Assembly: GCA_044867425.1 (NCBI GenBank)
Contig: JBIOUX010000164.1
Span: forward strand, 1,367 to 65,366
Direction: 5' to 3'
DNA from: Acidimicrobiia bacterium
GTDB lineage: Bacteria > Actinomycetota > Acidimicrobiia > IMCC26256 > BP-133
Length of the DNA stretch: 64,000 nucleotides
In this document: one piece after another, positions 1-64,000 of the stretch
Layout: the number at the start of each line of letters is the position of its first letter
How positions within the stretch are numbered: the stretch's first letter is position 1
Position numbers and translations under genes: made by a program
Notes under the pieces: generated by a model
Told to the model about the DNA's origin: nothing
The model's database searches: none
Seen by the model: only the letters and a program-made list of their open reading frames with translations

Positions 1-1695
1 CTCCTGGGTGACGAAGGCCACGGGCGCTGGCTGGTGGCGCCGGCGGGCGGAATCCGCCGCACCCGACGCCGCTACCGCGGGCATTCCCTGGTGCTGGAGA
101 CGGAGTTCGAAACCGATGCCGGCGTCGTCCGGGTCGTTGACTGCATGCCCCATCGCCACCAGTACGCCGACGTGGCCCGCCTGGTGGAGGGCGTGTCCGG
201 CCGGGTGCCCATGCGGATGCAGCTGGTGATGCGATTCGACTATGGCTCGATCATCCCCTGGGTGCGGCGTCAGGGCGACGCTCTGCTGGCGGTGGCGGGA
301 CCGGACGCCCTCACGCTGCGGGCAGGAGTTCCCGTGCGGGGTGAGGACATGACCACGGTGGCCGACTTCACGGTGGAGGCGGGTCACCGTGTCCCCTTCT
401 CACTCACCTGGCATTCCCCCACGGACCCGCCGCCGGTCCCCATCGACGTCGAACGGTTGATCGCCGACACCGAGGAGTGGTGGGCGCAGTGGGCGTCGCG
501 CGGTACCTACACCGGGCGGTGGGCCGACGCCGTGACCCGATCCCTGGTCACCCTCAAAGCCCTGACCTTCGAGCCGACGGGCGGGATCGTGGCTGCCGCT
601 ACCACCTCCTTGCCCGAGGCGCTGGGCGGTGTCCGCAACTGGGACTACCGCTACTGCTGGCTTCGGGACGCCACCTTCACCCTCTACTCCCTCATGGTGG
701 CGGGGTATTCCGAGGAGGCCACTGCCTGGCGGGACTGGCTCTTGCGGGCGGTGGCGGGTGACCCGGCCGACCTCCAGATCATGTACGGACCGGCGGGCGA
801 GCGTCGCCTGACGGAGATCGAGCTCGATTGGCTGCCCGGCTATGAAGGGTCTCGCCCGGTCCGGATCGGGAACGCCGCCTCCCGCCAGTTCCAGCTCGAC
901 GTCTACGGCGAGCTGATGGACGCCCTGCACCAGGCTCGGCGGAGCGACCTCGAACCCGACGTGACCGCTTGGCAGCTCCAGCGCACCCTCGTCGAGTTCC
1001 TGGAGTCGGCCTGGCGGGAACCGGATGAGGGCATCTGGGAGGTGCGCGGCCCCCGACGGCACTTCACCCACTCCAAGGTGATGGCGTGGGTGGCCCTCGA
1101 CCGCTCGGTGAAGGCGGTGGAGCGCTTCGGGCTCGAAGGGCCCGCTGGCCGGTGGCGGGCGCTGCGAGCCGAGATCCACGACGAGGTGTGCCGGGAAGGG
1201 TTCGACCCCGAGCGCCAGACGTTCACCCAGTACTACGGCTCGACCGAGCTTGACGCCGCCCTGCTCATGATTCCCCTGGTCGGGTTCCTGCCCGGCAACG
1301 ATCCCCGGGTGGCGGGGACGGCCGCGGCCATCGAGCGTCACCTCTGCCAGGACGGTTTGGTGATGCGCTACTCACAGCCCGGCACCGGGCCGACGGCGGA
1401 CACCGGGCTCGGCGCGGTTGATGGGCTCCCGCCCGGTGAAGGCGCCTTCTTGGCCTGTTCCTTCTGGCTGGCCGACAACTTCATCCTCTCCGGGCGTAGG
1501 CGGGAGGCGGAGGCCCTCTTCGAGCGGCTCCTCGACCTGCGCAACGACGTGGGACTGCTGGCCGAGCAGTACGACACCGTCGCCCGCCGGCTGGTGGGCA
1601 ATTTCCCGCAGGCGTTCTCCCATGTGGGGCTGGTGAACACGGCCCAGAATCTGTCCCGGCGGCACGGCCCCGCCCGGCATCGTCAGGCCCGGTGA
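1..1695 (+). CDS. Glycoside hydrolase family 15 (glucoamylase/trehalase-like), 5' end cut by window edge
   Basis: Frame 1 is open from base 1 (LLGDEGHGRWLVAP...), so the ORF track start at 34 is internal. The (alpha/alpha)6-barrel-type sequence includes WDYRYCWLRDA and QFQLDVYGE. Confidence 0.85.
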   Translation, partial: LLGDEGHGRWLVAPAGGIRRTRRRYRGHSLVLETEFETDAGVVRVVDCMPHRHQYADVARLVEGVSGRVPMRMQLVMRFDYGSIIPWVRRQGDALLAVAGPDALTLRAGVPVRGEDMTTVADFTVEAGHRVPFSLTWHSPTDPPPVPIDVERLIADTEEWWAQWASRGTYTGRWADAVTRSLVTLKALTFEPTGGIVAAATTSLPEALGGVRNWDYRYCWLRDATFTLYSLMVAGYSEEATAWRDWLLRAVAGDPADLQIMYGPAGERRLTEIELDWLPGYEGSRPVRIGNAASRQFQLDVYGELMDALHQARRSDLEPDVTAWQLQRTLVEFLESAWREPDEGIWEVRGPRRHFTHSKVMAWVALDRSVKAVERFGLEGPAGRWRALRAEIHDEVCREGFDPERQTFTQYYGSTELDAALLMIPLVGFLPGNDPRVAGTAAAIERHLCQDGLVMRYSQPGTGPTADTGLGAVDGLPPGEGAFLACSFWLADNFILSGRRREAEALFERLLDLRNDVGLLAEQYDTVARRLVGNFPQAFSHVGLVNTAQNLSRRHGPARHRQAR

Positions 1696-1717
1696 GCCGG
1701 CCTCGTCGGCCTCGCCG

Positions 1718-4030
1718 TCAGCGTCTGGGCACCGGGAAGATGTCGGGGACGGGCGAGTTGTCCGGCGGCGGGCGCGTCGTACTGGTCGTCGGGGGCGGCT
1801 GGGATCTGTCGGGCGGCGCCGTGGTCGGCGTCGTCGACGATGACGGGGCCGGGGCGGTCGACGTGGTGCTCGCCGGCGCCGGCGGGGCCTTGGCCTTGGG
1901 CGGCGGCACCGGGGTCCACCACTTGGGTTCCGGACCCAGGTCCTCCGGCATCCGGGGGTCGCCGATCTCGAAGCCGCCTCGTTCCTTCTTGCGCTCCTGC
2001 TCCTTCTTGACGGCCTCGGCCGTCTTCTTGGCCACGCTGGCGAGCGTGCCCGGCTGGGCGAAGGGGATGGGCTCGACGTCCTTCACCGCCTCGGCCATGA
2101 AGTCGTGCCACATCATGGCCGGCAGCGTCCCGCCGGTGACGCTGGCCACGCCGTGGACGTTGTGCATGGCGACGTTGGCGTGGGGTTGGCCCATCCACAC
2201 GGCGGTGGAGAGCGTGGGGGTGTAACCGACGAACCAGGCGTTCTCCCAGTTCTGCGACGTACCCGTCTTGCCCGCCGCCGGACGCCCGATGTCAGCCCGG
2301 CGGGCGGTGCCCTTGGCGATCACGCCCTCCAGCACGTTGGTGACGTTGTCGGCCACCACCTCGTCCAGGATCCGCTCCCCGTCGCGCTCCCGGTTGTCCT
2401 CGACCGTCTTGCCCTTGGGGTCGCTGATCTTGAGCACCGGCGTGGCGTCCACCTTGACGCCCCGGTTGGCGAAGACCCCGTAGGCCGAGGCCATCTCCAG
2501 GGCCGAGGTCTCCTGGGTGCCGATGGCCATGACCCCGTAGAGCTTCTGGTCGAGATCGATCCCGTTGATGCCGAGGCGCTTGGCCAGCTCGGCCGTCTCC
2601 CGGATGCCCACGTCCACGATGAGCTGGACGAAGACGGTGTTGATCGACTTCTGAGTGGCCGTCCGCAGATCGGCGGAGCCGTAGGACGCCCCGCCGTAGT
2701 TGCGGACCGGCTTGTCGAAGCCCCGGGGCCGGATGGAGGACGGGGCCCGGTAGCGCTTGTCGGGGCCGAAGCCGGCCTGGAAGGCCCGGGCCAGGACGAA
2801 GGTCTTGAACGCGGAGCCGGCCTGGCGCCCGCTGCCGCCCCCCAGCCGGCCGAGGGCCAGGTTCACCTGGGAGGCCTTCCAGTCCCGCCCGCCCACCAGC
2901 GCCCGCACGAAGCCGGTCTGGGGCTCGAGGGCGACCAGCGTCGCCTCGGGATCGTTGGGCTGGTCGAGGCGGGCCACGGCCGCTTCGGCGGCGGCCTGGA
3001 GCCGGGGATCAATGGTGGTCTCGATGCGCAACCCCCCCTGGTAGACGAGGTCGGCGGGGTAGCCCTTCACGTGCAGGAGGTAGACCCGCAGGTAGTCCAT
3101 GAAGTAGGGGAAGCGGCTCTCGGGCTTGGGCGGGGGATGGACGGCGGGGATCTCGGCCCGGGCCTGGGCCACCTCGGCCGGGGTGGCCATGCCGTAGCGC
3201 TCGAGCTTGTCCAGCGTCAGCTGCCGGCGCTGCTCGGACAGCTCGGGATTGGCCCGGGGCGAGTACAGGCTGGGAGCGGGGATGACGCCGGCCAGAAGGG
3301 CGGCCTCGGACAGGGTCAGCTCCTTGGCCGGCTTGCGGAAGTAGCTCTGGCTGGCCGCCTCCACCCCGAAAGTGGAATCACCCAGGTACACGGTGTTGAG
3401 GTAGCGGGCCAGGATCTCCTCCTTGGGGTAGGCCCGCTCCAGGCGGATGGCCAGCGCCGCCTCCCGGCCCTTGCGCCCGAAGCTGCGCTCGCCCCCCGTG
3501 TAGAGGCTCTTGACCAGCTGTTGGGTGATGGTGGACCCGCCCTGGACGATCTCGCCGGCCTGCACGTCGGCCACCGCGGCCCGGCCGACGGCCCACCAGT
3601 CGATGCCCCGGTGGGAGAAGAAGCGCCGGTCCTCGGCCGCTACCACCGCCCGCCGGATGGTGTCGGGGATGTTCTCGGGCGTCACCGACACCTGCTGCTC
3701 CGCCCCCCGGAACTGGCCGATGGGGGTGCCGTCGATGGCGAAGACGGTCGACGCCCGGGCCTCGGGCTGGGATCGTTCCTCGGGCAGGGTGGCGGGAAGC
3801 GGCATGACCACGTAGGTGGCCAGGGCCGTCGCTACCGTGACGACCACCACCACGGGAGTGACGAAGAGCGCCGTCAACAGCCGGCGCACCGTGCGTCCGA
3901 TGATCCGCCAGGGCGAGCGTCGCGTGTGGGGCGGAGCGGGTTCGGCCGGGTCGGTGGGGGCGGCCGGGCGCGGCAGAGTCTCCGTTGGCGAAGAGACCTT
4001 GCCCCCCAGCCTGAAGAAATGGATCTGCAT
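1718..4030 (-). CDS. Class A penicillin-binding protein (transglycosylase + transpeptidase) with Pro-rich C-terminal tail
   Basis: 770-aa ORF with an N-terminal TM helix. GT51 motifs EDRRFFSHRGID and GGSTITQQLVK are present, as are the transpeptidase motifs SAFK, SIN and KTGT. Confidence 0.92.
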   Translation of the reverse strand: MQIHFFRLGGKVSSPTETLPRPAAPTDPAEPAPPHTRRSPWRIIGRTVRRLLTALFVTPVVVVVTVATALATYVVMPLPATLPEERSQPEARASTVFAIDGTPIGQFRGAEQQVSVTPENIPDTIRRAVVAAEDRRFFSHRGIDWWAVGRAAVADVQAGEIVQGGSTITQQLVKSLYTGGERSFGRKGREAALAIRLERAYPKEEILARYLNTVYLGDSTFGVEAASQSYFRKPAKELTLSEAALLAGVIPAPSLYSPRANPELSEQRRQLTLDKLERYGMATPAEVAQARAEIPAVHPPPKPESRFPYFMDYLRVYLLHVKGYPADLVYQGGLRIETTIDPRLQAAAEAAVARLDQPNDPEATLVALEPQTGFVRALVGGRDWKASQVNLALGRLGGGSGRQAGSAFKTFVLARAFQAGFGPDKRYRAPSSIRPRGFDKPVRNYGGASYGSADLRTATQKSINTVFVQLIVDVGIRETAELAKRLGINGIDLDQKLYGVMAIGTQETSALEMASAYGVFANRGVKVDATPVLKISDPKGKTVEDNRERDGERILDEVVADNVTNVLEGVIAKGTARRADIGRPAAGKTGTSQNWENAWFVGYTPTLSTAVWMGQPHANVAMHNVHGVASVTGGTLPAMMWHDFMAEAVKDVEPIPFAQPGTLASVAKKTAEAVKKEQERKKERGGFEIGDPRMPEDLGPEPKWWTPVPPPKAKAPPAPASTTSTAPAPSSSTTPTTAPPDRSQPPPTTSTTRPPPDNSPVPDIFPVPRR

Positions 4031-4191
4031 GCTTTTCGGGCGGTCGGCGCTGACGGCCCTCCCCCTAGCAACTCATTTGTACCCCGCCGGCCCCCCTTCT
4101 TGATCGCGGATCCGGAAAAAAAGCCTGGTCGGGCGGGATTTCTGCCGACCTGGCGGCTTGACATCCCTGCCGGCGGGGAATGCTCCGTCAC

Positions 4192-4350
4192 ATGGAACTA
4201 CTCATCCTGTTCATCGTCCTGGCCGCCATCTTCGGGATCGGCGGCCTGATCAAGGGTGCGCTCTGGGCTGTCCTGATCGCGGTCATCCTCTTGCTCGTCG
4301 GGGCCTTCAACGGCTACCGGGCGGCCGGGGATCGGCGCACCACCACCTAG
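4192..4350 (+). CDS. Small hydrophobic membrane protein (52 aa)
   Basis: ATG at 4192 gives MELLILFIVLAAIFGIGGLIKGALWAVLIAVILLLVGAFNGYRAAGDRRTTT, which is two predicted TM helices. It is below the ORF-track size cut-off and was read directly from the sequence. Confidence 0.4.
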   Translation: MELLILFIVLAAIFGIGGLIKGALWAVLIAVILLLVGAFNGYRAAGDRRTTT

Positions 4351-4359
4351 GCGCCGGCC

Positions 4360-6228
4360 TCAGGGCGCCAGCTTCAACCGGTAGCTCTTCTTCAATTCGT
4401 CGAGAAAGACCATCTCCCGGTTGGACGAGAACTCGCCCGACTCCACGTTCCCATCAGGGAAGGCCATCAGCTCGCAGTCGGGCAAGCGGCCGAGGAAGCT
4501 CTTGAGCAACCCGGAGCCGTCCTTGGACCGGTAGAGATGGACCACCTGGTGGGACGAGGTGATGAGCAGCTTCCCGTCCGGAGACTGGCGCACCACCGAC
4601 ACGTCCTTGCTGTTGCCCAGTTCGCCGATGTAGGTGGGGACGTTGGTCACGCCCGGCGTCAGCGACGCGAAGCGGTAGAGGCGGGCGTGGGGTGTCATCT
4701 TGGCCACCAGCACCAGGTAACCCTGGTGGATGAACGACGCCTCGGTGTTGTGGCTGCTGTCGGGGAAGGCGTAGTGGTACTTGTTCAGCAGCTTGGCTTC
4801 GGTGGCCGTGTCGGGGTCGGGCTCGAGCACCTCGTAGATGTCGGTGTAGACGCCCGTGGATGTGGGCTGGCCACTCTCCACGATCCACAGATGGCCCTTG
4901 CCGTCGGGCCCCACGTTGTAGCTGACCTCTTCCCAGTCGCCGTTGAAGGCACCCGGGATCGGGATCTCCTTCGAGGTGACGTTGCCCGCCGAGTCGATGC
5001 GCACGGCGTAGACCGCCGTCCGCGGCGGGTTGGCCGAGTCCCGGATCATCCAGTACACGCCGGGGTACTTGGCCGAGGCGGCCATGCCCGAGGCCTCGCC
5101 GACGTTGTCGATGCTGTCGGGCAGCTCGGTCTTCTGAGGCGCCGACGGCAGGCCGCAGGTGGTCCCCGTGGTGGAGAGGTCGGCCGTGTGGTCACCGCCG
5201 TTGGGTGATTCCATCGGCGGGCTGATCTGCTCCATGCCGTAGTTGGTGGGGGGCGGGCCGTCCGGGTCGTCGACGGCCGGCGTGGTCGGGCCGGGGCCCG
5301 GGCCGGTGGGCACGGGGTCACGGCCGGAGCTCCCCGAGGCCACCGGGGAGCGGGGGACCCCCAGACCGACGATGGGTTGGTTGAGCTTGATGGCGCCGGT
5401 GGAGCCGAAGAAGCGGGCATCGCCGAAACTGAAGATGCCGCCGTCGCCCGCCACCAGCCAGAAGCCGGTACCGCCCGGGGTGCGGGCCATGCCCACCACC
5501 GGGATGTTCACCCGGGCCGAGCCGAGGTCGGGAGCGTCGCCGAAGGCCAGCACCTCGCCGGTGGCGGCGGCCTGCCAGTATCCCCGCCCGGTGGCGGTGG
5601 GAGTCATGGCCACGATGGTCTTGCCCGAGGACTGGCCCGACCCGAAGAAGCCGGCGTCGCCGAAGGCGAAGATGCCGCCGTCGGAGGCCACCAGCCAGTA
5701 GCCCCGGCCCGATTCGGTGGGGGCCATGGCCAGGATGGGCTTGTTCAGCTTGAGGGCGCCCGTGGACCCGAAGAAGCCGGCGTCGCCGAAGGCGAAGATG
5801 CCGCCGTCGGAGGCCACCAGCCAGTAGCCCTTGCCCGAGGCGGTGGGGGCCATCCCCACGATGGGCTTGTTGAGGCGCATGGCGCCGGTAGAGCCGTAGA
5901 AGGGGGCGTCGCCGAAGGCGAAGATGCCGCCGTCGGAGGCGACCAGCCAGTAGCCCTTGCCCGAGGCGGTGGGGGCCATCCCGACGATGGGCTTGTTGAG
6001 GCGCATGGCGCCGGTGGAGCCGTAGAAGGGGGCGTCGCCGAAGGCGAAGATGCCGCCGTCGGAGGCGACGAGCCAGTAGCCGGACGCGGGAGCAGCCGGC
6101 GCCGCCGCCTCGGCCCGGCGGACCGACGGCACCCCGGCGGCCACGGATACGAGCAGCGCGGTGAGCAGCGCCGCCAGCAGCGCGAAGCGGCGCCGCTGGG
6201 GCAAGGCGGGGGGATATGGCTGCGACAC
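4360..6228 (-). CDS. Secreted repeat protein: signal peptide, six ~42-aa GYWLVASDGGIFAFGDA repeats (beta-propeller-like), Pro-rich linker, ~300-aa C-terminal domain of unknown function
   Basis: 622-aa ORF. The N-terminal signal is RRRFALLAALLTALLVSVAAG. Six tandem repeats are visible in the translation. Confidence 0.8.
   Translation of the reverse strand: MSQPYPPALPQRRRFALLAALLTALLVSVAAGVPSVRRAEAAAPAAPASGYWLVASDGGIFAFGDAPFYGSTGAMRLNKPIVGMAPTASGKGYWLVASDGGIFAFGDAPFYGSTGAMRLNKPIVGMAPTASGKGYWLVASDGGIFAFGDAGFFGSTGALKLNKPILAMAPTESGRGYWLVASDGGIFAFGDAGFFGSGQSSGKTIVAMTPTATGRGYWQAAATGEVLAFGDAPDLGSARVNIPVVGMARTPGGTGFWLVAGDGGIFSFGDARFFGSTGAIKLNQPIVGLGVPRSPVASGSSGRDPVPTGPGPGPTTPAVDDPDGPPPTNYGMEQISPPMESPNGGDHTADLSTTGTTCGLPSAPQKTELPDSIDNVGEASGMAASAKYPGVYWMIRDSANPPRTAVYAVRIDSAGNVTSKEIPIPGAFNGDWEEVSYNVGPDGKGHLWIVESGQPTSTGVYTDIYEVLEPDPDTATEAKLLNKYHYAFPDSSHNTEASFIHQGYLVLVAKMTPHARLYRFASLTPGVTNVPTYIGELGNSKDVSVVRQSPDGKLLITSSHQVVHLYRSKDGSGLLKSFLGRLPDCELMAFPDGNVESGEFSSNREMVFLDELKKSYRLKLAP
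5353..6081 (-). repeat. Tandem coding repeats, period 126 bp for the first three units, inside the 4360-6228 gene
   Basis: GGGCTTGTTGAGGCGCATGGCGCCGGT... recurs at 5863 and 5989 (126-bp spacing) with only a few substitutions. The protein repeat units are 42, 42, 42, 40, 39 and 38 aa. Confidence 0.85.
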
Positions 6229-6363
6229 GGGGCCCTCCGGTGAACGCGGCAGGTCGGGGACGTGAACTTCAGCTCGCGAACAGGTACGAGGCAGCTATGC
6301 CCGAATCCTGCCCACAGCCCCGAATTGCAACGTGGTCTTGACCTTTCCCGTCCGGGTGGCCAA

Positions 6364-6591
6364 GTGGTGGCCTTTGTATGCTCGGGTTCCGTGGGGCCGA
6401 TCGCCTTCGTGCTCGTGTTTCTGGCGCTGCCCATCGGCACCGCCCTGTTCCTGGCCGGCTACACCGTGGCCACGCTGGCCTGGCGGGGCCTGGATGGCGC
6501 CCCGCTGGCCGTGTGGGTCCTCATCGCCGTGGGGCTGGGCGCCTTCTTCGGTCTCCTGATTGGCCGGCGCCTCAGCCGGCGCTGTTCTTGA
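6364..6591 (+). CDS. Possible small two-TM membrane protein
   Basis: This is the hydrophobic part of ORF 6262-6591 (VVAFVCSGSVGPIAFVLVFLALPIGTALFLAGY...AVWVLIAVGLGAFFGLLIG). GTG candidates lie at 6364 and 6367. The start is uncertain and alternative frames overlap. Confidence 0.3.
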   Translation: MVAFVCSGSVGPIAFVLVFLALPIGTALFLAGYTVATLAWRGLDGAPLAVWVLIAVGLGAFFGLLIGRRLSRRCS

Positions 6592-6653
6592 CGGCTCTTC
6601 GCCTGGCGGCTCATCGCAGCGTCGGTGGGGGCCCCTCCCCACCTCCTGCGCCA

Positions 6654-8681
6654 CTACGTGGCGCGATTCGCCACCATGGTGAGCACGTCGTAGGCGGCCA
6701 CCACCGCCCCCTCCTGGTTGACCACCTCGGTGTCCCAGCGCACCTCGCCGTAGCCCGCTCCCTCCCGGGGTGACTTGGCCTTGCAGGTGAAGACCACGTG
6801 GAGGGTGTCGCCGGGGTACACGGGGGTGGTGAAGCGCAGCCGGTCCAGGCCGTAGTTGGCCAGCACCGGGCCCGGATCGGGCCAGACGAACAGGCCGGCG
6901 GCGGCCGAGATCACGAAGTAGCCGTGGGCCACACGCCCCTTGAAGATGGGGCTCTGCTGGGCCGCCTCCTCGTCCATGTGGGCGTAGAAGTTGTCGCCCG
7001 TCAGGTCGGCGAAGCGCTCGATGTCCTCCAGGGTGATGGTGCGCTCCCCGCTGACCAGGGTGTCGCCCACGGCCAAGTCCTCGAAGTGCCGGGTGAAGGG
7101 GTGGGCTTCGCCCTCGTTGCGGGCGGCGCCGGGCATGAACTGCCCGGTGATGGCGGTGAGCACGTCGGGGCCACCCTGGACGGCGGTGCGCTGCAGATGG
7201 TGGTGCACCGCCCGCACGCCGCCCAGCTCCTCGCCGCCGCCGGCCCGCCCCGGCCCGCCGTGCACCAGGTGGGGCATGGGTGAGCCGTGGCCGGTCTGGG
7301 TCTTGCCGCTGCGCTCGTCGACCACCAGCACCCGGCCGTGGTGGGCGGCCAGCCCGAGGGTGAGGGTACGGGCCTCGCCGGGGTCGGGGGTGAACACCGA
7401 CGCCACCAGGCTGCCGCCCCCGAGACGGGCCAGGTCGATGGCCTCGTCCAGGTCTGCGTAGCCGATGACCGTCGACACGGGCCCGAACGCCTCCACGTCG
7501 TGGATGGCGGGATGGGCGGGGTCGCGGGCCACGAGCAACGTGGGGGCCAGGAAGGCACCCCGCTCGGCGTCGGCCCCCACCGGCTCCACCTTGGTGTCGG
7601 TGACGATCTCAGCTCCGTCGGTCAGCTTGGATACCGCCCGGCCGACCTCGTCGCGCTGGTCGAGGCTGGCCAGGGGTCCCATCCGGACCTCCTCGTTGCG
7701 GGGGTCACCGATGGTGGTCCTGGCCAGGCGGGCGGTGAGGGCGTCGATGACGGCGTCGACATGGCCGGCGGGGACGAGAGCCCGGCGGATGGCGGTGCAA
7801 CGCTGCCCCGCCTTGGTCGTCATCTCCCGGGCCACCTCGTTGACGTAGAGGTCGAACTCGGGCGTCCCCGGGGCCGCCGCCGGGCCGAGGATGGAGGCGT
7901 TGAGCGAGTCGGCCTCGGCGTTGAAGCGCACCGAGTGGGCCAGGACGGTGGGGTGCGACCGCAGGCGCGAGGCGGTGGAGGCCGAGCCGGTGAAGCCCAC
8001 CGAGTCCTGGCCGTCGAGATGGTCGAAGAGATCGCCCACCCCGCCGCAGAGGAACTGGAAGGTGCCCTCGGGGAGGATGCCCGAGTCGATCATCAGCCGG
8101 GCCGCCCCCTCGGCGACGTAGGACGTCTGGGTGGCCGGCTTGGACAGGACCGGAACCCCGGCCAGGATGGCGGGCGCCAGCTTCTCGAGCATGCCCCAGC
8201 ATGGGAAGTTGAAGGCGTTGATGAGCACGGCCACGCCCTCCCGGGGCACGGCCACGTGCACGGCGGCGAAGGAGCCGTCCTTGGCCAGCACCTCGGGCTC
8301 CCCGTCGAGCAGGAACGTCTCGTTGGGCAGCTCCTTCAGGCCCTTGGAGGCATAGACCATCAGCGTGCCGATGCCGCCCTCGATGTCGAGCCAGGCGTCG
8401 GCCTTGGTGGCGCCCGACGGCGTGGAGAGGGCGTACAGCCCGTCCTTGTGCTCCATGAGGTGCTTGCCCAGCGCCTTGAGCATCTGGGCCCGCTGGTGGA
8501 AGGTCAGCCTCCGCAGCGCCGGCCCGCCCACCCGGCGGGCGTGGTCGAGGGCGGCGGCCAGGTCGGCGCCCTCGCTCGACACCCGGCCCACGTCGTCGCC
8601 GGTGGTGGCGTCGCGCACCACCGCGCCGCCTTCGGCAGGCGCGTACCAGCTTCCGGCCAGGTAGCTCTCCAGCGTCCTCAT
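6654..8681 (-). CDS. paaZ: Bifunctional aldehyde dehydrogenase / MaoC hot-dog hydratase, PaaZ-type
   Basis: 675 aa. The N-terminal ~500 aa is ALDH-like and the C-terminal ~150 aa is MaoC-like (GDNFYAHMDEEAA, RVAHGYF). The length and fusion architecture match PaaZ. Confidence 0.88.
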   Translation of the reverse strand: MRTLESYLAGSWYAPAEGGAVVRDATTGDDVGRVSSEGADLAAALDHARRVGGPALRRLTFHQRAQMLKALGKHLMEHKDGLYALSTPSGATKADAWLDIEGGIGTLMVYASKGLKELPNETFLLDGEPEVLAKDGSFAAVHVAVPREGVAVLINAFNFPCWGMLEKLAPAILAGVPVLSKPATQTSYVAEGAARLMIDSGILPEGTFQFLCGGVGDLFDHLDGQDSVGFTGSASTASRLRSHPTVLAHSVRFNAEADSLNASILGPAAAPGTPEFDLYVNEVAREMTTKAGQRCTAIRRALVPAGHVDAVIDALTARLARTTIGDPRNEEVRMGPLASLDQRDEVGRAVSKLTDGAEIVTDTKVEPVGADAERGAFLAPTLLVARDPAHPAIHDVEAFGPVSTVIGYADLDEAIDLARLGGGSLVASVFTPDPGEARTLTLGLAAHHGRVLVVDERSGKTQTGHGSPMPHLVHGGPGRAGGGEELGGVRAVHHHLQRTAVQGGPDVLTAITGQFMPGAARNEGEAHPFTRHFEDLAVGDTLVSGERTITLEDIERFADLTGDNFYAHMDEEAAQQSPIFKGRVAHGYFVISAAAGLFVWPDPGPVLANYGLDRLRFTTPVYPGDTLHVVFTCKAKSPREGAGYGEVRWDTEVVNQEGAVVAAYDVLTMVANRAT

Positions 8682-8857
8682 GACACGCCTCCTTCGACGG
8701 TCGACGGGTCGTCGAGCCTAACGTGCCCTGTTCATGGCTCTTCGCCTGGCGGCTCATCCGCCTCCGGAGGTGGGTGTTGTCGCGAGACGCGTGCGTGGCA
8801 CCGGTCGTGCGGGCGGGGGCCCCAGCCCCGCCTCCGGCGCCGCTAGCGTGGCGCCCC

Positions 8858-9622
8858 ATGGACCTCGGACTGGCCGGACAGGTCGTGCTCGTCACCGGGG
8901 CGGGGCAGGGCATCGGCCGCCACATCGGCCTGGCCTTCGCCGCCGAGGGAGCCCACGTCGCCTTCCACTACCACTCCTCGGCGGAGGGCGCCGAGGCGGC
9001 GGCCAAGGAGGCGGAAGCCCTCGGGGTCCGGTCGCTGGCCGTCCGGGCCGACATCTCCGACGCCGGTGCCGCCCGGGAGCTGGTGACCAGGGTCGAGGAC
9101 GGCCTCGGCCCCCTCGACGTCCTGGTCAACAACGCCGCCGTGGGCGTCCGCCAGCGGTTCCTGGAGTCGAGCCCCGACGACTGGCGCCCCCAGCTCGACG
9201 TCACCGTCTTCGGCATGCTGGCCGTGAGCCACGCCGCCCTGGCGGGCATGGCCGAGCGTCGCCGGGGCGTGGTGGTGGGGATCATGGGTGACTCCGGCCG
9301 GGTGGGCGAGTCGGGCCTCACCGTCACCGCCACCGCCCGGGCCGCCATGACGGGCTTCACCCGGTCCATCGCCAAGGAGCTGGCCCGGTTCAACATCCGG
9401 GCCAACGCCGTCTCGCTCGGGCTGGTGGAGTCCGAGCGCTTCGACGCCCACGCCGGCGGCACCGATCCGGAGCGCCTGGCCAAGCTGACCGCCGCCTACC
9501 CACTGCGCCGCCTGGGCCGGCCCGACGACGTGCCTCCCGTCGTCCTCCTGCTGGCCTCGCCGCTCACCAGCTGGGTCACCGGCCAGGTGCTGAGCGTCAA
9601 CGGCGGCTACGCGATGGTGTAG
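8858..9622 (+). CDS. Short-chain dehydrogenase/reductase (FabG-like)
   Basis: The internal ATG at 8858 gives MDLGLAGQVVLVTGAGQGIGRHIG (TGxxxGIG Rossmann motif) and NNAA. The upstream part of ORF 8723-9622 is Arg/Pro junk. Confidence 0.85.
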   Translation: MDLGLAGQVVLVTGAGQGIGRHIGLAFAAEGAHVAFHYHSSAEGAEAAAKEAEALGVRSLAVRADISDAGAARELVTRVEDGLGPLDVLVNNAAVGVRQRFLESSPDDWRPQLDVTVFGMLAVSHAALAGMAERRRGVVVGIMGDSGRVGESGLTVTATARAAMTGFTRSIAKELARFNIRANAVSLGLVESERFDAHAGGTDPERLAKLTAAYPLRRLGRPDDVPPVVLLLASPLTSWVTGQVLSVNGGYAMV

Positions 9623-9626
9623 GGGC

Positions 9627-11954
9627 GTGCCCGAACCGCCCGGGAACCCCCTCATCGGTGCACCGGTCCTCCGCCGGGAGGACGGCCGGCTCCTGACCGG
9701 GCGGGGTGAGTACGTGAGCGACATGGTGCTCCCCCGCATGGTCCATGCCGTGTTTGTCCGCAGTCCCTGGCCCTCGGCCTCGGTGGTGGAGGTGGACGGA
9801 ACCGCGGCCGCCGCCTGCCCCGGAGTTGTGGCCGTGGTCGACGGCCGGGATCCCCTCTTCGCCCCGGTGGCCCTCGAGGCCCGCTCCTCGGTTTCGTCCT
9901 ATGACGCCTATCCCCAGCCGGTGCTGGCCCAGCGGGTGCGCTTCGCCGGTGAGGCGGTGGCGGTGGTGGTGGCCGAGTCGCAGGCCCAGGCGGTCGACGG
10001 CGCCGCCGCCGTCGAGGTGGCCTACGAGCCATTGACCGCCGACGTCGACCCGCGGGCCGGCGGCCACGCCTTCCTCCGCCGGACCTTCGAGGCCGGCGAC
10101 GTGGATGGTGCCCTGGCCGGCGCCGCCCTGGTGGTGCGGCGCACCTTCACCACCAACCGCCAGTGCGCCGCGCCCATCGAGGGCCGGGCCACGATGGCCA
10201 GGTGGGACTCGGCGGCCGGCCGGCTGATGGTGTGGACCGGCTCCCAGGCGCCGCACATCACCCGCCATGGCCTCTCCGAGTTCCTGAGCTTGGCCGAGCA
10301 CCGCATCCGGGTGGTGGCCCCGGATGTGGGCGGCGGGTTCGGGCAGAAGGCGGGGCTGTACCCGGAGGACGTGGCCGTCTGCCTGCTGGCCCGCCGGCTC
10401 GGCCGGCCGGTGAAGTGGGTCGAGACCCGCAGCGAGAACCTGGCCGCCGCCGCCCATGCCCGTGACCATCACTACGACGTGGCTGCCGCCTTCGACGCCG
10501 GCGGGGTGCTGGTGGCCATCGACGCCACCATCCACTGCGACACCGGCGCCTACTCGATGTTCCCCTGGACCGCCGCGCTGGAGCCGCTCATGGCCGGCGG
10601 GCTGCTGCCCGGTCCCTACCGGGTGGCCAACTACCGGGCCGAGGTGGTGGCCGCCGCCACCAACAAGGCGCCCGCCGGGCCCTACCGGGGGGTGGCCCGG
10701 CCCGCCACCGTGTTCGTCATGGAGCGCCTCATGGACCTGGCCGCCGCCGGACTCGGCGTGGACCGGGCCGAGGTCCGCCGGCGCAACCTGGTCGGTCCCG
10801 ACGACCTTCCCTACGTGGCCGCCACCCGCCTGGTGCACGACAGTCCCAGCTACCCGGTGGTGCTCGAACGGGTGCTGGAGGCGGTCGACTACGACGGCTT
10901 CGCCAAGGTGCAGGAGGCGGCCCGGGCCGAGGGCCGTCACCTCGGTCTGGGCTTCGCCGTCTACAACGAGTTGACCGGGATGGGCCGGGCCGCCTCGGCC
11001 GGCCCCGGCATCGTCTACCGGACCGGTCACGAGGGGGCCACCGTCCGGGTCGACCCCTCGGGAGGAGTGACGGTGCTGGCCGGGACGACCTCCCAGGGGC
11101 AGGGCACCGAGACCACCCTGGCCCAGGTGGTGGCGGGGGAGCTGGGTGTGGACCTCGACGACGTGGACGTGCGCCAGGGCGACACCGACGCCGCCCTGTT
11201 CGGCTTCGGGGCCTTCGCCAGCCGCCAGGGGGTGATCGGCGCCGGGGCGGTGGCGTCGGCCGCCCGGGAGGTGCGGGACAAGGTGCTCGTCGTCGCCGCC
11301 CACCTCCTGGAGGCGGCACCCGCCGACCTGGACGTGGTGGACGGGGTGGTGGTGGTCCGGGGCACACCCACCCGGGGGGTGCCGGTGGCCGAGGTGGCGC
11401 GGGTCGCCTACCACGAGGCCCACCGGCTCCCGCCCGGGGTGGAAGCGGGGCTGGAGTCGACCCGGTTCTTCGACCCCGAGCAGGGCACGTTCGCCGCCGG
11501 CGCTCTGGCCGTGGTGGTGGAGGTCGACGCCGAGACGGGGGCGGTGGCGGTGCGCCGGGTGGTCTGCGCCGAGGACGCCGGCCGGGCCCTCAACCCGGTG
11601 GTGGTGGAAGGCCAGATCCACGGGGCCGTGGCCCAGGGGCTGGCCGGCGCCCTCTACGAGCATCTGTGCTACGACGGGGACGGCCAGCTGGTGACCGCCA
11701 CCTTCATGGACTACCTGATGCCTTCGGCCGCCGACCTGCCGGCCTACGAGGTCCACCACTGCGACGTCCCCTCGACCACCAACCCCTACGGGGTGCGGGG
11801 GGTGGGGGAGGGTGGGACCCTGGGGCCGGGAGCGGCGGTGGCCAACGCCGTGGCCGACGCCCTCGGCATCGAGGTCAACCACCTGCCGGTCACGCCCGAG
11901 CGGGTGCACCGGTGGCTTGTCGAGCACGAGACAGGAAGAGAGGCGAGCCCATGA
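9627..11954 (+). CDS. Molybdopterin-binding subunit of the xanthine dehydrogenase / aldehyde oxidase / CoxL family
   Basis: 775 aa. The N-terminus GAPVLRREDGRLLTGRGEYVSDM is typical of CoxL-like large subunits. The GTG start lies 4 nt after the SDR stop. Confidence 0.9.
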   Translation: MPEPPGNPLIGAPVLRREDGRLLTGRGEYVSDMVLPRMVHAVFVRSPWPSASVVEVDGTAAAACPGVVAVVDGRDPLFAPVALEARSSVSSYDAYPQPVLAQRVRFAGEAVAVVVAESQAQAVDGAAAVEVAYEPLTADVDPRAGGHAFLRRTFEAGDVDGALAGAALVVRRTFTTNRQCAAPIEGRATMARWDSAAGRLMVWTGSQAPHITRHGLSEFLSLAEHRIRVVAPDVGGGFGQKAGLYPEDVAVCLLARRLGRPVKWVETRSENLAAAAHARDHHYDVAAAFDAGGVLVAIDATIHCDTGAYSMFPWTAALEPLMAGGLLPGPYRVANYRAEVVAAATNKAPAGPYRGVARPATVFVMERLMDLAAAGLGVDRAEVRRRNLVGPDDLPYVAATRLVHDSPSYPVVLERVLEAVDYDGFAKVQEAARAEGRHLGLGFAVYNELTGMGRAASAGPGIVYRTGHEGATVRVDPSGGVTVLAGTTSQGQGTETTLAQVVAGELGVDLDDVDVRQGDTDAALFGFGAFASRQGVIGAGAVASAAREVRDKVLVVAAHLLEAAPADLDVVDGVVVVRGTPTRGVPVAEVARVAYHEAHRLPPGVEAGLESTRFFDPEQGTFAAGALAVVVEVDAETGAVAVRRVVCAEDAGRALNPVVVEGQIHGAVAQGLAGALYEHLCYDGDGQLVTATFMDYLMPSAADLPAYEVHHCDVPSTTNPYGVRGVGEGGTLGPGAAVANAVADALGIEVNHLPVTPERVHRWLVEHETGREASP

Positions 11955-12748
11955 AGGTCGGCCGGCTGGAGGTCGTGCCGCTGCCGGATGGCGGGGCCCG
12001 CCTGCCCGCCGGCCAGCTGCTGCGCTTCACCGGTTCCCGGGACGACCCCTGGGGACCGCACCAGGGCCTCCTCGAGCCCGACGGGAGCCTCGAGTTGGCC
12101 ATGGGCGGCTTCCTGGTGCGCACCGGCGACCGGGTCGTGCTGATCGACACCGGGGTGGGCCGCATCGACAACGGCGTCTACTGGGGCGGGCGCTTCCTGG
12201 AGTCGCTGGCCGCCGCCGGCGTCACTCCGCCCGAGGTGACCGACGTGGTCCTCACCCACCTCCACTTCGACCATGTGGGATGGGCCACCCAGCAGGGGAC
12301 GGTGGTCTTCGAGCGGGCCACCTACCGCTGCCACCCCGCCGACTGGGATCATTTCGTGTCCGGTCCCAATCCCGAGGCGGGCGCGGTGCGCAAGCTGTCT
12401 CCCATCGCCGGGCGCCTGGAGCCCTTCGCCGGTGACACCGAGGTGGCTCCGGGCGTGAGTGTCCGCCACGCGCCCGGCCACACCCCCGGCTCGGCCGTGG
12501 TCGTCATCTCCGACGGGGACTACCGGGCCGTGCTCCTGGGCGACGCCGTCCACTGTCCGGTGGAGCTGGTGGAGGACGACTGGGAGGCGGTCATGGACGT
12601 GGACCCGGCCCTGGCCGCCCGCACCCGGGAGGCCCTGGCCCGGGAGCTGGAAGGCACCGACGTGCCCGTGGTCGCGGCCCACTTCCCCGGGCTGCGCTTC
12701 GGCCGCCTGCTGCCGGGCAAGGGCCGGCGCCGGTGGGTGTTCTCGTGA
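11951..12748 (+). CDS. MBL-fold metallo-hydrolase
   Basis: The ATG at 11951 overlaps the upstream stop (ATGA). The HxHxDH motif is present as LTHLHFDHVGW. Confidence 0.85.
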   Translation: MKVGRLEVVPLPDGGARLPAGQLLRFTGSRDDPWGPHQGLLEPDGSLELAMGGFLVRTGDRVVLIDTGVGRIDNGVYWGGRFLESLAAAGVTPPEVTDVVLTHLHFDHVGWATQQGTVVFERATYRCHPADWDHFVSGPNPEAGAVRKLSPIAGRLEPFAGDTEVAPGVSVRHAPGHTPGSAVVVISDGDYRAVLLGDAVHCPVELVEDDWEAVMDVDPALAARTREALARELEGTDVPVVAAHFPGLRFGRLLPGKGRRRWVFS

Positions 12749-12769
12749 GCGCGGCGAATCGGCCCTGGC

Positions 12770-12787
12770 CGAATGAGCGCTCGTTCA
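12770..12787. promoter_or_regulatory. Operator-like motif CGAATGAGCGCTCGTTCA (variant half-site)
   Basis: It ends 19 bp (12788-12806) upstream of the MaoC-like gene start. It contains TGAGCG-CT-CGTTCA, which matches the 16938 palindrome at 5 of 6 positions per half. Confidence 0.4.
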
Positions 12788-12806
12788 GCTACCATCGGGC
12801 CGGCTC

Positions 12807-13580
12807 ATGAACCCGCCACTGACCCCCTTGGAGATCCTCCGCCAGCCGGCCCTGACCGTCGAGGCGCCCCTGCAGCTGTCCGGGGCCTGGTTCAACGAGC
12901 TGTGCCTGTGGTTGCAGTGCCGGATCGGCGCCCTGGGCGCCATCGGATGGCCCATGGTGCTCATTCCCGAGGTGATCGACCGTCGCTTCCGGGCCTGGGA
13001 GGACGCGCTCCAGATCTATCTGCGGGCGACCTGGTCGGCTCCCGTCCCCAGCGAGCCCTTCACCGTAGGAGCGGAAGTGGCCTGGGTGTCGTCCAAGGAA
13101 GGCTCCCTGGAAGTCGGGGTGCGCAGCCGGGCGGTCGCCGACACCGGCAAAGAGCTGGCCACCAGTCTCCTGGTGATGCGCACCCGGGGCGACGCCGGCT
13201 CGTGGGGGGAGCGGGACGTCCCCGCCGTCCCCGACGTGGGGACGCTGTCACGCCGGCGCTCGCTGGTCATCGACGAGGGCCAGGTGCGCACCTTCGCCGA
13301 GCTGGCCGGGACCCGCTATCCGATGCACACCGACATCCACTACGCCTGGGAGCGGGGCTTCCCCAACATCCTGGTGCAGGGCCACGTCCTGGCCATCACC
13401 CAGCTGCACTTCGCCGGTGTGGGCCCGTCAGGGCGGGCCGAGACGTGGTTCCGCCGCCCGGTCCCGGCCGCCAGCCTGCTCGAGGTGTGCCGCTCGCAGG
13501 AGGACGAGTCCGTGTGGGCCTTCCGGCAGGTGAGCACGGGCGAGGTCGCCGCCGTCACCCGGATCACCTCCGGCCCCTGA
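12807..13580 (+). CDS. MaoC-like (R)-hydratase, probable double hot-dog protein
   Basis: 257 aa. The C-terminal half (RTFAELAGTRYPMHTDIHYAWERGFPNILVQGHVL) matches the MaoC dehydratase signature. Confidence 0.75.
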   Translation: MNPPLTPLEILRQPALTVEAPLQLSGAWFNELCLWLQCRIGALGAIGWPMVLIPEVIDRRFRAWEDALQIYLRATWSAPVPSEPFTVGAEVAWVSSKEGSLEVGVRSRAVADTGKELATSLLVMRTRGDAGSWGERDVPAVPDVGTLSRRRSLVIDEGQVRTFAELAGTRYPMHTDIHYAWERGFPNILVQGHVLAITQLHFAGVGPSGRAETWFRRPVPAASLLEVCRSQEDESVWAFRQVSTGEVAAVTRITSGP

Positions 13581-13600
13581 CCCCAGCCTCCCCGAGGGGC

Positions 13601-13628
13601 ACCACCTGACGAAGGTGGTCGCGTTTTA
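13601..13628 (+). terminator. Putative intrinsic terminator after the MaoC-like gene
   Basis: The stem pairs ACCACCT (13601-13607) with AGGTGGT (13613-13619) around the loop GACGA, followed by CGCGTTTTA. It sits between convergent genes. Confidence 0.4.
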
Positions 13629-13677
13629 CCCCGTGACAGGGGGTCAGGCGCAACCACCTTGGCGAGCAGCGCACACC

Positions 13678-14982
13678 TCAGGTGAGGTCGGAGGCCGGGG
13701 GCACGTCGACGGAGAACCAGTCGACATCGCCGGCCGGGGCGAGGGCGGCGCCGGCGGCGACGGCGGGGGACAGGCCCGAGGCCCGGTCGGGAGTGTTGTC
13801 CGGCTCGCCGCCGGCGGCGATGGGATCGAGGGACGGGGGCGTGGGCCGGGGTCCGCCCAGGGCGCCCAGGGCGTCGACGATCCCGTAGCCGAAGAGGTCG
13901 TCCCGGCCGATCAGGCCGGCGTCGCGGGCGCCGGCCTGCAGGCGCCGGGCGATGGTCGGGGCGTCATCGTCGGGGAAGCGGGCCCGGGCCAGCATGGCCA
14001 CCCCCGACACCAGGGGAGCGGCGAACGACGTCCCCTCCACCTTCCGGTAGGTGCCGTCGGCCCAGCCGGCCAGGACGTCCACGCCCGGGGCGGCGAGGTC
14101 GATCCAGGACCCGTAGTTGGAGAACGGGGCCAGGTCCCCATCGGGGGTCACGGCGGAGACGGCGAGCACCCCGTCGTAGGCCGCCGGGTACATCTTGGCC
14201 GAGCTGTGGTCGTTACCGGCGGCGGCGATGTCGGAGTCGCGCCCCGTCCCCCGGGAGTCGAGGACCTTGACGGGGAGGACCTTGCCCCGCCAGGCGATGC
14301 CGGCCATGCCGGCGCCGTTGTCGCCCGTGGCGGCGGCCACGGTCGCCACCTGGGTGCCATGGCCGTAGAAGTCGTCGGGGTCGTTGTCGTCGTTGGCCAC
14401 GTCGCGGCCGGGCAGCACCCGGCCGGCGAGCTCGGGATGGTCCAGGGTGACGCCGCTGTCGACTACGGCCAGGATCTGATCGTCGGCGCCGGTGGTCAGG
14501 TCCCAGGCGTCGGGGAGGTGGAGGGCCTCCAGATAGGCGGCCTGGTTGGCCACGTAGTGGGGATCGGAGGGGACGGCGGCCGCCCGGCGGAGGTAGTTGG
14601 GCTCGGCGCTCGCCACCCGGGGATCGGCGGCCAGCCCCCGGAGCACTGCGGTGGCCGCGCCCGGGGCGGTGGCCACGACGGCGAAGCCCGTTCCGTGCAC
14701 CGTCTCCTCGAGGCGGGCTCCGTGGCCGGCGGCGACGTCCCGGGCGCCGGCGGTGGAAAGGGGGGCGCGGAAGCGCACCAGCAGCGAGGACCCGTCCGCC
14801 GGGTCGGAGACCAGGGCCGGCGCCGGCAGGGTGACGTTCGCCCCGGCGGTGGGCGCGGCGAGGGACGGCGCGGCGAGGGCCAGCACCGCCACGGCCGGCG
14901 TCAACCGGCGCGACCAACCGCGGGACAAGGGGAGGGGGCACCTCTTTCGAGCGTCCAGGTTCCGGATCCGAACCTTCGACAT
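13678..14982 (-). CDS. Secreted subtilisin-family (S8) serine peptidase
   Basis: The catalytic triad motifs VVDSGV, HGTQVA and GTSFAAP are present. The start was chosen at MSKVRIRNL... (codon 14980-14982), ahead of the signal peptide LTPAVAVLALAAPSLAA. The longer ORF-track start would overlap the rhomboid gene. Confidence 0.85.
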   Translation of the reverse strand: MSKVRIRNLDARKRCPLPLSRGWSRRLTPAVAVLALAAPSLAAPTAGANVTLPAPALVSDPADGSSLLVRFRAPLSTAGARDVAAGHGARLEETVHGTGFAVVATAPGAATAVLRGLAADPRVASAEPNYLRRAAAVPSDPHYVANQAAYLEALHLPDAWDLTTGADDQILAVVDSGVTLDHPELAGRVLPGRDVANDDNDPDDFYGHGTQVATVAAATGDNGAGMAGIAWRGKVLPVKVLDSRGTGRDSDIAAAGNDHSSAKMYPAAYDGVLAVSAVTPDGDLAPFSNYGSWIDLAAPGVDVLAGWADGTYRKVEGTSFAAPLVSGVAMLARARFPDDDAPTIARRLQAGARDAGLIGRDDLFGYGIVDALGALGGPRPTPPSLDPIAAGGEPDNTPDRASGLSPAVAAGAALAPAGDVDWFSVDVPPASDLT

Positions 14983-15004
14983 CAGGTGCGGCAGTTCCCC
15001 TGCA

Positions 15005-15907
15005 ATGGGACCAACGTCGCGGAATGCGTCACCCCCGGATCGGACGGGCGAACCTGCCGGTGCACCGCCGGCCCGTATATTCGAACCCATCGAAACGACG
15101 ACGTGTTTCCACCACCGCGACCGGGAGACCGGCCGGTCGTGCACCCGCTGCGGGCGCCCGGCCTGCGCCGACTGCCTCCACGACGCGCCGGTGGGCTCCC
15201 ACTGCTGGGAGTGCATCCGGGCTGCCCGCCCTCCCGTGGCGGAGCGGGCCCGGCGCTGGAACGCCACCGCCGGCGCCCTGGTGACCAGGGTCATCATCAC
15301 CATCAACATCGGCGTGTTCCTGCTCACCGCCCTGACCGGCGGCGCCCTGGGGCGGGGTGGCAATCTGCAGCTGCGTCTGGCGCTCTTCGCCCCGGCGGTG
15401 AAGGCGGGCGAGTGGTACCGGCTCATCACCTCCGGCTTCGTCCACTACGGCATCCTCCACATCGCCTTCAACATGGTGATCCTGGCCCGGTTCGGCCAGA
15501 TGCTGGAGCCGGCCCTGGGCCGGGCCCGCATGGCCGCCCTCTACCTGGCCGCGCTGCTCACCGGGTCCTTGGGCGTCATGCTGATGGAGCCCAACGGCGT
15601 GACCGCCGGCGCCTCCGGAGCCGTCTTCGGCCTGGTGGGCGCGGCCGCCGTCGGCCTGCGCCAGCGGGGCATCAACGTGTGGCAGTCCGGGATCGGGCCG
15701 CTCCTGGCCATCAACCTGGTCTTCACCTTCGCCATCCCCGGGATCTCCATCGGCGGCCACCTGGGCGGCCTGATCGGCGGCGCCCTGGTGGGCGGGGTGA
15801 TGCTCCGCTCACCGACCGAGCCCCGCCCCGTGCTGGAAGGCCTGCTGTTCGCCGGCGCCGTCTCCGCCATCGCCTTCGCCGGCGCCCTGTGGGCCGCCGG
15901 CCGCTGA
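15005..15907 (+). CDS. Rhomboid-family intramembrane serine protease with N-terminal zinc-ribbon
   Basis: CxxC...CxxC is present as CTRCGRPACADCLHDAPVGSHCWEC. The catalytic motifs GASGAVFGL and HLGGLIGG are present. The start at the ATG 15005 is approximate. Confidence 0.85.
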   Translation: MGPTSRNASPPDRTGEPAGAPPARIFEPIETTTCFHHRDRETGRSCTRCGRPACADCLHDAPVGSHCWECIRAARPPVAERARRWNATAGALVTRVIITINIGVFLLTALTGGALGRGGNLQLRLALFAPAVKAGEWYRLITSGFVHYGILHIAFNMVILARFGQMLEPALGRARMAALYLAALLTGSLGVMLMEPNGVTAGASGAVFGLVGAAAVGLRQRGINVWQSGIGPLLAINLVFTFAIPGISIGGHLGGLIGGALVGGVMLRSPTEPRPVLEGLLFAGAVSAIAFAGALWAAGR

Positions 15908-16116
15908 CCCCGGACCGGAAGAGCCCTCGGACGCGGAAAAGACGCAATGAACAACGGCGTGTGAGTCGGGCGGGGGTCGTGTGTTGGCTGTTGCGCAGCC
16001 GGGGAATTCGTACGTCCCACGTACAAATTGCCCGTAACGACGGCGCAGCGTGCCGGGGCACCTGGGGCGGCCACTCCCCGCCTCCCTCCGATGCGTCTTT
16101 GTTTCTGCCGTTCCGC

Positions 16117-16884
16117 TTACTGCCGGTGGAGGAAGCGGGCCAACGCTTCGCGGTGGGCGGCGGTGCGGCCCAGGGCGGTGATGGCGGCCCGCTCCTCCTC
16201 CAGATGGGCCTCGAAGGTCGACGTCTCGGAGACGTCGAGCAGCCGTTTGGCGGCTGCGGCCACCTCCCCGGGCCAGTCGCCCAGCTTGGCGGCCAGGGCG
16301 ACGGCCGTGTCGAGCACCCGGTCGTCGTCCACCACCTCGTCCACCAGGCCGCAGGCCAGGGCCTCCTCGGCCCCCACATCGTCGTTCCGCAGGACCATCC
16401 GCACCGCCTGCTGGCGGCCCACCACCCGGGGGAGGAGCCAGGTCAGGCCGCCATCCGGCGTGAGGCCGGCCGTCAGGTAGGCCACCCGGAAGAAGGCGCT
16501 GCGGGCCGCCACCCGCAGATCGGCGCCCAGGGCCAGGCTGAGGCCACCGCCGGCCGCCACCCCGTTGACGGCCGCCACCACCGGCTTGGGCATCCGCCGC
16601 AGCTCGATCATGGCGGCGTGGAACGGCTTGGTGAGCTGGCGCATGGGCTCGCCACTGTCGGGCCCGGCGTAGCCCGCCATCCAGCGCAGGTCACCGCCGG
16701 CGCAGAAGGCCCGCCCCCGGCCGGTGAGGACGACGGCCCGCACCTCGGGGTCGCGCCCCACCCCTTCGATGGCGGCCAGGAGGTCGGTGATGTGGCGGTC
16801 ATCGAGGACGCACAGCGCCTCGGGGCGGCCCAGCCGGACCAGGGCCACCGACTTCTCGTGCCGCTCGACTTCAACCAGGCTCAT
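16117..16884 (-). CDS. Enoyl-CoA hydratase/isomerase (crotonase family)
   Basis: The internal start MSLVEVERHEKSVALVRLGRPEA is followed by FCAGGDL and AAVNGVAAGGG. The 638-aa ORF-track entry is an upstream read-through artefact. Confidence 0.9.
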   Translation of the reverse strand: MSLVEVERHEKSVALVRLGRPEALCVLDDRHITDLLAAIEGVGRDPEVRAVVLTGRGRAFCAGGDLRWMAGYAGPDSGEPMRQLTKPFHAAMIELRRMPKPVVAAVNGVAAGGGLSLALGADLRVAARSAFFRVAYLTAGLTPDGGLTWLLPRVVGRQQAVRMVLRNDDVGAEEALACGLVDEVVDDDRVLDTAVALAAKLGDWPGEVAAAAKRLLDVSETSTFEAHLEEERAAITALGRTAAHREALARFLHRQ

Positions 16885-16937
16885 GAGACCACGGTACTGG
16901 AGACCCGGCTTGACACGAGGGCCGTTGGATCGCAGAC

Positions 16938-16951
16938 TGAACGTTCGTTCA
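16938..16951. promoter_or_regulatory. Perfect 6-2-6 palindrome TGAACG-TT-CGTTCA
   Basis: It lies in the divergent region between the enoyl-CoA hydratase gene (-) and the DHSWG-motif protein gene (+). Confidence 0.45.
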
Positions 16952-16974
16952 ACGAACACCGGGAGGCCTTCACC

Positions 16975-17937
16975 ATGACCAGCACCTACCAGGAGAAGGA
17001 CGAGCTGTGCCACGAGGCGGAAGCCGGTGACGCCTGGTGGCAGGAGAGCGTCGTCCTCACCTTCTGGGACGAGCAGGCCGGGCTCGGCGCCTTGTTCCGT
17101 CTCGGCCACGAGGTGGGCCAGGGCACGTCGACGGTGTGGCTGGGGGCGGTGACGGAGGCCGGCGACCGGTACCGGTGCTACCGGGAGGCGCTGCCGCTCG
17201 AGGACTCCGATCGCACGGGAGACGGTGTCCGGACGGAGGCCGGCGGGGTGGCCGCTCAGCTCGAGGATGGCCGGCTCCGCTGGCGGGTCAGCCAGCCGGA
17301 GTTCGAATGCGACCTGGCCGTCACCGATTTCTATCCCATGACCAACCTGTGGCAGCTCGGGGCCGAGACCAGCCTGGCCAAGGAGTTCGCCCCCGAGCAC
17401 TGGGAGGCGTCGGGCCGGGTCGCCGGCACGGTCCGCCTCGGCGACCGCCGCTACGACATCGACGGGCTCCATCACCGGGACCACTCCTGGGGCACCCGGC
17501 GCTGGAACACCATCCGCAGCCACCGGTGGGTGGCCGGGACGGCCGGCCCCGACCTGTCGTTCATGGCCCTGTCCTGGCTGGCCAACGACGGCAGCCTGGT
17601 CACCGAGGGCTACGTCAACCGGGACGGGAGGACCGAGAAGGCCCGGGCCCTCGACGTCCTGGCCTACGTGGAGATCGATGGCCTGTCGTGCCGGGGCGGG
17701 CGGGTCCGGATGGAGCTGGAAGACGGCTCCGAGGTGGCCTTCGAGGCCGAGGGGGTGGACGGGCTCCTCACGCTGCACCGCAACGTCGCCTGCGTCGACA
17801 CCATCAGCCGCGTGCGACTGGCCGACGGCCGGACCGGCTTCTGCGACTTCGAGACCACCCACAACAGCCGCGACGGGTCGGCGCCCGTCACCGTCATGGT
17901 GGGCGCCGTCATGGACGACGGGCTCACGACCCGCTAG
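16975..17937 (+). CDS. Conserved hypothetical protein (DHSWG motif), paralogue of 22715-23623
   Basis: 320 aa starting MTSTYQEKDE, the last part of an artefactual 1440-aa ORF. It shares the WQES, H(W/Y)E(A/S)xGRVAGTV, DHSWG(T/P)R and HRW motifs with the 22715-23623 protein. Confidence 0.7.
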   Translation: MTSTYQEKDELCHEAEAGDAWWQESVVLTFWDEQAGLGALFRLGHEVGQGTSTVWLGAVTEAGDRYRCYREALPLEDSDRTGDGVRTEAGGVAAQLEDGRLRWRVSQPEFECDLAVTDFYPMTNLWQLGAETSLAKEFAPEHWEASGRVAGTVRLGDRRYDIDGLHHRDHSWGTRRWNTIRSHRWVAGTAGPDLSFMALSWLANDGSLVTEGYVNRDGRTEKARALDVLAYVEIDGLSCRGGRVRMELEDGSEVAFEAEGVDGLLTLHRNVACVDTISRVRLADGRTGFCDFETTHNSRDGSAPVTVMVGAVMDDGLTTR

Positions 17938-17947
17938 TCGTAAGGGC

Positions 17948-19540
17948 ATGCACGAGGGGCGGGCTCCGACCGACACGGTGTGGGATCTTGTCGCCCGCCG
18001 GGCCCGCCTTTCCGGTGACGAGCCGCTGGTCACCTTCGTGGAGGACGGCCGGCCCGACGACAGCTACTCCTGGGTGGAGATCGCCGGGCAGGCCCAGGCG
18101 CTCGCCGCCCGGCTGGCGGATCTCGGCGTGACCCCCCGCCGGCCGGTGGCGCTCTTCGGGCTCAACAGCGCCGATTACATCGTCGCCCTGGCCGGCCTGG
18201 CCCGCCTCGGCGCCGTGGCCGTACCGCTCAACGCCATGCTCATCCCCCGGGAGATCGCCTGGCAGCTGGCCGACGCCGGGGCGGTGGCCCTGGTGGCCGA
18301 GGTGGAGGGCACCAAGCGCATGGATGAGGCGGCCGCGGCCACGGGTTTCACCGGTCCCCGGCTCAGCCTGCGGGGCGAGGCCGACGGGTGGGAGCCGCGA
18401 CCCGTCAAGGGTACCCCGGACGGCCCCCCACCCGAGCCGGCCGACGTGTTCGAGATCCTCTACACGTCGGGCACCACCGGCCACCCCAAGGGGGTGATGC
18501 TCACCCACCGGTCCATGGCCGTGGAGGCCGACAACGTCGCCTCCTACTGGGCGGCCCGGCCTGACGACGTCTTCCTCGCCGTGCTCCCCCTCTTCCACGT
18601 GAACGCCCAACTGGTAACGCTGCTCCCCGCCCTGGCCACCGGCGCCCGCCTGGTCGTGACCCGGGGCTTCTCCGCCCGGTGCTGGATCGACGTGGTCCGG
18701 GCCCACGGGGTGACCGTCAGCTCGCTGGTCGGCACCCAGGTACGGGTGCTCATGGCCACTCCCGAGCGCCCCACCGACGCCGACAACCGGTTGCGCTGCA
18801 TCCCCTACGGGCTGAACGTCCCCCTCGACATGTGGGCCGCCTTCGAGCAGCGCTTCGGGGCTCCGCTGTGCAACATCTACGGCCTGACCGAGGCGGTGGC
18901 CATCGCCAGCGCCGTCCCCCTGTACGGCGACCGGCGGATCCCGAGCGTGGGCCGGCCCGGCCGGGGCAAGGCCATCGGCGTCTTCGCCGACGACGGCACA
19001 CCCTGCCCCCCCGGGGTGGAGGGCGAGATCCGGGTCCGGGGCGAGCCCGGCGTGTCGCTGATGCTGGGCTACCACAACCGGCCCCAGGAGACGGCCGAGG
19101 CTCTCCGGGGCGTGTGGCTGCACACCGGCGACATCGGACGGCTGGACGAGGACGGCTATCTGACGTTCGTGGACCGGCGCAAGGAGGTGATCAAGCGCTC
19201 GGGGGAGAACGTGTCCGCCTCCGAGGTGGAGATGGTGGTGGGCGAGTTCCCGGGCGTGGCCGAGGCGGCCGTGGTGGGCCGGCCCGACCCGGTGCGCGAC
19301 GAGGCCGTCGTCGCCTTCGTGGTGCCGGCGCCGGGGGCCGCCGTGGACGTCGCCGCCCTCGACGCCCACTGCCGGGCCGCACTGGCCCGATTCAAGGTGC
19401 CCGAGGAGTACCGGGTCATGGAGGCGCTGCCCCGGACCTCGATCGGCAAGGTGGAGAAGAAGACGCTGAGGGCGCTGCTGGAAACGGAGCCGGGACCTGC
19501 CCAGGGTTCCGGCGTGTCCCGGGAAACCGATGGAGGCTGA
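17948..19540 (+). CDS. AMP-dependent acyl-CoA synthetase/ligase
   Basis: The ATG at 17948 (MHEGRAPTD) is followed by the AMP-binding motif YTSGTTGHPKGV, then GYLTFVDRRKEVIKRSGENV and the C-terminal IGKVEKK. Confidence 0.9.
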   Translation: MHEGRAPTDTVWDLVARRARLSGDEPLVTFVEDGRPDDSYSWVEIAGQAQALAARLADLGVTPRRPVALFGLNSADYIVALAGLARLGAVAVPLNAMLIPREIAWQLADAGAVALVAEVEGTKRMDEAAAATGFTGPRLSLRGEADGWEPRPVKGTPDGPPPEPADVFEILYTSGTTGHPKGVMLTHRSMAVEADNVASYWAARPDDVFLAVLPLFHVNAQLVTLLPALATGARLVVTRGFSARCWIDVVRAHGVTVSSLVGTQVRVLMATPERPTDADNRLRCIPYGLNVPLDMWAAFEQRFGAPLCNIYGLTEAVAIASAVPLYGDRRIPSVGRPGRGKAIGVFADDGTPCPPGVEGEIRVRGEPGVSLMLGYHNRPQETAEALRGVWLHTGDIGRLDEDGYLTFVDRRKEVIKRSGENVSASEVEMVVGEFPGVAEAAVVGRPDPVRDEAVVAFVVPAPGAAVDVAALDAHCRAALARFKVPEEYRVMEALPRTSIGKVEKKTLRALLETEPGPAQGSGVSRETDGG

Positions 19541-19543
19541 ATC

Positions 19544-21265
19544 GTGACCGAATCGCTGGTGCACTGGGACTACTGGCTCAACACCTGGCCGAAGGCGCCG
19601 GTGGCCTGCACCCGGGCCAACGCCGCCGATGGCTATCCCCGGGCGCTGACCCCGATCAGCCAGGACCTGATCCTCACCTACGAGGAGGCGGCCGTCCGGC
19701 GCTTCTACTTCAAGGGCCTGGGGGTGCTCACGCAGGAGCAGGTGCCCGAGCCGTTCATGAACGCCCTCTATGGACTCGTATACCTCAACGCCGACCACAT
19801 GGGCACCCTGGGAGAGGTCACCCCGGGCAGCTCCCGCCAGGCCATGTACCAGCAGTTCTTCGGGCTCGACGCCGACCCCGCCTATCTCGCCCCCCGGCTC
19901 GGGCCGCAGGCGCAGCTGGCCCAGGGCGTCACCGGTCTGAAGGTCCTGCCCCGCATGCTGCGCCTGGCCGGCGGCACCGCCGCCAACATCGGGCGCCAGT
20001 CGGCCCGGGTCGCGGCCGCCCGCCCACCGGAAGGTGACCTCTCCGCCCTCACCGAGGCGGAGCTGGGCGCCTGGCTGCGCCGCCTGGACGACCTCCAGGT
20101 CGACTGCTGGTACACCCTCATGACCGGTGCCGGCCTGGCCAGCGCCTCCTTCGAGGTGGTCCGCAAGCTGCTGGCCGCCTGGGCCGGCGATGCCAACGGT
20201 GATCTCACCAACCGCCTCCACGTCGGCCTGGGGGGCAACGAGAGCGCCGAGTCGGGCCGGGCCGTGCGCCGGCTGGCGGACGTGGTCCGCCGGGAGGGCG
20301 CCGGCGCCGCCCTGGAGGAGGACGACCCCGAAGCCGCCCTCCGCGCCGCCAGCCCGGCGGCCGCCGCCGAGCTGGACAGCGTGCTCTTCCGATTCGGCCA
20401 CCGGGGCCCGGCCGAGCTCGAGCTGGCCAACCCCAGCTTCCGGGCCGATCCCCGCCAGCTGCTCGACATCGTCCGGGCCGAGCTTGGCCGCCCGGCGAAG
20501 GGCGAGGAATCGCCGACCGTCCGCCGGGAGGCGGAAGCCGAGCTGGCCCAGCGGCTCGGGCCGGTCAAGCGCCGGGTGGCGTTGCCCCTGCTGCGCCGCT
20601 CGCAGAACCAGATGGCCCTGCGCGAGAACGGCAAGATCCCCGCCACCCGGCTCTTCGACGAGATCCGGCGCCTCCTTTCCGTGGCGGCGCCGCTCCTTAC
20701 CGCCCGGGGCGTGCTCCCAGCGCCGGAGCGGGTGTTCTACCTGCGCCACACCGAGCTCCACGCCGCCCTGGCCGGCGGGGAGGGGCCAGGGACGGACGAG
20801 ATCGAGCGCCGCCACCGGGCCCACCAGGACTGCCTGGCCCTGGACCTGCCCGAGCTCGTGGAGGTGGGCCCCGGCTGGATGCACCCCCTCGACGACGCCT
20901 TCATCCGGGAGCGGGGCCTGCTGCCGCCCGAGAAGGTGGAGGCCGGCACCACCCGGCTGCACGGCATCGCCGCCGCCCCCGGCACCCTGACCGGCACCGC
21001 CCGGGTGCTCGACGATCCCTATGGCGACTTCGACGCCGGCGACATCCTCTTCGCCCGGACCGTCGATCCCGGCTGGGCTCCGATCCTGGCCTGCGCCGGC
21101 GCCGTCGTGCTCGACATCGGCGGCGTGCTCTCCCACGGGGCGGTGGTGGCCCGCGAGCTGGGCATCCCCTGTGTGGTCAACGTCAAGGTGGGCACGGAGA
21201 TGGCCGTGAGCGGGTCGACCGTCACCGTCGACGGCTCCGCCGGCGAGGTTCAGCTCGATGGCTGA
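19544..21265 (+). CDS. PEP-utilising-enzyme mobile (swivel) domain protein with large helical N-terminal region
   Basis: The GTG start is preceded by GGAGG. The C-terminus carries GGVLSHGAVVARELGIPCVV, a phospho-His swivel motif. There is no ATP-grasp region. A paralogous N-terminal region is encoded at 27943-29076. Confidence 0.8.
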   Translation: MTESLVHWDYWLNTWPKAPVACTRANAADGYPRALTPISQDLILTYEEAAVRRFYFKGLGVLTQEQVPEPFMNALYGLVYLNADHMGTLGEVTPGSSRQAMYQQFFGLDADPAYLAPRLGPQAQLAQGVTGLKVLPRMLRLAGGTAANIGRQSARVAAARPPEGDLSALTEAELGAWLRRLDDLQVDCWYTLMTGAGLASASFEVVRKLLAAWAGDANGDLTNRLHVGLGGNESAESGRAVRRLADVVRREGAGAALEEDDPEAALRAASPAAAAELDSVLFRFGHRGPAELELANPSFRADPRQLLDIVRAELGRPAKGEESPTVRREAEAELAQRLGPVKRRVALPLLRRSQNQMALRENGKIPATRLFDEIRRLLSVAAPLLTARGVLPAPERVFYLRHTELHAALAGGEGPGTDEIERRHRAHQDCLALDLPELVEVGPGWMHPLDDAFIRERGLLPPEKVEAGTTRLHGIAAAPGTLTGTARVLDDPYGDFDAGDILFARTVDPGWAPILACAGAVVLDIGGVLSHGAVVARELGIPCVVNVKVGTEMAVSGSTVTVDGSAGEVQLDG

Positions 21266-21287
21266 CCGTCGGTAATCTGGCCCGTCA

Positions 21288-21584
21288 GTGTCGCTTATGG
21301 CGTTTTTCATCTGGCTGCGGGAGGAGTGGGACCGGGCCCTCGGCTTCGGTCTGACGGCCCTGGGCGGGGTCCTGATCCTGGCCGGCTGGTCGGGCGCCAG
21401 CGGCTCGCCCTTCGTGGTCGACCAGCTCTCCTATCTGATGTCGGGAGGCATCGGCGGCCTGTTCCTCCTGGGGACGGGGACCACCTTCATCCTCCTGGCC
21501 GACCTGCACGACGAGTGGCGCAAGCTCGACCGGGTGGAGACGCACTTGCGGCGGGCGCCGGGCTCGGCCCGCCGGGATGAGTAA
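21288..21584 (+). CDS. Small membrane protein, DEWRKLDR family (copy 1 of 3)
   Basis: 98 aa with two TM helices. It has SYLMSGGIGGLFLLG and LHDEWRKLDRVE and is clearly paralogous to the proteins at 25737 and 41569. Confidence 0.65.
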   Translation: MSLMAFFIWLREEWDRALGFGLTALGGVLILAGWSGASGSPFVVDQLSYLMSGGIGGLFLLGTGTTFILLADLHDEWRKLDRVETHLRRAPGSARRDE

Positions 21585-22710
21585 CCGCCGCCGGACCGGG
21601 ACCGGCCGTCCGGCATCCCCTGCTCATCGGGGGCGCAGCAACGGGAGCAGGGCCAAGCTGGTGGCCGCCGTCGGCCTGCCGCTGCTGGTGGCCGTCGGCC
21701 TCATCGGCTTGATCCCGAGCTCCGACTCGAATGACGACAACCCGGTGGTGGAATCGACCACGACCACCACGAAGCCGGTGTCGGCCGAAGCCAAGGCGTT
21801 CCAGACCCGGGTGGACGACGCCCTGCGAGCGTTCGCCGAGCGCCTGCCCCCCGTCATCAAGGCGGCGGGAGCGTGGATTGAAGGCACGGCGCCGCCGGAG
21901 AACCTGACCGGCGAGCTCTCTCTCTTCCTGCCCGAGGCGGTGAAGGCCCGCCAGGCCGTCGGCGCCATCCCGGTGTTGAAGGAGTCGCCCGGCGTGCGGG
22001 ATCTCTACCGGGACGCCGTGGGTCTCTACATCGACTTCGGCCGGGTCTACCTGACCGCCGTCGACCCGGCCGCCGAACCGCTGAAAACTCAGCTCGACCT
22101 CGCCGCCCGGCGGCTCCGCGTGCTGGCCGACCGGATCTACGACCAGGGCCGGACGCTGATCGACCCGGCCAGCCAGTCCCTGGGCGACGAGAGCGTGGAG
22201 ATCCGCCGGGCCCCGGAGGTGCCGGACTGGGAGGCGGAGGGCCTGGCCGCCGGGCCGCCCCTGGCCGAGGCGCCTCCGCCGCCGCCGGAGGCGCCGCCCG
22301 AGCGGGAAGGCGCCCGGGAGGAGGAGCCGGAGAAGGAGTGGCTGAACCGGCTGCGCAAGGCGAGGTTCCCCTCCGGAGCCGACCTGGCCGCCGCCATCAC
22401 GGCCGGCGACGCCCCGCGTCTGGGCGGGCTGGCCGAGACCTACCTGGCGTCGGTGGCCGCCCTGCGCGTCGCCCCCGACCCCGAAGGCGGCCGGGTACGG
22501 GGGGCGGTGGTGGCGCTCAGCTTCCTGGTCGACGCCGAATCGGCCCGGGTGGCACAGATGGCCGCCCTGCTGCCCGACGGGCCGGCCCGAGACCGCCTGG
22601 CGACCGTCGCCCGGCGGCTGGCCCTCATCGGAGAGAACCTGCTCGAGCCCGACCTGCGGGGCCGCCCGTCAGGCTTGGACGCCGGGCTCCTCGAGGACAC
22701 CGCCCCCTGA
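21577..22710 (+). CDS. Membrane-anchored helical protein with central Pro-rich segment, unknown function
   Basis: 377 aa. It overlaps the upstream gene by 8 nt, has the TM helix LVAAVGLPLLVAVGLIGLI, and contains PPPPPEAPPE. Confidence 0.6.
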   Translation: MSNRRRTGTGRPASPAHRGRSNGSRAKLVAAVGLPLLVAVGLIGLIPSSDSNDDNPVVESTTTTTKPVSAEAKAFQTRVDDALRAFAERLPPVIKAAGAWIEGTAPPENLTGELSLFLPEAVKARQAVGAIPVLKESPGVRDLYRDAVGLYIDFGRVYLTAVDPAAEPLKTQLDLAARRLRVLADRIYDQGRTLIDPASQSLGDESVEIRRAPEVPDWEAEGLAAGPPLAEAPPPPPEAPPEREGAREEEPEKEWLNRLRKARFPSGADLAAAITAGDAPRLGGLAETYLASVAALRVAPDPEGGRVRGAVVALSFLVDAESARVAQMAALLPDGPARDRLATVARRLALIGENLLEPDLRGRPSGLDAGLLEDTAP

Positions 22711-22714
22711 GGGA

Positions 22715-23623
22715 TCAGAGTCCCAGCGCGGCGCGATGCCAGGGCGCCGGCCCGGCCAGCTCGTGGACTTCGAAGATGCCCGTGCCGAGACGCCCACCGC
22801 ACTCGAAGACGCTGAACCCGTCGGTGAAGAAGAAGTCCCCGTGGCTGGTGACGCTGGCCACGTCCACGGTCCCCGTGATGCGGTACCCGCCACCGTCCTT
22901 TGTCCAGATGCGGGCGTCGCAGCCGGTGGGGGAGTGGCCGTCGTCGGCCACCCGGGCGCCGGTGTCGACCCGGGTGACGGGGTGGAAGCGACCGCCGTCG
23001 TAGACGTAGCCGAAGTCCTGGCGGCCCGCGGCGGTGGTGAAGCTGAAGACCGAGCAGAACAGGTCCTCGGAGAACGTGGCCCACAACCAGCGGTGGGTGA
23101 GGATGGCGCCGTAGTGGCGGGGCCCCCAGGAATGGTCCTGGTAGGCGAAGCCGGCCACCGTCGCCTCCCGGTCACCCGCCGACACGGTGCCCGCCACCCG
23201 CCCCATCGACTCGTAATGGCCCTTGCCCACGTCGGCGCCGGGGACGTCGAGGGTGAAGGAGAACGGGTCGGAGAACGCCTCGTAGACGACCTCCGCCCGC
23301 ACGCCCGGGTACTCGGCGGTGAGGGCGAGCGACCGCAGCGGCGTTTTGGTGACGACGCGCATGCCGCCGATGGCGATGTCGGGGAAGTCCTCGTCCGGCA
23401 GGGGCAGGTCGTGGGACTGGAACTTGCCCACCACCCGGCCGTCGAGCACCAACCAGCTCCACACGTCGGCCCGTCCGGCGAGGCGCTGCAGGCCCAGATG
23501 GTGGAAGCCGCCGGCGCGGGCGGCGGGGTCGTACCAACCCAGGAACCAGCTCTCCTGCCAGCGATCGTCCGCCTCGGGCCCGGGCCGGTGGGCGTCGTTG
23601 TCCTCAGGCCTGATCGTCTCCAT
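22715..23623 (-). CDS. Conserved hypothetical protein (DHSWG motif), paralogue of 16975-17937
   Basis: 302 aa with the WQES, HYESMGRVAGTV, DHSWGPR and HRW motifs. Confidence 0.7.
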   Translation of the reverse strand: METIRPEDNDAHRPGPEADDRWQESWFLGWYDPAARAGGFHHLGLQRLAGRADVWSWLVLDGRVVGKFQSHDLPLPDEDFPDIAIGGMRVVTKTPLRSLALTAEYPGVRAEVVYEAFSDPFSFTLDVPGADVGKGHYESMGRVAGTVSAGDREATVAGFAYQDHSWGPRHYGAILTHRWLWATFSEDLFCSVFSFTTAAGRQDFGYVYDGGRFHPVTRVDTGARVADDGHSPTGCDARIWTKDGGGYRITGTVDVASVTSHGDFFFTDGFSVFECGGRLGTGIFEVHELAGPAPWHRAALGL

Positions 23624-23645
23624 GCGGCTATGCTACCACCTCTTG

Positions 23646-23663
23646 CGAATGACGGTTCAGTCA
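23646..23663. promoter_or_regulatory. Operator-like 18-bp imperfect palindrome CGAATGA-CGGT-TCAGTCA
   Basis: It lies in the divergent intergenic region between 22715-23623 (-) and 23701-24282 (+). It is a member of the recurring motif family. Confidence 0.5.
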
Positions 23664-23700
23664 GCTAGGCTCCCGTGCACGGAGGATCGACGGGGGACTC

Positions 23701-24282
23701 ATGACGCCTGATCTCACTGACAAGGCCTGTGATCTGCTGCACCAGCTGCGGCTGCGCGGTTTCCTGGCCGCCACGGGCAACGCCATCGAAGCCGAACTGG
23801 CCGACGCCGGGTGTGTGGCGCTGCGGGGTTCCAACCTGGCGCTGACGCCGGCCGGGCGGGAGGGGCACGCCGCCTGGGCCCGCCTGCCCGAAGGATCACC
23901 GGCGGAGGAAGCCGGTCGCACCGCCTACCAGCGGTTCATGCCGCTGAACACCGAGTTGCTCAAGATCTGTACCGCCTGGCAGCTCCGGGACGACGGCAGC
24001 CCCAACGACCACTCCGACCGGGCCTACGACTTCGGTGTCCTGGAGCGCCTCGACCGGCTCCACGAGCGGATCGCCCCGCTCGTCGCCCGCCTGGCTGAAA
24101 CGGTGCCCCGTTTCGCCGCCTACCCGGAGCGCCTCGTCGCCGCCCTGGACCGGATCGCCGACGACCGCCAGTGGATGGCCTCACCCCGGTGCGACTCCTA
24201 CCACACCGTCTGGATGCAGATGCACGAGGACCTCCTCTGTGCCATCGGGGCGTCGCGGGCCGACGAACCCGAACCTACCTAG
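23701..24282 (+). CDS. Hypothetical protein, possible N-terminal winged-helix
   Basis: 193-aa ORF with protein-like composition. No motif was recognised. Confidence 0.55.
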   Translation: MTPDLTDKACDLLHQLRLRGFLAATGNAIEAELADAGCVALRGSNLALTPAGREGHAAWARLPEGSPAEEAGRTAYQRFMPLNTELLKICTAWQLRDDGSPNDHSDRAYDFGVLERLDRLHERIAPLVARLAETVPRFAAYPERLVAALDRIADDRQWMASPRCDSYHTVWMQMHEDLLCAIGASRADEPEPT

Positions 24283-24312
24283 ACCGACCCGAGGACCAAG
24301 GGGGACCGACAC

Positions 24313-25740
24313 ATGGCTGGACGGACCATCAAGCGGCACCGGCGCTGGGGACGCGGTGCCGGCGCCCTGGCCCTCCTGATGGGTGGTGCGATCTCGGTCT
24401 GGCCCGGGGCCCGGGTCTCGGCCCAGACCGGCGATTCCGGCGCCGCCCGCAGCCTGGTGGCCGCCGCCTCGGCCCAGGGCATCCGGATGACCTACACCGT
24501 CCCCGACCTCTTCGTGGTGACCGAGTTCATGGACGGCGGCGGGCCCGTGGCCCAGGCCACCGTCGACTCCACCGGCCGGGCCATCAGCTTCGCCTCCCTG
24601 CCCTACCCGGGGGAGAACGCCGTCACCGCCCCCGGCCTGGCCTCATTCGCCACGGGCGTCCCGGTGCCCAACTACCCCTTCTACGCCCGGGCCGACCATC
24701 CGGTGCAGCCCAGCTCGGAGGTGAAGGACCCGAGCGGTACCTATTCCATGGTGGCCACCGCCGACCAGGGCAAGGCGGCCGGGTCGGCCGACTTCCTCTT
24801 CGGCGGGGCCGAGGCGCCGGTGTCGGGATCGGCCGCCGACGCCTCCGGGCTCCTCGAGGGCAACGGGGTGAAGGTGGAGGCGGTCTCGGTGAGCAAGGGT
24901 CTGGATCTCGGGCAGGGGGCGCTGCGGATCGCCTCCGTCACCAGCCGCTCGGTCACGACCTACACGGCCGGGGCGGAGAAGCCGGAGACGAAGACCGAGC
25001 TCGTCATCGAAGGGGCCAAAGTCGGCGACCAGCCCGTGACCATCGGGCCCGACGGTGTGCACCCCGGCGGCCAGACGGTGCCCGTCCCCATCGGGAGCGG
25101 GACGGACAGCCTCAACCAGGCGCTCGCCCAGGCCGGCATCAGGGTCAAGACCATCGAGTTCTCCGAATTCGAGGGCGGCGCCGCCGGCGACGCGCTCGAG
25201 ATCACCGTGAAGCACCCCATTCCGGGGGCGGAGAACGTCCAGGGCACCTTCGTCTACCAGATGGGTGGAGCCACCTCCTATGTCGCCTTCGGCGAGGGCG
25301 GGATGCCGGGTCTCCCGGTCGACGACGTCCCGCTGCCGGACGGAGGTTCCGGGAACGGTCCGGTGAGCGCGGAGTCTCCGCCGGCGTCGTCGACGACGTC
25401 GGGTGGGGACGCGACCGGCGCCGCTCTGGATGTGTCGCTGCCCGCCGGCGTGGCCGGGGAGCCCTTCCCGCTGGCCCTCAGCAACGGGTCGCTGACGCTG
25501 GGCGCCGGCACCTCCTCCCAGCTGGCCGCCCCCGGTGGGGCCGGCTCCGGGGTGACGTCGGGGTCGGGGTCGTACGCCGCGCCAGCCGTGGGCGGCAACG
25601 CCCAACCGGTGGTGCTGGCCCGGGACTTCTCCGACACCACCAAGGCGCTGTTCGCCATCCTGGCGATAGCCGGGGCCGTGCTGGTGTCGTCCTCCGCGCT
25701 GTGGCGCTTCCGGGGGGTGTCGGCCCTGTGGAAGGGGTGA
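24313..25740 (+). CDS. Secreted protein with C-terminal TM anchor, unknown function
   Basis: 475 aa. It has the signal peptide GAGALALLMGGAISVWPGARVSAQ, a Gly/Ser/Ala-rich distal region, and the C-terminal helix ALFAILAIAGAVLVSSSALW. Confidence 0.65.
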   Translation: MAGRTIKRHRRWGRGAGALALLMGGAISVWPGARVSAQTGDSGAARSLVAAASAQGIRMTYTVPDLFVVTEFMDGGGPVAQATVDSTGRAISFASLPYPGENAVTAPGLASFATGVPVPNYPFYARADHPVQPSSEVKDPSGTYSMVATADQGKAAGSADFLFGGAEAPVSGSAADASGLLEGNGVKVEAVSVSKGLDLGQGALRIASVTSRSVTTYTAGAEKPETKTELVIEGAKVGDQPVTIGPDGVHPGGQTVPVPIGSGTDSLNQALAQAGIRVKTIEFSEFEGGAAGDALEITVKHPIPGAENVQGTFVYQMGGATSYVAFGEGGMPGLPVDDVPLPDGGSGNGPVSAESPPASSTTSGGDATGAALDVSLPAGVAGEPFPLALSNGSLTLGAGTSSQLAAPGGAGSGVTSGSGSYAAPAVGGNAQPVVLARDFSDTTKALFAILAIAGAVLVSSSALWRFRGVSALWKG

Positions 25741-26426
25741 GCCGGCTGCGGGCCCAGTGGGACTGGGTCGCCGGGTTCGTTCTCATGGGCCTGGGCGCGG
25801 TCCTGGTGGTGGTCAGCACCATCAGCGTGAGCGGTTCCCGCTACGCCAGCGACCAGCTCTCCTACATCGTGTCCGGCGGGCTCGGCGGTCTCCTGCTGCT
25901 CGGCGCCGGGGCCACCCTGGTCATCACCGCCGGGCTGTCGGACGAATGGCGCAAGCTGGACCGGCTGGAAGACGCCCTGCCCTACCCCAAGATCCCGGTA
26001 CCGAGCGTGCGGGTGCTCGTCCGGCGCGGCCGTCTGATCGCCGGCGCCGGGATGCTGCTGACGGCCATCTTCCTGGCCATCGCCTGGAGCCGGGCGTCGG
26101 GCGAGGCCGACCCCGAACCGGGGCTGCAGGCTCTGGGGACCGGCGTCATCGGCCTGCTCATCGGGAGCCTCATGGCGGCCTTCGCCACGCTGGGACTGAA
26201 GCGCCGCATCCAGCTCCGCAAGAACCGCCTGTTCGCGCCCTGGCTCGTGGAGAAGCTCGTGTCCGCGCCATCTCCGGCGCGGAACGGACGCGTCCTCGTG
26301 GCCACCGGCCTGACCCGATACCACCACTCCGGCTGCCCGGCCATCACCGGGCTGGCCACCCGCGAGGTGAACCGGAGCCAGATTCCCAAGGAGCTGGAGC
26401 CATGCGAACTCTGCGAGGTGGAATAG
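25737..26426 (+). CDS. Membrane protein, DEWRKLDR family (copy 2 of 3), extended with two further TM helices and a C-terminal Cys/His motif
   Basis: The GTG at 25737 overlaps the upstream stop (GTGA). It has SYIVSGGLGGLLLLG and LSDEWRKLDRLE, and a C-terminal YHHSGCP...CELC. Confidence 0.65.
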   Translation: MSRLRAQWDWVAGFVLMGLGAVLVVVSTISVSGSRYASDQLSYIVSGGLGGLLLLGAGATLVITAGLSDEWRKLDRLEDALPYPKIPVPSVRVLVRRGRLIAGAGMLLTAIFLAIAWSRASGEADPEPGLQALGTGVIGLLIGSLMAAFATLGLKRRIQLRKNRLFAPWLVEKLVSAPSPARNGRVLVATGLTRYHHSGCPAITGLATREVNRSQIPKELEPCELCEVE

Positions 26427-27976
26427 CACTGGACCGGAGCTTCTTCCGCACGGCCTCGGCTGTGCTGGCCGGGCTGGCGCTGACCTCCGGCGCGGCCTGC
26501 GGGTCACGCCTCGACACCCAGGCGCTCGAGAAGTCCAACGGCGCCTTCACGCGCGTGGCGGACACCGGCGGTGCGCCCGCCGTCCCGGGTCAGAGCCAGC
26601 TGACGCTCGAGGACGCCGCCGGTGCCGCTTCCTCCGAGCCGGGCTCCACCCCGGCCGCCGCCTCTACCGCCGTGGCGGTGGGGAGTCCGGCCGCGGGCCG
26701 GGTGCCGGCCGCCTCGGCCAGCCAGTCAGCGGGTGCCACCGGCGCCGTACCCTCAGCCGGGGGACAGCGAGCGGCCACGTCAGCCGCGGCGGCGTCGGGT
26801 GGGCCGGCCACGCCCACGCCCAGTGCGCCCGTCCCCGGGACGCCGGCGCCGGCCGCGCCGGGGGCCACCAAGTCCGAGATCCTCCTCGGCTCCTTCGGCT
26901 CCGAGTCCGGCATCCTGGGGGCGGTGAGCGGGCCGGCCCCGCCCGCCATCCGGGCCTGGGCCGCCTACATCAACACACAGGGGGGCGTGAACGGCCACCC
27001 GGTCAAGGTCATCCTGGGTGACGACAACGCCAACCCTTCCCGGAGCCAGGCGATCGTCCGCCAGATGGTCGAGCAGGACAAGGTCATTGCCTTCCTCAAC
27101 GAGTACTCCTTCGCGCTCGACTCGGTAATGCCCTACCTGGAGCAGAAGAAGATTCCCATCGTCGGCAGCATCGGCGGCCACCCCATCGGGGACCACTCCC
27201 CCATGATGTTCAACCCCCTGCTCGGCCCTGACGTGGGCCAGGCCTGGGGCTTCATCCTCAACACCCTCACCCAGGCGCCGGGCAAGAAGAAGATCGGGAT
27301 CCTGTACTGCCGGGAGGCCAGCATCTGCGCCGTCCTGAAGGACGGCTTCAAGAAGCTCCTGCCCTACGAGGGACTGGAGGTCGTCTACGAGGCGTTCGTG
27401 TCGCTGGCCCAGCCCGACTACACGGGCGAGGTCCTCCAGGCCCAGCGGGCCGGGGCGGACGTCATCCTTCCCCTCATCGACACGGCGGCCCTGAACCGGG
27501 TGGTGGCGTCGGCCCGGCGCCAGAACTACGAGCCCGCCTTTGTGGGGACCTACAACCTCAACCAGGACCTGATCTACAACTTCTCGGAGAACCTGGAGGG
27601 GATCTTCCTCACTTCCCGGATGGGGCCGTGGGACACATCGCCGCTCAACCAGACGTACCGAGACGCCATGGCCCGCTACCAGCCCAAGGCCGCCCGCGGC
27701 GACCTCGGTGCGGGCGTGTTCGTGGCCGGGAAGCTGCTCTCCGACAAGATCGGGCCCTTCATTCAGGAACCGCCCAGGACCGAGCAGATCCTCGAGGGCC
27801 TGTACGCGCTCCACAACGAGACCCTCGGCGGGCTCCTGCCCGGAGTGGGCTTCAAGCGCGACTCCGAGCACGTGGACACCAACCAGTGCATCATCCCGGT
27901 GAAGTTCACGGGCGGGAAGTTCGTGGCCCATCCGAAGTTCGTGTGCGCCCCGAATTGGAAGCCGGTCGGCACCTGA
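26402..27976 (+). CDS. ABC transporter substrate-binding lipoprotein (Leu/Ile/Val-type, type 1 periplasmic-binding fold), copy 1
   Basis: ATG at 26402. The lipobox is LALTSGAACGS, followed by ~130 aa of Ala/Pro/Ser/Gly-rich linker and then a LivJ-like core. It is highly similar to the protein starting at 62766. Confidence 0.85.
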   Translation: MRTLRGGIALDRSFFRTASAVLAGLALTSGAACGSRLDTQALEKSNGAFTRVADTGGAPAVPGQSQLTLEDAAGAASSEPGSTPAAASTAVAVGSPAAGRVPAASASQSAGATGAVPSAGGQRAATSAAAASGGPATPTPSAPVPGTPAPAAPGATKSEILLGSFGSESGILGAVSGPAPPAIRAWAAYINTQGGVNGHPVKVILGDDNANPSRSQAIVRQMVEQDKVIAFLNEYSFALDSVMPYLEQKKIPIVGSIGGHPIGDHSPMMFNPLLGPDVGQAWGFILNTLTQAPGKKKIGILYCREASICAVLKDGFKKLLPYEGLEVVYEAFVSLAQPDYTGEVLQAQRAGADVILPLIDTAALNRVVASARRQNYEPAFVGTYNLNQDLIYNFSENLEGIFLTSRMGPWDTSPLNQTYRDAMARYQPKAARGDLGAGVFVAGKLLSDKIGPFIQEPPRTEQILEGLYALHNETLGGLLPGVGFKRDSEHVDTNQCIIPVKFTGGKFVAHPKFVCAPNWKPVGT

Positions 27977-29076
27977 GCCTTTCGCTGGTCGACCCCACGC
28001 ACGACCAGAGCGGGCCGTCCACCTTCTGGACGACGGTCAACGCCGCCGAGGCACTGCCCGGCGTGTCCACCCCGCTCAACTGGACCGTGTTCGGGGCGCG
28101 GGTGGAGCGGGCCTTCCGGGGCACATTCGCCAACATGGGGGTCATCCCGCGGGCGGCCGTGGGTGTCCCGGCGTCGCTTGACGACCGGCTCTGGGGTGTG
28201 TTCTTCGGCCGGGCGGCGGCGAACCTCGATACCTTCCGCCGCCTGGCCGACCTGACCCCGGGCACCTCCGGCGACGCGCTGGAGGAGCAGATCTTCGGCA
28301 CCCTGCGGCCCGGCGTGACCAGCCACCCGTCGAAGCGCCGCTACCCGGCGGCGGCGGTGCGGATGCCGGTGGCGGCGCTGCGCCTGCCCCGGGTCCTGGC
28401 CCGGCACCGGGCGGACATCGAAGCCTTCTGGCGCCAGCCGGGGCCAGCCGGCACCGCCGACGCCCGGGCCCGTTTCACCGAGGCGCTCGTCCGGTTCGAG
28501 GCGGTCATGCAGCCCCACACGCTGGCCGCCATGCTGGCCCAGGGCATCTACGAGCAGCTGCGCAGGCTGTGCTCGGCGGCGGGCCGGCCCGGCCTCGAGA
28601 CCCGGCTGATGACCGGCTACGGCGCCTCCTTCGAGGAAACCTGCCTGATGGCCGACCTGTGGGCGGTGTCCCGCAACGTCCTGCCCCTGTCCGCATTTCT
28701 GGCCGCCCACGGCTACCACGGCCCAGCCGAGGGCGAGATCTCGAGCCGGTCGTGGCGGGAGGACCCCTCGCCGCTCACCGGCCTGGTGGAGACCTACCGG
28801 GGGATGGAGGAGTCCGCTTCCCCGGCGGCCGTGGAGGGTAGGCAGCGCCGGGGGCGGGACAGGGCGACGGCCGAGCTGCTCGGCGCCGTGGGCGGACGCC
28901 GGCGGACCGGAGCCCGGCTGCTGGTCAACGTGGCCAGCCGGTACATCCCCCTGCGAGAGGTGGGCAAGACCGCCTTCCTTCAAGCCGTCGATGCCGCCCG
29001 GGCGGCCGCCCGGGTCATGGGCGAGGACCTCGCCCGCCGGGGTGTGCTGGGCGACCCGGCCGACGTCTTCTATCTC
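27943..29076 (+). pseudogene. 5' part of a gene paralogous to the N-terminal region of 19544-21265, interrupted by the transposon
   Basis: The frame reads ...LVDPTHDQSGPSTFWTTVNAAEALPGVSTPLNW...DPADVFYL and then runs into the transposon IR. The start is uncertain (GTG 27943 or TTG 27955). The paralogue reads RVFYLRHTELHAAL at the equivalent point. Confidence 0.7.
29072..29076. repeat. Left copy of 5-bp target-site duplication (ATCTC)
   Basis: ATCTC lies immediately outside IR-L and is identical to 40138-40142, immediately outside IR-R. Confidence 0.8.
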
Positions 29077-29100
29077 GGGGTCTCCGGGGTAAAGGCGCCA
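29077..29100 (+). repeat. Left terminal inverted repeat (IR-L); may extend inward to about 29126
   Basis: GGGGTCTCCGGGGTAAAGGCGCCA matches the reverse complement of 40114-40137 at 23 of 24 positions. The inner part ends ...CCACTAACGG and contains the tnpA stop, as in Tn3-family IRs. Confidence 0.8.
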
Positions 29101-29121
29101 AAACGGCGGAGAATGGTTCCA

Positions 29122-29790
29122 CTAACGGCGCTTCGCTGACCTGAGGGGGCGGCGACCGCGTCGGTTGAGGACGCCGGCGACGTCGATGGTGTGGGTGCCG
29201 TAGGGATTGATCGCCTCAAAATGGCCGGGGCTGGTATGGGCGATGGCTTCTTCGCTGATCTCGTGGCCGTCGGCCCGTTCGGCATCGATGGCGTCTTGGA
29301 TGTAGCCGGTGGTGGAGAGGATGCAGGCGTTGGTCACCAGGGTGAGGCAGAGGGCCTGGGCGGTCTGGTCGTCGTGGTGGTGGTAGCGGAGGTCTCCGGA
29401 GTGGGCGAAGGCGAGGAAGCGGCGGAGGTCGTTGAGGGACTCGCCCTTGTTGAGCTGCCGGCCGATCCGCCGGCGGAAGGCCTCGTCGGTGAACCAGCGC
29501 AGGGCGTGGACGGTGCGCAACAGCTTGCCGTGTTCGAGGAGCGCCTTGGCGAGGGGTGCTGGCGGGACCCGGCCTGAAGCTTGGCCACGAGCAGGGAGGC
29601 CGAGACGTAGCCGAGTTTGAGCGAGCCGGCGATGCGCAGGAGTTCGTCCCAGTGCTCGGCGATGAGATCGATCTGGGCGTGGTGGTCGAGGAGCGGGCCT
29701 GCCCGGGGCCAGCCGGTGTAGCGACCCGGCGGATGGGGGCGCCAGAGCTGCCGCTCGGTGAGTTTGGCGATCCGGGGAGCCGATGCGTCG
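29122..29790 (-). pseudogene. tnpA: Tn3-family transposase, C-terminal ~220 codons only, with a frameshift
   Basis: Frame B covers 29122-29556 (AKALLEHGKLLRTVHALRWFTDEAFRRRIGRQLNKGESLNDLRRFLAFAHSGDLRYHHHDDQTAQALCLTLVTNACILSTTGY...). Frame A covers 29557-29790 (APRIAKLTERQLW...IAEHWDELLRIAGSLKLGYVSASLLVAKLQAGSRQHP). The shift is at the G-run 29553-29556. There is no homology upstream of about 29790. Confidence 0.8.
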
Positions 29791-30004
29791 CCAGGATGCA
29801 GGCATCCTTCTCATCTCACCCTTTGGTCACGCCCGCGATCGTTGCGGCACCTGATGGAATCCGGTGCGCTACGTCATCCGTGCGCCGTCTCGGTGGTGTG
29901 GTATTCGATGCCGCACCAGGACCGGCCTTCGACAGCAAAATGGAGCTCCGAAGGTTTACCCCTGGTAGGGGGAATCGCGACACCTGAACGACCCCAGAGG
30001 AGGA

Positions 30005-30870
30005 GTGGGTTCCCCGGTCATGAAAGAGGCTCCCGGTCCTAATCAGGCTGACGGTGTGGACGGCGAGCAGAAACACGCAAGGGTTCCTCAACGCCGCAAG
30101 TGGCCGTTCGTCGTCGGCAGTGGCGTTCTCCTCGCCACCGTCGCTGCCTGGGGCTGGGATGTCTGGCTCCCTAACTTTCGTCCGGGCCTCCGGGCGGGTG
30201 AGGAGTATGGGATTGACGTCTCCAACCACCAGGGAAGCATCGATTGGGGTCGTGTAGCCCGGGACGGCATCTCGTTCGCGTACATCAAGGCCAGTGAAGG
30301 CGGGGATTTCATCGACCGCCGCTTCGCCGACAACTGGGCTGGGCCAGCGAGGCGGGGATCGCACGTGGCGCCTACCACTTCTACACCCTCTGCACGCCAG
30401 GGAACCTCCAGGCCTGGAACTTCCTCCGGACCGTGCCGGTTGACTCCAACTCACTGGCGCCCGCGGTGGACTTGGAACTCAAGGGCAACTGTCGGGAGCG
30501 ACCTGACGGCGTCACTGTGGAACGTGAACTCACGACATTCCTGCGTAGCGTCGAGTCCACGATGGGCAAGGTGATGGTCCTCTACGTCGGTGACGACTTT
30601 GAGGACCGGTACCCCGTCCGCACATCGTTCCAGCGGCCCCTCTGGCACCGACGCTTCCTACGCCGGCCCGATGTCGACGACTGGGTCATCTGGCAGGTAC
30701 ACGGTTCCGCGCGTGTCGACGGCGTGAAAGGTCGTGTGGATTTCAACGTGATGCGCCAACCCCCAAGACGCCGAACTGCCCCACCAAGTAGGCCTCGCGC
30801 TCGTGTATCGTCCCTCCAACCCCTCCTCAACAGAAAAGCACGCTCGCAACCACGACTGTCGACGAGCTGA
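30005..30870 (+). pseudogene. GH25 muramidase (lysozyme) with N-terminal TM anchor, disrupted by a -1 frameshift
   Basis: Frame 2 reads GIDVSNHQGSIDWGRVARDGISFAYIKASEGGDFIDRRFADNWAG. The continuation EAGIARGAYHFYTLC...APAVDLELKG...WVIWQVHGSARVDGVKGRVDFNV is in frame 1. The junction is at GGG 30341-30343. Confidence 0.75.
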
Positions 30871-31342
30871 CCTTTCGTGACGCAGCTCTGATCAGTCGTT
30901 TCTCTTCAGAGTCTCGAGAATCATCAACGAAGAACCCGGACGCGGAATCCAAAGAAATACAGGCACCGCTCTTCGAATCGATGGCAGCGTTGCGACTCGT
31001 GACCTTCCATCCTTGGGCACGAAGGGGCTCAAGGATGGCTGCCATACCTTCTTCAGCGCTCCTGAGCCCCTTGAATGAGAGAACGACCAACCGAGTCTTT
31101 TGCTCAGCTGAGCCGCCCCCTTGGACGCTCTCGTTAAGAACGATCTCCGCCGAAGAAGGAAGAGGGCCGAGGATGCTGAGCTTCGGCGCTGGGTGCGTAC
31201 GATTCCACAGCCCCATGGCCACCACAAAGAAGACAAGAGACAGTGTGACGACGGCTAGGATCATCCATAATATTCGACGGGCAGCACTGCCCCGCCTCGC
31301 CTTACGACCCTCGGTGTGGTGCGCGACCGCCGAACTGTTCAC
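30827..31342 (-). CDS. Membrane-anchored hypothetical protein (171 aa) in lower-GC block
   Basis: The ORF has the N-terminal TM helix ILWMILAVVTLSLVFFVVAMGLW. It is last in the Rhs-strand gene string. One 60-nt line here counts only 28 G+C. Confidence 0.5.
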   Translation of the reverse strand: MNSSAVAHHTEGRKARRGSAARRILWMILAVVTLSLVFFVVAMGLWNRTHPAPKLSILGPLPSSAEIVLNESVQGGGSAEQKTRLVVLSFKGLRSAEEGMAAILEPLRAQGWKVTSRNAAIDSKSGACISLDSASGFFVDDSRDSEEKRLIRAASRKVSSSTVVVASVLFC

Positions 31343-31629
31343 GACTTGTACTCCTTACTCCGCGAGATCTGGTTGGATAGGCGGTCATAGCTCTTGCCTC
31401 GGGGTTTGGCGGCCTTCCCGTTGAATTTGGTGGCCCGCAGATCCGAAATCCTGCCCTCACCAAAGCCATAGGCGATGAATGCCTCGCGGTCAGACAAGCC
31501 ATACTTGTTCTGGAACTCCGCGAGGTACTCAGCGGCCATAGCGATGGCGAAGCCGGTGTCATAAACAAGCTTCTTACGCGCTGTCCTCGTGTCTATGCCT
31601 GCGAGACGGGCAGCGACGTCGGGACGCAT
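31339..31629 (-). CDS. Hypothetical protein (96 aa)
   Basis: The ORF stop overlaps the next gene's start (ATGA-type overlap at 31339-31342). No motif was recognised. It conflicts with the 31574-31771 ORF over 56 nt. Confidence 0.4.
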   Translation of the reverse strand: MRPDVAARLAGIDTRTARKKLVYDTGFAIAMAAEYLAEFQNKYGLSDREAFIAYGFGEGRISDLRATKFNGKAAKPRGKSYDRLSNQISRSKEYKS

Positions 31630-31771
31630 CTGACCGATTTGCCGCCCAAGAGAGAAGGGGCGTGGTGAGCGCCATTTCGCTGTCAGGCAGAGCGATGAGA
31701 GCTAGGGCGTAGGCAAGAAGACCACCCAATGCGGACAGCAGCACACCGCCTAGATCGCGTTTAGTTGCCAA
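31574..31771 (-). CDS. Possible small TM protein (65 aa)
   Basis: The N-terminal 30 aa are hydrophobic (GGVLLSALGGLLAYALALIAL) and the rest is Arg-rich. It overlaps the neighbouring ORF, so at most one of the two is likely to be real as drawn. Confidence 0.25.
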   Translation of the reverse strand: MATKRDLGGVLLSALGGLLAYALALIALPDSEMALTTPLLSWAANRSDASRRRCPSRRHRHEDSA

Positions 31772-31829
31772 GCTTCACGCGTACTTTCGGTCGAAGGCTG
31801 TTCTGGTTGAATGTGAACCGTAAGCTCAC

Positions 31830-32195
31830 CTAGCCCTTGGCGCAGCTCGGCCCTCTGATGTCGAACGTCCGGCGGTCATCGTCCGAATGTGGAACAGGGA
31901 GCAATTGCCCGATGGCACCATCGACTGCTGTCGCCGACAAGGTCAGACCGTCGGCATCGTTGTCGAAAACCGAGAAAGCAACCGCTCTGCCTGGAGCAAT
32001 ACGCTCACCCCGTGTAGTGGCCATGTCCTCCGGCTGCGCCGAACCGGATTCTCGAACTCTGACCCAGACCTCATGACTGCACTGGTTCGAGACGATCAAT
32101 GTCTTCGCACGATCCCCCGGAAGGCAGGCCGCCAGGGCCGCGCTCGAACACAGACAAAGCGCTATCCGAAACAAGAGCCTCGAGGGTCGAGACAT
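31830..32195 (-). CDS. Lipoprotein (121 aa), candidate immunity protein for the Rhs toxin tip
   Basis: The start MSRPSRLLFRIALCLCSSAALAAC carries the lipobox LAAC. The start codon at 32193-32195 lies 13 nt downstream of the Rhs stop (32209-32211), on the same strand. Confidence 0.55.
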   Translation of the reverse strand: MSRPSRLLFRIALCLCSSAALAACLPGDRAKTLIVSNQCSHEVWVRVRESGSAQPEDMATTRGERIAPGRAVAFSVFDNDADGLTLSATAVDGAIGQLLPVPHSDDDRRTFDIRGPSCAKG

Positions 32196-32208
32196 CAAGG
32201 GAATAGGC

Positions 32209-35200
32209 TCACGCCGAGCTAGTGCCATATCGACGGTTGACGCTGTAGTTCGGTTCGGTTGTCTCGCCTCGGACCTCTGGACAACCACCGCCGCCTCGTG
32301 CTGTGTACGCTTCCCGCTCATACTTGTTCCGGCACCCTGTCCCGCGCTTAGCCGCCTCGATCAGGTACTTGATCCCGAATTTGTCCCCGTACTTCTCCCA
32401 TTGTCCTACGTGAACGAGTTCGTGAGCCAGCAGGGAATCGCACGATCCCCCGCAGAAAATGAAGTGGCCATAGGTGACGGCACCAGCGCCGGGATCGGCA
32501 CTGGGAAGCCGCTTGACGTTTTGCACACAGAACACCGGTTGGCCGCTCTTGCTCCGTGCGCACTCGGTGACGACGCCTCCCGAGTTCGCCACGAGTCGGT
32601 TCCTGGCAAGATTGTCCGTGATGTTTGGTCCCTTCGAGTTGACAGGTTTGCAGGCCTCCCAGATTCCGAAGGGACCTCGCACCTTCCTATACCCGGGGCC
32701 ACATCCGTTCTTGCCCTTGCCTTTGGGGGCGTGGCCGTCGTCGTAGTAGCCGACGGGGTTGGCGGCTGCGTAGAGGTAGCGGTTGCCGGTGAGGGCATCG
32801 ACGCCGAGAGCGAGGTCCAGGCCGCCGGCGACGAAGCTGTCTTCGGTGGTGAATCGGCGGATGCTGGGGTCGTATTGGCGGTCTTTGAGGATGAGCGCTC
32901 TGGTTGTACCAGCGGAGCCGGGTGTGCGGTCGGTGAGGGCGTGCTGGTAGCCGAGGGAGGAGCGACCGTAGCTGGAGCTGGTGGTCTTGCCGGCGCCGCC
33001 GGTCTTGGGTTGGCCGTAGGGGTCGAAGGCGGCCTGTTCGAGCACCACCCCCGTATCGTCGCAGACGGTGCCGACGTTGCCGGCCAGGTCGCCGAGGAGC
33101 CAGTTCCAGGTGGCGGTGGCGTTGCGGTCGCCGGTGGAGGTGCGGTGGGATTCCTGGGCTACTGCTTGGCCGGTGTCGTCGGTGAGGTAGCGGACCATGG
33201 TTTGGCCGGTGCCGTCGGTTTCTTCGGCGAGGGTGTCGCCAGAACCCCAGTAGAAGTAGAGGGTGGTCTTGGCCGAGCCGCTCTCGAACGGGTCCGTGCG
33301 GGCGATGAGCCCACCATCGGCGTCGTAGACGTAGTTGATGTCGTATTGGTTGAGGGTCTTGTCGTCGTGGCCGGCGGCGTGGCCGGCCGGGTCGTAGCTG
33401 GTGCTTCGAGTGGCCGACGGGTTCGAGGGGCAGCTGAAGACGCTGGTGTAGCCGAAGTAGCGGCTGGTCTCTTCGCCGAGGGCGTCGTACCAGAACTTTT
33501 CGCAGTCGGCCTCGTAGATGAGGCTGGAGTAGACGGTCACTCGGCTGGTGAGCCGCCCATCGGTGAATGTCGAGGTGGCGGTGGTCCGGGTGGAGCCGCT
33601 GCCGGCGGTGGCGCCGGTGCGGGCGATTTCCTGGGTGATGTTGCCGCCGTCGTCGAGGGTGTAGACGGTGTTCTGGGAGCTGTCGGACGTCTCGGCGAAG
33701 GGCGCCACCCAGCTGGTGAGCCGGTTGAGGGCGTCGTAGGCGAACTTGGCCGTCCCGCTGGTGGTCGAGCTGGCCCCGGGCTGACGGAGGGCGACGGCCT
33801 CTTGGGTGCGCTGGCCGCCGTCGTCGTAGAGCACCCCGGTGTGGGAGCGCAGCACGTTGGCGCCCGCATTCCAGGTCAGCGAGGTGGGGGCGCCGTTGCG
33901 CTGGTAGTCCCACGTCCCGGTGAGGGCATTGTTGTTCCGCTGGGCGGTCTTGAGCGCCCCGGAGGGGAAGTAGGCGTTGGTCGATGCCCGGCTACGCCAG
34001 TCCGTCATGGAGGTGAGCCACCCGGCCGGGGAATGGTCGTAGCTGGTGAGCCGCCCGTCCCAGGTGGCGGAGTCGAGGGCGCCGTCGGCTTCGTAGGCGA
34101 AGCTCTGGGTGCGGCTGTAGGAGGTGCCGTTGTCGGGGGAGCGCAGCGTCTGGGTTGAGCTGGTCATCCAGTTGTTGGCCGCCGCGTAGGCGAATGTCTG
34201 GGTCTTCAGGGTGGTGCCGCCGGCGGTGCAGCCGGTCGTGCCGGAGACGGTGCGGGTCACGAGGGGGTTGCCGTCGGCGTCGTAGCCGCTGGTCAGGTCG
34301 CCGGCGCCGTCGGCGTAGTTGCAGGTGGCCAGGGTGGTGCCGGCGGTCTCGTTCTTGGCGACCTCGGACTGGAGGGTGCCGTCGGGATTGTAGACGGAGG
34401 CGACCCGGCGCACGTTGGTGGCGCCGTCCTTGTCGAGCCGTTCGGTCTGCCGTCCCTCGCCGTCGTAGCTGTAGGCCACGGTGTGGCTGGGGTTCTCCGG
34501 GTCCTTGGTCTGGGCGGAGAGCCGGCCGAGGGCGTCGTAGCGGTAGAGCGACTCCAAGGTGGCGCCGGCCCCGGTGGGTTGGGCGGTGCGCACCTGGTTG
34601 CCAGCCTGGTCGTAGCCGACCTCGGCGTCGACCCAGGTGGTGGCCGTCTTGTAGCGGCGGGTGCGGGTCACCTCGGCGAAGGGGCTGTAGGTCTGTTCGG
34701 TGGTGTGGGAGAAGGTGCCGACCTTGCCCGGCCCCTTGGTCTGGAGCGGCTCGCCGTGGGCGTTGTAGGCGTACAGGGTGGTCTGGGTCTGGGTGGCGTT
34801 GGCGATCACCTGCTGCTGGGCCACCGCCCCGGAGGGGGTGTAGGTGAAGGTGGTGCGGGCTCGTTCGTTGGTGGTGTTGCCGGCGGGGGCGTCCACCTGG
34901 GTGACCCGTCCGGCGGTGTCGTAGCCATAGTCGGTCACGGCCCGGTCGATGCTGTTGGCGGTCTGGCCGGGGGCGTCGATCTGCTTGAGCGTCCGGTTGG
35001 GGGTGTAGGCGAAGTTGATCTGGCTACTCGATCGAGGGGTCGTCTCGGCGGTCTTGGCGCCGTCGTCGGCGTAGGTGACGGTGGCGACTCGCCTCGGGTC
35101 GGTGGGGTTGGCGCCGGGCCAGGAGGCTTGGGTCTGCCAGTCGTTGTTGTCGTAGGTCCAGATGGTGGTGAAGTCGTCGGCGACGCTCGGGGTGAGCTGG

Positions 35201-38200
35201 CCCCGGGGGGTCGTGTCCCTGGTCTTGTTGTCGTTGGCGTCGAAGGCCGACGTGATCCGGTTCCCCTTGGGATCGACCATCTCGACGAGGTTGTCGCGGT
35301 CGTCGTAGCGCCACTTGGTGATCCGGTTGTCCCGGTCGGTTTCCTTCACCGTGGGGCCGTAGGGGCTGTACTGGAACGTTTTGGTCTTGGCGGCGGCGTC
35401 GGTGATCCGAGTGGGGGCTCCGGTGCGGTCGTAGGCGCCGTTGGCGGCATCGGCTGTGTCGCCGTAGGTGGTCAGGTCGTCGGCGGGGTAGAGGCCGTCG
35501 TTGGCGGTTTCGCCCCGGGGGCCGTCGACGGTCTTGAGGGCTCCGGAGGTGTAGTAGGCGAAGGTGGTCGTGCGGTCGCCGGTGCACACGCCGGTGCTGC
35601 TGGAACAGGAGGGGGCCTGCGCGGCGCCGTCCGAGCGGTAGCGCTCGATGACGCTGCGGAGGTTGCCGGTGGCCGCGTCGGGGTCGAAGTCCACTACCCG
35701 CTGGGCGGTGTCACCGGAGGCGTAGGTGGCCTTGAGGAGGTCGGCGACCATGTAGCAGTAGCCTTCCTCGGTGACGTTGGCGTTGCCGGGGGCGGGATCG
35801 GTGCAGCCCGACGGGTGGCGCCAGGCGGCGTCGTAGCGGTAGGCGAGCTTGTGGGTCACGGCCACCTTGGGGGCCCCGGTGGGCAGGTCGTTGCGGCCGG
35901 GGTCGTTGGGGGCGGGTTCGGTGATCTCCACCAGGAGACCCAAGTCGTTGTACTTCATCTTCGTCTCGTTGCCGAGCCCGTCCTTCTTGGAGTAGAGGCG
36001 GTTCTCCTCCCAGGAGAACTGGCGGGTCACCGCCCCGGCGCCGAAGCCGGCGTCGATGATGGCGATGATGTTGCCGCCGGCGATGCGCCGGTCTGCCCCC
36101 GTGGGTTGGATCGCCCCCCGGCCCGAGGTGCGGTAGGTGACCTGGTCGGCCGCCGGGGAGGTCACCACCGTGTCCTGCTGGCCGGTGGTCGGATCCGGGG
36201 TGCCGTAGGCGAAGGCCCACGTCTTGGGGGTGGGCTGGGGGCTCTGGCGCCGGTCGGTCAGCGTGGTCATCTGGGCGGAATAGCCGCTGCCCGTGTAGGC
36301 GAAGCGGGTGGTGTTGCCCCGCCCGTCCTTGACCGAGGTGAGCTGCCCGCTGGTGTAGGCGAACTCGGTGGTGCGGGCGGCGTCACTGCCGCTCTGAGCG
36401 TTTTCGTTCACCTTCCACAGGCGGCCGTTGGCGTCGTAGACGAAGTCCACCCACCGCTCGTAAGAGCGGGTGGCGCCGCTCACCGGCTCCACGTCGGTCA
36501 CCCCCTGCAGGGTGGTGATCCGCGACAGGCGCCCTGTCGTGGCGTCCCAGGTCAGGCTGGCCACCACGCCGTTGCGGTTGTGGCTGATCGAGCTCAGGCG
36601 CACCTGGCCGGCGGCCAGGTTGTAGTCGAAGGTCAACGTGTCGCCGCGGCGGTCCCGGATCGAGGTGACCCGCCACGTATTGGTGGTCAGTCCCAGGGCG
36701 GGCTTGACCACCTTGAGGTTCTCCGCCTTGTAGATCACCCCGTCGGGTCGGACGAGCTCGTAGGCCGTGACCACCCCGCCGCTGACGACCTCCCGAACTC
36801 GCAGGCTCACCCCCGGCGGGGAGTCCCACCGTGATCCGATGCCGCCCTTGCGGATGAACCGCTGGGTGGTCCCGTCGCCGTCGGTGAACTCCAGCAGGTA
36901 GCCGGCGATGGTCCCTGCCCCGTCGACCACGGTGGCCGACGCCGCGGTCATCGGCGCGGCCACGTCGAAGTCCTCCAAGGCGCCTTCCACGCCGTCGAGG
37001 CCGGCGTCGAGGTCACTCACCGACAGCGACCAGCCCTGGCTCAGCCCGTTGTCGTGCAGCACGCTCGACTGGCGCTGGGAGTTGTAGACGTGGCGGATCA
37101 CCGTATTCAGCCCCTGGTTGGGGATCGTGGCGTCGTCGAAGCTGGCCGTCAGGTTGCCCGAACGCAGCTGCACGTAGCCCGTTCCCGACGAGCCGAGGGG
37201 GAACGACTTGTAGGGGGCGAACTGCTCCAGGCCGACCTGGTCGGACTGGGCCACCATGTCGGGCAGCAGGGTGGGGGAGAGCGTGACCGGATCGGCGGTG
37301 GAGTCGATGCAGATCGGCCCGTAGACCTGATCGGTGGTGTTCTTGTTGCCGGCCTTGTCGACGGTGGCGACGTGGAACCAGTAGGTGCCGTCGGCGTTGA
37401 CCGGCACCGTGTAGGTGGCGCTGAGCCCGGTGGTGTCCACCGTGTTGTCGGGAGCGGCCGCCTGGTCGTTGTTGAACACCCACGAGTAGCCCAGCACCCC
37501 CGAGGTGACGTCCGCGCCGGCGAGCCAGTTCATGCTGATCGTCCGGATCGAGGTGCACAAGTACTTGGCGTGGCTACTGGTGGTGATGGTCGGCGCGGTC
37601 GGCGGGGTGCTGTCCACCCAGATCCCGTAGTGGCGGGCAGAATCGGACCACCAGCCGGCGTTGTCCTTGGCCCGGGCGTGGACGTACCACTGCCCGTCGG
37701 CCGTGATCGAGGTGCTGTTGGTGTAGCTACCGGTGCTGTTCACCGTCGCGCCGGGGAGCGTGGAGGAGGACTGGTCGACTGATGCCGAGTACCCGGCGAT
37801 GCCGCTGGTGTCGCCCGACGGACCGCTGATGGCGGCGGCAACCGTCCGGCTCGAGTACCACTGCGCGCCCGGGGGGCTCTCCACTCCATGGCTGGAGCTC
37901 GTCAGGGTCGGTGTCCCCGGTTTGACGGTGTCGACGGTGAAGCTGGCCCAGACCGGTCCGCTGCGCTGGCGGAAGTCGTCGGCTTCTGCCGACCAGCTGT
38001 GGTAGCCCTGGCCGAGGGCGCCGGTGGTGACGCAGCCCCGGCCGTTGTTGCCCAGCGTGGCGCTGTTCCCGGACCAGACCTGGGTGCCGCCGCTGTTGTA
38101 GACCCGGAAGACGACGTAGCCGGTGTCGGCGCTGCCGGGGTTGCCCAGGTTGGGGTCCGTCCATGTCGCGCACAGCTGCGGCGTGGTGGTCGTCTGGTAG

Positions 38201-39726
38201 CCGCCGTTGGGGGCGAGGGCGCTGGCGGTGGGGGGCAGGTTGTAGACGACCCGGATGTAGGAGAGGTTGAGGAGGTCCTCGTCGGAGATGAAGGTGAAGA
38301 AGCTGTAGGGCTCCCCGCCGCTGTCGACCACGATGCCCCGGTTGTTCCAGCCGCTCTGGGAGTAGTGGGTCCAGTTGTGCACCCAGGGTTGGATGTCATG
38401 GGCGACGTACCCGCTGGCGCCCGGCCCGTAGCACTTGGAGTAGTTTCCGTCGCACAGCCCGCTCGAGAAGTGGTTCGGGCGGGTGTTGAATGTCACCGTG
38501 TTCGGGTCGTAGGGGTCGGCCACCGGCCAGAGGACGTAGCGGCTGGTGGGGTTCTGCCCCTGGATGTAGCGGTACGCGACCCATTGGCCAGTGAGGATGT
38601 TCTGGTTGTTCGCCGCGCTGAGGTCGTAGAGGAAGTAGCTGTCGTACTCCACGGTGCAGCAGGGGTAGCCGGTGTAGCCGGCCTTGGTGACGAAGCCGCC
38701 GTTGGCGGGGTCGTACTGGCCGCCCAGCGACTCGGCCCAGGTGCCTTGCTGGGTCCAGGTGGGCTGGTTGCTGCGGACGTACGAGTCCCACGAGTCGCCC
38801 CAGTCCTTGGGGAAGCGCACGTCGGGGTCGATCTTGACCGGCCACACGGTGGCCGGGTCGTCCAGCAGGCTCCGGGGGGCCTCCACCTCCACGACCAGAC
38901 CGGCGCCGTCGTCGACCAGGCGCACCGCCACCGGCGCCTGGCGGGGCTGTTGTCCGGTGGCCGGGTCGCCGCTGGAGTCCCAGGCCGCCCCTTGGTTGGG
39001 GATGGACGCGACCCGGATCCCGGCGGCGTCGTAGAAGCCGAAGCTGCCGTCGGCGCCCTGGTGGGCGGCGACGCCGGAGAGCTCGAGCGGGAAACGGAAC
39101 ACGCCGCTGCCCGCTGCGGCTGCGTTGGGCAGGCTGAGGATTTCCTTCACGACGTCGCGGCCCACCGTGTACTCCACGTCGGCGCCGCCCAGCAGACCGG
39201 GGTAGCGGACGGTGTTGCGGTCGGTCGCCGCCGCCACCGATGGCAGCATCCCCTCCAGGGTGAACCCGACGGACCAGGCGTCGGTGCCGACCTGGACCAG
39301 CGGGCCGCCGCCGGAGACGCCGGCGAAGCTCGCCGTGATCGGGCCGGAGCGGTTTCTGAATCGGCCGAGCCCGTCGGAGATGACAGTGGCGTCGAGTGGC
39401 ACCCAGCGCCCGTCCGGCGCCTGCCAGTTGACCGGCCCGGCATAGGCGAACAGCTCCCCGTTGCCGTCGGGGCGGCGGAACACGTTCGTGGTGTCCGTAC
39501 GCTGCAGCAGTTCCAGATCGGGCGGGTCCAGCGGTCCCACGTCCAGCAGGGTGGCTGTCGCCCACGGCCCCGGCGGCGGGGGGAGCGGCGGCGGTTCCTC
39601 CGCTGCTGCCGGACGCACCGGCAGACCGGTGGCCAGCACAGCCACCAGCAGGCTGAGGGTCAGCGCCCGAACGCTTCGCCCGCCCTGCCCCGAGCGCCCG
39701 CGCGTGAGGATCTTCGACAGCTTCAT
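32209..39726 (-). CDS. Rhs/YD-repeat polymorphic toxin, Sec signal peptide, WapA-like architecture
   Basis: 2505 aa.
- Signal peptide: RALTLSLLVAVLATGLPVRPAAA.
- N-terminal DNRLRE-like carbohydrate-binding-type domain (LWPVADPYDPNTVTFNTRP).
- Two Ig-like modules (VDTVKPGTPT, VDSTPPTAPT).
- Dozens of YD repeats (YDANGRL, YDALGRL, YDGEGRQ, YDADGNP).
- Core end: DRQYDPSIRRFTTED...NRYLYAAANPVGYY.
- A 171-aa C-terminal tip containing HELVH. Confidence 0.92.
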   Translation of the reverse strand: MKLSKILTRGRSGQGGRSVRALTLSLLVAVLATGLPVRPAAAEEPPPLPPPPGPWATATLLDVGPLDPPDLELLQRTDTTNVFRRPDGNGELFAYAGPVNWQAPDGRWVPLDATVISDGLGRFRNRSGPITASFAGVSGGGPLVQVGTDAWSVGFTLEGMLPSVAAATDRNTVRYPGLLGGADVEYTVGRDVVKEILSLPNAAAAGSGVFRFPLELSGVAAHQGADGSFGFYDAAGIRVASIPNQGAAWDSSGDPATGQQPRQAPVAVRLVDDGAGLVVEVEAPRSLLDDPATVWPVKIDPDVRFPKDWGDSWDSYVRSNQPTWTQQGTWAESLGGQYDPANGGFVTKAGYTGYPCCTVEYDSYFLYDLSAANNQNILTGQWVAYRYIQGQNPTSRYVLWPVADPYDPNTVTFNTRPNHFSSGLCDGNYSKCYGPGASGYVAHDIQPWVHNWTHYSQSGWNNRGIVVDSGGEPYSFFTFISDEDLLNLSYIRVVYNLPPTASALAPNGGYQTTTTPQLCATWTDPNLGNPGSADTGYVVFRVYNSGGTQVWSGNSATLGNNGRGCVTTGALGQGYHSWSAEADDFRQRSGPVWASFTVDTVKPGTPTLTSSSHGVESPPGAQWYSSRTVAAAISGPSGDTSGIAGYSASVDQSSSTLPGATVNSTGSYTNSTSITADGQWYVHARAKDNAGWWSDSARHYGIWVDSTPPTAPTITTSSHAKYLCTSIRTISMNWLAGADVTSGVLGYSWVFNNDQAAAPDNTVDTTGLSATYTVPVNADGTYWFHVATVDKAGNKNTTDQVYGPICIDSTADPVTLSPTLLPDMVAQSDQVGLEQFAPYKSFPLGSSGTGYVQLRSGNLTASFDDATIPNQGLNTVIRHVYNSQRQSSVLHDNGLSQGWSLSVSDLDAGLDGVEGALEDFDVAAPMTAASATVVDGAGTIAGYLLEFTDGDGTTQRFIRKGGIGSRWDSPPGVSLRVREVVSGGVVTAYELVRPDGVIYKAENLKVVKPALGLTTNTWRVTSIRDRRGDTLTFDYNLAAGQVRLSSISHNRNGVVASLTWDATTGRLSRITTLQGVTDVEPVSGATRSYERWVDFVYDANGRLWKVNENAQSGSDAARTTEFAYTSGQLTSVKDGRGNTTRFAYTGSGYSAQMTTLTDRRQSPQPTPKTWAFAYGTPDPTTGQQDTVVTSPAADQVTYRTSGRGAIQPTGADRRIAGGNIIAIIDAGFGAGAVTRQFSWEENRLYSKKDGLGNETKMKYNDLGLLVEITEPAPNDPGRNDLPTGAPKVAVTHKLAYRYDAAWRHPSGCTDPAPGNANVTEEGYCYMVADLLKATYASGDTAQRVVDFDPDAATGNLRSVIERYRSDGAAQAPSCSSSTGVCTGDRTTTFAYYTSGALKTVDGPRGETANDGLYPADDLTTYGDTADAANGAYDRTGAPTRITDAAAKTKTFQYSPYGPTVKETDRDNRITKWRYDDRDNLVEMVDPKGNRITSAFDANDNKTRDTTPRGQLTPSVADDFTTIWTYDNNDWQTQASWPGANPTDPRRVATVTYADDGAKTAETTPRSSSQINFAYTPNRTLKQIDAPGQTANSIDRAVTDYGYDTAGRVTQVDAPAGNTTNERARTTFTYTPSGAVAQQQVIANATQTQTTLYAYNAHGEPLQTKGPGKVGTFSHTTEQTYSPFAEVTRTRRYKTATTWVDAEVGYDQAGNQVRTAQPTGAGATLESLYRYDALGRLSAQTKDPENPSHTVAYSYDGEGRQTERLDKDGATNVRRVASVYNPDGTLQSEVAKNETAGTTLATCNYADGAGDLTSGYDADGNPLVTRTVSGTTGCTAGGTTLKTQTFAYAAANNWMTSSTQTLRSPDNGTSYSRTQSFAYEADGALDSATWDGRLTSYDHSPAGWLTSMTDWRSRASTNAYFPSGALKTAQRNNNALTGTWDYQRNGAPTSLTWNAGANVLRSHTGVLYDDGGQRTQEAVALRQPGASSTTSGTAKFAYDALNRLTSWVAPFAETSDSSQNTVYTLDDGGNITQEIARTGATAGSGSTRTTATSTFTDGRLTSRVTVYSSLIYEADCEKFWYDALGEETSRYFGYTSVFSCPSNPSATRSTSYDPAGHAAGHDDKTLNQYDINYVYDADGGLIARTDPFESGSAKTTLYFYWGSGDTLAEETDGTGQTMVRYLTDDTGQAVAQESHRTSTGDRNATATWNWLLGDLAGNVGTVCDDTGVVLEQAAFDPYGQPKTGGAGKTTSSSYGRSSLGYQHALTDRTPGSAGTTRALILKDRQYDPSIRRFTTEDSFVAGGLDLALGVDALTGNRYLYAAANPVGYYDDGHAPKGKGKNGCGPGYRKVRGPFGIWEACKPVNSKGPNITDNLARNRLVANSGGVVTECARSKSGQPVFCVQNVKRLPSADPGAGAVTYGHFIFCGGSCDSLLAHELVHVGQWEKYGDKFGIKYLIEAAKRGTGCRNKYEREAYTARGGGGCPEVRGETTEPNYSVNRRYGTSSA

Positions 39727-39907
39727 GTCGCAACTCGCCCTTCGTCAGAAATACCGCCGATGACGTCGGCGCAGGCGAAGGGCGCACTTGAAAACGCCCC
39801 GAAGATTCAGGGCCGACTGCTGGACTTCGAGGCGGTTCTCAAGTCGCCGGCGGGTCGTGCCGATGGGTCGGCTTCTGCAGCGGTCAGCTGAGCGGCGGAA
39901 CCGGCTG

Positions 39908-39934
39908 CCTTACGTCCTTACGTCCTTACGTCCT
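39908..39934. repeat. 8-bp tandem repeat CCTTACGT x3 (+CCT)
   Basis: Read directly from the sequence at 39908-39915, 39916-39923 and 39924-39931. It lies about 180 bp upstream of the Rhs start codon. Confidence 0.9.
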
Positions 39935-40004
39935 GTGGGCTGGGCCAACCCGTCTCGCCGTCCGCGACTCACTCCTCAGCGGGCCGACGAAATGCGGCGC
40001 TTCC

Positions 40005-40112
40005 CCCCTCTTCGCGATGATCACGCACTACCGCCACCGCGACGACCAGACCGCCCAGGTCCGCTGCCTCACCCTGGTGACCAACGCCTGCATCCTCTCC
40101 ACCACCGGCTAC
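40005..40112 (+). pseudogene. tnpA: Internal ~100-bp fragment of Tn3-family transposase fused to IR-R
   Basis: It translates as PLFAMITHYRHRDDQTAQVRCLTLVTNACILSTTGY. Bases 40040-40112 match the reverse complement of 29302-29374 at 71 of 73 positions. Confidence 0.8.
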
Positions 40113-40113
40113 G

Positions 40114-40137
40114 TGGCGCCGTTACCCCGGAGACCCC
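40114..40137 (-). repeat. Right terminal inverted repeat (IR-R), inner part deleted
   Basis: The reverse complement is GGGGTCTCCGGGGTAACGGCGCCA, which matches IR-L at 23/24 positions. Confidence 0.8.
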
Positions 40138-40142
40138 ATCTC
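40138..40142. repeat. Right copy of 5-bp target-site duplication (ATCTC)
   Basis: Identical to 29072-29076. Confidence 0.8.
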
Positions 40143-40367
40143 ACCGTGGACGAGCTGCTGGGCCAGCCTCCATCAGAGGCGAAGGAGGTGGTGGCCTTCC
40201 GCCGCGACCGCCGGGAGGAGTACCTGGGCCTGCGCCTGCCCGACTCCTGGACGGGCCAGCCGGTTCCTGTTCCCATCGAGGTGGGCACCGCCCGGCTCCG
40301 CACCGGCGACTTCCTCCGGGTCGACGGCGACGCCGGGGTGGTCTCCGTCCTGGCCTGCGCCGGGTAG
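40143..40367 (+). pseudogene. 3' part of the transposon-interrupted gene
   Basis: It reads TVDELLGQPPSEAKEVVAFRRDRREEYLGLRLPDSW...IEVGTARLRTGDFLRVDGDAGVVSVL, which is collinear with ...HTELHAALAGGEGPGTDEIERRHRAHQDCLALDLPE...VKVGTEMAVSGSTVTVDGSAGEVQL of the 19544 paralogue. It is in frame with 29076. Confidence 0.7.
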
Positions 40368-40371
40368 CGCG

Positions 40372-40986
40372 TCAGCGCAGCCAGGGCTCCTTCAGGTCGA
40401 GGTATTCATCGATCGTGCTGGCGGACGTCCACTCGCTGAACAGGGCCTGGGCCTCGGCGGGCATCTCCTTGGCCTCGCCCCGGCGGGCGTCGGCCTCGGA
40501 GGTGAAGTAGACGAAGTCGGTGTAGGACCCGTCGGCGTGCAGGGCGACGACGTCGCCCAGGACGTCGGGCCGGTGCCGGGCCATGATCGCCTCGGCCTCT
40601 CCCAGGCGCTTCTCCAACTCGGCCATCTTCTCCGGGTCGGTCACCCGGCCCCGCATCACCTGCACGAACTTTGCGTCGTTCGAGCCACCCCCGCGCATGG
40701 TCGTGACCTGAACGCTCTCCTGGAACATCGGGCTCTCGATGCACTTCTCCGTCTCGGCCCACCAGGCGCCCTGTTCGTCACGGCTGCTGTTGCGCTGAGC
40801 GGCGTCCTCGGACTCGAAGCGGGCCATGAGGACGAACCGACCGTCGCCGGTGATGCCTCCCGTGCTCCCGAGAAAGCCGATGGCGCCAGGACGCAGCTCG
40901 GCCTCCCACCGGTCAGCCTGGCGGAGGAGGCCTTCTCGATCGACGACGTTTCCCGTAATCACCTGGATGAACAAGGTCGCCTCCAT
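40372..40986 (-). CDS. Hypothetical protein, two tandem ~100-aa alpha+beta (ABM/Dabb-like) halves
   Basis: ORF with the start chosen at MEATLFIQV. There is internal similarity between the two halves (FIQVITGNV...RFESEDAAQ and FVQVMRGRV...FTSEADARR). Confidence 0.55.
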   Translation of the reverse strand: MEATLFIQVITGNVVDREGLLRQADRWEAELRPGAIGFLGSTGGITGDGRFVLMARFESEDAAQRNSSRDEQGAWWAETEKCIESPMFQESVQVTTMRGGGSNDAKFVQVMRGRVTDPEKMAELEKRLGEAEAIMARHRPDVLGDVVALHADGSYTDFVYFTSEADARRGEAKEMPAEAQALFSEWTSASTIDEYLDLKEPWLR

Positions 40987-41095
40987 GTCTCGCAGAGATC
41001 TCGCCGTGGACGGCTCGAACATCGTGGCGAGTCTTCGTCACCGCCGCCACCGTCCGGCATCGAAATGCCCGAATTGGTCGAGAACAGATTCCGGG

Positions 41096-41485
41096 TCACC
41101 ACACCTGGGTGCCGTCCACCTGGCCGGCTCCGGCCACGGCCGCCAGGAAGGGGCCGGCGACTCCTTCCTCGACGATCACCGCTCGCCCGGCGCGGCCCAG
41201 GGCCACGTGGTCGCCCCCGGCGCAGCCCCACCAGCGGCCGGGCGTCCAGGCCAGGTGCGTGGCGTCGCCCAGCACGGGGAGGAGGGCATTGAGGAGCTCC
41301 CACCAGGTCTCGGTGAAGTGGGCCACGACCTCGCGGGTGTCGTCGTCGTCCACCCCGGAGTGGCCGACCACCCGATCCTCCTCCACGTCCACGACCGCCA
41401 CGACCCCGGCGAGGGCGGCCACCGCCTCGACCACCGCCCGGTTCCCGGACGGCCCCCGTTCGACATGAGCATCGAGAAAGCTCAC
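41096..41485 (-). CDS. Hypothetical acidic protein (129 aa)
   Basis: This is the best-looking frame in the interval. No motif was recognised. Confidence 0.35.
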   Translation of the reverse strand: MSFLDAHVERGPSGNRAVVEAVAALAGVVAVVDVEEDRVVGHSGVDDDDTREVVAHFTETWWELLNALLPVLGDATHLAWTPGRWWGCAGGDHVALGRAGRAVIVEEGVAGPFLAAVAGAGQVDGTQVW

Positions 41486-41534
41486 CGGTTCCTCCCTTGG
41501 TACGGATTGACCCCATTTTGCCGGTTCCCTATAC

Positions 41535-41552
41535 TGAATGACGGATCAGTCA
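41535..41552. promoter_or_regulatory. Operator-like 18-bp palindrome TGAATGA-CGGA-TCAGTCA
   Basis: It lies 17-29 bp upstream of the start of the small-membrane-protein/ABC permease operon. Confidence 0.5.
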
Positions 41553-41568
41553 GACAGTCGCGGCGAGG

Positions 41569-41940
41569 GTGGGGTGCCAGATGGACGGAAAGAGCTGGCT
41601 ACGGGCGGAGTGGGACCGTGTCGCAGGATTCTGCCTCATCGCCCTGGGGGCGTTGCTGCTCGTCCTCGGCTACACGGGCGTGAGCGGTTCGCCGTATGTG
41701 GCCGAGGCGCTCTCCTACATCATGTCCGGGGGGATCGGGGGCCTCTTCCTGCTGGGCGCGGGGGCGACACTGCTCATCTCCGCCGATATCCATGACGAGT
41801 GGCGCAAGCTCGACCGGGTCGAAGACGCGCTGCGCTCGGGTGAGCCGATTCCCATGCCGGTGACGCCCGCTGTCGCCGACGCGCCCGAGGTCACCACCCC
41901 CAGCCGGGAGCCGGCCCCGTCCGAGTTGGCCACGGCGTGA
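41569..41940 (+). CDS. Small membrane protein, DEWRKLDR family (copy 3 of 3)
   Basis: It has SYIMSGGIGGLFLLG and IHDEWRKLDRVE. The start is GTG 41569 or ATG 41581. The stop overlaps the permease start. Confidence 0.65.
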   Translation: MGCQMDGKSWLRAEWDRVAGFCLIALGALLLVLGYTGVSGSPYVAEALSYIMSGGIGGLFLLGAGATLLISADIHDEWRKLDRVEDALRSGEPIPMPVTPAVADAPEVTTPSREPAPSELATA

Positions 41941-43859
41941 GCGACTACCTGCCGTTCCTCGTCATCGGCCTGGCCACCGGGTCGGTGTACGCCATCGCGG
42001 CCATGGGCCTCACCGTGACCTACACCACGTCGGGCGTGTTCAACTTCGCCCACGGGGCGGTGGGCATGATCGCCACCTTCATCTTCTACACCCTGCGGGT
42101 CGACCTCGGGGTCCCCACCGTCCTGGCCATGGCCATCGCCGTGCTGGGCGTGGGGCCGGGCATCGGCATCATCATCGACCGGGTCCTGCTGCGGCGCCTC
42201 CACGGGGCCACCGCGGCCACCTACGTGGTGGTCTCCCTCGGACTCCTGGTCGGCCTCCAGGGGCTGGCCATCTACATCTACGGGCCCGTCACCCGCAGCC
42301 TCGACCCCATCTTCCCCCGGAGCACGTTCCGGCTCCCCGGCGTCAACGTGGGCTACGACCAGGTGATCCTGGTCGGCATCGCCCTGCTGTCCGGTCTCGT
42401 CCTGGCCGGCTTCTTCCGCTTCACCCGGCTCGGGATCAAGACCCGGGCGGTGGTGGACGACCCCGGCCTGACCGAGCTGGAGGGCCTTGATTCCGGGCGC
42501 ATCACCACCTTTTCCTGGATGCTGGGCTGCGGGTTCGCCGCCCTGGCCGGTGTCCTTCTCGGGCCCGTCCTCGGCGTCGACGCCGTCCTGCTCACCCTGC
42601 TCGCCATCCAGGTGTTCGGGGCGGCCGTGGTCGGCCGCCTCACCAGCCTGCCCCTCACCTACGCCGGCGCCATGCTCATCGGCATCGGGCAGGCCCTGGC
42701 CACCAAGCTGGTGGCGGGCAAGCTCAGCCTGGCCGGCCTGCCCACCAGCCTCCCCTTCATCATCCTCTTCGCCGTGCTGGTGTTCTCCCCCAAGGGCCGC
42801 TTCGTCGAGGTGGTGCGGTCCACCGCCGCCATGCGCACCGGACGGCAGACCGGAGCCCGCCGGCTCCCGCTGCCCACCCTCGCCATCCTCACCGCCGTGG
42901 CCGTGGTCCTCCCGGCCAAGCTCAACGGCTCCCAGCTCCTCACGGCCACGTCGACGCTGGGCTTCGTGCTCGTCTTCGCCAGCCTGTCGCTGCTCATCGG
43001 GACATCGCGGCAGGTGTCTCTGTGCCACGCCGTGTTCGTGGTCTTCGGGGCCACCACCCTGTCCCAGCTCCAGGAGGCCGGGGTCCCGTATCTCCCCGCT
43101 CTGCTGCTGGCCGGGCTGATCCTGGTCCCGGTCGGGGCCCTCCTGGCCATTCCCGCCATCCGCCTCTCGGGGCTGTTCCTGGCCCTCGCCACCTTCGGCT
43201 TCGGCATCCTGGCCCAGAACCTGCTCTTCGGTACCTCGATCGTGTTCGGGGCCGACGCCCTGGCCCGCATCAGCCGGCCCGAGCTGTTCGGGATCTCGCT
43301 TTCGGGCGACAAGACCTTCTATTACTTCGTCCTGGCGGTGGTGGTCGTCGGGGTGCTCGCCATCGAGGCGGTGCGGGTGACCCGCCTGGGCCGGGTGCTC
43401 CGCGCCCTGGCCGACTCGCCCACCGCCACCGAGAGCCTGGGCATCAACCCGACGGCGGCCCGGGTCATCGTCTTCTGCATCGGCGGGTTCATGGCCGCCA
43501 TCGCCGGCGGGCTGCTGGGGACGCTCACCCAGGTCGTCAACCCGGAGAGCTTCGGGTTCTTCTTCTCGCTGCTGTGGGTCACCGTCCTGGTGACGGCCGG
43601 ACCGGCCACCCTGGGCGGCGCCGTGCTGGCTGCCGTCCTGCTCGTCAGCGTGCCGGCCGTGTTCACCTCCCGGACGGTCATCGAGCTCCAGCCGGTGTTC
43701 TTCGGGGCGGCCGCCATCATCCTGGCCCAGGCACCCAACGGGCTGGTGGGGCTCTTCCGGATGCCGGACTTCTCCGCTCTGGCCCGGGAGAGCGCCTGGC
43801 GGGCGGGCAGCCGCCGGCTCGAAGAGAGGATGCTGCTCGAGGAGAGGATGGCGGGCTGA
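41937..43859 (+). CDS. Branched-chain-amino-acid-type ABC transporter permease, fused LivH-like + LivM-like halves
   Basis: 640 aa and polytopic. The N-terminal half starts DYLPFLVIGLATGSVYAIAAMGL (LivH-like) and the second half is LivM-like. The GTG start overlaps the upstream stop (GTGA). Confidence 0.88.
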   Translation: MSDYLPFLVIGLATGSVYAIAAMGLTVTYTTSGVFNFAHGAVGMIATFIFYTLRVDLGVPTVLAMAIAVLGVGPGIGIIIDRVLLRRLHGATAATYVVVSLGLLVGLQGLAIYIYGPVTRSLDPIFPRSTFRLPGVNVGYDQVILVGIALLSGLVLAGFFRFTRLGIKTRAVVDDPGLTELEGLDSGRITTFSWMLGCGFAALAGVLLGPVLGVDAVLLTLLAIQVFGAAVVGRLTSLPLTYAGAMLIGIGQALATKLVAGKLSLAGLPTSLPFIILFAVLVFSPKGRFVEVVRSTAAMRTGRQTGARRLPLPTLAILTAVAVVLPAKLNGSQLLTATSTLGFVLVFASLSLLIGTSRQVSLCHAVFVVFGATTLSQLQEAGVPYLPALLLAGLILVPVGALLAIPAIRLSGLFLALATFGFGILAQNLLFGTSIVFGADALARISRPELFGISLSGDKTFYYFVLAVVVVGVLAIEAVRVTRLGRVLRALADSPTATESLGINPTAARVIVFCIGGFMAAIAGGLLGTLTQVVNPESFGFFFSLLWVTVLVTAGPATLGGAVLAAVLLVSVPAVFTSRTVIELQPVFFGAAAIILAQAPNGLVGLFRMPDFSALARESAWRAGSRRLEERMLLEERMAG

Positions 43860-44560
43860 TGCTGACCCTCGACGTCTCCAGACTGCGCTCGGGATACGGC
43901 CGTACCGAGGTTCTCCACGGGGTCGACGTGCGTGTGCCCGCCGGCAAGGCGGTCGTGCTCCTCGGACCCAACGGGGCCGGGAAGTCGACGCTGCTGCGCA
44001 CCATCGCCGGCCTGGTACCGACGCGGGCGGGCACCATCACGCTCAAGGGCGAGTCGATGGAACGCCGCCCCGCCCACCGGCGGGCCCAGCACGGAATCTG
44101 CCTCATCCCCGAGGGCCGGGGGATCTTCCGCCGGCTCACGGTGCGGGAGAACCTGCTCATGCACGCCGGGCGGCGCAGCCTCAACGAGGCCATCGACCGG
44201 TCCGTGGGGCGTTTCCCCAAGCTCGGCCAGCGGCTGTCCCAGCAGGCCGGGACCCTGTCGGGCGGCGAGCAGCAGATGCTGGCTCTGGCCCGGGCCCTCA
44301 TCCAGGACCCGCAGGTGGTGCTGGCCGATGAGCTCTCGGTCGGGCTCGCCCCGGTGGTGGTGGACGAGATCCTCGAGGCCATCGCCGTGCTCGAGTCCGA
44401 GGGGCGCTCGATGCTCCTGGTGGAGCAGTACGTGGAGCGGGCGGTGGAGCTGGCCGACTACGTCTACATCATGAACAAGGGCACCGTGGTGTTCGTGGGG
44501 GAGCCCGCCCAGTGCGCCTCGGGTGCGGTGTTCGAGCGCTACCTCGGCAGCGCCGCCTGA
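43859..44560 (+). CDS. ABC transporter ATP-binding protein (LivF-like)
   Basis: Walker A is GPNGAGKST, the signature is LSGGEQQ, and Walker B is VVLADE. The ATG overlaps the permease stop. Confidence 0.9.
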   Translation: MLTLDVSRLRSGYGRTEVLHGVDVRVPAGKAVVLLGPNGAGKSTLLRTIAGLVPTRAGTITLKGESMERRPAHRRAQHGICLIPEGRGIFRRLTVRENLLMHAGRRSLNEAIDRSVGRFPKLGQRLSQQAGTLSGGEQQMLALARALIQDPQVVLADELSVGLAPVVVDEILEAIAVLESEGRSMLLVEQYVERAVELADYVYIMNKGTVVFVGEPAQCASGAVFERYLGSAA

Positions 44561-44570
44561 GCTGGTGCCG

Positions 44571-44939
44571 ATGAGCGCTGACCGCAGAACTGTCGTGTTC
44601 GTCGCCGACGAGAATGACGTCCCCGATCTCGTGCGGGCCGCCCAGGTCAGCGCCGAGGCGGTGGACGAGGTCATCGTGGACCGCGGCGAGGAGGCACTCG
44701 ACGAACTCCAGGACGCCGTCTACGACGGCACGGTGGGCCGCATCATCCTGCCCAGTTTGGAGCTCCTCGGGCCCGATCTCATGGCCCAGGAGATGATCCT
44801 GGCCGGCTGGCGGGAGAAGGGGATCGCCGTGTTCTCCTTGAAGGAGCCGGACCTCGGCGACGGCGATCCCGCCCGGCGCGATGCCCGTGGCGTCCTGGGC
44901 GAGATCGACGACTACGGCAAGATCCCCTGGGTGCCCTGA
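44571..44939 (+). CDS. Hypothetical acidic protein (122 aa)
   Basis: ORF from the ATG at 44571. There is a weak resemblance to a resolvase-type alpha/beta fold (GRIILPSLELLGPD) but no catalytic Ser motif. Confidence 0.5.
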   Translation: MSADRRTVVFVADENDVPDLVRAAQVSAEAVDEVIVDRGEEALDELQDAVYDGTVGRIILPSLELLGPDLMAQEMILAGWREKGIAVFSLKEPDLGDGDPARRDARGVLGEIDDYGKIPWVP

Positions 44940-45166
44940 TGACGACGCTCTCCGCTCACATCGACCGCGATGCCTGCAGCGGGACGGGCACCTGCGCCCG
45001 TCTCCTGCCCCAGGTGTTCCGGCTCGTCTCGGAGGGGCAGGAGGAGTTCGCCGAGGTCATCCCCGGAGGGCAGGCCACCGACGATCAGTTGTGGGACGCC
45101 GCCCGGGCCTGTCCGTGGGCGGCCATCATCCTCGAGCGCGAGGATGGTCAGGTTGTGTACCCGTGA
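44939..45166 (+). CDS. Small single-cluster ferredoxin
   Basis: 75 aa with the cluster ligand patterns CSGTGTC and ACP. The ATG overlaps the upstream stop. Confidence 0.8.
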   Translation: MTTLSAHIDRDACSGTGTCARLLPQVFRLVSEGQEEFAEVIPGGQATDDQLWDAARACPWAAIILEREDGQVVYP

Positions 45167-45194
45167 GGCCGACGATCGCGACACAGGAGGGCCC

Positions 45195-45980
45195 ATGAGC
45201 ACGCCGGTATCGACGATCGAGCCGCCCGAGGGCATCTGGTTCGGCAGTGAGCTGGAGCGCCTGGGGGTCGACGGCTACGACGAGGGCGACGACCTGCCCG
45301 ACGAGTACCGCCAGCTCGTCATCCAGGTGGTCATGGTCCAGGCCGACCTGGAGAGTGAGCTCGTCTTCGACTCGAGCCTGCTCCGCTCCCACATCCTGGC
45401 CGCCCCGGACCCCCGGGGGCGGATGCGGATGGCCAAGTTCTTCGCCGAGGAGGTCAACCACGGCTACACGTTCTGGCGCATCGCCAAGGGTCTGGGCGTG
45501 GAGCTCACGCCCCGGTACTTCCGGGAGGCGAAGCGCAAGCGCCAGGAGGTCTTCGAGCACATCGGTTCCGTCCAGGACTGGACCGAGCTGGCCATCGTCA
45601 ACACCCTGACCGACCGGATGGGCGTGTTCGTGTTCAAGGACATGGAGGAGTGCTCCTACCGTCCCTGGGCCTCCGTGTCCGCTTCGGTGGCTCGCGATGA
45701 GGTGGGTCACACCGCCCTCGGCTACTCGAACCTCCGGGACCAGGTCCTCAACCACGGTCGGCTCGAGGAGGCCCAGCGCTGTCTCGACAAGTGGTACCCG
45801 ATGTCGCTGGACATGTTCGGGCGGTCGGAGTCGGAGCGGCAGTGGCGCTACGTGGCCTGGGGGATCAAGCGCTCGGGGAACGAGGAGCTGCGCCGCAACT
45901 ACGTGGCCGAGGTCAACCCCCTGCTCACCCAGCTCGGCCTGGAGCCGCCCGACTACCTCTACAACCGCCATTTCGTCTGA
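45195..45980 (+). CDS. Ferritin-like diiron oxygenase subunit, PaaA/PaaC family (catalytic-type)
   Basis: The RBS AGGAGG lies at 45186-45191. Two ExxH motifs are present (AEEVNHG and RDEVGHT). Confidence 0.75.
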   Translation: MSTPVSTIEPPEGIWFGSELERLGVDGYDEGDDLPDEYRQLVIQVVMVQADLESELVFDSSLLRSHILAAPDPRGRMRMAKFFAEEVNHGYTFWRIAKGLGVELTPRYFREAKRKRQEVFEHIGSVQDWTELAIVNTLTDRMGVFVFKDMEECSYRPWASVSASVARDEVGHTALGYSNLRDQVLNHGRLEEAQRCLDKWYPMSLDMFGRSESERQWRYVAWGIKRSGNEELRRNYVAEVNPLLTQLGLEPPDYLYNRHFV

Positions 45981-46015
45981 GGGCCGGCGGGCGGGGACAT
46001 GATCGGAGACAAGCG

Positions 46016-46213
46016 ATGACCGTCGGATGGCAGGACCTCGACTCCCTGGTGGACGCCCTGCGGGACGCCAACCCCCGGGTCGACCCGAGGGCGCTGGACG
46101 ACCACCAGTTGAAGGAGCTGGCCGAGCAGCTCGAGGGCTTCGACCCCGGGAGCACCACGCCGGGCCCAGGCGATTTCGAGGCCATGCGGGCCATGTGGCA
46201 CTGGGGTGTCTGA
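46016..46213 (+). CDS. IscX/YfhJ-like small acidic protein (65 aa)
   Basis: MTVGWQDLDSLVDALRDANPRVDPRALDDHQLKELAEQLEGFDP...MW is collinear with the remembered E. coli IscX pattern (W-x-D, AL-x-DA-x-P-x-x-DP, LE-x-FD, C-terminal W). Confidence 0.55.
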   Translation: MTVGWQDLDSLVDALRDANPRVDPRALDDHQLKELAEQLEGFDPGSTTPGPGDFEAMRAMWHWGV

Positions 46214-46790
46214 GGAGATGGCGGTGGTGACGAGGGCTGTTCCCGGCATCGACGAGGGCTGGATCCGGGCCGTCCTCTTCGACCACGGCATTGACGACTG
46301 GGTGGATCTGGGGCCGGACCCCCTGCGTCGGCGCTACGCCGGGGACGTCTACGCCCAGCAGGTGGCGGCGACCTACCAGTGCTGGAAGTGGCTGTCCGAC
46401 CGGATGGGGACCGACCTTGACCAGCCGCCCGCTCTGGCCGAGCCCGCCGAGCCGCTGGCCGCGGCGCTGGCCGCCGGCGACTGGACCGAGCTGATGGCCG
46501 TCCTGTTGACGGTGGGCCGGGCCCAGTCGCTGCTCTTCGCCGAGATCGCCCGCCAGGGGGACGACACCACCCGCCGGGGGTTCGACCGCCCGGCCCGGGA
46601 CTGCGCCGGCCATGCCGCCCTGGGGTACCTGGAGCTGCGCCGGGGTGCCTTCACCGACGCCGCCCGGGCCGGCGAGTGCCTCGCCCGGCTGGTGCCGGCC
46701 ACCCGTCGCTGGCTGGAGACCCTCGACCCCGCCGTGGCCGACCGCTGGACAACCGGCGTCCAGCCCCTGCTCCACAGCCTCGGCCTGTAA
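46206..46790 (+). CDS. PaaC-like degenerate partner of the diiron subunit
   Basis: ARDCAGHAALGYLELR aligns with ARDEVGHTALGYSNLR of the 45195 protein, but the Glu ligand is replaced. The protein is helical, and the start overlaps the upstream stop. Confidence 0.55.
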   Translation: MSEEMAVVTRAVPGIDEGWIRAVLFDHGIDDWVDLGPDPLRRRYAGDVYAQQVAATYQCWKWLSDRMGTDLDQPPALAEPAEPLAAALAAGDWTELMAVLLTVGRAQSLLFAEIARQGDDTTRRGFDRPARDCAGHAALGYLELRRGAFTDAARAGECLARLVPATRRWLETLDPAVADRWTTGVQPLLHSLGL

Positions 46791-46795
46791 ACGGG

Positions 46796-47323
46796 CTAGA
46801 GCTCCAGCTCCATGAAGTAGGTCACGCCCTCCAGGCCGGACAGGGCTGCCTCCGCGCCGTCGAACACCTTGATGTCGACGAAGCCGAAGGACCGGTAGAG
46901 GGCGTGAGCCTCGGTCATGAAGGGCAGCGACTCCAGCCGGACCGTCCGGTAGCCCTCGGCCCGGGCGTCCTCCACCAGGCGCTGCAGCAGGGCCCGGGCC
47001 ACTCCCCGCCCCCGGGCCTGGGGCCGGACGTACATCCGCTTGATCTCGGCCGTGGCCGCGTCGACCGGCTTGAGGGCGGCGACCCCGACGGCCTCCTTGC
47101 CCGCCCGGGCCAGGAGCAGCCGCCCGCCCGGTCCGACCAGCTTGGGCAGCTCGACCCGGAACTCCTTGTGGTGCCGCTCGAGGTCCGCCTCGCCGAACCG
47201 GAGACCGAGGTCGACCTCGAGGCGCCCCAACACCCACAGCCCGTACTCCCGGAACAGCGGCTCCACCCAGGGGGCGAAGTCCGCTTCGGTCAGCTGCTCG
47301 ATCGAGAATCCGTCGGAGAACAT
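46796..47323 (-). CDS. GNAT-family N-acetyltransferase
   Basis: 175 aa with the acetyl-CoA motif RMYVRPQARGRGVARALL. Confidence 0.85.
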   Translation of the reverse strand: MFSDGFSIEQLTEADFAPWVEPLFREYGLWVLGRLEVDLGLRFGEADLERHHKEFRVELPKLVGPGGRLLLARAGKEAVGVAALKPVDAATAEIKRMYVRPQARGRGVARALLQRLVEDARAEGYRTVRLESLPFMTEAHALYRSFGFVDIKVFDGAEAALSGLEGVTYFMELEL

Positions 47324-47425
47324 GGCGCCAGCATGCCGGGTGCCGGAGGGTCCGGTCCATCACCCCTTCCTGGAACTTGTGGGTTTTGTGCCAGCAATTC
47401 CTGGCAGAAAACCCACAGAAACGAG

Positions 47426-48136
47426 TCAGGCGGTGAGGCCGCGGGCGATGGCGAGGACGCTGCCGGTCGCGGCCAGGGCGAGCGTCGCCGGGCGGACGGC
47501 GGCGGCCGGCAGCCGGCCCGCGAGCAGGACTCCGGCGACGACACCGGCGGCGAGGGCAGCCACGATCCCGAGGGGGAGGCGGGCCGGCCACCCGAGCGTG
47601 GCCAGAGTCACCAGGTTGAGGCCGAGGAAGAAGAGCTGGATCGTCGGGCGGGCCCGCTCGGACGGCCAGCCGGCGTTGACGGCGAACCACACCACGGGCG
47701 GGCCGCTGATCCCGGCGGTGACGTTCATGCCGCCGCTGACCGCGCCCACCGCCACCGTGCCCGCCCGGCCAGTCACGCTGCGGAACTCACGGCCGCGGGC
47801 CAGGGCCGCCACCCCCGTCAGACAGATCAGGCCGGCGACGACCGTGAGGGGCCCGGGCCGGGAGTGGCGGACGACGTATCCCACCGGAACGGTGGCCACC
47901 ATGGCCGGCACCAGCAGCAGCCCGGCAGCCCGGAAATCGATCCCGCGGTGCTCGCGCGCCAGCAGGGCCACGTTGATGACCACCGACAGGACCATGTTCA
48001 GCTGCACGCCGGTGGGCGCCCGGTAGGCGGCGATCAGGAACGGCGCGCACACCAGGGAGAACCCGAAGCCGGTGGCGAACTGGGCCACGGCCCCGAGGGC
48101 CACGGCCACTCCCGCCAGCAGAGCCGGCACCGTCAC
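47426..48136 (-). CDS. TauE/SafE-family anion exporter membrane protein
   Basis: The GTG start at 48134-48136 gives VTVPALLAGVAVALGAVAQFATGFGFS. The protein is polytopic. Confidence 0.75.
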   Translation of the reverse strand: MTVPALLAGVAVALGAVAQFATGFGFSLVCAPFLIAAYRAPTGVQLNMVLSVVINVALLAREHRGIDFRAAGLLLVPAMVATVPVGYVVRHSRPGPLTVVAGLICLTGVAALARGREFRSVTGRAGTVAVGAVSGGMNVTAGISGPPVVWFAVNAGWPSERARPTIQLFFLGLNLVTLATLGWPARLPLGIVAALAAGVVAGVLLAGRLPAAAVRPATLALAATGSVLAIARGLTA

Positions 48137-48387
48137 ACCCGCCCATCGAGATCCAGCTGACGTCCTTCGTCGCGCATGCGCTCGCTGGCGACCGCCAGGA
48201 TGAAGGCGCGGCCAGAGCGAGAGCCCAGGGTGACGGCCGTGGCAGCATCGGCTTGGAGGTGCACGTGCTGCTGGCCCATCGGCTGCAATCCGTGGGAGAG
48301 GACGTCGGGCAAGGAGCTCCAAGCCGTGGCGTGATACAGGACCGCCGGCGGCGGGACGGGCACCAGGCCCTCCTCAGGGATGGTCAT
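48133..48387 (-). CDS. RNA 2'-phosphotransferase (KptA/Tpt1) catalytic-domain-only protein, 84 aa
   Basis: LYHATAWSSLPDVLSHGLQPMGQQHVHLQADAATAVTLGSRSGRAFIL resembles the Tpt1 C-terminal ADP-ribosyltransferase-like lobe. The N-terminal winged-helix lobe is absent. The stop overlaps the TauE start (GTGA). Confidence 0.55.
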   Translation of the reverse strand: MTIPEEGLVPVPPPAVLYHATAWSSLPDVLSHGLQPMGQQHVHLQADAATAVTLGSRSGRAFILAVASERMRDEGRQLDLDGRV

Positions 48388-48432
48388 CCGGGAGAGCCTA
48401 GGAGGACACGCCAGCGACGGCGACGGCGAGTC

Positions 48433-50370
48433 TCAGGGTGCGCTGCGGTGGGTGCCGGGCCCGATGTGGTCCACCGTCGCCGTACGGTCGTGGGTCGGGT
48501 TGGGCTCGACGCCGGGACCCTTGCCGGCCTGGATCTTCCACGGGGTCATCTCGTCGGCCACCACCGGCACGCCGGCCAGGTCCGCCGCCCGCCGGGAGTG
48601 CCGGTAGGCGGACCGGGCGTTGGTGAAAGCCGCCGGATAGTCGTGAATGGAGAGCGATGCCTGTGCTGCCCCCGCGTCCCGGTCGGCCAGGGTCAGCTCC
48701 GCCATCCCGGCCGCGGCCGCGTCGCTGCCGAGCACAAGAGCGGCGATGGCGTTCGTGCTCCGGAGCAGACCGGCGGCCTGGAACCGGTCCATGTTGTCGC
48801 GGTCGAAGACGCTGAAATCCCAGTTGAGGTCGATGTAGCTCATCACCGAGTTGACCTCATCGGCCACCCAGGCGAAGTAGAACTTGCCGTCGGGCACGAT
48901 TTCGATTGCCTCGCCCGGGTCATAGCCGTCGTGCGGATGGCCCAGTCCCAGGTGGTGTCCCATCTCGTGGATGTGCGTCACGGTGGTCCCGTTGCCCTCG
49001 GCCACGCTCGCCGGAGTGAGGGCGTTGATCATCAGACTCTGGGTGCCGTCGAACCAGTTGTGATCCGCCATACCCAGGAAATCGGTGTTGTCCTGGGCGA
49101 TGTAGTAGGCCACCACCGCTTCGTACTCGCCGCCCCCGTCGCGCACCTCGTCGAGATGCTGGGCGTGGCGGAGGAAGAAGTTGGCGGGCCACGGATAGGC
49201 CGAGAGCTCGGGGTAGCAGGGCGCCTTCCGGATGTACTGGTGGAAGCAGACCTCGGCGTCGTTCTGGAGCGGTTGCTCCTGGCGGTCGAACGTGAGCGGG
49301 GTGCGGACCAGCTTGCGAAGCTCCTTGAGCATGTACCCGGGTTGCAGGTAGGCGCCGGACAGGCTGGGCCCGCGATGGCGGTAGATGTTCACGTCGATGT
49401 TGATGGAGGACGGCAGGCGGTGCGGAGTCAGGTACGGCGGGTAGACCGGCGAGGCGGCGAAGAGGAGATCGATGGCGGCGTAACGCGCCACCCGAGCGAG
49501 GTCGCCGGTGAGATCCCCCCGGTGCCGGTCCCCACCGGGGGTCAGGTACTCCCAGACCGGCGGAAAACGGCGATCGGCCTTCTTGTCACCGTCGATATCT
49601 GCGTCGTCGACGTTCCAGCCGCCGGTCGCGTGGTCCGGACCGGCCGAGAGGTCGTGGAACCACACCCGGTGCGCCGGGCCGCCGGTGCCGGTTTCCTCGT
49701 CGTCGGGCGGAGTGCCACCCCAGGCGATCAGCTTGCGGCTCTGGCGGTTGAACCCGAAGTCATAGCCGGTATCGGGATCGGGCTCCCCGAACTTGGTGTA
49801 GGTGTGGAACCGGAAGTCGCTCCGCCCCCACCAGTTCACGAACACGACCGTGTTGCGGGTGAGATCGACGCCGGGCGGCGGATGCTGGATCAGCCAGCGT
49901 TCCACGCTGGGCGCATCGATGAAGTGGTTCACCCCCACGTCGAGGACATTGCCCGCCTGGCTGTTGTACAGGTCCTGGTACAGCGTCCGGGGCCGGCCGT
50001 CCACGCCCTGCTGGGGAACAGCCAGAGCCGACAACGCCCCGAAGAAGGCGTTGGTGTAGGCCCCGCCGGCGAACACCAGCCGGTAGTCGAAGGTGTAATC
50101 AAGGCCGACAGGCTCCGTCTTCTTGAACCAGAGACGGGATCGCACGACCGGCGCCGACCCCTTCGGCAGGCGGCCGAGGAACCCCGTCCGCCGTACGAGG
50201 CGGTCGTCGTAGCCCACGAAAACGAACTGGACCGGGAGCCGCTCGGTGAGATGGGCGGGGCCGCCGGGGTCCAGGTGGGCGAACCCCTTCTTGGGGTGGG
50301 GCCCGGCCGCCGCGCCGGTCGCCCCCGCGAGCATCACAGCCGCCAATGCAAGCACCGGCCACCGTCGCAT
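48433..50370 (-). CDS. Secreted zinc metalloprotease, metzincin-type motif
   Basis: 645 aa with the signal peptide WPVLALAAVMLAGATGAAAG. HEMGHHLGLGHPHDG fits HExxHxxGxxH. Confidence 0.75.
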   Translation of the reverse strand: MRRWPVLALAAVMLAGATGAAAGPHPKKGFAHLDPGGPAHLTERLPVQFVFVGYDDRLVRRTGFLGRLPKGSAPVVRSRLWFKKTEPVGLDYTFDYRLVFAGGAYTNAFFGALSALAVPQQGVDGRPRTLYQDLYNSQAGNVLDVGVNHFIDAPSVERWLIQHPPPGVDLTRNTVVFVNWWGRSDFRFHTYTKFGEPDPDTGYDFGFNRQSRKLIAWGGTPPDDEETGTGGPAHRVWFHDLSAGPDHATGGWNVDDADIDGDKKADRRFPPVWEYLTPGGDRHRGDLTGDLARVARYAAIDLLFAASPVYPPYLTPHRLPSSINIDVNIYRHRGPSLSGAYLQPGYMLKELRKLVRTPLTFDRQEQPLQNDAEVCFHQYIRKAPCYPELSAYPWPANFFLRHAQHLDEVRDGGGEYEAVVAYYIAQDNTDFLGMADHNWFDGTQSLMINALTPASVAEGNGTTVTHIHEMGHHLGLGHPHDGYDPGEAIEIVPDGKFYFAWVADEVNSVMSYIDLNWDFSVFDRDNMDRFQAAGLLRSTNAIAALVLGSDAAAAGMAELTLADRDAGAAQASLSIHDYPAAFTNARSAYRHSRRAADLAGVPVVADEMTPWKIQAGKGPGVEPNPTHDRTATVDHIGPGTHRSAP

Positions 50371-50462
50371 GGCTCCCCCTCATCGCCCTCGATACCCACG
50401 CGTAGGTGCGCCAGCCACGGTAGTCCGTTCCTGGAACAACGGCCACAGGTGGAGAGGGCGGC

Positions 50463-51230
50463 TCAGGAGGGGACGGGGATCCAGTCGTAGAGGTAGAGGC
50501 CGACCATGGTGGCCGCCGTGAAGGCAGCCTGGGGGAGGGCCAGGCCGACGACGAAGATGGCCGTGCGGATGCGGCGGGGCACTACCCGGGCCTCGGCGGC
50601 GGCGATACCGGCACCGTCGGCCTGCGCCTCCACTCCCGAGGGAGACACCAGCACCCGCTCCCGGGGAGCCGCGGCTGGCGCCGGCTCCAGCTCCCGCCAG
50701 CCGAAGTGCTCGAGGACCTTCATGGCTTCGACGGTGAAGAAGATGATGCCGGCCAGCATCACGCCGGTGGTCACCAGGTGCAGCCAGGGGATGTTGAACA
50801 CGAGCCAGTTCCCGGCCTGGTGGTAGCGGTTGGTGTGGGCCCATTCGATGATGGCGCCTTCGACGGCGACGTTGCCGGCGAAGACGGCGGGGAAGATGAC
50901 CAGGTAGCGCCAGGCGCCGAGCTTCTGGCGCAGGGGAGCCTCCAGGTACCTGAGCCATACGAAGGCGCCGATCCCGAAGAAGGCGCCGTAGGACAGCGGG
51001 GCCCACAGGCCTTCGTTGCGGCTGCCCCAGCTGGCGATCCAGATGGTGTCGGGGTGGAAGTCCATGCGCCAGATCTCGGGGCTGGCCAGCACCCAGTCGT
51101 GCGTCCACGACAGCGTGCAGCCGAGATGGACCCCGAGCAGGAGGGTGTGGCGGGTGTGCTTCCACACCAGCCGGAGCCCGCCCAGCCACGAGGCCAGGAA
51201 GAACAGCTCCACCAGCCGGACGGCCACCAT
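50463..51230 (-). CDS. Trp-rich integral membrane protein, unknown function
   Basis: 255 aa with several TM helices. No motif was recognised. Confidence 0.6.
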   Translation of the reverse strand: MVAVRLVELFFLASWLGGLRLVWKHTRHTLLLGVHLGCTLSWTHDWVLASPEIWRMDFHPDTIWIASWGSRNEGLWAPLSYGAFFGIGAFVWLRYLEAPLRQKLGAWRYLVIFPAVFAGNVAVEGAIIEWAHTNRYHQAGNWLVFNIPWLHLVTTGVMLAGIIFFTVEAMKVLEHFGWRELEPAPAAAPRERVLVSPSGVEAQADGAGIAAAEARVVPRRIRTAIFVVGLALPQAAFTAATMVGLYLYDWIPVPS

Positions 51231-51251
51231 GTCACCCTTCCCTGCTCGCCG

Positions 51252-52796
51252 CTAGCTGCGGGCGCAGACGAACCGGTCGTTGCCCAGCGGGGCCACGATG
51301 GCGCCCTGGGCGATCTTGATGGGCACCATGCAGCGGTTGACGCGGCCGTGGGCACCCTGGTTGAAGGTGATGGGGGGGACCAGGCCGCCCAGCGTCTCGT
51401 CCCGCAGCGAGTAGAGAGCTTCGATGATGTCGGCGGGCCCGGGGTTGGGTTTGTCGCCAAACACGTCGGCCAGGCGCTCCACGAGCTTGCCCTGCACCCA
51501 GGCGGTGGAGCCGTAGCCGGCCAGGCGGGCGCCGGGGACGAAGCGGGCCACCGCCTCCCGGTAGGGCTTGAGCAGCGGCGAGCTGCCGTAGGGAGCGGTG
51601 GCGGAGAAGCCGAGGATCCCCACCGCGTCCTCGCCGGCGTTGAGCAACACGTCGTTGTTGACGGTGTAGCTGCCGGCCAGCACCGGGTTGTAGCCCTGGC
51701 GCTTGGCCGAGCGGGCGATGCGCACGATGCTGGCCTCGTCGACGGTGGTGATGATGGCGTCGGCGCCGGCGTTGCGGGCGGCCAGCACCTCGCCGGTGTA
51801 GTCGGGCTGGGCGATGGACACCTGCGCCTCGAAGACCACCTCGACGCCGTACTGGCCGGCGAACTCCCGCACCCGCTTGGCCTGGGCGCCACAGGAGGAG
51901 GCCTCCCGGCAGTAGAGGGTGGCGACCTTGCGGGCGTCCGACTGGACCACGATGTTGTGGAGGAGGCCGTGGCCGAGCGCCTCATCCGCCCCCATCTGGG
52001 GGTTGAACACCATGGGGCTGACATCCTCGACCTCGTTGCCGCCCGGCCCCCCGATCATGGGCACCTGCACCTGGTCCAGGTACTGGGTGACGGCGGCGGT
52101 GGTGATGACGAGGTAGGTGCCGACAAAGGCGATGACCTTGTCCTGCTCCACCATCTTGCGGGCCAGGGTGGCGGCCCGGGCCGGGTCGCCGCCGTCGTCG
52201 CCGAAGACCACCCGCACCGGATGGCCCCGCAGGCCGCCCCGGGCGTTGACGTCGGCCGCCCATGCCTTGGTGGCGGCCACGATGGACTGGGTGGCGGCGC
52301 CGATGACCCCGCTGGCCGTGCCCAGCGACCCGAAGACGAGTGGCGACCGTTCGCCCGCCACCGGTGCCGCCGGCGTCGCCGGCCCCGGGACGGGGCCGGC
52401 GGCACTGGCCGGTCCCGGCCGGGAGGCAGCGGCCGAGGACGTGGCGGGCGCCGCTCCCAACGGGGTGGTCCCGGACGCGGGGTCGCCGGCGGTTCCTCCG
52501 GCTGCCGCCGTGCTCCTGCCCGGGCCGCCGGTAGCCGGTCCCGAGGCCGTCAGTGCGCCCGAAGGTGCGGTGACGACTCCGGCGTTCGAGCCGGAACCGG
52601 TGGCCCCCGCGCCGGCGGAGGTCGGATCGGCGGCGGCGGAGGCGAGCGCCGGGGAAGCATCGGGACCGGGCGCGGTCAGCGAGCCGTTCACCTGCTGGAG
52701 GGCGGCTCGCTCCAACCGGGAGCCACAGCCGGACCCGGCCACCAGCGCCAGCAGGCAGGCGGCGCCGGAACGACGAAGCGCGGACCCCCGGCTCAT
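51252..52796 (-). CDS. ABC transporter substrate-binding lipoprotein (Leu/Ile/Val-type), copy 2 (more divergent)
   Basis: The start MSRGSALRRSGAACLLALVAGSGCGS carries a lipobox and overlaps the upstream stop (ATGA). A long Ala/Pro/Ser/Gly linker is followed by a LivJ-like core. Confidence 0.85.
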   Translation of the reverse strand: MSRGSALRRSGAACLLALVAGSGCGSRLERAALQQVNGSLTAPGPDASPALASAAADPTSAGAGATGSGSNAGVVTAPSGALTASGPATGGPGRSTAAAGGTAGDPASGTTPLGAAPATSSAAASRPGPASAAGPVPGPATPAAPVAGERSPLVFGSLGTASGVIGAATQSIVAATKAWAADVNARGGLRGHPVRVVFGDDGGDPARAATLARKMVEQDKVIAFVGTYLVITTAAVTQYLDQVQVPMIGGPGGNEVEDVSPMVFNPQMGADEALGHGLLHNIVVQSDARKVATLYCREASSCGAQAKRVREFAGQYGVEVVFEAQVSIAQPDYTGEVLAARNAGADAIITTVDEASIVRIARSAKRQGYNPVLAGSYTVNNDVLLNAGEDAVGILGFSATAPYGSSPLLKPYREAVARFVPGARLAGYGSTAWVQGKLVERLADVFGDKPNPGPADIIEALYSLRDETLGGLVPPITFNQGAHGRVNRCMVPIKIAQGAIVAPLGNDRFVCARS

Positions 52797-54418
52797 CCCT
52801 CGGCGCGGAGGATCTCCGCGATCCGGTCGCGCAAGATCCGTTTGAGGATCTTGCCCGTGGGGTTGAGGGGCATGGCGTCGATGGCCTCCAGGCGTTCCGG
52901 GCACTTGATCCGGGCCAGCCCGGCGGCCGTCAGGTGCTGCTCGACCTCGGCCAGATCGGGGAGGCTCTGGCCCTCCCGGAGCACGAGGAAGGCGCACATG
53001 CGCTCCCCGAGGCGCTCGTCGGGCATGCCCACGCAGGCCGCCTCGGCCACCGCCGGGTGCGTGAGGAGGGCGGCCTCCGTCTCGGCCGGGCTGATGTTGT
53101 AGCCGCCCCGGATGATGATGTCCTTCTTGCGGCCGGCGATGCGCAGGTACCCGTCGGCGTCGATGACCCCGAGGTCGCCGGTTCGGACCCAGCCGTCGCC
53201 GAAGCGGTAGCGGGCGTCGAGCTCGGGGCTGTTGAAGTAGCGCAAGGGGGTCATGGGGCCCCGGGAGCAGACCTCGCCCACCTCACCCCCAGGGAGCTCG
53301 GAACCGTCGTCGTCGAGGATGCGGATGTGGCTGAGGGCCGGCGAGGGCCGCCCCACGGTGGCGGCGATCTTCTCCGGCGGGTCATCCCAGCCGGTCATGC
53401 AGATGGCCCCGTCGGAGCAGCCGTAGCCGTTGACGAACCGCGCTCCGAACACCTCGATGGTGCGCCGGACCCGGTCCTCGCTCATGGCCGCCCCGAAGCT
53501 GCCCACCGCCCGCAGCGAAGACAGGTCGACGCCCTCGGGCCTGGCCTCGAGCATCATGCCCAGCATGGTGGGCACTCCGAAGAGGTGCGTGATCCGCTCC
53601 CGCTCGATCAGCTTGAACATTCCCGCCGGATCGAACATCGAGGTGACCACCAGGGTGACGCCGAAGCGGGAAATGGCGGCGTAGGTGCCGAGGGCCCCGA
53701 AGCCGGTGGAGAGGGGCGGCAGGAGGAGGAAGCGGGTGTCGTTGTCGGGCCGGATGGCGCCCAGGACGTTGGCGATCCCGCCGCCGATCCCGTCGTGGGA
53801 GTAGAGCACCATCTTGGGCTCGCCCTCTGTCCCCGAGGTGACGATGATGCGGGCCGGGTCGGCGGGGCGCACCTTGACCGGTGGGCGGGTGCCCGGGTCG
53901 GGGCCGGCCAGGACCTCGTCGAGGGAGTCGCAGCCCGGGGCGGGATCGCCCAGGACGGCGAGGTGGCGCAGGGCGGGGAGCTCGCCCTGGAGCTCGACCA
54001 TCATCTGCGCGAAGTCGAAGTCCCGGAACCGCCGGGCGAACAGGCAGGCTACCGCGCCGGAGCGGGTGAGGAGGGATCGGACCTCCCGGTGCCGGTAGAG
54101 GATGGGGTAGGCCAGGCAGGTGGCGCCGACGCTGGCCACGGCCAGGTCGGCGGCGCACGCATGATGGGTGTTGGCGAACTGGATGGCGACCACGTCACCG
54201 GCGCCGACGCCGGCTTGGTGGAGGTAGGCGCCGATGCGGCGCGCCTCGGCCGCCAGCTCGGTGTAGGTCACGGCGCCGTCGTCGTCGATGAGCGCGGTCT
54301 TGTCGGGATGGCGGTCCACCTGCCGGGAGAAGAGCGTCATGAGGTCGACACCGGGACAGTGCCCGTCCGCCACCCACTGAGCCCGTAACTCGGCCGGTAC
54401 GAGATCCGTGGTCTCCAT
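52793..54418 (-). CDS. AMP-dependent acyl-CoA synthetase/ligase
   Basis: TSGTEGEPKMV, GYLRIAGRKKDIIIRGGYNI and the C-terminal PTGKILK are present. The start was chosen at METTDLV (54416-54418), after a G-rich RBS. Confidence 0.88.
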   Translation of the reverse strand: METTDLVPAELRAQWVADGHCPGVDLMTLFSRQVDRHPDKTALIDDDGAVTYTELAAEARRIGAYLHQAGVGAGDVVAIQFANTHHACAADLAVASVGATCLAYPILYRHREVRSLLTRSGAVACLFARRFRDFDFAQMMVELQGELPALRHLAVLGDPAPGCDSLDEVLAGPDPGTRPPVKVRPADPARIIVTSGTEGEPKMVLYSHDGIGGGIANVLGAIRPDNDTRFLLLPPLSTGFGALGTYAAISRFGVTLVVTSMFDPAGMFKLIERERITHLFGVPTMLGMMLEARPEGVDLSSLRAVGSFGAAMSEDRVRRTIEVFGARFVNGYGCSDGAICMTGWDDPPEKIAATVGRPSPALSHIRILDDDGSELPGGEVGEVCSRGPMTPLRYFNSPELDARYRFGDGWVRTGDLGVIDADGYLRIAGRKKDIIIRGGYNISPAETEAALLTHPAVAEAACVGMPDERLGERMCAFLVLREGQSLPDLAEVEQHLTAAGLARIKCPERLEAIDAMPLNPTGKILKRILRDRIAEILRAEG

Positions 54419-54456
54419 GTTGCCCCCCGACCCCCCGACATTTGACCCCAAAATTC

Positions 54457-54480
54457 CGAATGAGCAGTCAGTCGGTCAGT
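54457..54480. promoter_or_regulatory. Operator-like motif CGAATGA-GCAG-TCAGTC(GGTCAGT), with a 4-nt reiteration relative to the 61015 site
   Basis: It lies between the P450 stop (54511) and the acyl-CoA synthetase start (54418). Confidence 0.5.
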
Positions 54481-54510
54481 TTAGGGCACCGGCCGGCCGT
54501 CTGCCACCCG

Positions 54511-55704
54511 TCACCACACCACGGGGAGGTGCTTGACCCACCGGGTGATGACCCCGCTCATCACCACGGCCTCCGGATCCTCGAGGTGGAACGTGGGGAG
54601 GCGGTTCAGGATCTCTTCCAGGGCGACCCGCATCTCGAGCCGGGCCAGATGGGCGCCGATGCAGCGGTGGGGTCCCGACCCGAAGGCGAGGTGCCGGTTG
54701 TTGGGGCGGTCGTAGACGAATTCGTCGGGGTCGGCGAAGGCATCTGGGTCGCGGTTGGCGGAGGCCCAGGACAGGATCACCTTTTCACCTTCCGCCAGGG
54801 CCGTGCCGGCGAAGGTGGTGGGGTGGGTGATGGTGCGGGAGAAGTACTGGACGGGGGCGTCGAGGCGCAGCGACTCCTCCATGGCGCTGAACCGCAGGGC
54901 GGGGTCGTCACGCAGCCGGTCCTGGATCTCCGGGTGACGGGCCAGTTGCAGCAGCAGGGAGCCGATGGCGCCGGTGGTCGTCTCGTGCCCGGCCACCACC
55001 AGCAGGAAGGTGATGCCGAGGACCTCCTCCTCGGTCAGCTCCCGCCCCTCGTAGCGCAGCTGGACGATCTTGGTGAGGAGGTCGTCGATGGGGTGCTCCC
55101 GCCGGTCCTCCAGGAGGTTGTAGAGGTAGCTGAAGAGCTGGAGGGCCTGTTCGGCGTTGACCTGGCTGTCCTCGGCGGCGGCGGCCTGGAGCATCATCTC
55201 GGTCAACTCCCGGTAGTACGACCAGTCTTCTTCGGGCAGACCGATCATGTGGGCGATGACCATGGGGGGCGCCGGCACGGCCAGCTCCTGGGCCAGGTCG
55301 GCCCGGCGGTGGCCGGCGAAGTTGTCGATGAGCCCACCGACGATGGAGCGGATGGCCGGCTCCAGCCCCGCGCAGTACTGGGGCGAGAACCAGGCCTGGA
55401 TCAGGTGGCGCCACTTGGTGTGCTCCGGCGGGTCGACCTCGAGGGGGATGGCGTTCAGGGGGTTCCCGAAGTCGGGCAGGCTGACACCCTCGGCCGAGCT
55501 GAACGCCCCGGTGTCGTGCGCCGCCTCGCAGACGTCGGCGAAGCGGGAGATCACATGGAAGCCCCCGAATCGGCTGCCGTGACCGATCGGACACTTCTCG
55601 CGCATGACGGCGTAGGCCGGGTACGGGTCATGCACCACCCGCGGGTCGGTGGGGTCGAAGTCCTGGGCCAGTTCGACCGGGTCGTAGCGCTCGGTGGGTG
55701 TCAT
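54511..55704 (-). CDS. Cytochrome P450
   Basis: The heme-thiolate loop is FGSGPHRCIGAHLA and the I-helix is AGHETT. The start MTPTERYD overlaps the upstream ACAD stop. Confidence 0.92.
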   Translation of the reverse strand: MTPTERYDPVELAQDFDPTDPRVVHDPYPAYAVMREKCPIGHGSRFGGFHVISRFADVCEAAHDTGAFSSAEGVSLPDFGNPLNAIPLEVDPPEHTKWRHLIQAWFSPQYCAGLEPAIRSIVGGLIDNFAGHRRADLAQELAVPAPPMVIAHMIGLPEEDWSYYRELTEMMLQAAAAEDSQVNAEQALQLFSYLYNLLEDRREHPIDDLLTKIVQLRYEGRELTEEEVLGITFLLVVAGHETTTGAIGSLLLQLARHPEIQDRLRDDPALRFSAMEESLRLDAPVQYFSRTITHPTTFAGTALAEGEKVILSWASANRDPDAFADPDEFVYDRPNNRHLAFGSGPHRCIGAHLARLEMRVALEEILNRLPTFHLEDPEAVVMSGVITRWVKHLPVVW

Positions 55705-56846
55705 CTCGTCCCCCTTGACTTCTTGGCCAGCAACCGGCTGAGGATGACCCGCTGGATCTGGTTGGTGCCCTCGTAGATCTGGAGCACCTTGGCGTCGCGC
55801 ATCATCCGCTCGACGGGGTGGTCGGCCAGGTAGCCGTGGCCCCCCAGGCACTGCACGGCGTCCGTCGCCACTTTCATGGCCGTATCGGTGCACAACGTCT
55901 TGGCCATGGCCGAGAGCTCGCCCGCCCGCGGGCCGCCGCGGTCGACCTCGGCCGCCGCCGCGTAGAGAAGCTCGCGGGCGGCCTCGATCTGGATGGCCAT
56001 GTCGGCGATCATGAACGACACGCCCTGGAACTCGTAGACGGGCCTCCCGAACGCCTTGCGCTCCAGGGTGTAGGCGAGGGCGTACTCCATGGCTGCGGTG
56101 GCCAGGCCGACGCCCTGGGCGGCCACGTTGGGGCGGGCGAAGACGAACATGGCCATGAGCGCCGAAAAGCCGTGGTCGCCGCCGATCAGGTTCTCGGCCG
56201 GGACCTCGACGTTGTCGAAGGACAGGCCGACGATGGTGGAGCCCCGGAGGCCCATCTTCCGCTCCCGCCCGGTGACGGTCACCCCCGGGGACTCCCGGCC
56301 GTCGATGAGCAGGAGACGCACGCCCGCCGGGCCTGAGCCCGGGTCGAGCGTCACCAGTGTCGTGTAGAAGTCGGACACGTCCCCGTTGGTGATGAAGCAC
56401 TTCGTCCCGTTGACCACGTAGGAGCCGCCCTTGTCCACCGCGTGGGTGCGGATCGCCCCGAGGTCGCTGCCCGCCTCGGGCTCGGTGCTGGCCAGGCAGG
56501 ACACCCGCTCCTCCAGGCGGGGGAAGAGCCGGTCCTGCTGCTCGGCGGTGCCGGCGAAGCGCAGGGTGAGGACGGCCCCGAAGTGCTGGAACAGCTGGCA
56601 GGCGGCAGTCGAGACCTTGGCGATCTCCTCGGCCAGGATGACCCACTCGGTGGAGCCGGCCTCGGCGCCGCCGTAGGTGGCGGGGGTGAGGATCGACAGC
56701 CAGCCCTGGTCCCGGTAGAGCTGGAGGAGGTCGTGGGGGAACTCGTCGTCGGCTTCCATGCGGGCCCCGATGGGGGCGATCCGCTCCGTCGCCACCCGCC
56801 GCACGGTGTCGGCGAACAGCTCCTGGTCGGGCGTCAGGGTCGGCAT
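55701..56846 (-). CDS. Acyl-CoA dehydrogenase (canonical YEGT catalytic Glu present)
   Basis: 381 aa with QIYEGTNQIQ near the C-terminus. It is a close paralogue of 59859-61007. Confidence 0.92.
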   Translation of the reverse strand: MPTLTPDQELFADTVRRVATERIAPIGARMEADDEFPHDLLQLYRDQGWLSILTPATYGGAEAGSTEWVILAEEIAKVSTAACQLFQHFGAVLTLRFAGTAEQQDRLFPRLEERVSCLASTEPEAGSDLGAIRTHAVDKGGSYVVNGTKCFITNGDVSDFYTTLVTLDPGSGPAGVRLLLIDGRESPGVTVTGRERKMGLRGSTIVGLSFDNVEVPAENLIGGDHGFSALMAMFVFARPNVAAQGVGLATAAMEYALAYTLERKAFGRPVYEFQGVSFMIADMAIQIEAARELLYAAAAEVDRGGPRAGELSAMAKTLCTDTAMKVATDAVQCLGGHGYLADHPVERMMRDAKVLQIYEGTNQIQRVILSRLLAKKSRGTR

Positions 56847-57997
56847 CAGCCGGGGGTCACGCCGAAGAGGTCGCGGGCGATGAGCATGCGCTGGGTGTTG
56901 GCCGGGCCCTCACCCAGCTCGGTGGCGAGGATGTCGCGCAGGCGAACCTGGGCGGGATGCTCCCGGCTGTAGGCCACATGCCCGATGGTCAGGATCGACT
57001 CGTGGCACACCCAGGCGGCCAGCCGGGGGATCCACGACTTGGCCATGGCCGCCTCCTGGCGGAAGTCCTCCGCCCGGTCGGCCTTCCACAGCGCCCGCTG
57101 CGCCAGCAGCCGGGCTGCCTCGAGTTGCGTGACGGCGTCGGCCAGCGGGAAGGCGATCCCCTGGCGGGTGGCCAGCGGCGCCCCGAAGGTCACCCGGTCC
57201 TTGGCCCAGGCCACGGCGTCGTCCACGGCTGCCCGGGCCACGCCGAGGCACACGCAGCAGACGAGCACCTTGGAGGAGGCCAGCGAGCCGAGGGCGCTGC
57301 GCAGCCCGCTGCCGGGCTCGCCGAGGAGGGCGTCGGCGGGGACCTCGACGTCGTCGAAGGTCACCACCGCCCGTCCCAGGGGCCGGCTGCCCATGTCGTC
57401 GAAGGGCGCCACCGTGACCCCGGGGGCGTCCATCGGAACGAAGAACATCGCCGGGCCTGACATCTCGGGGGCACCCCGGGCCCCGGGCTCGGTGCGGGCA
57501 AGCACGAAGGCCACCGGGGACTCGGAGAAGCTCATGGACGACTTCTCGCCTCGAAGGACGAATCCACCGTCCGTGGGTTTGGCCGTGGCCGCCAGGGCGG
57601 CGATGTCGGATCCGGTGCCGGGCTCGGTGAAGGCGAGGCCGAAGGTCGTGTCGCCGGTCGTCGCCCGGGGCAACCACTGCGCCTTCAAGCGGTCGGAACC
57701 CAGGCGCCACAACAGCTTCCCGGCTGTCCCGGCCTGGATGATCATAAGGGCGGTGGTGTAGTCGGCCCGGCCCAGTTCCTCGCACACCAGACCGGCGGCC
57801 AGCTCGCCGGCGCCCTGCCCGCCCGCCTCGGCGGGGACGTGGACCCCCAGGAGCCCCGAGGTGGCGAGCAGCTTCAGCGTCTCCCAGGGGAAGACGCCGG
57901 CCCGGTCCCGCTCCACGTATCCGGGGGCGAGCTCGCGAGCGACCCGGCGGGCCACGGCGACGAGCTCTTCGTGTTCGGGCAGATGGGCGAAGTCCAT
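56846..57997 (-). CDS. Acyl-CoA dehydrogenase
   Basis: 383 aa ACAD-fold sequence. Its stop overlaps the start of the downstream ACAD by 1 nt. Confidence 0.9.
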   Translation of the reverse strand: MDFAHLPEHEELVAVARRVARELAPGYVERDRAGVFPWETLKLLATSGLLGVHVPAEAGGQGAGELAAGLVCEELGRADYTTALMIIQAGTAGKLLWRLGSDRLKAQWLPRATTGDTTFGLAFTEPGTGSDIAALAATAKPTDGGFVLRGEKSSMSFSESPVAFVLARTEPGARGAPEMSGPAMFFVPMDAPGVTVAPFDDMGSRPLGRAVVTFDDVEVPADALLGEPGSGLRSALGSLASSKVLVCCVCLGVARAAVDDAVAWAKDRVTFGAPLATRQGIAFPLADAVTQLEAARLLAQRALWKADRAEDFRQEAAMAKSWIPRLAAWVCHESILTIGHVAYSREHPAQVRLRDILATELGEGPANTQRMLIARDLFGVTPG

Positions 57998-58015
57998 TCG
58001 GCAGGTCTCCTCGGG

Positions 58016-58993
58016 CTACTTGGCCGGCTCGTGCGGGTGGAACTGTGGGACCCACTTGCGCACGGCCTGGTAGGGGCCGGCCTCCTCGGGCACGAAGGGC
58101 GGGCGCTCCTGGTAGCGCAGGTTCTCCCAGATGGGGAAGTCCTCCTGGGCCAGCTTGTACTGGAGGGCGTAGAGCATGTCCCGCTGCTTCTCGGGCAGCG
58201 TGCGGGGCACGAAGACGGTGAAGTGGAAGTCGCTCCGGTCCCCGTCGATCGGCGTGATGCAGGCCGATTGTGAGGTGTCCCCCAGGCCCTTGATGTTGGT
58301 GAGCAGGAGGCCGAGCCCCTGGACGAAGACGTCGAACTCCCCCTGGGCGGCGGTGAGGGGGATCTCCTCGTCCTGGGCGTCGAGCGGCTCGGTGAAGCGC
58401 TGGACGCTGTGGATCCTGTGGCCGTCGGTGGAGAACTCGAGGAAGGCCGGGACCCGTACCGTCCCGTGCACGTAGCGGAAGTGGAAGATGTCGGGGAGGT
58501 TCTCGATCAGCAGCTGGGGCTGCATGGCCACGCCCTCCCAGCGCCGGGCGCCGTCGGGCCACACGGGGTAGTAGTCGTCGAGGGGGAAGGGCAGCTGCAG
58601 CTTCTCCGGCTCCCACGACGGTGGGTTGCCGGCGGCGTCGTGCCACACCAGCACGAAGGGCTCGACCTCCCGGACCTGCCAGGTCGGAATGCGCTTGGCC
58701 TGCGTCTTGCGCTTGGAATAGGGGATGTCGACGGTGCAGCCCTCGCAGCTCCAGCGCCAGTGGTGGAAGGGGCAGATGATGTCGTCGCCGGCCACTTCGC
58801 CGCCGAAGCCCAGGTGGGCACCGAGATGGGCGCAGTGGGCGTCGAGGACGTGGACCTGGCCTGACTCACCCCGGTAGGCGACCAGGTCGCGGTCGAAATA
58901 GTGCATGGGCTTCACGTTGCCCACCGCCAGCTCGTCGCTCCAGGCGATCTGGAACCAGCCCGTGGGCATGGTGGTCCACGGAAAACCTTTCAT
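58016..58993 (-). CDS. Rieske [2Fe-2S] non-heme-iron oxygenase, KshA-like
   Basis: CAHLGAHL...CPFHHWRW is the Rieske motif. The N-terminus MPTGWFQIAWSDEL resembles the ketosteroid 9-alpha-hydroxylase-type family. The start at 58991-58993 overlaps the LLM stop. Confidence 0.85.
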   Translation of the reverse strand: MKGFPWTTMPTGWFQIAWSDELAVGNVKPMHYFDRDLVAYRGESGQVHVLDAHCAHLGAHLGFGGEVAGDDIICPFHHWRWSCEGCTVDIPYSKRKTQAKRIPTWQVREVEPFVLVWHDAAGNPPSWEPEKLQLPFPLDDYYPVWPDGARRWEGVAMQPQLLIENLPDIFHFRYVHGTVRVPAFLEFSTDGHRIHSVQRFTEPLDAQDEEIPLTAAQGEFDVFVQGLGLLLTNIKGLGDTSQSACITPIDGDRSDFHFTVFVPRTLPEKQRDMLYALQYKLAQEDFPIWENLRYQERPPFVPEEAGPYQAVRKWVPQFHPHEPAK

Positions 58994-59856
58994 GTGTACT
59001 CCTGGAAGACGTTCCACAGGGCGTCGACCGAAGCCAGCCATCCGTCCAGCATCCGTTGGGTGGGGGAGGAGAGGACGTGGTCGACTCCGGCCTCGACAGA
59101 GGCGTCGAGGTGGCGGCGGAGCTCGTCGAGGTCACCCGACAGGCCGTCGACATCAAGCCGCATGGAAATCGTGAATTGCGGCTCCGGCCGCTCCTCCCGG
59201 AGCCGCTTCGCCGTGGTCGTGAGGTCGTCGAGGGTGACGTAGCGACGCTGGTCCGGGTTGGCCAGCTGGCGGAGGGGGACACCGACGCCCTGCCACCCGT
59301 CGCCCTTCTCCACCGCCCGGCGGAGCGCCCGCTCGCTCGTGCCGCCGACCCAGATGGGGATGGGCCGGGTGGGCAGAGGCTTCACCTTCATGTCGCGGAA
59401 GCGGACGGTGGGACCGTCGAAGCTGGTCGGGGCCTCGGCCCAACAGGTGCGGAGCACGTCGACGGCTTCGTCGGTCAGGTCACCCCGGCGCCCGAAGGGG
59501 ACGCCGCAGGCGTCGAACTCGGCCTCCAGCCACCCGGCGCCGATGCCGAGTACGAGCCGGCCGCCGGAGAGGACGTCGATGGTGGCCAGCTGCTTGGCCG
59601 CCACCACCGGCCGGCGCAGGGGCAGGACGAGGACGCTGGTGCCCAGACCGACCCGGCTGGTCACGGCGCTGACGAAGGCCAGGGTGGACATGGCCTCCAG
59701 CAGAAACGACGGGGGATAGGGCACACCCTCGGGGACGGCGATGTGGTCGGCCACCCACACGTCGTCGAAGCCGAGGTCCTCGGCCTGGCGGGCCGTCCGG
59801 GTCAGGCTCTCGGGGCTGGCCGGACCGTACTGAGGGAGGGCGATCCCGAAGCGCAT
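58990..59856 (-). CDS. Luciferase-like (LLM class) flavin/F420-dependent oxidoreductase
   Basis: MRFGIALPQYG...DDVWVADHI...GGRLVLGIGAGW is present. The 605-aa ORF-track entry is a read-through into the upstream ACAD frame. Confidence 0.85.
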   Translation of the reverse strand: MRFGIALPQYGPASPESLTRTARQAEDLGFDDVWVADHIAVPEGVPYPPSFLLEAMSTLAFVSAVTSRVGLGTSVLVLPLRRPVVAAKQLATIDVLSGGRLVLGIGAGWLEAEFDACGVPFGRRGDLTDEAVDVLRTCWAEAPTSFDGPTVRFRDMKVKPLPTRPIPIWVGGTSERALRRAVEKGDGWQGVGVPLRQLANPDQRRYVTLDDLTTTAKRLREERPEPQFTISMRLDVDGLSGDLDELRRHLDASVEAGVDHVLSSPTQRMLDGWLASVDALWNVFQEYT

Positions 59857-59858
59857 GC

Positions 59859-61007
59859 CTAGCGGTCTCCAGCCCGCACCCGGCGAGCCAGGGATTCGGA
59901 GATCAGCATCCGCTGGATCTGATTGGTGCCGATGTAGATCTGCATGACCTTGGCGTCGCGCATCATGCGCTCGACGGGGTGGTCCTTGAGGTAGCCGTGG
60001 CCGCCCAGGCACTGGACGGCGTCGGTGGTCACGGCCATGGCCGTGTCGGTGCAGAACACCTTGGCCATCGAGGCCAGCTCGCTCGCCCTGGGATCCCCGG
60101 TGTCCACCGCCGCGGCCGCCTTGTAGGCCAGCTCCCGGCCGGCCTCGATGCGGATGGCCATGTCGGCGATGGGAAACGACACGCCCTGGAACTCGTAGAC
60201 CGGTTTCCCGAAGGCCCTGCGTTCCAGGGTGTAGGCGAGGGCGTACTCCATGGCGCCGGCGGCCAGCCCGCAGGCCATGCCCGCCACATTCGGGCGGGCG
60301 AAGTCGAGGAGGCGCTGGGCGGCCCGCAGGCCGGTGTCGCCGCCGATCATGTTCTCGGCCGGGACCTCCACGTTCTCGAAGGCCAGGGCGGCCAGCGAGC
60401 TGCCTCGCAGCCCCATCTTGCGCTCCTCCCGGAGCACGCTGACCCCGGGCGACTCCACGGTGTCGACCATGAACATGCGCAGGCCGCTCCAGCCCGAGCC
60501 GGGCTCGACGGTGGCCACCAGGGCGAAGAAGTTGGCGTGGCCGCCGTTGGTGATGAAGCACTTCTCGCCGTTGATGAGATAGGAGCCGCCCTTGTCCACG
60601 GCGTGGGTGCGGATCCCGCCCAGGTCGCTGCCCGCCTCCGGTTCGGTGGCGGCGAAGCAGCCGATGCGCTCGTCGAGGAGCGGGAAGAGCCGGTCCTGCT
60701 GCTCGGGGGTGCCCAGGAAGCGCAGGGGGATGGCGGGACCGAAGTTCTCGAACATCTGGGCGGCGGCGGCGTTCACCTTGGCGATGCCCTCGGCCAGGAT
60801 GACCCACTCGGTCGAGCCGGCCTCGGCGCCCCCATACCTCTCGGGGGTCATGAGCGACAGCCAGCCCAGCTCCCGGTAGAGATCGAGGAGGTCGTGGGGG
60901 AACTTGTCCTCCTCTTCCATGCGGGCGCCGATGGGGGCGATGCGCTCCTCCGCCACCCGGGCCACCGTCACCGCGAAGAGCTCCTGCTCCGGGGTGAGCG
61001 TGGGCAT
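59859..61007 (-). CDS. Acyl-CoA dehydrogenase paralogue lacking the canonical catalytic Glu (YIGT instead of YEGT)
   Basis: 382 aa. By eye, roughly 70% of positions are identical to the 55701-56846 product. Codon 59931-59933 encodes Ile where the paralogue has Glu. Confidence 0.9.
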   Translation of the reverse strand: MPTLTPEQELFAVTVARVAEERIAPIGARMEEEDKFPHDLLDLYRELGWLSLMTPERYGGAEAGSTEWVILAEGIAKVNAAAAQMFENFGPAIPLRFLGTPEQQDRLFPLLDERIGCFAATEPEAGSDLGGIRTHAVDKGGSYLINGEKCFITNGGHANFFALVATVEPGSGWSGLRMFMVDTVESPGVSVLREERKMGLRGSSLAALAFENVEVPAENMIGGDTGLRAAQRLLDFARPNVAGMACGLAAGAMEYALAYTLERRAFGKPVYEFQGVSFPIADMAIRIEAGRELAYKAAAAVDTGDPRASELASMAKVFCTDTAMAVTTDAVQCLGGHGYLKDHPVERMMRDAKVMQIYIGTNQIQRMLISESLARRVRAGDR

Positions 61008-61014
61008 GGCGCCT

Positions 61015-61032
61015 CCGAATGAGCAGTCGGTC
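61015..61032. promoter_or_regulatory. Operator-like motif CGAATGA-GCAG-TCGGTCA
   Basis: It lies between the TetR stop (61059) and the ACAD start (61007). On the coding strand it abuts the GGAGG ribosome-binding site. Confidence 0.5.
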
Positions 61033-61058
61033 AGTTTCCGGGCCAGACTCTAACGGTG

Positions 61059-61706
61059 TTAGGGAAGGGCGTCAACGCCTTCGATCCGGGCCGCCAGCCC
61101 CTCCAGCAGGGCCCGGCAGGCCAGCTCGAAGCGCTCGTCCTCGTCGACGGCGTCGCGCTCGAGGGCGAGCCGCAGGTCGTCATACCCCTCGGCGGGCAGC
61201 TCGGCCCTCCACGCCGCCGCCGGAGCGTTGAGGCCATAGAGCACCGAGCCGGTGCAGAAGGCCTCCAGGGCGTTGATGAGGGTGATCTGGTAGGCCGGGG
61301 ACACGCCGGCGGCCGTGAGCCGCCGCGTGGCGTAGTCGTAGGTGGCCGACCCGGCCCGGCGGTTGTAGCGGCCGAAGACCAGAGGCAGCAGGTTGGGGTG
61401 GGCCAGCAGGGCCTGCCGGTAGGAGCGGGCCATCTCCATCAACCAGTCGACCCAGCCGGCCGTGTCGTCCTCCAGGGGCCGCAATTCGGCGAAGGCCAGC
61501 GTGGCCACCCCGTCGAGGATCTCCTCCTTGTCGCGGAAGTGGTGGTAGAGCGAGGCCCCCCGCAGGCCAAGGGCGTCAGCCAGGCGCCGGATGCTGAAGG
61601 CTTCCAGCCCTTCGGCGTCGATGATGGCCAGGGCCTCCTCGACCGCCCGGCGCTGGAAGCTGGTGAACCGCTTGGGTCGCTCCACGACGGGCATTCTCCC
61701 TCTCAT
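61059..61706 (-). CDS. TetR-family transcriptional regulator
   Basis: The N-terminal HTH is FSIRRLADALGLRGASLYHHFRDKEEIL. 215 aa. Confidence 0.9.
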   Translation of the reverse strand: MRGRMPVVERPKRFTSFQRRAVEEALAIIDAEGLEAFSIRRLADALGLRGASLYHHFRDKEEILDGVATLAFAELRPLEDDTAGWVDWLMEMARSYRQALLAHPNLLPLVFGRYNRRAGSATYDYATRRLTAAGVSPAYQITLINALEAFCTGSVLYGLNAPAAAWRAELPAEGYDDLRLALERDAVDEDERFELACRALLEGLAARIEGVDALP

Positions 61707-61725
61707 GGTGCCCGCGCACTGCTAT

Positions 61726-62571
61726 TCACCGGGTGGCGGTGGCCAGCAGGTGCCCGGTGGAACCGAGCATGGAGGGCTCAGACTCCAGCAGGCGCAGCAC
61801 CTCGAGCAGGTGGGACCAGCGTCTGGGGGCGGCCGCCCTGGCCTCGAGGTCGCCGAGCAGGAGCCCCGGGCCCTCTACGGCGACGACGGACACGCCGGCG
61901 AACCCCGCTTCGGCCACCTCGGAGGCAAGCTCGTCGGGATGGTGGAAGAAGGCAGTGGTGAACAGCCCCGCCTGCCGTTCCGGGTTGACGTGGGTGCCCG
62001 CCGCCATGGTGTGGCGGATGGCCGTCCACCGCTGATACCACTGGTCGTCATCCATGCGGCGCCCGAGGTTGTCGAGCACGGCGGCGAAGCGGCTGATGCC
62101 GGCGGCGACCAACACGCCGTCCGGGCGGAGTACCCGGCGGGCCTCCTGCAGGCACCGCAACCGGTCGGCCCGGCCGGTGAGGTGGTAGAGGGGTCCGAGC
62201 AGCACGACGGCGTCGGCGTAACGGTCGGGACGCTCGATGGCCCGGGCATCACCGACGTCGGCTCGTAGGGAGACTCCCCGTTCGGCGGCCAGCTCGGCGG
62301 CCTGGTGCACATGAAGCTCCACCGCGTCGAACAGCTCGACGTCGTAGCCCTGCTCCGCCAGCCAGACCGCATACCGCCCCGGACCGCCGCCCACGTCGAG
62401 CACTCGCCCCGACCCCGGTAGGTGGCGGGCGAGCACATCGACGGTCCGCTCGAACTCCAGCCGGCCGACGGCGGGGCCGACGAGGCGGTCGGCCTCGCGC
62501 CGGGCGCCGTAGTAGTGGGCGATCTCAGGGTCCAGCTGATACTCGGGAGGCATGACCCGCGATGGTGGCAT
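61726..62571 (-). CDS. Class I SAM-dependent methyltransferase
   Basis: VLDVGGGPGRYAVWLAEQGYDVELFD is SAM motif I. The start is uncertain; the Met at 62569-62571 was chosen. Confidence 0.8.
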   Translation of the reverse strand: MPPSRVMPPEYQLDPEIAHYYGARREADRLVGPAVGRLEFERTVDVLARHLPGSGRVLDVGGGPGRYAVWLAEQGYDVELFDAVELHVHQAAELAAERGVSLRADVGDARAIERPDRYADAVVLLGPLYHLTGRADRLRCLQEARRVLRPDGVLVAAGISRFAAVLDNLGRRMDDDQWYQRWTAIRHTMAAGTHVNPERQAGLFTTAFFHHPDELASEVAEAGFAGVSVVAVEGPGLLLGDLEARAAAPRRWSHLLEVLRLLESEPSMLGSTGHLLATATR

Positions 62572-62688
62572 GCCGGCGAACGGACGGGCCCGGGAATTTC
62601 CCGGGGTTCGGGCGCTACGGCGGAGCGATCCCCAGCGCATCTTTACGCGTACAGAAAAAGTGGTTGACATTCTCATGGTGGGCGCGGT

Positions 62689-62706
62689 TGACTGAGGATT
62701 CAGTCA
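62689..62706. promoter_or_regulatory. Perfect 7-4-7 palindrome TGACTGA-GGAT-TCAGTCA
   Basis: It lies in the divergent region between the methyltransferase/TetR genes (-) and the SBP copy 3 gene (+). Confidence 0.55.
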
Positions 62707-62765
62707 GCCACGGGAACTCTCCACCACGTGTCCCTGTCGCCGCCGCGACGCGCCCGTTCGAAAGG

Positions 62766-64000
62766 ATGTCGATGCACCGGAGCCTGCCCTCACGCCTGAC
62801 CCTGGCGGCCGTGGTCGCCGCTGTCGCCCTGACCACAGGAGCGTGCGGGTCCCGTCTCGACCAGGCGGGGTTGACGGCGGCCAATGGGCCGTTCATGCAG
62901 GCCGGGGGCGTCGCCCCAGGATTCGGCGGCGAGGCGGTCCCCGGCGCCGAACCGGCCTCCGGCGACGCCGGCACCGTGGCCGGGACCGCGACCGATCCCG
63001 GGACGGGCTCCTCCGGCGCCGTCAGCGGCGACACCGGAGGAGTGAGCTCGGGAATCGCCGCGCCGGCGCTCCGGTCCGGCGGCGGCCCAGGGTCGGGAGC
63101 CTCATCGGCGGCCTCGCCCCCGAGGGCGACAGGCAGCGCCACCACTGGCGGCTCCCCGGGCGCATCCAGCACTTCGGCAGCAGCCGCCCAGGGCCTGCCC
63201 GGCGGACCACAGCCCGCGGCTCCCGCCCCGGGTGGGAAGAAGTCCGAGATCCTGCTCGGCTCCTGGGGCGCCGAGTCCGGCATCCTCGGAGCCGTCAGCG
63301 GTCCCGCCCCGCCCGCCATCCGGGCGTGGGCGGCGTCCATCAACGCTCAGGGGGGCATCAATGGGCACCCCGTCCGGGTGATCCTGGGCGACGACAACGC
63401 CGACCCGTCCCGGAGTCAGGCTGTCGTCCGCAAGATGGTGGAGCAGGACAAGGTCATCGGCTTCTTCAACGACTACTCCTTCACGCTCCCGGCGGTCCTC
63501 CCCTACCTGGAGCAGAAGGGGATACCGGTGATCGGCAGCATCGGTGGTGACGCCTCCGGGGACCACTCACCCATGATGTTCAATCCCATGGTGGGGGCCG
63601 ACGTCGGCCAGAGCTGGGGCTTCATCAACAACGCCCTGACCCAGGTTGCCGGAAAGAAGAAGGTGGGCATCGTCTACTGCCGGGAAGCCAGCACCTGCTC
63701 CGCCCTGAAGGAAGGGTTCAAGAAGCTCCTGCCCTACAACGGGCTCGAGGTCGTCTACGAAGCCTTCGTCTCCCTGGCCCAGCCTGACTACACCGGGGAG
63801 ATGATCCAGGCCCAGAGGGCGGGCGCGGAGATCATCCTGCCTCTCGTCGACACGTCCTCTCTCAACCGCCTGGGCCAAGCGGCCCACCGCCAGAGCTACG
63901 ACCCCGCCTTCGTCGGCACCTACAACCTCAACCAGGATCTTCTCGGCGCCTTCGCCAAGGAGCTCGAAGGCCTCTTCCTCAACTCCCGGGTACCGCCGTG
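62766..64000 (+). CDS. ABC transporter substrate-binding lipoprotein (Leu/Ile/Val-type), copy 3, 3' end cut by window edge
   Basis: MSMHRSLPSRLTLAAVVAAVALTTGACGS carries a lipobox and is followed by a Gly/Ser/Ala/Pro linker. The core is then very similar to 26402-27976 (KSEILLGS.G.ESGILGAVSGPAPPAIRAWAA.IN.QGG.NGHPV.VILGDDNA.PSRSQA). It is absent from the ORF track because there is no stop in the window. Confidence 0.85.
   Translation, partial: MSMHRSLPSRLTLAAVVAAVALTTGACGSRLDQAGLTAANGPFMQAGGVAPGFGGEAVPGAEPASGDAGTVAGTATDPGTGSSGAVSGDTGGVSSGIAAPALRSGGGPGSGASSAASPPRATGSATTGGSPGASSTSAAAAQGLPGGPQPAAPAPGGKKSEILLGSWGAESGILGAVSGPAPPAIRAWAASINAQGGINGHPVRVILGDDNADPSRSQAVVRKMVEQDKVIGFFNDYSFTLPAVLPYLEQKGIPVIGSIGGDASGDHSPMMFNPMVGADVGQSWGFINNALTQVAGKKKVGIVYCREASTCSALKEGFKKLLPYNGLEVVYEAFVSLAQPDYTGEMIQAQRAGAEIILPLVDTSSLNRLGQAAHRQSYDPAFVGTYNLNQDLLGAFAKELEGLFLNSRVPP

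Follow-up and report, generated by a model that had tools for sequence, protein, structure and literature searches.

Genes of the locus

Three related genes for small membrane proteins lie on the forward strand of the window, the whole 64,000-nucleotide stretch analysed here: copy 1 at 21297..21584 (95 aa), copy 2 at 25737..26426 (229 aa) and copy 3 at 41581..41940 (119 aa). Copies 1 and 3 are stand-alone forms of a hairpin, hairpin A or 'FAM', and copy 2 is a fused form. A scan of the six-frame translation with an HMM found these three copies and no others in the 64 kb (E-values 5e-35 to 4e-44). An earlier note on this DNA had described three paralogous small membrane proteins, and all three open reading frames are indeed in place; the upstream GTG starts assumed there, at 21288 (98 aa for copy 1) and 41569 (123 aa for copy 3), give way to the ATG codons at 21297 and 41581, because these are favoured by the N-termini of homologues. 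The copies are 54-66% identical to one another (53-59% with copy 1 as the alignment reference), and L-S-Y, S-G-G-x-G-G-L-x-L-L-G and D-E-W-R-K-L-D-R-x-E are invariant among them. Their shared core extends over about 85 aa rather than the 75 or so proposed before, and contains in every copy the two transmembrane (TM) helices and ensuing DEWRKLDR segment that the note had pointed out. GC3 in these frames is 0.87-0.93. The orthologues in the syntenic locus L006, from a MAG, are 74-80% identical to the copies (74% for copy 1), more than the paralogues are to each other, and dN/dS from this comparison is 0.21-0.46. Public gene calls (GCA_044866285.1, JBIOTU010000279.1) match copy 2 and its neighbours, including a 25-nt overlap with the binding-protein gene. 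All three are genuine genes, conserved and subject to purifying selection; spurious open reading frames are ruled out by the coding signal, the purifying selection and the existence of more than 1000 homologous clusters.

Copy 1 was correctly said to precede a gene for a membrane-anchored Pro-rich protein. This protein, Pro377 (21577..22710, + strand), has 377 aa, is anchored by an N-terminal TM helix and contains a stretch rich in Pro, and its start overlaps the stop of copy 1 by 8 nt (ATGAGTAA at 21577-21584), a junction missing from the earlier note. Pro377 has no Pfam or NCBIfam match; members of its family sit after the ATPase gene in loci L012, L013 and L026. There follow, both on the + strand, c18 (23701..24282), a conserved 193-aa protein of unassigned function which recurs upstream of the Sec430 gene, and Sec430 itself (24313..25740), here 475 aa. 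The latter carries a signal peptide; its extracytoplasmic core is all-beta, its linker long and disordered, and in the C-terminal TM helix that anchors it a Trp is invariant and an Arg nearly so. The GTGA at 25737-25740 joins this gene to copy 2, and the gene for the substrate-binding protein (Peripla_BP_6; 26402..27976, + strand), with its low-complexity N-terminal linker of ~160 aa, starts at the ATG at 26402, 25 nt before copy 2 ends at 26426; both junctions are as previously claimed.

Relative to locus L006, the window bears an insertion of ~11 kb (29076..40137). In it are a fragment of a Tn3 transposase, a stretch of low GC and an RHS-repeat gene coding for 2505 aa; copy 2 and the binding-protein gene lie on one side of it, the permease gene with copy 3 on the other. 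Copies 2 and 3 are a single locus, split by a Tn3/RHS mobile-element insertion. Divergent from copy 3 is c22 (41096..41485, - strand), a conserved small gene (112-129 aa) belonging to no family. Between them on the + strand lies a promoter-like element, TTGACC-17 nt-TATACT (41507-41535), overlapped by the palindrome ACTGA-N8-TCAGT (41533-41550; joint span 41507..41550); the earlier note had spoken of an operator-like motif in front of copy 3. The GTGA coupling of copy 3 to a fused LivHM permease likewise stands (41937-41940). This LivH-LivM fusion (41937..43859, + strand, 640 aa) contains BPD_transp_2 twice, matching PF02653 at E = 7e-44 in two stretches; its N-terminal half matches UrtB/LivH models and its C-terminal half LivM/UrtC. 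It is followed by a LivF/UrtE-like ABC ATPase of 233 aa (43859..44560, + strand), which matches UrtE (1e-61) and LivF (5e-52), and the binding protein matches PF13458 at 5e-41. Judged by these permease, ATPase and binding-protein matches, the operon around the copies is that of a HAAT-family ABC importer. No LivG-like gene follows the ATPase gene in the operon and the window holds only the LivF-like ATPase, whereas two ATPases are the rule in most related loci.

A two-hairpin membrane module

Hairpin A has a W-x-R-x-x-W-D-R motif at its N-terminus, then TM1; a short outer loop, which is conserved, leads to TM2, which is rich in glycine (SGGxGGLxLLGxG) and runs on as the DEWRKLDR helix, predicted to be cytoplasmic; the distribution of positive charge suggests that the N-terminus and the DEWRKLDR end both face the cytoplasm. 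Copy 2 is a member of the family, as had been supposed, but it is more than a longer copy, since it fuses hairpin A (aa 1-80, nt 25737-25976) to a second hairpin and an H/C/C/C motif. Hairpin B (aa 91-172, nt 26007-26252) also has two TM helices and is a distant homologue of hairpin A (hhalign of the profiles, probability 97.6%, E = 3e-12). Its last helix leads to a small beta-knob (aa 185-229, nt 26289-26423), predicted to be cytoplasmic, which carries H196, C200, C223 and C226 and is absent from copies 1 and 3. These four residues, spaced H-x3-C-x(17-22)-C-x2-C, are invariant in 24 diverse sequences, and the motif occurs in 67 of the 91 family proteins of at least 220 aa; from the motif, the knob is presumably a metal (Zn) site. 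An AlphaFold2 model of copy 2 (pLDDT 91.4, pTM 0.72) has four long helices and a small beta domain.

Hairpins A and B occur in two architectures, either in one polypeptide, as in copy 2, or as the products of two adjacent, overlapping genes; most genomes have the separate gene for the second half. FAM is hairpin A, that is, one half, of a four-helix integral membrane module. The genome studied here has a single fused A and B protein (copy 2, beside Sec430 and the binding protein) and two A-only paralogues, of which copy 3 is coupled to the permease and copy 1 to the anchored Pro-rich protein.

The earlier note did not recognise the family, and searches of Pfam, NCBIfam, the PDB and Foldseek agree. 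The FAM core (the three copies and seven homologues) gave zero or sub-threshold matches and no Pfam-A or NCBIfam model at its curated cut-off; a precomputed tag, PF25957.1, is attached to 3 of 120 homologues, and the local Pfam scan gave no such match. The PDB yielded no match to FAM by sequence or by profile, and the best Foldseek hit against it (E = 0.09) is no meaningful fold match; assignment by homology to CbiN- or DctQ-type subunits, which also have no Pfam match to FAM, was rejected accordingly. Homologues with a source name are 'hypothetical', bar a few generic automatic labels. For the knob, a profile search of the PDB gave no credible match and Pfam recognised nothing at its curated cut-off; DUF6233 was weakly matched, below its curated cut-off, by 3 of 24 knob sequences (best E = 0.0015). 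The ligand spacing resembles that of the Cys4 site in the N-terminal domain of Ada, yet the knob is membrane-tethered and no member matches the Ada_Zn_binding model (PF02805) at E <= 1. A ZAS-type anti-sigma factor, defined by H-x3-C-x2-C in an N-terminal anti-sigma domain and an adjacent ECF sigma factor gene, was likewise rejected: the knob has a different motif order (H-x3-C, then a distant C-x2-C) and is C-terminal, and none of the gene families that recur nearby is a sigma factor family. FAM is an undescribed family, associated with one clade of Liv-type importers in Actinomycetota, the importer type itself being well known.

Distribution and linkage to a permease clade

The family numbers 1177 representative clusters at E<=1e-3 and 583 at E<=1e-10. 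In the genome scan its actinomycetotal hosts were Acidimicrobiia, Sporichthyaceae/Frankiales, Pseudonocardiaceae and Streptomyces; one FAM contig is binned as Burkholderiales.

Linkage was surveyed in 79 Actinomycetota loci picked by the DEWRKL motif alone, with genes called by a custom GC3 score that missed some small open reading frames. The canonical order is binding protein and/or Sec430, FAM, hairpin B with the Zn-like knob, fused LivHM, and ATPase(s). A fused LivHM gene lies on the same strand within three genes downstream of 61 of the 67 evaluable FAM genes, and an ABC ATPase gene lies near 62 of the 67, so that the family is not one found widely without linkage to transporters, the outcome that the earlier note had named as refuting its proposal. 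Among 39 fully flanked loci, LivHM was present in 38, the ATPase in 38, the binding protein in 34 and Sec430, a secreted, C-terminally anchored beta-protein of ~430 aa, also in 34; Sec430 is an equally constant partner that the note had overlooked. FAM is fused to the Zn-knob partner, or lies next to it, in 51 cases; recovery of missed reading frames adds a further 10. The gene directly upstream of FAM is most commonly Sec430 (30/74), followed by the binding protein (20/74), while FAM and hairpin B always immediately precede LivHM in canonical loci. Overlaps of 4 nt were found downstream of FAM in 26/74 cases, and of 13 or 4 nt upstream in 25/67. Six FAM genes have no LivHM among the next three genes downstream: copies 1 and 2 here, their counterparts in L006, and one each in L030 and L003. 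Copies 1 and 2 in both genomes still belong to the same extended transporter locus, and in L030 LivHM is farther downstream; L003 is the sole case with no adjacent permease gene, and has no adjacent ATPase gene either, only a distant binding-protein gene at its edge.

The association also holds in reverse. When permeases were fetched regardless of FAM and placed on a simple neighbour-joining tree, those with and without FAM split cleanly: permeases of ~640-700 aa are nearly always FAM-linked, and a sister clade of LivH-LivM-LivG fusions of ~910-950 aa (typically ~920) never occurs with FAM. Fitch parsimony requires 5 changes for FAM on this tree, as against ~35 with shuffled labels. Since the sister clade works without the module, fused Liv permeases do not in general need it.

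Proposed role

The suggestion in the earlier note of an accessory or regulatory subunit of the importer is borne out as far as sequence data reach, by conserved operon order and by linkage in both directions. We consider it reasonably probable, from the genomic association, that the module provides clade-specific accessory membrane subunits of an actinobacterial HAAT importer. Indirect support comes from the constant gene order, from the overlaps between genes and from the way FAM co-segregates with the permease tree; the module is co-expressed with one such Liv/Urt-type clade and most likely physically part of its importer. The importer would then comprise the Peripla_BP_6 binding protein, Sec430, the fused LivH-LivM permease and LivG/LivF ATPases together with the module. 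The glycine-rich helix may pack on permease helices, on the single helices that anchor Sec430 and Pro377, or on both, and so link the two extracytoplasmic proteins to the transporter; the putative metal knob and the helix that extends into the cytoplasm could reach permease loops or the ATPases, and stabilise or gate them. The substrate is probably an organic catabolic compound rather than an amino acid, because genes for CoA-ligase, acyl-CoA dehydrogenase, P450, aldehyde/alcohol dehydrogenase and PaaA/C-like proteins are found nearby.

A regulatory or an assembly role would be compatible with operon linkage and co-inheritance too. It is conceivable, though on balance unlikely, that the tethered knob senses a metal, redox state or a metabolite and then switches the transporter, in a manner resembling trans-inhibition, or signals to a regulator, hairpin A acting as its membrane partner. 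The invariance of the four knob ligands, the cytoplasmic location predicted from charge distribution and the model, and the TetR and IclR genes that often adjoin the operon would suit such a device, and transport by the sister clade without the module is what an add-on regulator predicts. However, the fixed slot between the binding-protein and permease genes, with its 4-nt overlaps, suggests stoichiometric co-translation with structural parts; the family of the adjoining regulators varies between genomes, no signalling partner, be it a sigma factor, a kinase or another protein, is constantly found near FAM in the surveyed loci, and copies 1 and 3 have no knob with which to sense.

Distinctly improbable in our estimate is that FAM serves only as a tether or assembly factor, binding the C-terminal anchor helix of Sec430 and the N-terminal one of Pro377 with no direct role in the transport cycle. 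The frequency of Sec430 directly upstream, often overlapping FAM by 13 or 4 nt, the conserved Trp and Arg of its anchor, the coupling of copy 1 to Pro377 with no permease gene adjacent, and the presence of a different membrane-anchored component beside each window copy would all be expected of a tether; against this, the binding protein takes the upstream place in a substantial minority of loci, and the constant position of FAM and hairpin B is the one before LivHM. Such a role in any case overlaps that of an accessory subunit instead of excluding it. Finally, it is hardly credible that these are holin-like, channel-like or stress-related proteins merely travelling with the operons, or not genuine genes: the glycine-rich helix recalls pore-forming 'glycine zippers', L003 lacks adjacent ABC genes, and there are sub-threshold Pfam matches to Phage_holin_2 (PF23778; 15.2 bits, E = 0.025, against a cut-off of 32) and other small TM families, but every such match is far under its curated cut-off, phage context is absent, the genes keep to LivHM operons and co-segregate with the permease tree, and their status as genes is settled by the evidence given above.

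Comparison with known systems

The accessory-subunit reading adds parts to a familiar scheme. With the HAAT importers (LivJ/K-HMGF of Escherichia coli; UrtABCDE for urea) the operon shares Peripla_BP_6, LivH/UrtB and LivM/UrtC permease domains and a LivF/UrtE-like ATPase; it differs in the fusion of LivH to LivM and in the addition of FAM, hairpin B with its knob, Sec430 and sometimes Pro377. To our knowledge classical HAAT systems have five parts, with no small extra membrane proteins described, and no related permease was found among solved structures. The operon logic of FAM and hairpin B recalls CbiN/NikN of the ECF-type Co/Ni importers, small two-TM proteins whose genes lie in the operon of their transporter, in some cases as fusions with a partner, and which are required there as an additional membrane component; FAM has no sequence similarity to them, the transporter classes differ, and only the module has a Cys/His knob. 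DctQ (four TM helices) of TRAP and TctB of TTT transporters are likewise small, roughly four-helix membrane proteins, separate from or fused to a large permease and thought to be scaffolds, but they serve secondary transporters rather than ABC systems and show no sequence or fold match to FAM.

Mce lipid importers, as described in two reports (PMC5487216; PMC13492129), handle hydrophobic catabolic substrates and depend on several anchored proteins outside the cytoplasm as well as on small accessory membrane proteins (Mas/Mam, LucA/OmamA). On that description they too are actinobacterial ABC importers with anchored extracytoplasmic and small membrane accessories; they have a YrbE permease in place of LivHM and MCE-domain proteins in place of Sec430, and no homology was detected, so that the analogy is functional and speculative. 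Rather improbable is the further idea that the two hairpins and the knob act with Sec430 and Pro377 to make the Liv importer a larger, envelope-associated machine for the uptake of poorly soluble organic compounds, a counterpart of Mce built on a different permease, in which the four-helix hub would dock anchor helices to the permease and the knob would gate the ATPase.

Liv/Urt-type importers are regarded as five-component systems, and this textbook picture may be incomplete: because FAM is almost invariably found in the operons of one clade, Liv-type importers of Actinomycetota probably have extra, unstudied subunits. If two or three additional membrane-bound components are conserved from Acidimicrobiia through Frankiales-like organisms and Pseudonocardiaceae to Streptomyces, then a sizeable clade of transporters uses unrecognised parts, which may bear on the uptake of hydrophobic or aromatic carbon in Actinomycetota, since the operons sit in catabolic islands. 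The association also provides a functional context for large families of 'hypothetical proteins', namely FAM, hairpin B/knob, Sec430 and Pro377. The operon is present in the cultured strains Streptomyces jeddahensis G25, S. endophyticus YIM65594 and Haloechinothrix halophila YIM 93223, and in the cultivable Streptomyces the proposed role is open to experimental test.

Three copies of an undescribed membrane protein family

The small membrane protein family considered here (FAM) is defined by two transmembrane (TM) helices, of which the second is glycine-rich (SGGxGG), and a DEWRKLDR segment. The earlier note had described three such proteins in the window and had placed them in no recognised family, and both observations hold: the translations of the three ORFs agree with its description, and FAM belongs to no described family. 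A profile made from diverse family members, run against the six-frame translation, found FAM at exactly three places in the 64 kb (E 5e-35 to 4e-44). Over a core of about 85 residues, copies 2 and 3 are 53-59% identical to copy 1 in alignment, and the positions invariant across the copies include an N-terminal W-D, L-S-Y, S-G-G-x-G-G-L-x-L-L-G and D-E-W-R-K-L-D-R-x-E. The GC3 of the three copies in these frames is 0.87-0.93, like that of adjoining genes (window G+C 70.7%), and public gene calls on the matching 124 kb MAG contig (GCA_044866285.1, JBIOTU010000279.1) place copy 2 and the genes beside it at identical positions. The nearest FAM homologues are labelled Acidimicrobiia. Coding signal, selection (see below) and homologues together rule out spurious ORFs.

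The gene junctions proposed previously are also present in the sequence. Copy 2 (25737-26426) is coupled through GTGA at 25737-25740 to the upstream gene, and the ATG of the downstream binding-protein gene, at 26402, lies 25 nt ahead of the copy 2 stop; copy 3 is coupled through GTGA at 41937-41940 to the gene for LivHM, a fused LivH-LivM permease (41937-43859). Copy 1 overlaps its downstream gene too, through ATGAGTAA at 21577-21584, which had been missed. Homologue N-termini suggest that the true starts are ATG 21297 for copy 1 (to 21584) and ATG 41581 for copy 3 (to 41940).

No Pfam or NCBIfam match above cut-off was obtained for the three copies and their homologues. The precomputed Pfam tag PF25957.1 is attached to three of 120 close FAM homologues (P0073, P0074 and P0086), and was not reproduced at E <= 1 by a scan of the local Pfam copy. 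When membership was tested, FAM did not fall among the holins, nor FAM or its partner segment described below among the anti-sigma factors. A search of the literature for FAM, for DUF6233 and for small subunits of Liv-type transporters found nothing.

Age of the triplication and the split locus

The same three FAM copies occur in the same order on contig_1402 of MFD09206.bin.2.84, a syntenic MAG relative (loci L001, L002 and L006). Orthologues between the window and this related genome are 74-80% identical and paralogues 54-66%, so that the triplication is older than the split of these genomes, and a recent local duplication is out. The dN/dS of FAM orthologue pairs is 0.21-0.46, which indicates purifying selection on each copy.

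Alignment with the syntenic L006 reveals an extra stretch of about 11 kb in the window, at about 29076-40137, housing a fragment of a Tn3 DDE transposase (29122-29814, minus strand), a region of low GC at about 29.5-32.2 kb and a gene for a 2505-aa RHS-repeat protein (32209-39726, minus strand). As judged from this alignment, the insertion splits the transporter locus, and without it only a few kb would separate copies 2 and 3 within a single locus. A further window gene of about 210 codons (40372-41022) is likewise absent from L006.

A predicted four-helix module with a putative metal-binding knob

With an E-value limit of 1e-3 an exhaustive profile search returned 1177 representative FAM clusters, and with a limit of 1e-10 it returned 583; two architectures occur in the family. 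Short proteins of about 90-150 aa, among them copies 1 and 3, consist of the core alone; long proteins of about 220-380 aa, among them copy 2, have one or two cores followed by two more TM helices (hairpin B) and a C-terminal GLTRYHRxGCP...PCxLC motif, the latter present in 67 of 91 proteins of at least 220 aa. In most genomes hairpin B and this terminal segment, here called the knob, form a separate gene directly 3' of the FAM gene. Across 24 diverse knob sequences just four residues never vary, one H and three C in the arrangement H-x3-C-x(17-22)-C-x2-C, a pattern from which metal (Zn) binding is presumed. This spacing resembles that of the ligands in the Ada zinc site, although the Pfam Ada model does not match the knob, and identity with an Ada domain was rejected. 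Against Pfam the 24 knob sequences gave weak DUF6233 matches only. Hairpin B aligns with the FAM hairpin at an hhalign probability of 97.6% (E = 3e-12), a score that transmembrane composition may flatter somewhat, and on this basis it is treated as a diverged duplicate of the FAM hairpin.

The four-helix-plus-knob model is confident: AlphaFold2, given 57 homologues of copy 2, returned pLDDT 91.4 and pTM 0.72, with long helices at residues 2-33, 37-80, 91-121 and 126-172 and a small beta domain at 185-227. Helices 2 and 4 are far longer than the thickness of a membrane, so that in this model DEWRKLDR is part of a helical extension. From the distribution of Arg and Lys we infer a cytoplasmic location for the N-terminus, for DEWRKLDR and for the knob. 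Foldseek with the copy 2 model retrieved nothing beyond generic bundles of helices, ExbB and designed proteins (E >= 0.09), and searching the PDB by sequence and by profile gave no hit for the knob, for copy 2 at full length, for LivHM or for the secreted protein Sec430 described below.

Association with one clade of fused Liv permeases

The operon around FAM is a HAAT-family (Liv/Urt-type) ABC importer by each of the three tests applied. One genome per GTDB species was scanned with the peptide pattern D[EQ]WRKL... alone, giving 79 loci that span Acidimicrobiia, Sporichthyaceae/Frankiales, Pseudonocardiaceae (Actinophytocola, Haloechinothrix) and Streptomyces. Genes were called with a GC3-based score and clustered with BLAST; the caller missed about 10 hairpin-B ORFs, which a motif scan recovered. 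The recurrent order is a binding protein and/or Sec430, then FAM, hairpin B with knob, LivHM, and two ATPases. Among the 67 FAM genes with at least three genes called downstream, a same-strand LivHM gene lies within three genes in 61 and an ATPase gene is nearby in 62; the knob partner was fused or adjacent to FAM in 51 cases, with 10 more from the ORFs missed at first. An overlap of -4 nt occurs downstream of FAM in 26 of 74 cases, and one of -13 or -4 nt upstream in 25 of 67. The 39 fully flanked loci contain LivHM in 38, an ATPase in 38, the binding protein in 34 and Sec430 in 34, the last two together in 31. An exception is L003, where no permease gene adjoins FAM.

In the reverse direction, 80 metagenomic loci were fetched via the LivHM permease alone, and 23 of the 65 with sufficient upstream DNA have a FAM and/or knob ORF upstream of LivHM. 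Mapped on a neighbour-joining tree that comprises 129 permeases, the presence of FAM requires 5 changes, compared with about 35 for shuffled labels, and the FAM-less permeases form essentially one block, a sister clade. Their loci (L096-L161, on metagenome contigs) encode a protein of about 910-950 aa, with a binding-protein gene before it and a single LivF-like ATPase gene after it, and contain neither FAM, hairpin B or Sec430 genes nor any small membrane genes. From its length and the missing first ATPase, this protein is apparently a LivH-LivM-LivG triple fusion. Two more apparently negative loci do contain parts of the system at other places: FAM and hairpin B, differently ordered, in L095, and Sec430 in L112. 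The module is therefore near universal within the clade of LivHM permeases of about 640-700 aa and absent outside it; a requirement for it in all fused Liv permeases is out, since the apparent triple-fusion clade has none.

Proposed role of the module

The earlier note had read FAM as an accessory or regulatory subunit of the importer, and the strong association in both directions supports that reading. We consider it probable that FAM and hairpin B, which would together form a four-helix membrane module, are a physically associated accessory subunit of importers of this clade. The glycine-rich helix could be the surface against which permease helices and/or the anchor helices of Sec430 and of Pro377, an anchored Pro-rich protein, are packed, and the cytoplasmic helix extension and putative metal knob might contact permease loops or the ATPases. 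The same association would accommodate a purely regulatory module, which is unlikely. Each FAM copy in the window adjoins a different anchored component, namely Pro377, Sec430 with the binding protein, and the permease, an arrangement that fits a docking role; that the module tethers extracytoplasmic proteins only is distinctly doubtful. An unrelated passenger is very improbable. The gene set itself is conserved, co-inherited and often overlapping. For the preferred reading, an accessory subunit, the closest analogies are purely functional, namely the auxiliary subunits of the CbiN type, with two TM helices, in ECF Co/Ni importers, the DctQ/TctB small subunits of TRAP/TTT systems and the accessory membrane proteins that belong to the Mce lipid importers of actinobacteria. 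The original finding is thus extended by a second hairpin with a putative metal knob, by Sec430 as a constant partner and by the split locus, to an ABC importer with probable accessory subunits undescribed before, as indicated by comparative evidence.

Partner proteins and surrounding genes

Sec430 (24313-25740, 475 aa) begins with a signal peptide and has an all-beta core (residues 48-326) that is modelled with confidence; a disordered linker of about 100 residues leads from the core to a C-terminal TM helix in which one Trp is invariant and one Arg nearly so. It matched no family or fold, Foldseek with its model giving low-TM beta-barrel noise only; recurring as it does in 34 of the 39 fully flanked loci, it constitutes a further unstudied family. 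Pro377 (21577-22710) has a Pro-rich stretch and an N-terminal anchor. The arrangement around copy 1, with a PEP-utilising-domain protein gene, FAM and Pro377 in that order, is another exception to the recurrent operon order and is repeated among the window's relatives; in other genomes (L012, L013 and L026) Pro377 is placed after an ATPase gene. The binding protein is of the Peripla_BP_6 type with a long low-complexity N-terminal linker. After the window permease comes just one ATPase gene, LivF/UrtE-like (43859-44560), and no LivG-like gene, an arrangement shared with L005, L006, L012 and L013; two ATPases are encoded in the majority of related operons. Further Peripla_BP_6-type paralogues are encoded in the window at 63378-63998 and 51252-52361 (minus strand); that at the 3' end shares about 81% DNA identity with a portion of the binding-protein gene of L006.

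The surroundings of these operons in various genomes are catabolic islands, with genes for aldehyde/alcohol dehydrogenases, P450s, luciferase-like monooxygenases, acyl-CoA dehydrogenases, CoA ligases and TetR or IclR regulators. Proteins with a PEP-utilising mobile domain (rifampicin-phosphotransferase/PEP-synthase-like) and DUF7064/DUF7065 proteins adjoin the operons in L032, L036, L040, L095 and L112, and in the window such proteins are encoded at 19544-21265, 27943-29139, 22715-23623 (minus strand) and 16099-17937; their recurrence hints at ATP/PEP-dependent activation of the imported substrate. Two conserved proteins without family recur in the window's relatives, one of 193 aa upstream of Sec430 (23701-24282) and one of 112-129 aa divergent from copy 3 (41096-41485, minus strand), and these might be regulators.

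Just 5' of copy 3, at 41507-41550, there is a near-consensus promoter-like TTGACC-17 nt-TATACT, overlapped by the palindrome ACTGA-N8-TCAGT, which may be the operator-like motif mentioned in the earlier note. Copies of the palindrome with one mismatch lie in two other intergenic regions (61018-61035 and 62691-62708), making three matches against 0.7 expected, a number reached in 4 of 100 shuffles.

Follow-up and report, generated by a model that had tools for sequence, protein, structure and literature searches.

A FadR-box-like palindrome as the predicted repressor operator of a catabolic gene island in uncultured soil Acidimicrobiia

Results

A recurring palindrome in a catabolic and uptake island

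The window analysed here is a 64,000-nucleotide stretch of an Acidimicrobiia bacterium genome (contig JBIOUX010000164.1, positions 1,367 to 65,366 of the forward strand), and all coordinates count from its first letter. The island that it carries combines uptake genes (three lipoprotein (LivK-type) binding proteins, a fused LivH/M-type permease and an ATPase), genes for CoA activation (two acyl-CoA ligases) and genes for breakdown, the latter comprising three acyl-CoA dehydrogenases (ACAD), an enoyl-CoA hydratase, a MaoC-like hydratase and DUF7065/7064 proteins as well as P450, Rieske, luciferase-like and PaaA-like oxygenases. The genes and operons that recur below are:

16975-21265, plus strand: operon of DUF7065/7064, acyl-CoA ligase and PEP-utiliser genes
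23701-24282, plus strand: 193-aa protein of an unnamed family with a winged-helix-like N-terminus and conserved Cys and His; first gene of its operon and a member of the regulon
41569-46790, plus strand: operon of small membrane protein, permease, ATPase and PaaA-like genes
61007-54511, minus strand: ACAD operon (ACAD, luciferase-like monooxygenase, Rieske, ACAD, ACAD, P450)
61059-61706, minus strand: TetR1, a TetR-family regulator with TetR_N and TetR_C_1 domains; the public gene call starts at 61694

A preliminary description of this DNA reported an operator-like palindrome in front of several transcription units. All five of its sites are present, those at 23646, 41535, 54457 and 62689 exactly where it placed them and the fourth of its list beginning at 61016 rather than 61015. 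Two sites that it missed, at 12770 and 16934, make seven in the window, all of them intergenic. We refer to this 18-bp element, with consensus TGAMYGA-N4-TCRKTCA, as P2:

Site 1, 12770..12787, CGAATGAGCGCTCGTTCA: new; 19 nt upstream of the MaoC-like hydratase gene (12807-13580, plus strand)
Site 2, 16934..16951, AGACTGAACGTTCGTTCA: new; divergent region between the enoyl-CoA hydratase gene (16117-16884, minus strand) and the 16975-21265 operon (plus strand)
Site 3, 23646..23663, CGAATGACGGTTCAGTCA: between a DUF7065/7064 gene (22715-23623, minus strand) and the 193-aa-protein operon (plus strand)
Site 4, 41535..41552, TGAATGACGGATCAGTCA: abuts the promoter -10 box of the 41569-46790 operon (plus strand)
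Site 5, 54457..54474, CGAATGAGCAGTCAGTCG: upstream of the acyl-CoA ligase and binding-protein operon (54418 to about 51252, minus strand)
Site 6, 61016..61033, CGAATGAGCAGTCGGTCA: 8 nt upstream of the ATG of ACAD1, the first acyl-CoA dehydrogenase gene, beside the ribosome-binding site
Site 7, 62689..62706, TGACTGAGGATTCAGTCA: perfect palindrome between the methyltransferase-TetR operon (minus strand) and the binding-protein 3 operon (from 62772, plus strand)

An eighth site lies just beyond the window end. Pfam bears out the genes that had been assigned beside the sites, and site 7 is the perfect 7-4-7 palindrome it was said to be. Site 5, described before as the ACAD1 site with a 4-nt reiteration, equals site 6 plus a 4-nt ACTG duplication, which the orthologous acyl-CoA ligase site in the related locus L107 lacks.

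Specificity and conservation of P2

A matrix built from only the five sites of the preliminary description scores site 1 at 22.0 bits and site 2 at 19.0 bits, where chance would give, in the 3.9 kb of non-coding DNA, about 0.005 matches at a threshold of 17 bits and 0.001 at one of 20 bits; over the whole window the chance expectation is 0.01-0.09 matches. With a seven-site matrix the window sites score 23-27 bits (19.6-25 when each is left out in turn) and the best match that is not a P2 site scores 14.6 bits. The strict core GAMYGA-N4-TCRKTC has seven exact matches in the window, and allowing one mismatch adds just one more. All seven P2 sites fall within the non-coding 6% of the window. A similar density inside genes, named in the preliminary description as evidence against an operator, was not observed: this genome and 14 related metagenomic loci together have 36 sites that reach 20 bits, and coding DNA contains none of them. 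A control set of 1.35 Mb of unrelated actinobacterial loci held three strict-core matches, only one of which exceeded 19 bits, and that one is situated inside a gene.

The comparison with relatives that had been proposed earlier found P2 kept upstream of orthologues in related genomes, although gene orders differ. This holds for ACAD1, the P450, the MaoC-like gene, the 193-aa gene, the binding-protein/DUF7065 operon, the permease operon and the acyl-CoA ligase. Site 6 is kept in all eight genomes with an orthologous ACAD promoter; site 3 has the same sequence in L081 and L115, and site 4 in L115, there upstream of the orthologous operon. P2 also stands directly upstream of the orthologous MaoC-like gene in L083, L084 and L112 and, in L083, L111, L112 and L113, precedes the 193-aa orthologue at the matching distance of 28-38 nt. 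On this comparative sequence evidence, P2 is a real and conserved predicted regulator-binding site.

A protein operator placed for repression

Among 20 distinct P2 sites, G2, G6 and A7 of the half-site never vary and 38 of 40 half-sites have A3, while the variable pair 4/15 is complementary in just four sites. Because the two half-sites vary independently of each other, we read P2 as a protein operator and not as a hairpin. That P2 acts as a nucleic-acid structure, be it an attenuator, a terminator or a REP-like repeat, or arises by chance in intergenic DNA that is richer in AT, could be argued from its palindromic form, from the several copies that lie between tandem genes and from the ACAD site that adjoins a ribosome-binding site. 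Against this stand the lack of covariation between the arms, flanks that are unrelated apart from the duplicated pair at 54457 and 61016, and a chance expectation far below one with intergenic base composition included. No T-tract, terminator-like match or Rfam family was found for the P2 sites, which resemble neither a structured RNA nor an intrinsic terminator nor a REP element, and we consider this explanation very improbable.

Two promoters called by a prediction tool lie directly upstream of P2 sites:

41507..41535, plus strand: predicted permease-operon promoter, TTGACC-17-TATACT
61047..61075, minus strand: predicted ACAD-operon promoter, TTGACG-17-TAGAGT, with its -35 block conserved in an eight-promoter alignment

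The -10-like boxes beside the remaining sites were read by eye, and most promoter assignments are consensus readings. With these assignments, each P2 site either extends into the -35/-10 spacer, borders on the -10 box or spans the first 20-25 nt of the transcript. Since P2 thus lies over or just past predicted -10 boxes, its position suggests a role in repression.

A second palindrome, P1, at the ACAD promoter

The ACAD promoter holds one further element:

61050..61062, CTAACGGTGTTAG: P1, a second palindrome (CTAAC-N3-GTTAG) that overlaps the TetR1 stop codon and, within the ACAD promoter, the -10 box and the spacer

P1 occurs once in the window and in 8/8 orthologous ACAD promoters. In the alignment of eight such promoters the only conserved blocks are the -35 box, P1 and P2, and P1 and P2 are spaced 8 to 16 nt apart depending on the promoter, which marks them as separate elements. 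P1-like sites are also found about 65-75 nt upstream of distant TetR1 homologues with a near-identical helix-turn-helix; seven strong sites of at least 13.5 bits lie near distant homologues against 0.03-0.12 expected, evidence that is phylogenetically clumped in that six of the seven come from Herbidospora. A search for P2 near 76 distant TetR1 homologues gave nothing convincing, the only matches up to 400 nt upstream or 900 nt downstream reaching 11-12 bits against 23-27 bits for the real sites. Judged from these sequence patterns, P1 is probably the operator of TetR1, and TetR1 itself belongs to the P2 regulon.

Candidate binders of P2

The regulator closest at hand is TetR1, which the preliminary description put forward as the obvious candidate and which would bind P2 as a dimer and repress all of the island, its own operon among the targets. 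Pfam detects no other regulator in the window, P2 precedes the methyltransferase-TetR operon with another P2 past the TetR stop codon, and in 8/8 genomes the orthologue adjoins P2 or ends a P2-headed operon, an arrangement that binding to P2 would also predict. P2 is accordingly present in the promoter of the own or neighbouring operon of every one of these orthologues, but so, equally, is P1, a palindrome whose 13-15 bp are a typical length for a TetR operator. Where homologues share the TetR1 recognition helix, it is P1-like sites that are enriched nearby, with no convincing P2; P2 also occurs in L083 and L111-L113 where no such TetR is encoded within 20 kb, and by its sequence the protein is ActR/TetR-like rather than FadR-like. 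The proposal of TetR1 as binder is unsupported by this comparison, and we regard it as unlikely. A truncated TetR paralogue of 169 aa, just past the window after binding-protein 3, or another unseen factor, is given about the same small chance. The paralogue too stands behind the 62689 site, and after it comes a P2 in front of a P450 gene, a layout that mirrors TetR1, but its domain matches are weak and no counterpart of it was seen at the corresponding position in L001 or L107, both of which keep the P450 site.

The 193-aa protein is a minor candidate, somewhat less probable still. P2 lies 28-38 nt upstream of its start in 7/9 loci at 59-100% protein identity, its family is widespread, with 706 matches of which NCBI labels a few as MarR family, and its confident structure model (pLDDT 90.8) has a winged-helix-like N-terminus whose best, weak fold matches are PadR proteins. 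The fold comparison nevertheless returned nothing significant (best E 0.09, TM 0.27), the model places a single helix between strands where a helix-turn-helix would sit, and the protein has no Pfam, NCBIfam or PDB sequence match. L110 and L114 encode well-conserved orthologues, yet 17.6 kb and 20.6 kb of these loci contain no P2 match that exceeds 10 bits, although L114 abounds in catabolic genes of these kinds. Were this family, with its invariant Cys and His, to bind P2, the element would be a look-alike of the FadR box described below by convergence, which we doubt to the same degree; if true, the family would be a new transcription-factor class for lipid or alicyclic-acid catabolism in soil Acidimicrobiia.

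Discussion

Likeness to the Bacillus FadR box and to other operators

The Bacillus FadR (YsiA) protein is an acyl-CoA-responsive TetR-family repressor whose box in B. subtilis is WTGAATGAMTANTCATTCAN; in the B. halodurans FadR-DNA structure two dimers are offset by 4 bp with each monomer reading ATGA(A/G)T, and long-chain acyl-CoA releases the dimers from the box (PMC5397183). P2 and this box share an identical TGAnTGA-N4-TCAnTCA architecture in an 18-20 bp near-palindrome, with TGA triplets every 4 bp that leave room for two staggered dimers, and 20 distinct P2 sites, through their consensus TGAMYGA-N4-TCRKTCA, fit the FadR-box pattern of TGAATGA arms, 4-bp gap and 4-bp-offset TGA. Both elements lie in promoters of acyl-CoA ligase, acyl-CoA dehydrogenase and enoyl-CoA hydratase genes, P2 also before the MaoC-like hydratase. 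They differ in that the half-site of P2 is degenerate at position 4 (A or C) and at position 5 (T or C) and belongs to a genome of 71% GC, its regulon adds ABC uptake genes and many oxygenases, and Pfam annotation of the window genes finds no FadR-type gene among them.

The Bacillus FadR gene itself stands behind a box, and a counterpart of this arrangement is seen in two related loci only. L111 encodes a FadR-like TetR (12595-13260) with a P2 site 53 nt upstream, and in L113 such a gene (11805-12521) is the last in an operon headed by a P2 site. PDB matches of these proteins include the FadR entries 8sv6, 3whb, 1vi0 and 5gp9, at E-values of 1e-9 to 1e-6 that make them only distantly related to FadR. 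The recognition-helix residues held in common with FadR (Gly, Tyr) occur in many TetR proteins and are non-discriminating.

Other lipid regulators offer looser parallels. The KstR/KstR2 steroid regulons of mycobacteria likewise show TetR-family control of a large island by two regulators with nested regulons, and their islands also contain acyl-CoA dehydrogenases, a KshA-like Rieske oxygenase, P450, hydratases and ligases. The P2 half-sites and spacing differ from theirs, the P1 core is AAC-N3-GTT against AAC-N2-GTT for KstR, and the window contains nothing that matches the KstR box TnnAACnnGTTnnA, in agreement with its earlier dismissal. DarR of mycobacteria and Rhodococcus and the Thermus proteins PfmR and SbtR are TetR-family regulators of fatty-acid genes, each of which occupies overlapping palindromes in the form of a dimer of dimers (PMC10636190, PMC7022988). 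They resemble the predicted P2 system in that TetR-family repressors act as roadblocks at promoters of lipid metabolism, on short palindromes that contain repeated triplets; sequence and spacing set them apart from P2 (DarR ATACT-N4-AGTAT, SbtR TGACYrnnyRGTCA).

A model for control of the island

The reading that we favour, with a probability of about one half, is that P2 is the operator of a repressor, that its binder is a FadR/YsiA-like TetR encoded outside the window, and that the window TetR binds P1. The P2 binder would most likely be such a protein on the assumption that this genome carries one, and its effector would probably be an acyl-CoA-type intermediate. By analogy with Bacillus FadR, two TetR-family dimers could occupy P2 in staggered registers, and a protein placed there would, from the positions of the sites, block RNA polymerase and so control the catabolic island across at least ten transcription units, which serve to take up and degrade fatty-acid-like compounds. 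TetR1, as a regulon member, would most likely act on P1, and the ACAD operon would then be doubly controlled. Of the earlier proposal that one regulator couples uptake and beta-oxidation-like catabolism, the coupling stands in that P2 ties both gene sets together, and the choice of TetR1 as binder does not.

In summary, P2 defines a coherent regulon of about 35 genes and at least 10 promoters in an uncultured soil Acidimicrobiia lineage, and connects the DUF7065/7064, PEP-utiliser/Rph-like, small membrane protein and 193-aa families to CoA-dependent catabolism and uptake. The element places FadR-box-type operators outside the Firmicutes, and the ACAD promoter, with P1 and P2, has two predicted operators. 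For automated regulon inference the locus carries a caution, as its most conspicuous motif is probably bound by something other than the regulator next to it.

Recurrence and context of the P2 palindrome

The preliminary description had reported five copies of an 18-bp palindrome, here called P2, and pattern scanning located all five in the window, the fourth beginning at 61016 rather than 61015. The original pattern, allowing up to three mismatches, gave 15 strand matches against 2.7 expected, and the window scan added two further sites, at 12770 (CGAATGAGCGCTCGTTCA) and 16934 (AGACTGAACGTTCGTTCA), which score 22.0 and 19.0 bits with a matrix built from the five reported sites only. By chance, that matrix would yield 0.01–0.09 matches in the whole window; for the 3.9 kb of non-coding DNA the expectation is about 0.005 matches of at least 17 bits and 0.001 of at least 20 bits. 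Rescored with a seven-site matrix, the P2 sites reach 23–27 bits (19.6–25 when each is left out in turn), the next best match in the window scores 14.6, and there are exactly seven matches to the strict core GAMYGA-N4-TCRKTC. All seven sites lie in non-coding DNA, which makes up 6% of the window. The window has a GC content of about 71%, and exact protein matches assign it to an uncultured Acidimicrobiia genome, assembly GCA_044866285.1. The best sub-threshold matches (13–15 bits), at 27096-27113 and 63466-63483, fall in the same conserved coding stretch of two paralogous binding-protein genes and are not regulatory sites. Site 62689 is a perfect palindrome, and site 54457, as had been proposed, is site 61016 with a 4-nt reiteration, a duplicated ACTG that the orthologous ligase site of L107, a locus from another genome, does not carry. 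Beyond the right end of the window, at a distance of about 900 bp, an eighth site (TGACCGAATATTCAGTCA) precedes an operon encoding a P450 and a luciferase-like monooxygenase. The earlier gene labels for the units behind these sites agree with Pfam.

P2 sites in the window and the transcription units downstream of them
12770: MaoC-like hydratase
16934: enoyl-CoA hydratase (-); DUF7065/7064, acyl-CoA ligase, PEP-utiliser (+)
23646: DUF7065/7064 (-); 193-aa unknown protein, two unknown proteins, binding protein 1 (+)
41535: small membrane protein, fused permease, ATPase, PaaA-like
54457: acyl-CoA ligase, binding protein 2
61016: acyl-CoA dehydrogenase (ACAD), luciferase-like monooxygenase, KshA-like Rieske, ACAD, ACAD, P450
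62689: methyltransferase, TetR1 (-); binding protein 3, TetR2 (+)

Several features of these units deserve mention in their own right. The DUF7065/DUF7064 paralogues at 16975-17937 and 22715-23623 are 30% identical and each stand behind a P2 site, and a third (P0192, 62% identical) is recorded elsewhere on the public contig, beyond the window. The window also encodes three small membrane proteins that are paralogues of one another (21297-21584, 25728-26426 and 41569-41940), one of them from the first gene of the ABC permease operon; they share the motif SGG[IL]GGL...DEWRKLDR[VL]E and have no match in Pfam or NCBIfam. An open reading frame flanking site 41535 (41096-41516, minus strand), with high third-position GC, an Arg/Gly/Pro-rich product and a predicted promoter inside it, was dropped as probably not a gene; the region before the permease operon would then be non-coding for about 550 bp. 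Compared with L115, a syntenic locus, the window carries about 11.8 kb of inserted DNA at about 29100-41000. This insertion contains a fragment of a Tn3 transposase (29122-29814) and a low-GC stretch at 30-32 kb with a GC content of 60%, encodes an RHS-repeat protein of 2505 aa (32209-39726), and cuts a PEP-utiliser gene short (398 aa versus 538 aa in L115).

Conservation was followed in loci fetched around orthologues of three proteins: TetR1, the DUF7065 protein and the 193-aa protein. In eight genomes with a TetR1 orthologue (66–100% identity), P2 lies about 10 nt upstream of the start of ACAD1, the first gene of the ACAD operon (61007-54511, minus strand), and the gene order varies among them, the TetR gene preceding the operon in three and being its last gene in five. 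Orthologous genes for the P450, the MaoC-like protein, the 193-aa protein and an enoyl-CoA hydratase also have the element upstream, as do orthologues of the ligase, the permease operon and the binding-protein/DUF7065 operon. Counting only sites that score 20 bits or more, there are 36 in this genome and in 14 related loci, none inside a gene; 76 control loci from other Actinobacteria (1.35 Mb) contain a single one, a Rhodococcus triatomae match (23.8 bits) that we rejected as a chance occurrence because it lies within a ferredoxin-reductase gene. The initial observation is borne out and extended, and the earlier proposal that uptake and beta-oxidation-like genes share an operator is supported. 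At three places (L112 2452, L112 4510 and L111 9951) the outer TGA of P2 is the stop codon of the upstream gene.

P2 as a probable repressor operator

Twenty distinct sites give the consensus TGAMYGA-N4-TCRKTCA, in which G2, G6 and A7 of the half-site never vary and A3 is conserved in 38 of the 40 half-sites. The variable pair 4/15 is complementary in only four of the 20 sites, so the two arms change independently of each other, a pattern typical of two half-sites that a protein would read rather than of a hairpin. An RNA element or terminator was rejected, there being no covariation and no Rfam or terminator-like match. Apart from the duplicated pair 54457 and 61016, the flanks of the sites are unrelated. 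One predicted promoter (TTGACC-17-TATACT) ends on the first base of site 41535, another (TTGACG-17-TAGAGT) lies 13 nt upstream of site 61016, and at the remaining sites -10-like hexamers were read by eye just before or just after the element. This geometry suggests repression, in which the bound protein would act by occlusion or as a roadblock. We assign a probability of about 0.9 to P2 being a repressor operator.

Among published operators, the layout of P2 (TGA, one base, TGA, four bases, TCA, one base, TCA) is the same as that of the Bacillus subtilis FadR (YsiA) box, WTGAATGAMTANTCATTCAN (PMC5397183). In the B. halodurans FadR–DNA structure, the registers of the two bound dimers differ by 4 bp, with every monomer reading ATGA(A/G)T (PMC5397183); it is only because of such a 4-bp periodicity that site 54457 remains a good site despite its ACTG duplication. 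The KstR box has no match in the window, in line with the initial judgement that it does not fit; the MftR (T-N2-GGCA-N5-TGCC-N2-A), DarR, PfmR/SbtR and XNR_0706 operators differ from P2. Within site 16934-16951 there is a GAAC-N4-GTTC sequence, which is the core of the LexA (Cheo) box of Gram-positive bacteria. A LexA reading was dropped because it holds for this site alone; the resemblance is probably coincidental. Literature searches with the motif string returned no paper describing P2.

Candidate P2-binding proteins

The leading candidate, at close to an even chance, is a FadR-like TetR encoded elsewhere in the genome, none being encoded in the window. In L111, a TetR gene at 12595-13260 whose product has PDB matches including the FadR entries 8sv6, 3whb, 1vi0 and 5gp9 stands 53 nt downstream of a P2 site, and its L113 orthologue (81% identical) lies at the end of an operon headed by a P2 site. 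The 193-aa protein (23701-24282) is an improbable binder: P2 lies 28–38 nt upstream of its gene in seven of nine loci and its modelled N-terminus is winged-helix-like, but it has no family match and no significant fold match, and two loci with good orthologues lack any P2. It belongs to a large unnamed family of 706 relatives, with C90, H104, C164, H168 and H175 invariant and a SPRCDSYHTVWMQ.HEDLL motif; its structure model is confident (pLDDT 90.8), without a significant PDB neighbour, and the protein may be metal- or redox-sensing.

TetR2, a 169-aa paralogue just outside the window, is another candidate, but close relatives lack it at the corresponding position. This short form, 39–41% identical to TetR1, lies at L104 6831-7340 (corresponding to about 64355-64864), between binding protein 3 and the P2 site before the P450 gene, and its arm mirrors the one made up of methyltransferase, TetR and ACAD genes around site 62689, the perfect palindrome. 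The TetR_C_14 regulators beside the island in L111–L113 were rejected, having a palindrome of their own, ACACC-T-GGTGT, and no P2 site. That palindrome is conserved between the divergent regulator and a tyrosine-phosphatase-like gene (L111 6700-6790, L112 3681-3761, L113 4527-4609) and is probably the regulator's operator. TetR1 (61059-61706, minus strand), which the preliminary description had favoured as the P2 regulator, is itself an unlikely binder, if marginally less so than the 193-aa protein.

TetR1 and the P1 palindrome

By sequence TetR1 is nearest to ActR and the tetracycline repressors, and its 58 PDB matches do not include FadR. When the eight ACAD promoters are aligned, three blocks stand out as conserved: the -35 box, P2 and another palindrome, P1. 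P1, (C)CTAAC-N3-GTTAG(G), overlaps the -10 box, with 8 to 16 nt between it and P2; it occurs once in the window (61050-61062) and at every orthologous ACAD promoter (L001, L002, L003, L004, L107, L108 and L109). A further copy lies at L107 9912-9924. Among 76 distant TetR1 homologues (36–48% identity), whose helix-turn-helix is almost identical, seven upstream regions match the P1 matrix at 13.5 bits or more versus 0.03–0.12 expected, and ten do so at 7 bits or more versus 0.5–1.6 expected. The seven strong matches, which come from Herbidospora and Mycolicibacter, lie 64–76 nt ahead of the gene. In several Mycobacterium loci exact P1 sites are no more than a few kb away, and there are exact copies in Nocardioides and Jatrophihabitans loci too. 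None of the 76 homologue loci has a convincing P2 site nearby. These observations make P1, rather than P2, the most likely target of TetR1. The ACAD operon would then be under dual control, by TetR1 acting on P1 together with the protein that binds P2.

Follow-up and report, generated by a model that had tools for sequence, protein, structure and literature searches.

A candidate lipoprotein immunity gene paired with a cysteine-rich HExxH toxin tip on an Rhs protein of Acidimicrobiia

Introduction

Among the toxin-immunity systems described so far, the Tpe/Tpi pairs of T6SS include the C-terminal metallopeptidase of VgrG2b with PA0261 in P. aeruginosa and Tpe1-Tpi1 in A. baylyi (Wood et al. 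2019, PMC6899460). The C-terminal metallopeptidase domain of VgrG2b, which is widely annotated as DUF4157, is toxic only in the periplasm, and PA0261 is an exported protein that depends on its cysteines and on disulfide formation and neutralises this domain by forming a complex with it; the enterobacterial homologues of PA0261 are outer-membrane lipoproteins (PMC6899460). Wood et al. also put forward the tentative proposal that VgrG2b cuts the tethers of lipoproteins and so releases them (PMC6899460). Behind RHS repeats, the C-terminal toxin position is in some cases taken by the PVC-metallopeptidase domain (now DUF4157 or Pfam eCIS_core), for which the 2012 catalogue of polymorphic toxins gives no immunity family (Zhang et al. 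2012, PMC3482391). In that catalogue, the only lipobox-anchored immunity protein is Imm65, which accompanies Tox-JAB-1 (PMC3482391). Most DUF4157 domains sit at the N-terminus of eCIS cargo, where their function is either not known or believed to lie in processing (Geller et al. 2021, PMC8213781).

Here, we analyse a 121-aa ORF that follows an Rhs gene within a 64,000-nt stretch of DNA (the window) from an Acidimicrobiia MAG, together with the C-terminal tip of the Rhs protein. We regard the Tpe/Tpi pairs as the closest working analogue of the tip and the ORF: in both cases a predicted or known HExxH toxin that acts outside the cytoplasm is paired with a directly downstream immunity gene or candidate, the partner is exported or predicted to be so, and its cysteines are partly conserved. 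The delivery differs, as Tpe/Tpi toxins depend on T6SS in diderm Proteobacteria whereas the Rhs protein of the Acidimicrobiia MAG carries a Sec signal. With the PVC-metallopeptidase/DUF4157 domains the tip shares the HExxHxxQ-E motif (HELVHVGQWE) and the C-terminal position on an Rhs toxin, but it stays below the threshold of PF13699 and adds six conserved cysteines and an N-K-Y-E-x-E-A-Y motif. Imm65 is lipobox-anchored, as the ORF product is predicted to be, but its toxin is a JAB peptidase and the ORF family gives no Imm65 match.

Single features of the locus also recur in toxins of monoderm bacteria. In the interbacterial system TelC-TipC of Streptococcus intermedius, the toxin is an LXG/T7SS lipid II phosphatase whose site of action, the outer face of the membrane, is also where the immunity protein is displayed. 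WapA of Bacillus subtilis is a wall-associated Rhs/YD-repeat toxin with a Sec signal and has its immunity gene, wapI, directly downstream; its tips are tRNases and WapI is cytoplasmic. To our knowledge, neither TelC-TipC nor WapA-WapI is related in sequence to the tip and the ORF described here.

Results

Position and reading frame of the ORF

The features at the junction of the two genes are as follows.

31830..32195, minus strand: candidate immunity lipoprotein ORF, 121 aa, stop codon included (ORF list and sequence)
32196..32208, minus strand: 13-nt spacer from the Rhs stop to the ORF ATG, GCCTATTCCCTTG on the coding strand
32209..39726, minus strand: Rhs gene, 2505 aa (Pfam RHS_repeat, E = 1.6e-16)

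The initial annotation had placed the start of the 121-aa ORF 13 nt past the Rhs stop and on the same strand, and the sequence confirms this. Both genes are on the minus strand; the Rhs gene ends in a TGA at 32211-32209, and the ORF runs from an ATG at 32195-32193 to a stop codon at 31832-31830. Two longer versions of the ORF, of 163 aa (ATG at 32321) and 132 aa (start at 32228), were rejected, as they would overlap the 3' end of the Rhs gene and are not conserved in homologues. A word-index protein search had a near-identical copy (99%) as its sole match; it lies on a 2.4-kb Logan contig that carries the same locus, and there the gene caller picked the same 121-aa start. Whichever of the three starts is assumed, the protein collection does not contain the exact ORF sequence, while other proteins of the window are present in it from an NCBI record, and the ORF is therefore apparently unannotated in the source.

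The 13-nt spacer has no Shine-Dalgarno-like sequence before the ATG, and a promoter/terminator scan of the junction revealed no promoter- or terminator-like site between the Rhs gene and the ORF. This suggests that the ORF would be expressed with the Rhs gene by coupled translation or co-transcription, although the lack of a Shine-Dalgarno-like sequence is itself a point against the assignment as an immunity gene. A repeat search around the junction gave nothing informative, and a tRNA scan of the window found no tRNA.

The Rhs protein and its toxin tip

The gene upstream of the ORF has the organisation of an Rhs/YD-repeat polymorphic toxin, with RHS repeats, a core-end motif and then a variable tip. 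The core-end motif, DRQYDPSIRRF…NRYLYAAANPVGYYDDGH, directly precedes the tip. Read by eye, the N-terminus of the protein is a Sec-type signal sequence, and Pfam showed no T6SS or T7SS marker on it. Two features of the tip are central here.

32212..32730, minus strand: C-terminal toxin tip of the Rhs protein, residues 2333-2505, 173 aa (HExxHxxQ-E, 8 Cys, basic)
32410..32424, minus strand: HELVH motif, Rhs residues 2435-2439 (CAC GAA CTC GTT CAC, read directly)

The HELVH motif is invariant in 23 tip homologues and is presumed to be the zinc-binding and catalytic site. It is part of HELVHVGQWE, which corresponds to the HExxHxxQ-E signature as defined previously (PMC3482391); in the numbering of the tip, H103, E104, H107 and Q110 are invariant among the 23 homologues, and E112 and E125 are nearly so. 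The tip is cysteine-rich, as had been stated at the outset: it holds eight cysteines in 173 aa, and six of them are invariant or nearly so in the same homologues. The N-K-Y-E-x-E-A-Y motif is likewise conserved in the set (n = 23), and the tip is neutral to basic across homologues (pI 7.1-9.5).

Several comparisons bear on the ancestry of the tip. Against Pfam PF13699 (eCIS_core) it scores 16.5-17.1 bits, below the 22-bit gathering threshold, and all four close tip homologues match this family at E = 4.8e-4 or weaker. With hhalign, the tip family aligned to a set of small HExxH proteins with a probability of 99.6% (E = 1.6e-23), a comparison that is partly circular as the set was recruited with the tip profile; 5 of the 12 proteins in the set pass PF13699. 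The AF2 model of the tip has a pLDDT of 81.9, with a core above 90. Foldseek found no PDB match to this model at E < 1, and the tip profile found no PDB sequence at E ≤ 10. In BFVD, the model matched an unnamed phage protein (E = 6.7e-6, TM 0.70 on the target) and, more weakly, a crAss-like "Vgr2b binding protein" (E = 3.5e-3). The alignment of close tips had no relative in 185,579 species genomes, and a metagenome scan returned distant HExxH proteins only.

Because its assignment comes from the motif and a sub-threshold Pfam match, with no fold match in PDB, we call the tip DUF4157/PVC-metallopeptidase-like, that is, apparently a distant relation and not a demonstrated member of the family. 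Since the tip matches neither a PDB sequence nor a PDB fold at these thresholds, its relatedness to VgrG2b would be at most remote. From the motif, the tip would be expected to act as a peptidase.

Sequence family and predicted fold of the ORF product

An exhaustive HMMER search of 1.84 billion protein cluster representatives (E ≤ 1e-3) gave 15 matches to the ORF, about 14 of which are genuine relatives. One match, P0008, is a 2565-aa protein with 18 cadherin-like repeats; it was discarded as spurious, the match being confined to residues 66-91. The genuine relatives are 26-51% identical to the ORF product, with the near-identical P0001 counted separately. They have in common a lipobox cysteine followed by L-P-G-D-(R/P), as well as C39, W44, G83, G96 and C118, and they also keep an F-D-N-D-x-D-G loop (76-83) and a V-P-H-S loop (101-104). 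The ORF is thus a real gene that is conserved at the protein level.

31833..32123, minus strand: mature domain, residues 25-121, with the LPGD(R/P) tether and a predicted 7-strand β-sandwich (alignments, AF2, pI)

The tether that follows the predicted lipidated cysteine, C-L-P-G-D-(R/P), is nearly invariant in the family. The mature domain of the window ORF is acidic (pI 5.2), as are the mature family proteins (pI 4.4-5.3), and each of the latter contains exactly three cysteines, namely the lipobox cysteine and a conserved pair, so that the mature product probably has a C39-C118 disulfide. Modelled by AF2 with the family alignment, the ORF product is a small, acidic, seven-strand β-sandwich (mean pLDDT 89.6). 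Neither the model nor the family gave a catalytic motif or an enzyme-family match, and the size is that of a binding module. Foldseek against PDB matched the model to generic β-sandwiches only, such as thaumatin and the pVHL β-domain (best E = 3e-3, TM < 0.5).

No known immunity family had been recognised for the ORF in the initial annotation, and the searches bear this out. The ORF and its 13 relatives match none of the Pfam immunity families (Imm1-Imm74 with Imm65, SUKH, SuFu) at E ≤ 1; the 14 members have no Pfam match above noise, the best (E = 0.036) being to unrelated domains in one member each; and NCBIfam, PHROGs and the PDB sequences gave no match for the family. By these comparisons, both the tip and the ORF fall outside all curated families.

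A predicted lipoprotein signal at the N-terminus

32124..32195, minus strand: predicted lipoprotein signal peptide (residues 1-23) and lipobox Cys24, with the Cys24 codon at 32126-32124 (lipobox patterns, AF2 helix)

The N-terminus of the ORF product reads MSRPSRLLFRIALCLCSSAALAA-C24 and has the order expected for a lipoprotein signal: a charged n-region, a hydrophobic core and an L-A-A-C lipobox. MSRPSRLLFR stands before the hydrophobic stretch that leads to L-A-A-C24, and residues 13-24 are LCLCSSAALAAC. The lipobox was assessed by pattern alone, with G+LPP and the core of PROSITE PS51257. Both match the ORF with the cysteine at position 24, and they match only 2 and 0, respectively, of 199 window ORFs of at least 100 aa. 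In the AF2 model, residues 6-21 form an N-terminal helix that corresponds to the signal peptide.

The signal also persists in the family, with a lipobox in 11 of 12 members. All members with a complete N-terminus have the cysteine right behind the hydrophobic stretch, and A, G or S fills position -1 in all except one; the -3 position is weak in a few members (GAGC, GSAC, QAAC, LGTC). The lipoprotein signal that had been read at the start of the ORF thus stands, and the product is predicted to be lipidated on Cys24.

The ORF family is linked to the tip across loci

We examined every locus that had a close tip homologue and enough downstream sequence, which gave a small sample drawn mostly from short metagenomic contigs; in all of these eight independent loci, a member of the ORF family lies directly downstream of the tip homologue on the same strand. 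The two genes overlap or are separated by at most about 40 nt, and the overlapping pairs share 4-10 nt.

Window/L001: full Rhs gene; 13-nt spacer to the partner
L002: detached tip beside an integrase, an HTH regulator and a primase; 10-nt overlap
L003: orphan cassette behind another Rhs-type tip and its small membrane protein; TTGA overlap, with the partner truncated where the contig ends
L004: contig that begins within a tip; 4-nt overlap of the called genes
L005: contig that begins within a tip; the two genes overlap by ATGA
L041-43: orphan cassette that follows a phospholipase-A2 tip; overlap of 10 nt
L045-46: contig that begins within a tip; overlap of 7 nt
L129: Rhs fragment; ~40-nt gap, with the partner uncalled by the gene finder (family HMM, E = 1.7e-16)

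The pair persists both on Rhs genes (the window and L129) and as detached orphan cassettes, which means that the partner tracks the tip and not the scaffold. The flanking genes differ at every locus. In the window, the ORFs further downstream (65, 96 and 171 aa) have no counterparts at the other loci and hence lie outside the conserved module; consequently, the conserved unit is the tip and the ORF alone. The linkage is also specific to this type of tip, as the ORF-family HMM found no member near distant HExxH relatives at 35 metagenomic and 80 genomic loci (115). The check proposed by the initial annotation, whether homologues of the ORF always occur with the same tip sequence, thus gave the outcome expected of an immunity gene.

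Co-variation, composition and orphan copies

The two partners also co-vary, as had been anticipated. The identity of the toxin cores (64-82%) correlates with that of the partners (22-55%) with a Mantel r of 0.76 and p = 0.0014, the latter being the minimum for the 720 permutations available with 6 pairs, that is, the loci where both partners are complete enough. Congruent identities of tip and partner would also be produced by co-inheritance alone. A C-terminal extension of the tip (…GETTEP…RRYG…) is present in the window, L004 and L005, and the same three loci have the most similar partners. Compared with the toxin core, the partner changes much more rapidly, a behaviour typical of immunity proteins.

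30600..32750: low-GC island that contains the tip, the candidate immunity ORF and two more small ORFs, 58-61% vs ~70% around (composition profile)

Both GC and GC3 drop from the junction between the Rhs core and the tip onwards, GC3 going from 0.94 in the core to 0.69 in the tip and 0.66 in the ORF. The atypical GC3 shared by the tip and the ORF indicates a shared foreign origin. In addition to the paired genes, copies of the ORF family occur without a toxin, by an excisionase (L047), by an integrase (L048) and by a small membrane protein (L044). These toxin-less copies fit the familiar pattern of orphan immunity genes.

Stand-alone relatives of the tip and the site of action

Twelve relatives of the tip are stand-alone proteins of ~150-160 aa, each with a Sec signal peptide and the same six cysteines, which indicates that domains of this type fold and function extracytoplasmically. 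The closest large clade of tip relatives (45-57% identity) consists of such Sec-signal proteins from Acidimicrobiia, Microthrixaceae and Paraconexibacteraceae MAGs. The loci of stand-alone relatives (L049-L056) have no ORF-family member within 6 kb and no conserved neighbour. Similarly, no gene follows in the same direction after an Rhs gene of Micromonosporaceae whose tip is more divergent (L057). The stand-alone relatives are either harmless to their producers or protected against in another way; as they lack the partner, toxicity or self-toxicity of this domain type is not a given.

The host is presumably a monoderm actinobacterium, as the cluster-mates of PaaZ at 90% identity or more carry the label Acidimicrobiia. 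The initial annotation had suggested that a membrane-tethered, extracytoplasmic partner would match an exported, cysteine-rich tip, and the lipobox in 11 of 12 family members, the Sec signals of the tip relatives and the conserved cysteines all agree with this picture.

Discussion

[quoted passage not shown] That the gene 3' of a polymorphic toxin encodes its immunity protein was the premise of the initial annotation, and it is supported here by linkage at 8 of 8 loci, by the specificity of this linkage, by the co-variation of the two partners and by their matching location. Judged from the family comparisons, the ORF is most likely the founding member of an undescribed immunity family in a system of a well-known kind.

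The following model is consistent with these observations, and we hold each of its mechanistic details somewhat less firmly than the assignment itself. The ORF would be translated together with the Rhs gene, co-expressed with its 3' end, and its product exported by the lipoprotein signal peptide. Lipidation of Cys24 would then tether the product to the outer face of the cytoplasmic membrane, where the mature ~97 aa would form a small acidic β-sandwich stabilised by the C39-C118 disulfide. The Sec-exported Rhs proteins of sister cells would present their tips to the cell envelope, and the immunity protein would bind the incoming basic, disulfide-rich tip and block its HExxH cleft, with the conserved tether and the two conserved loops as the candidate interface. 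The tip and the immunity gene would travel as a ~0.9-kb cassette, on Rhs genes or as orphan modules. In this model, we infer protection, direct binding as the mode of neutralisation, and a target in the envelope.

A more specific version of the model is conceivable because the tether is nearly invariant, which is unusual for lipoproteins, and because VgrG2b has been proposed to cut lipoprotein tethers. The toxin would act proteolytically on the tethers of surface lipoproteins, and the ORF product would be an anchored decoy that places C-L-P-G-D-(R/P) in the cleft as an uncleavable pseudosubstrate, with the β-sandwich and the acidic F-D-N-D-x-D-G loop clamping the enzyme. We regard this version as a long shot.

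Protection could also come from a product that bears no lipid anchor. Such an immunity protein would be cleaved by signal peptidase I or remain uncleaved, and would serve as a soluble or helix-anchored inhibitor in the wall space. The weak -3 positions of the lipobox in a few members would suit this reading, and so would the Tpe/Tpi immunity family, which uses a soluble periplasmic form, a TM helix or a lipobox. However, the cysteine is kept wherever the N-terminus is intact, position -1 deviates from A, G or S in a single member, and a monoderm cell would lose a freely soluble protein to its surroundings, which makes this reading unlikely.

If the product instead served the toxin, as an extracytoplasmic folding or disulfide helper, a docking partner or a second effector subunit, the same strict linkage and co-variation would be seen, as for any obligate partner. 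The stand-alone relatives of the tip, which manage without the ORF, also show that no protector need be linked to the domain for it to exist. Yet the toxin-less copies by integrase and excisionase genes fit protection against the toxins of others and not a helper, and the ORF sequence diverges far faster than the toxin core. Moreover, where orphan toxin/immunity modules form arrays, the ORF lies on the 3' side of the toxin, and a membrane tether would hold its product on the producer while the toxin is exported. An accessory role is thus quite improbable in our judgement. That the ORF is an unrelated lipoprotein gene hitch-hiking in a mobile island, or a chance reading frame, is harder still to believe. 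Its apparent lack of annotation in the source, shared with the uncalled homologue at L129, and a GC3 barely above that of its antisense shadow frames could be read in this way, but the family spans about 14 cluster representatives, the most distant at 26% identity, in which Cys, Trp and Gly positions are invariant, the predicted fold is confident, and the tip-ORF pair is the only element conserved at all loci.

With the assignment as an immunity protein, the polymorphic-toxin repertoire gains an unannotated gene and two undescribed families, an eight-cysteine HExxH tip and its lipoprotein partner, from Acidimicrobiia, an uncultured and little-studied host class. The pair suggests that some monoderm Rhs toxins act outside the cytoplasm, which a surface-anchored antidote would fit. 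HExxH domains of the DUF4157 type are widespread and their substrate is still unknown, and a compact toxin/inhibitor pair offers a handle on them; if the decoy version of the model were true, the class of substrates of DUF4157/PVC-metallopeptidases, long unknown, would become apparent directly from the pair. How a secreted enzyme came to be recruited as an interbacterial toxin may be seen from the contrast with the stand-alone secreted relatives, which lack an immunity gene.

The candidate immunity lipoprotein and its annotation

The 121-aa candidate immunity lipoprotein encoded 3' of the Rhs gene carries a conserved loop, F-S-V-F-D-N-D-A-D-G, within residues 58-83 (31947..32024, -), which looks like a calcium-binding-type motif of the DxDxDG form. 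The loop is similar to a repeated F-S-I-F-G-N-D-P-D-G in P0008, whose 2565 residues include 18 cadherin-like repeats. This similarity gave rise to a phmmer match between P0008 and the immunity ORF, which is spurious.

The immunity ORF (31830..32195, -) was not found in the 15-billion-protein collection from any of its three possible starts, although that collection does include, from NCBI, proteins encoded beside it in the window. The immunity homologue of L129, another locus with a close tip homologue (~719..1135, +), is likewise not called as a gene. The immunity family is systematically under-annotated.

Orphan modules and the surroundings of the island

Orphan toxin/immunity modules are arrayed in three loci that carry a close homologue of the Rhs C-terminal HExxH tip together with its partner (L003 1..1899, L041 1..1816 and L045 995..1456). 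In L003, the HExxH tip and the partner come after a different Rhs-type tip and then a small multi-TM protein; in L041/42, they come after a phospholipase-A2 (PF09056) tip and then an 80-aa ORF. In L045, the partner is followed by a degenerate P0033-subgroup tip.

In the window, the following features lie near or within the low-GC3 island:

29122..29814 (-), truncated Tn3-family transposase (Pfam DDE_Tnp_Tn3, E = 1.5e-34)
30005..30574 (+), GH25 muramidase, first frame (only profile positions 1-51 of Pfam Glyco_hydro_25, E = 5.9e-12)
30433..30870 (+), GH25 muramidase, second frame, overlapping the first
30827..31342 (-), 171-aa ORF, TM segment at its N-terminus
31339..31629 (-), 96-aa ORF with an SLT lytic-transglycosylase piece (Pfam)

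The SLT match of the 96-aa ORF covers profile positions 60-110 of 117 (E = 6.5e-4), and the ORF is a C-terminal portion of that domain. Its stop overlaps the start of the 171-aa ORF, and both (30827..31629, -) share the low-GC3 island with the tip and its immunity gene. The two ORFs could be what is left of a second toxin/immunity module that has decayed; the other tip/partner loci hold no counterparts. The GH25 muramidase (30005..30870, +) is apparently split across its two frames, as if a frameshift had made it a pseudogene or the assembly were wrong here. The transposase, matching only the last ~120 profile positions, is a mobile-element scar at the island border.

Stand-alone relatives of the tip and phage matches to its model

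The L049-L056 loci encode stand-alone Sec-signal proteins of ~150-160 aa with the 6-Cys HExxH core of the tip (match at ~5850-6480), in MAGs of Microthrixaceae, Acidimicrobiales and Paraconexibacteraceae. Their chromosomal contexts are unrelated, and the surrounding 6 kb contain no immunity-family gene or conserved neighbour. These proteins may represent the tip's non-toxin ancestor.

The tip model (32212..32730, -) had no fold match in the PDB. In BFVD, it matched A0A3T0IEK8, a phage protein of 116 aa that carries no name (28% identity, E = 6.7e-6), and, at E = 3.5e-3, the 'Vgr2b binding protein' of a crAss-like virus; therefore, small HExxH proteins of the tip type occur in phages too.
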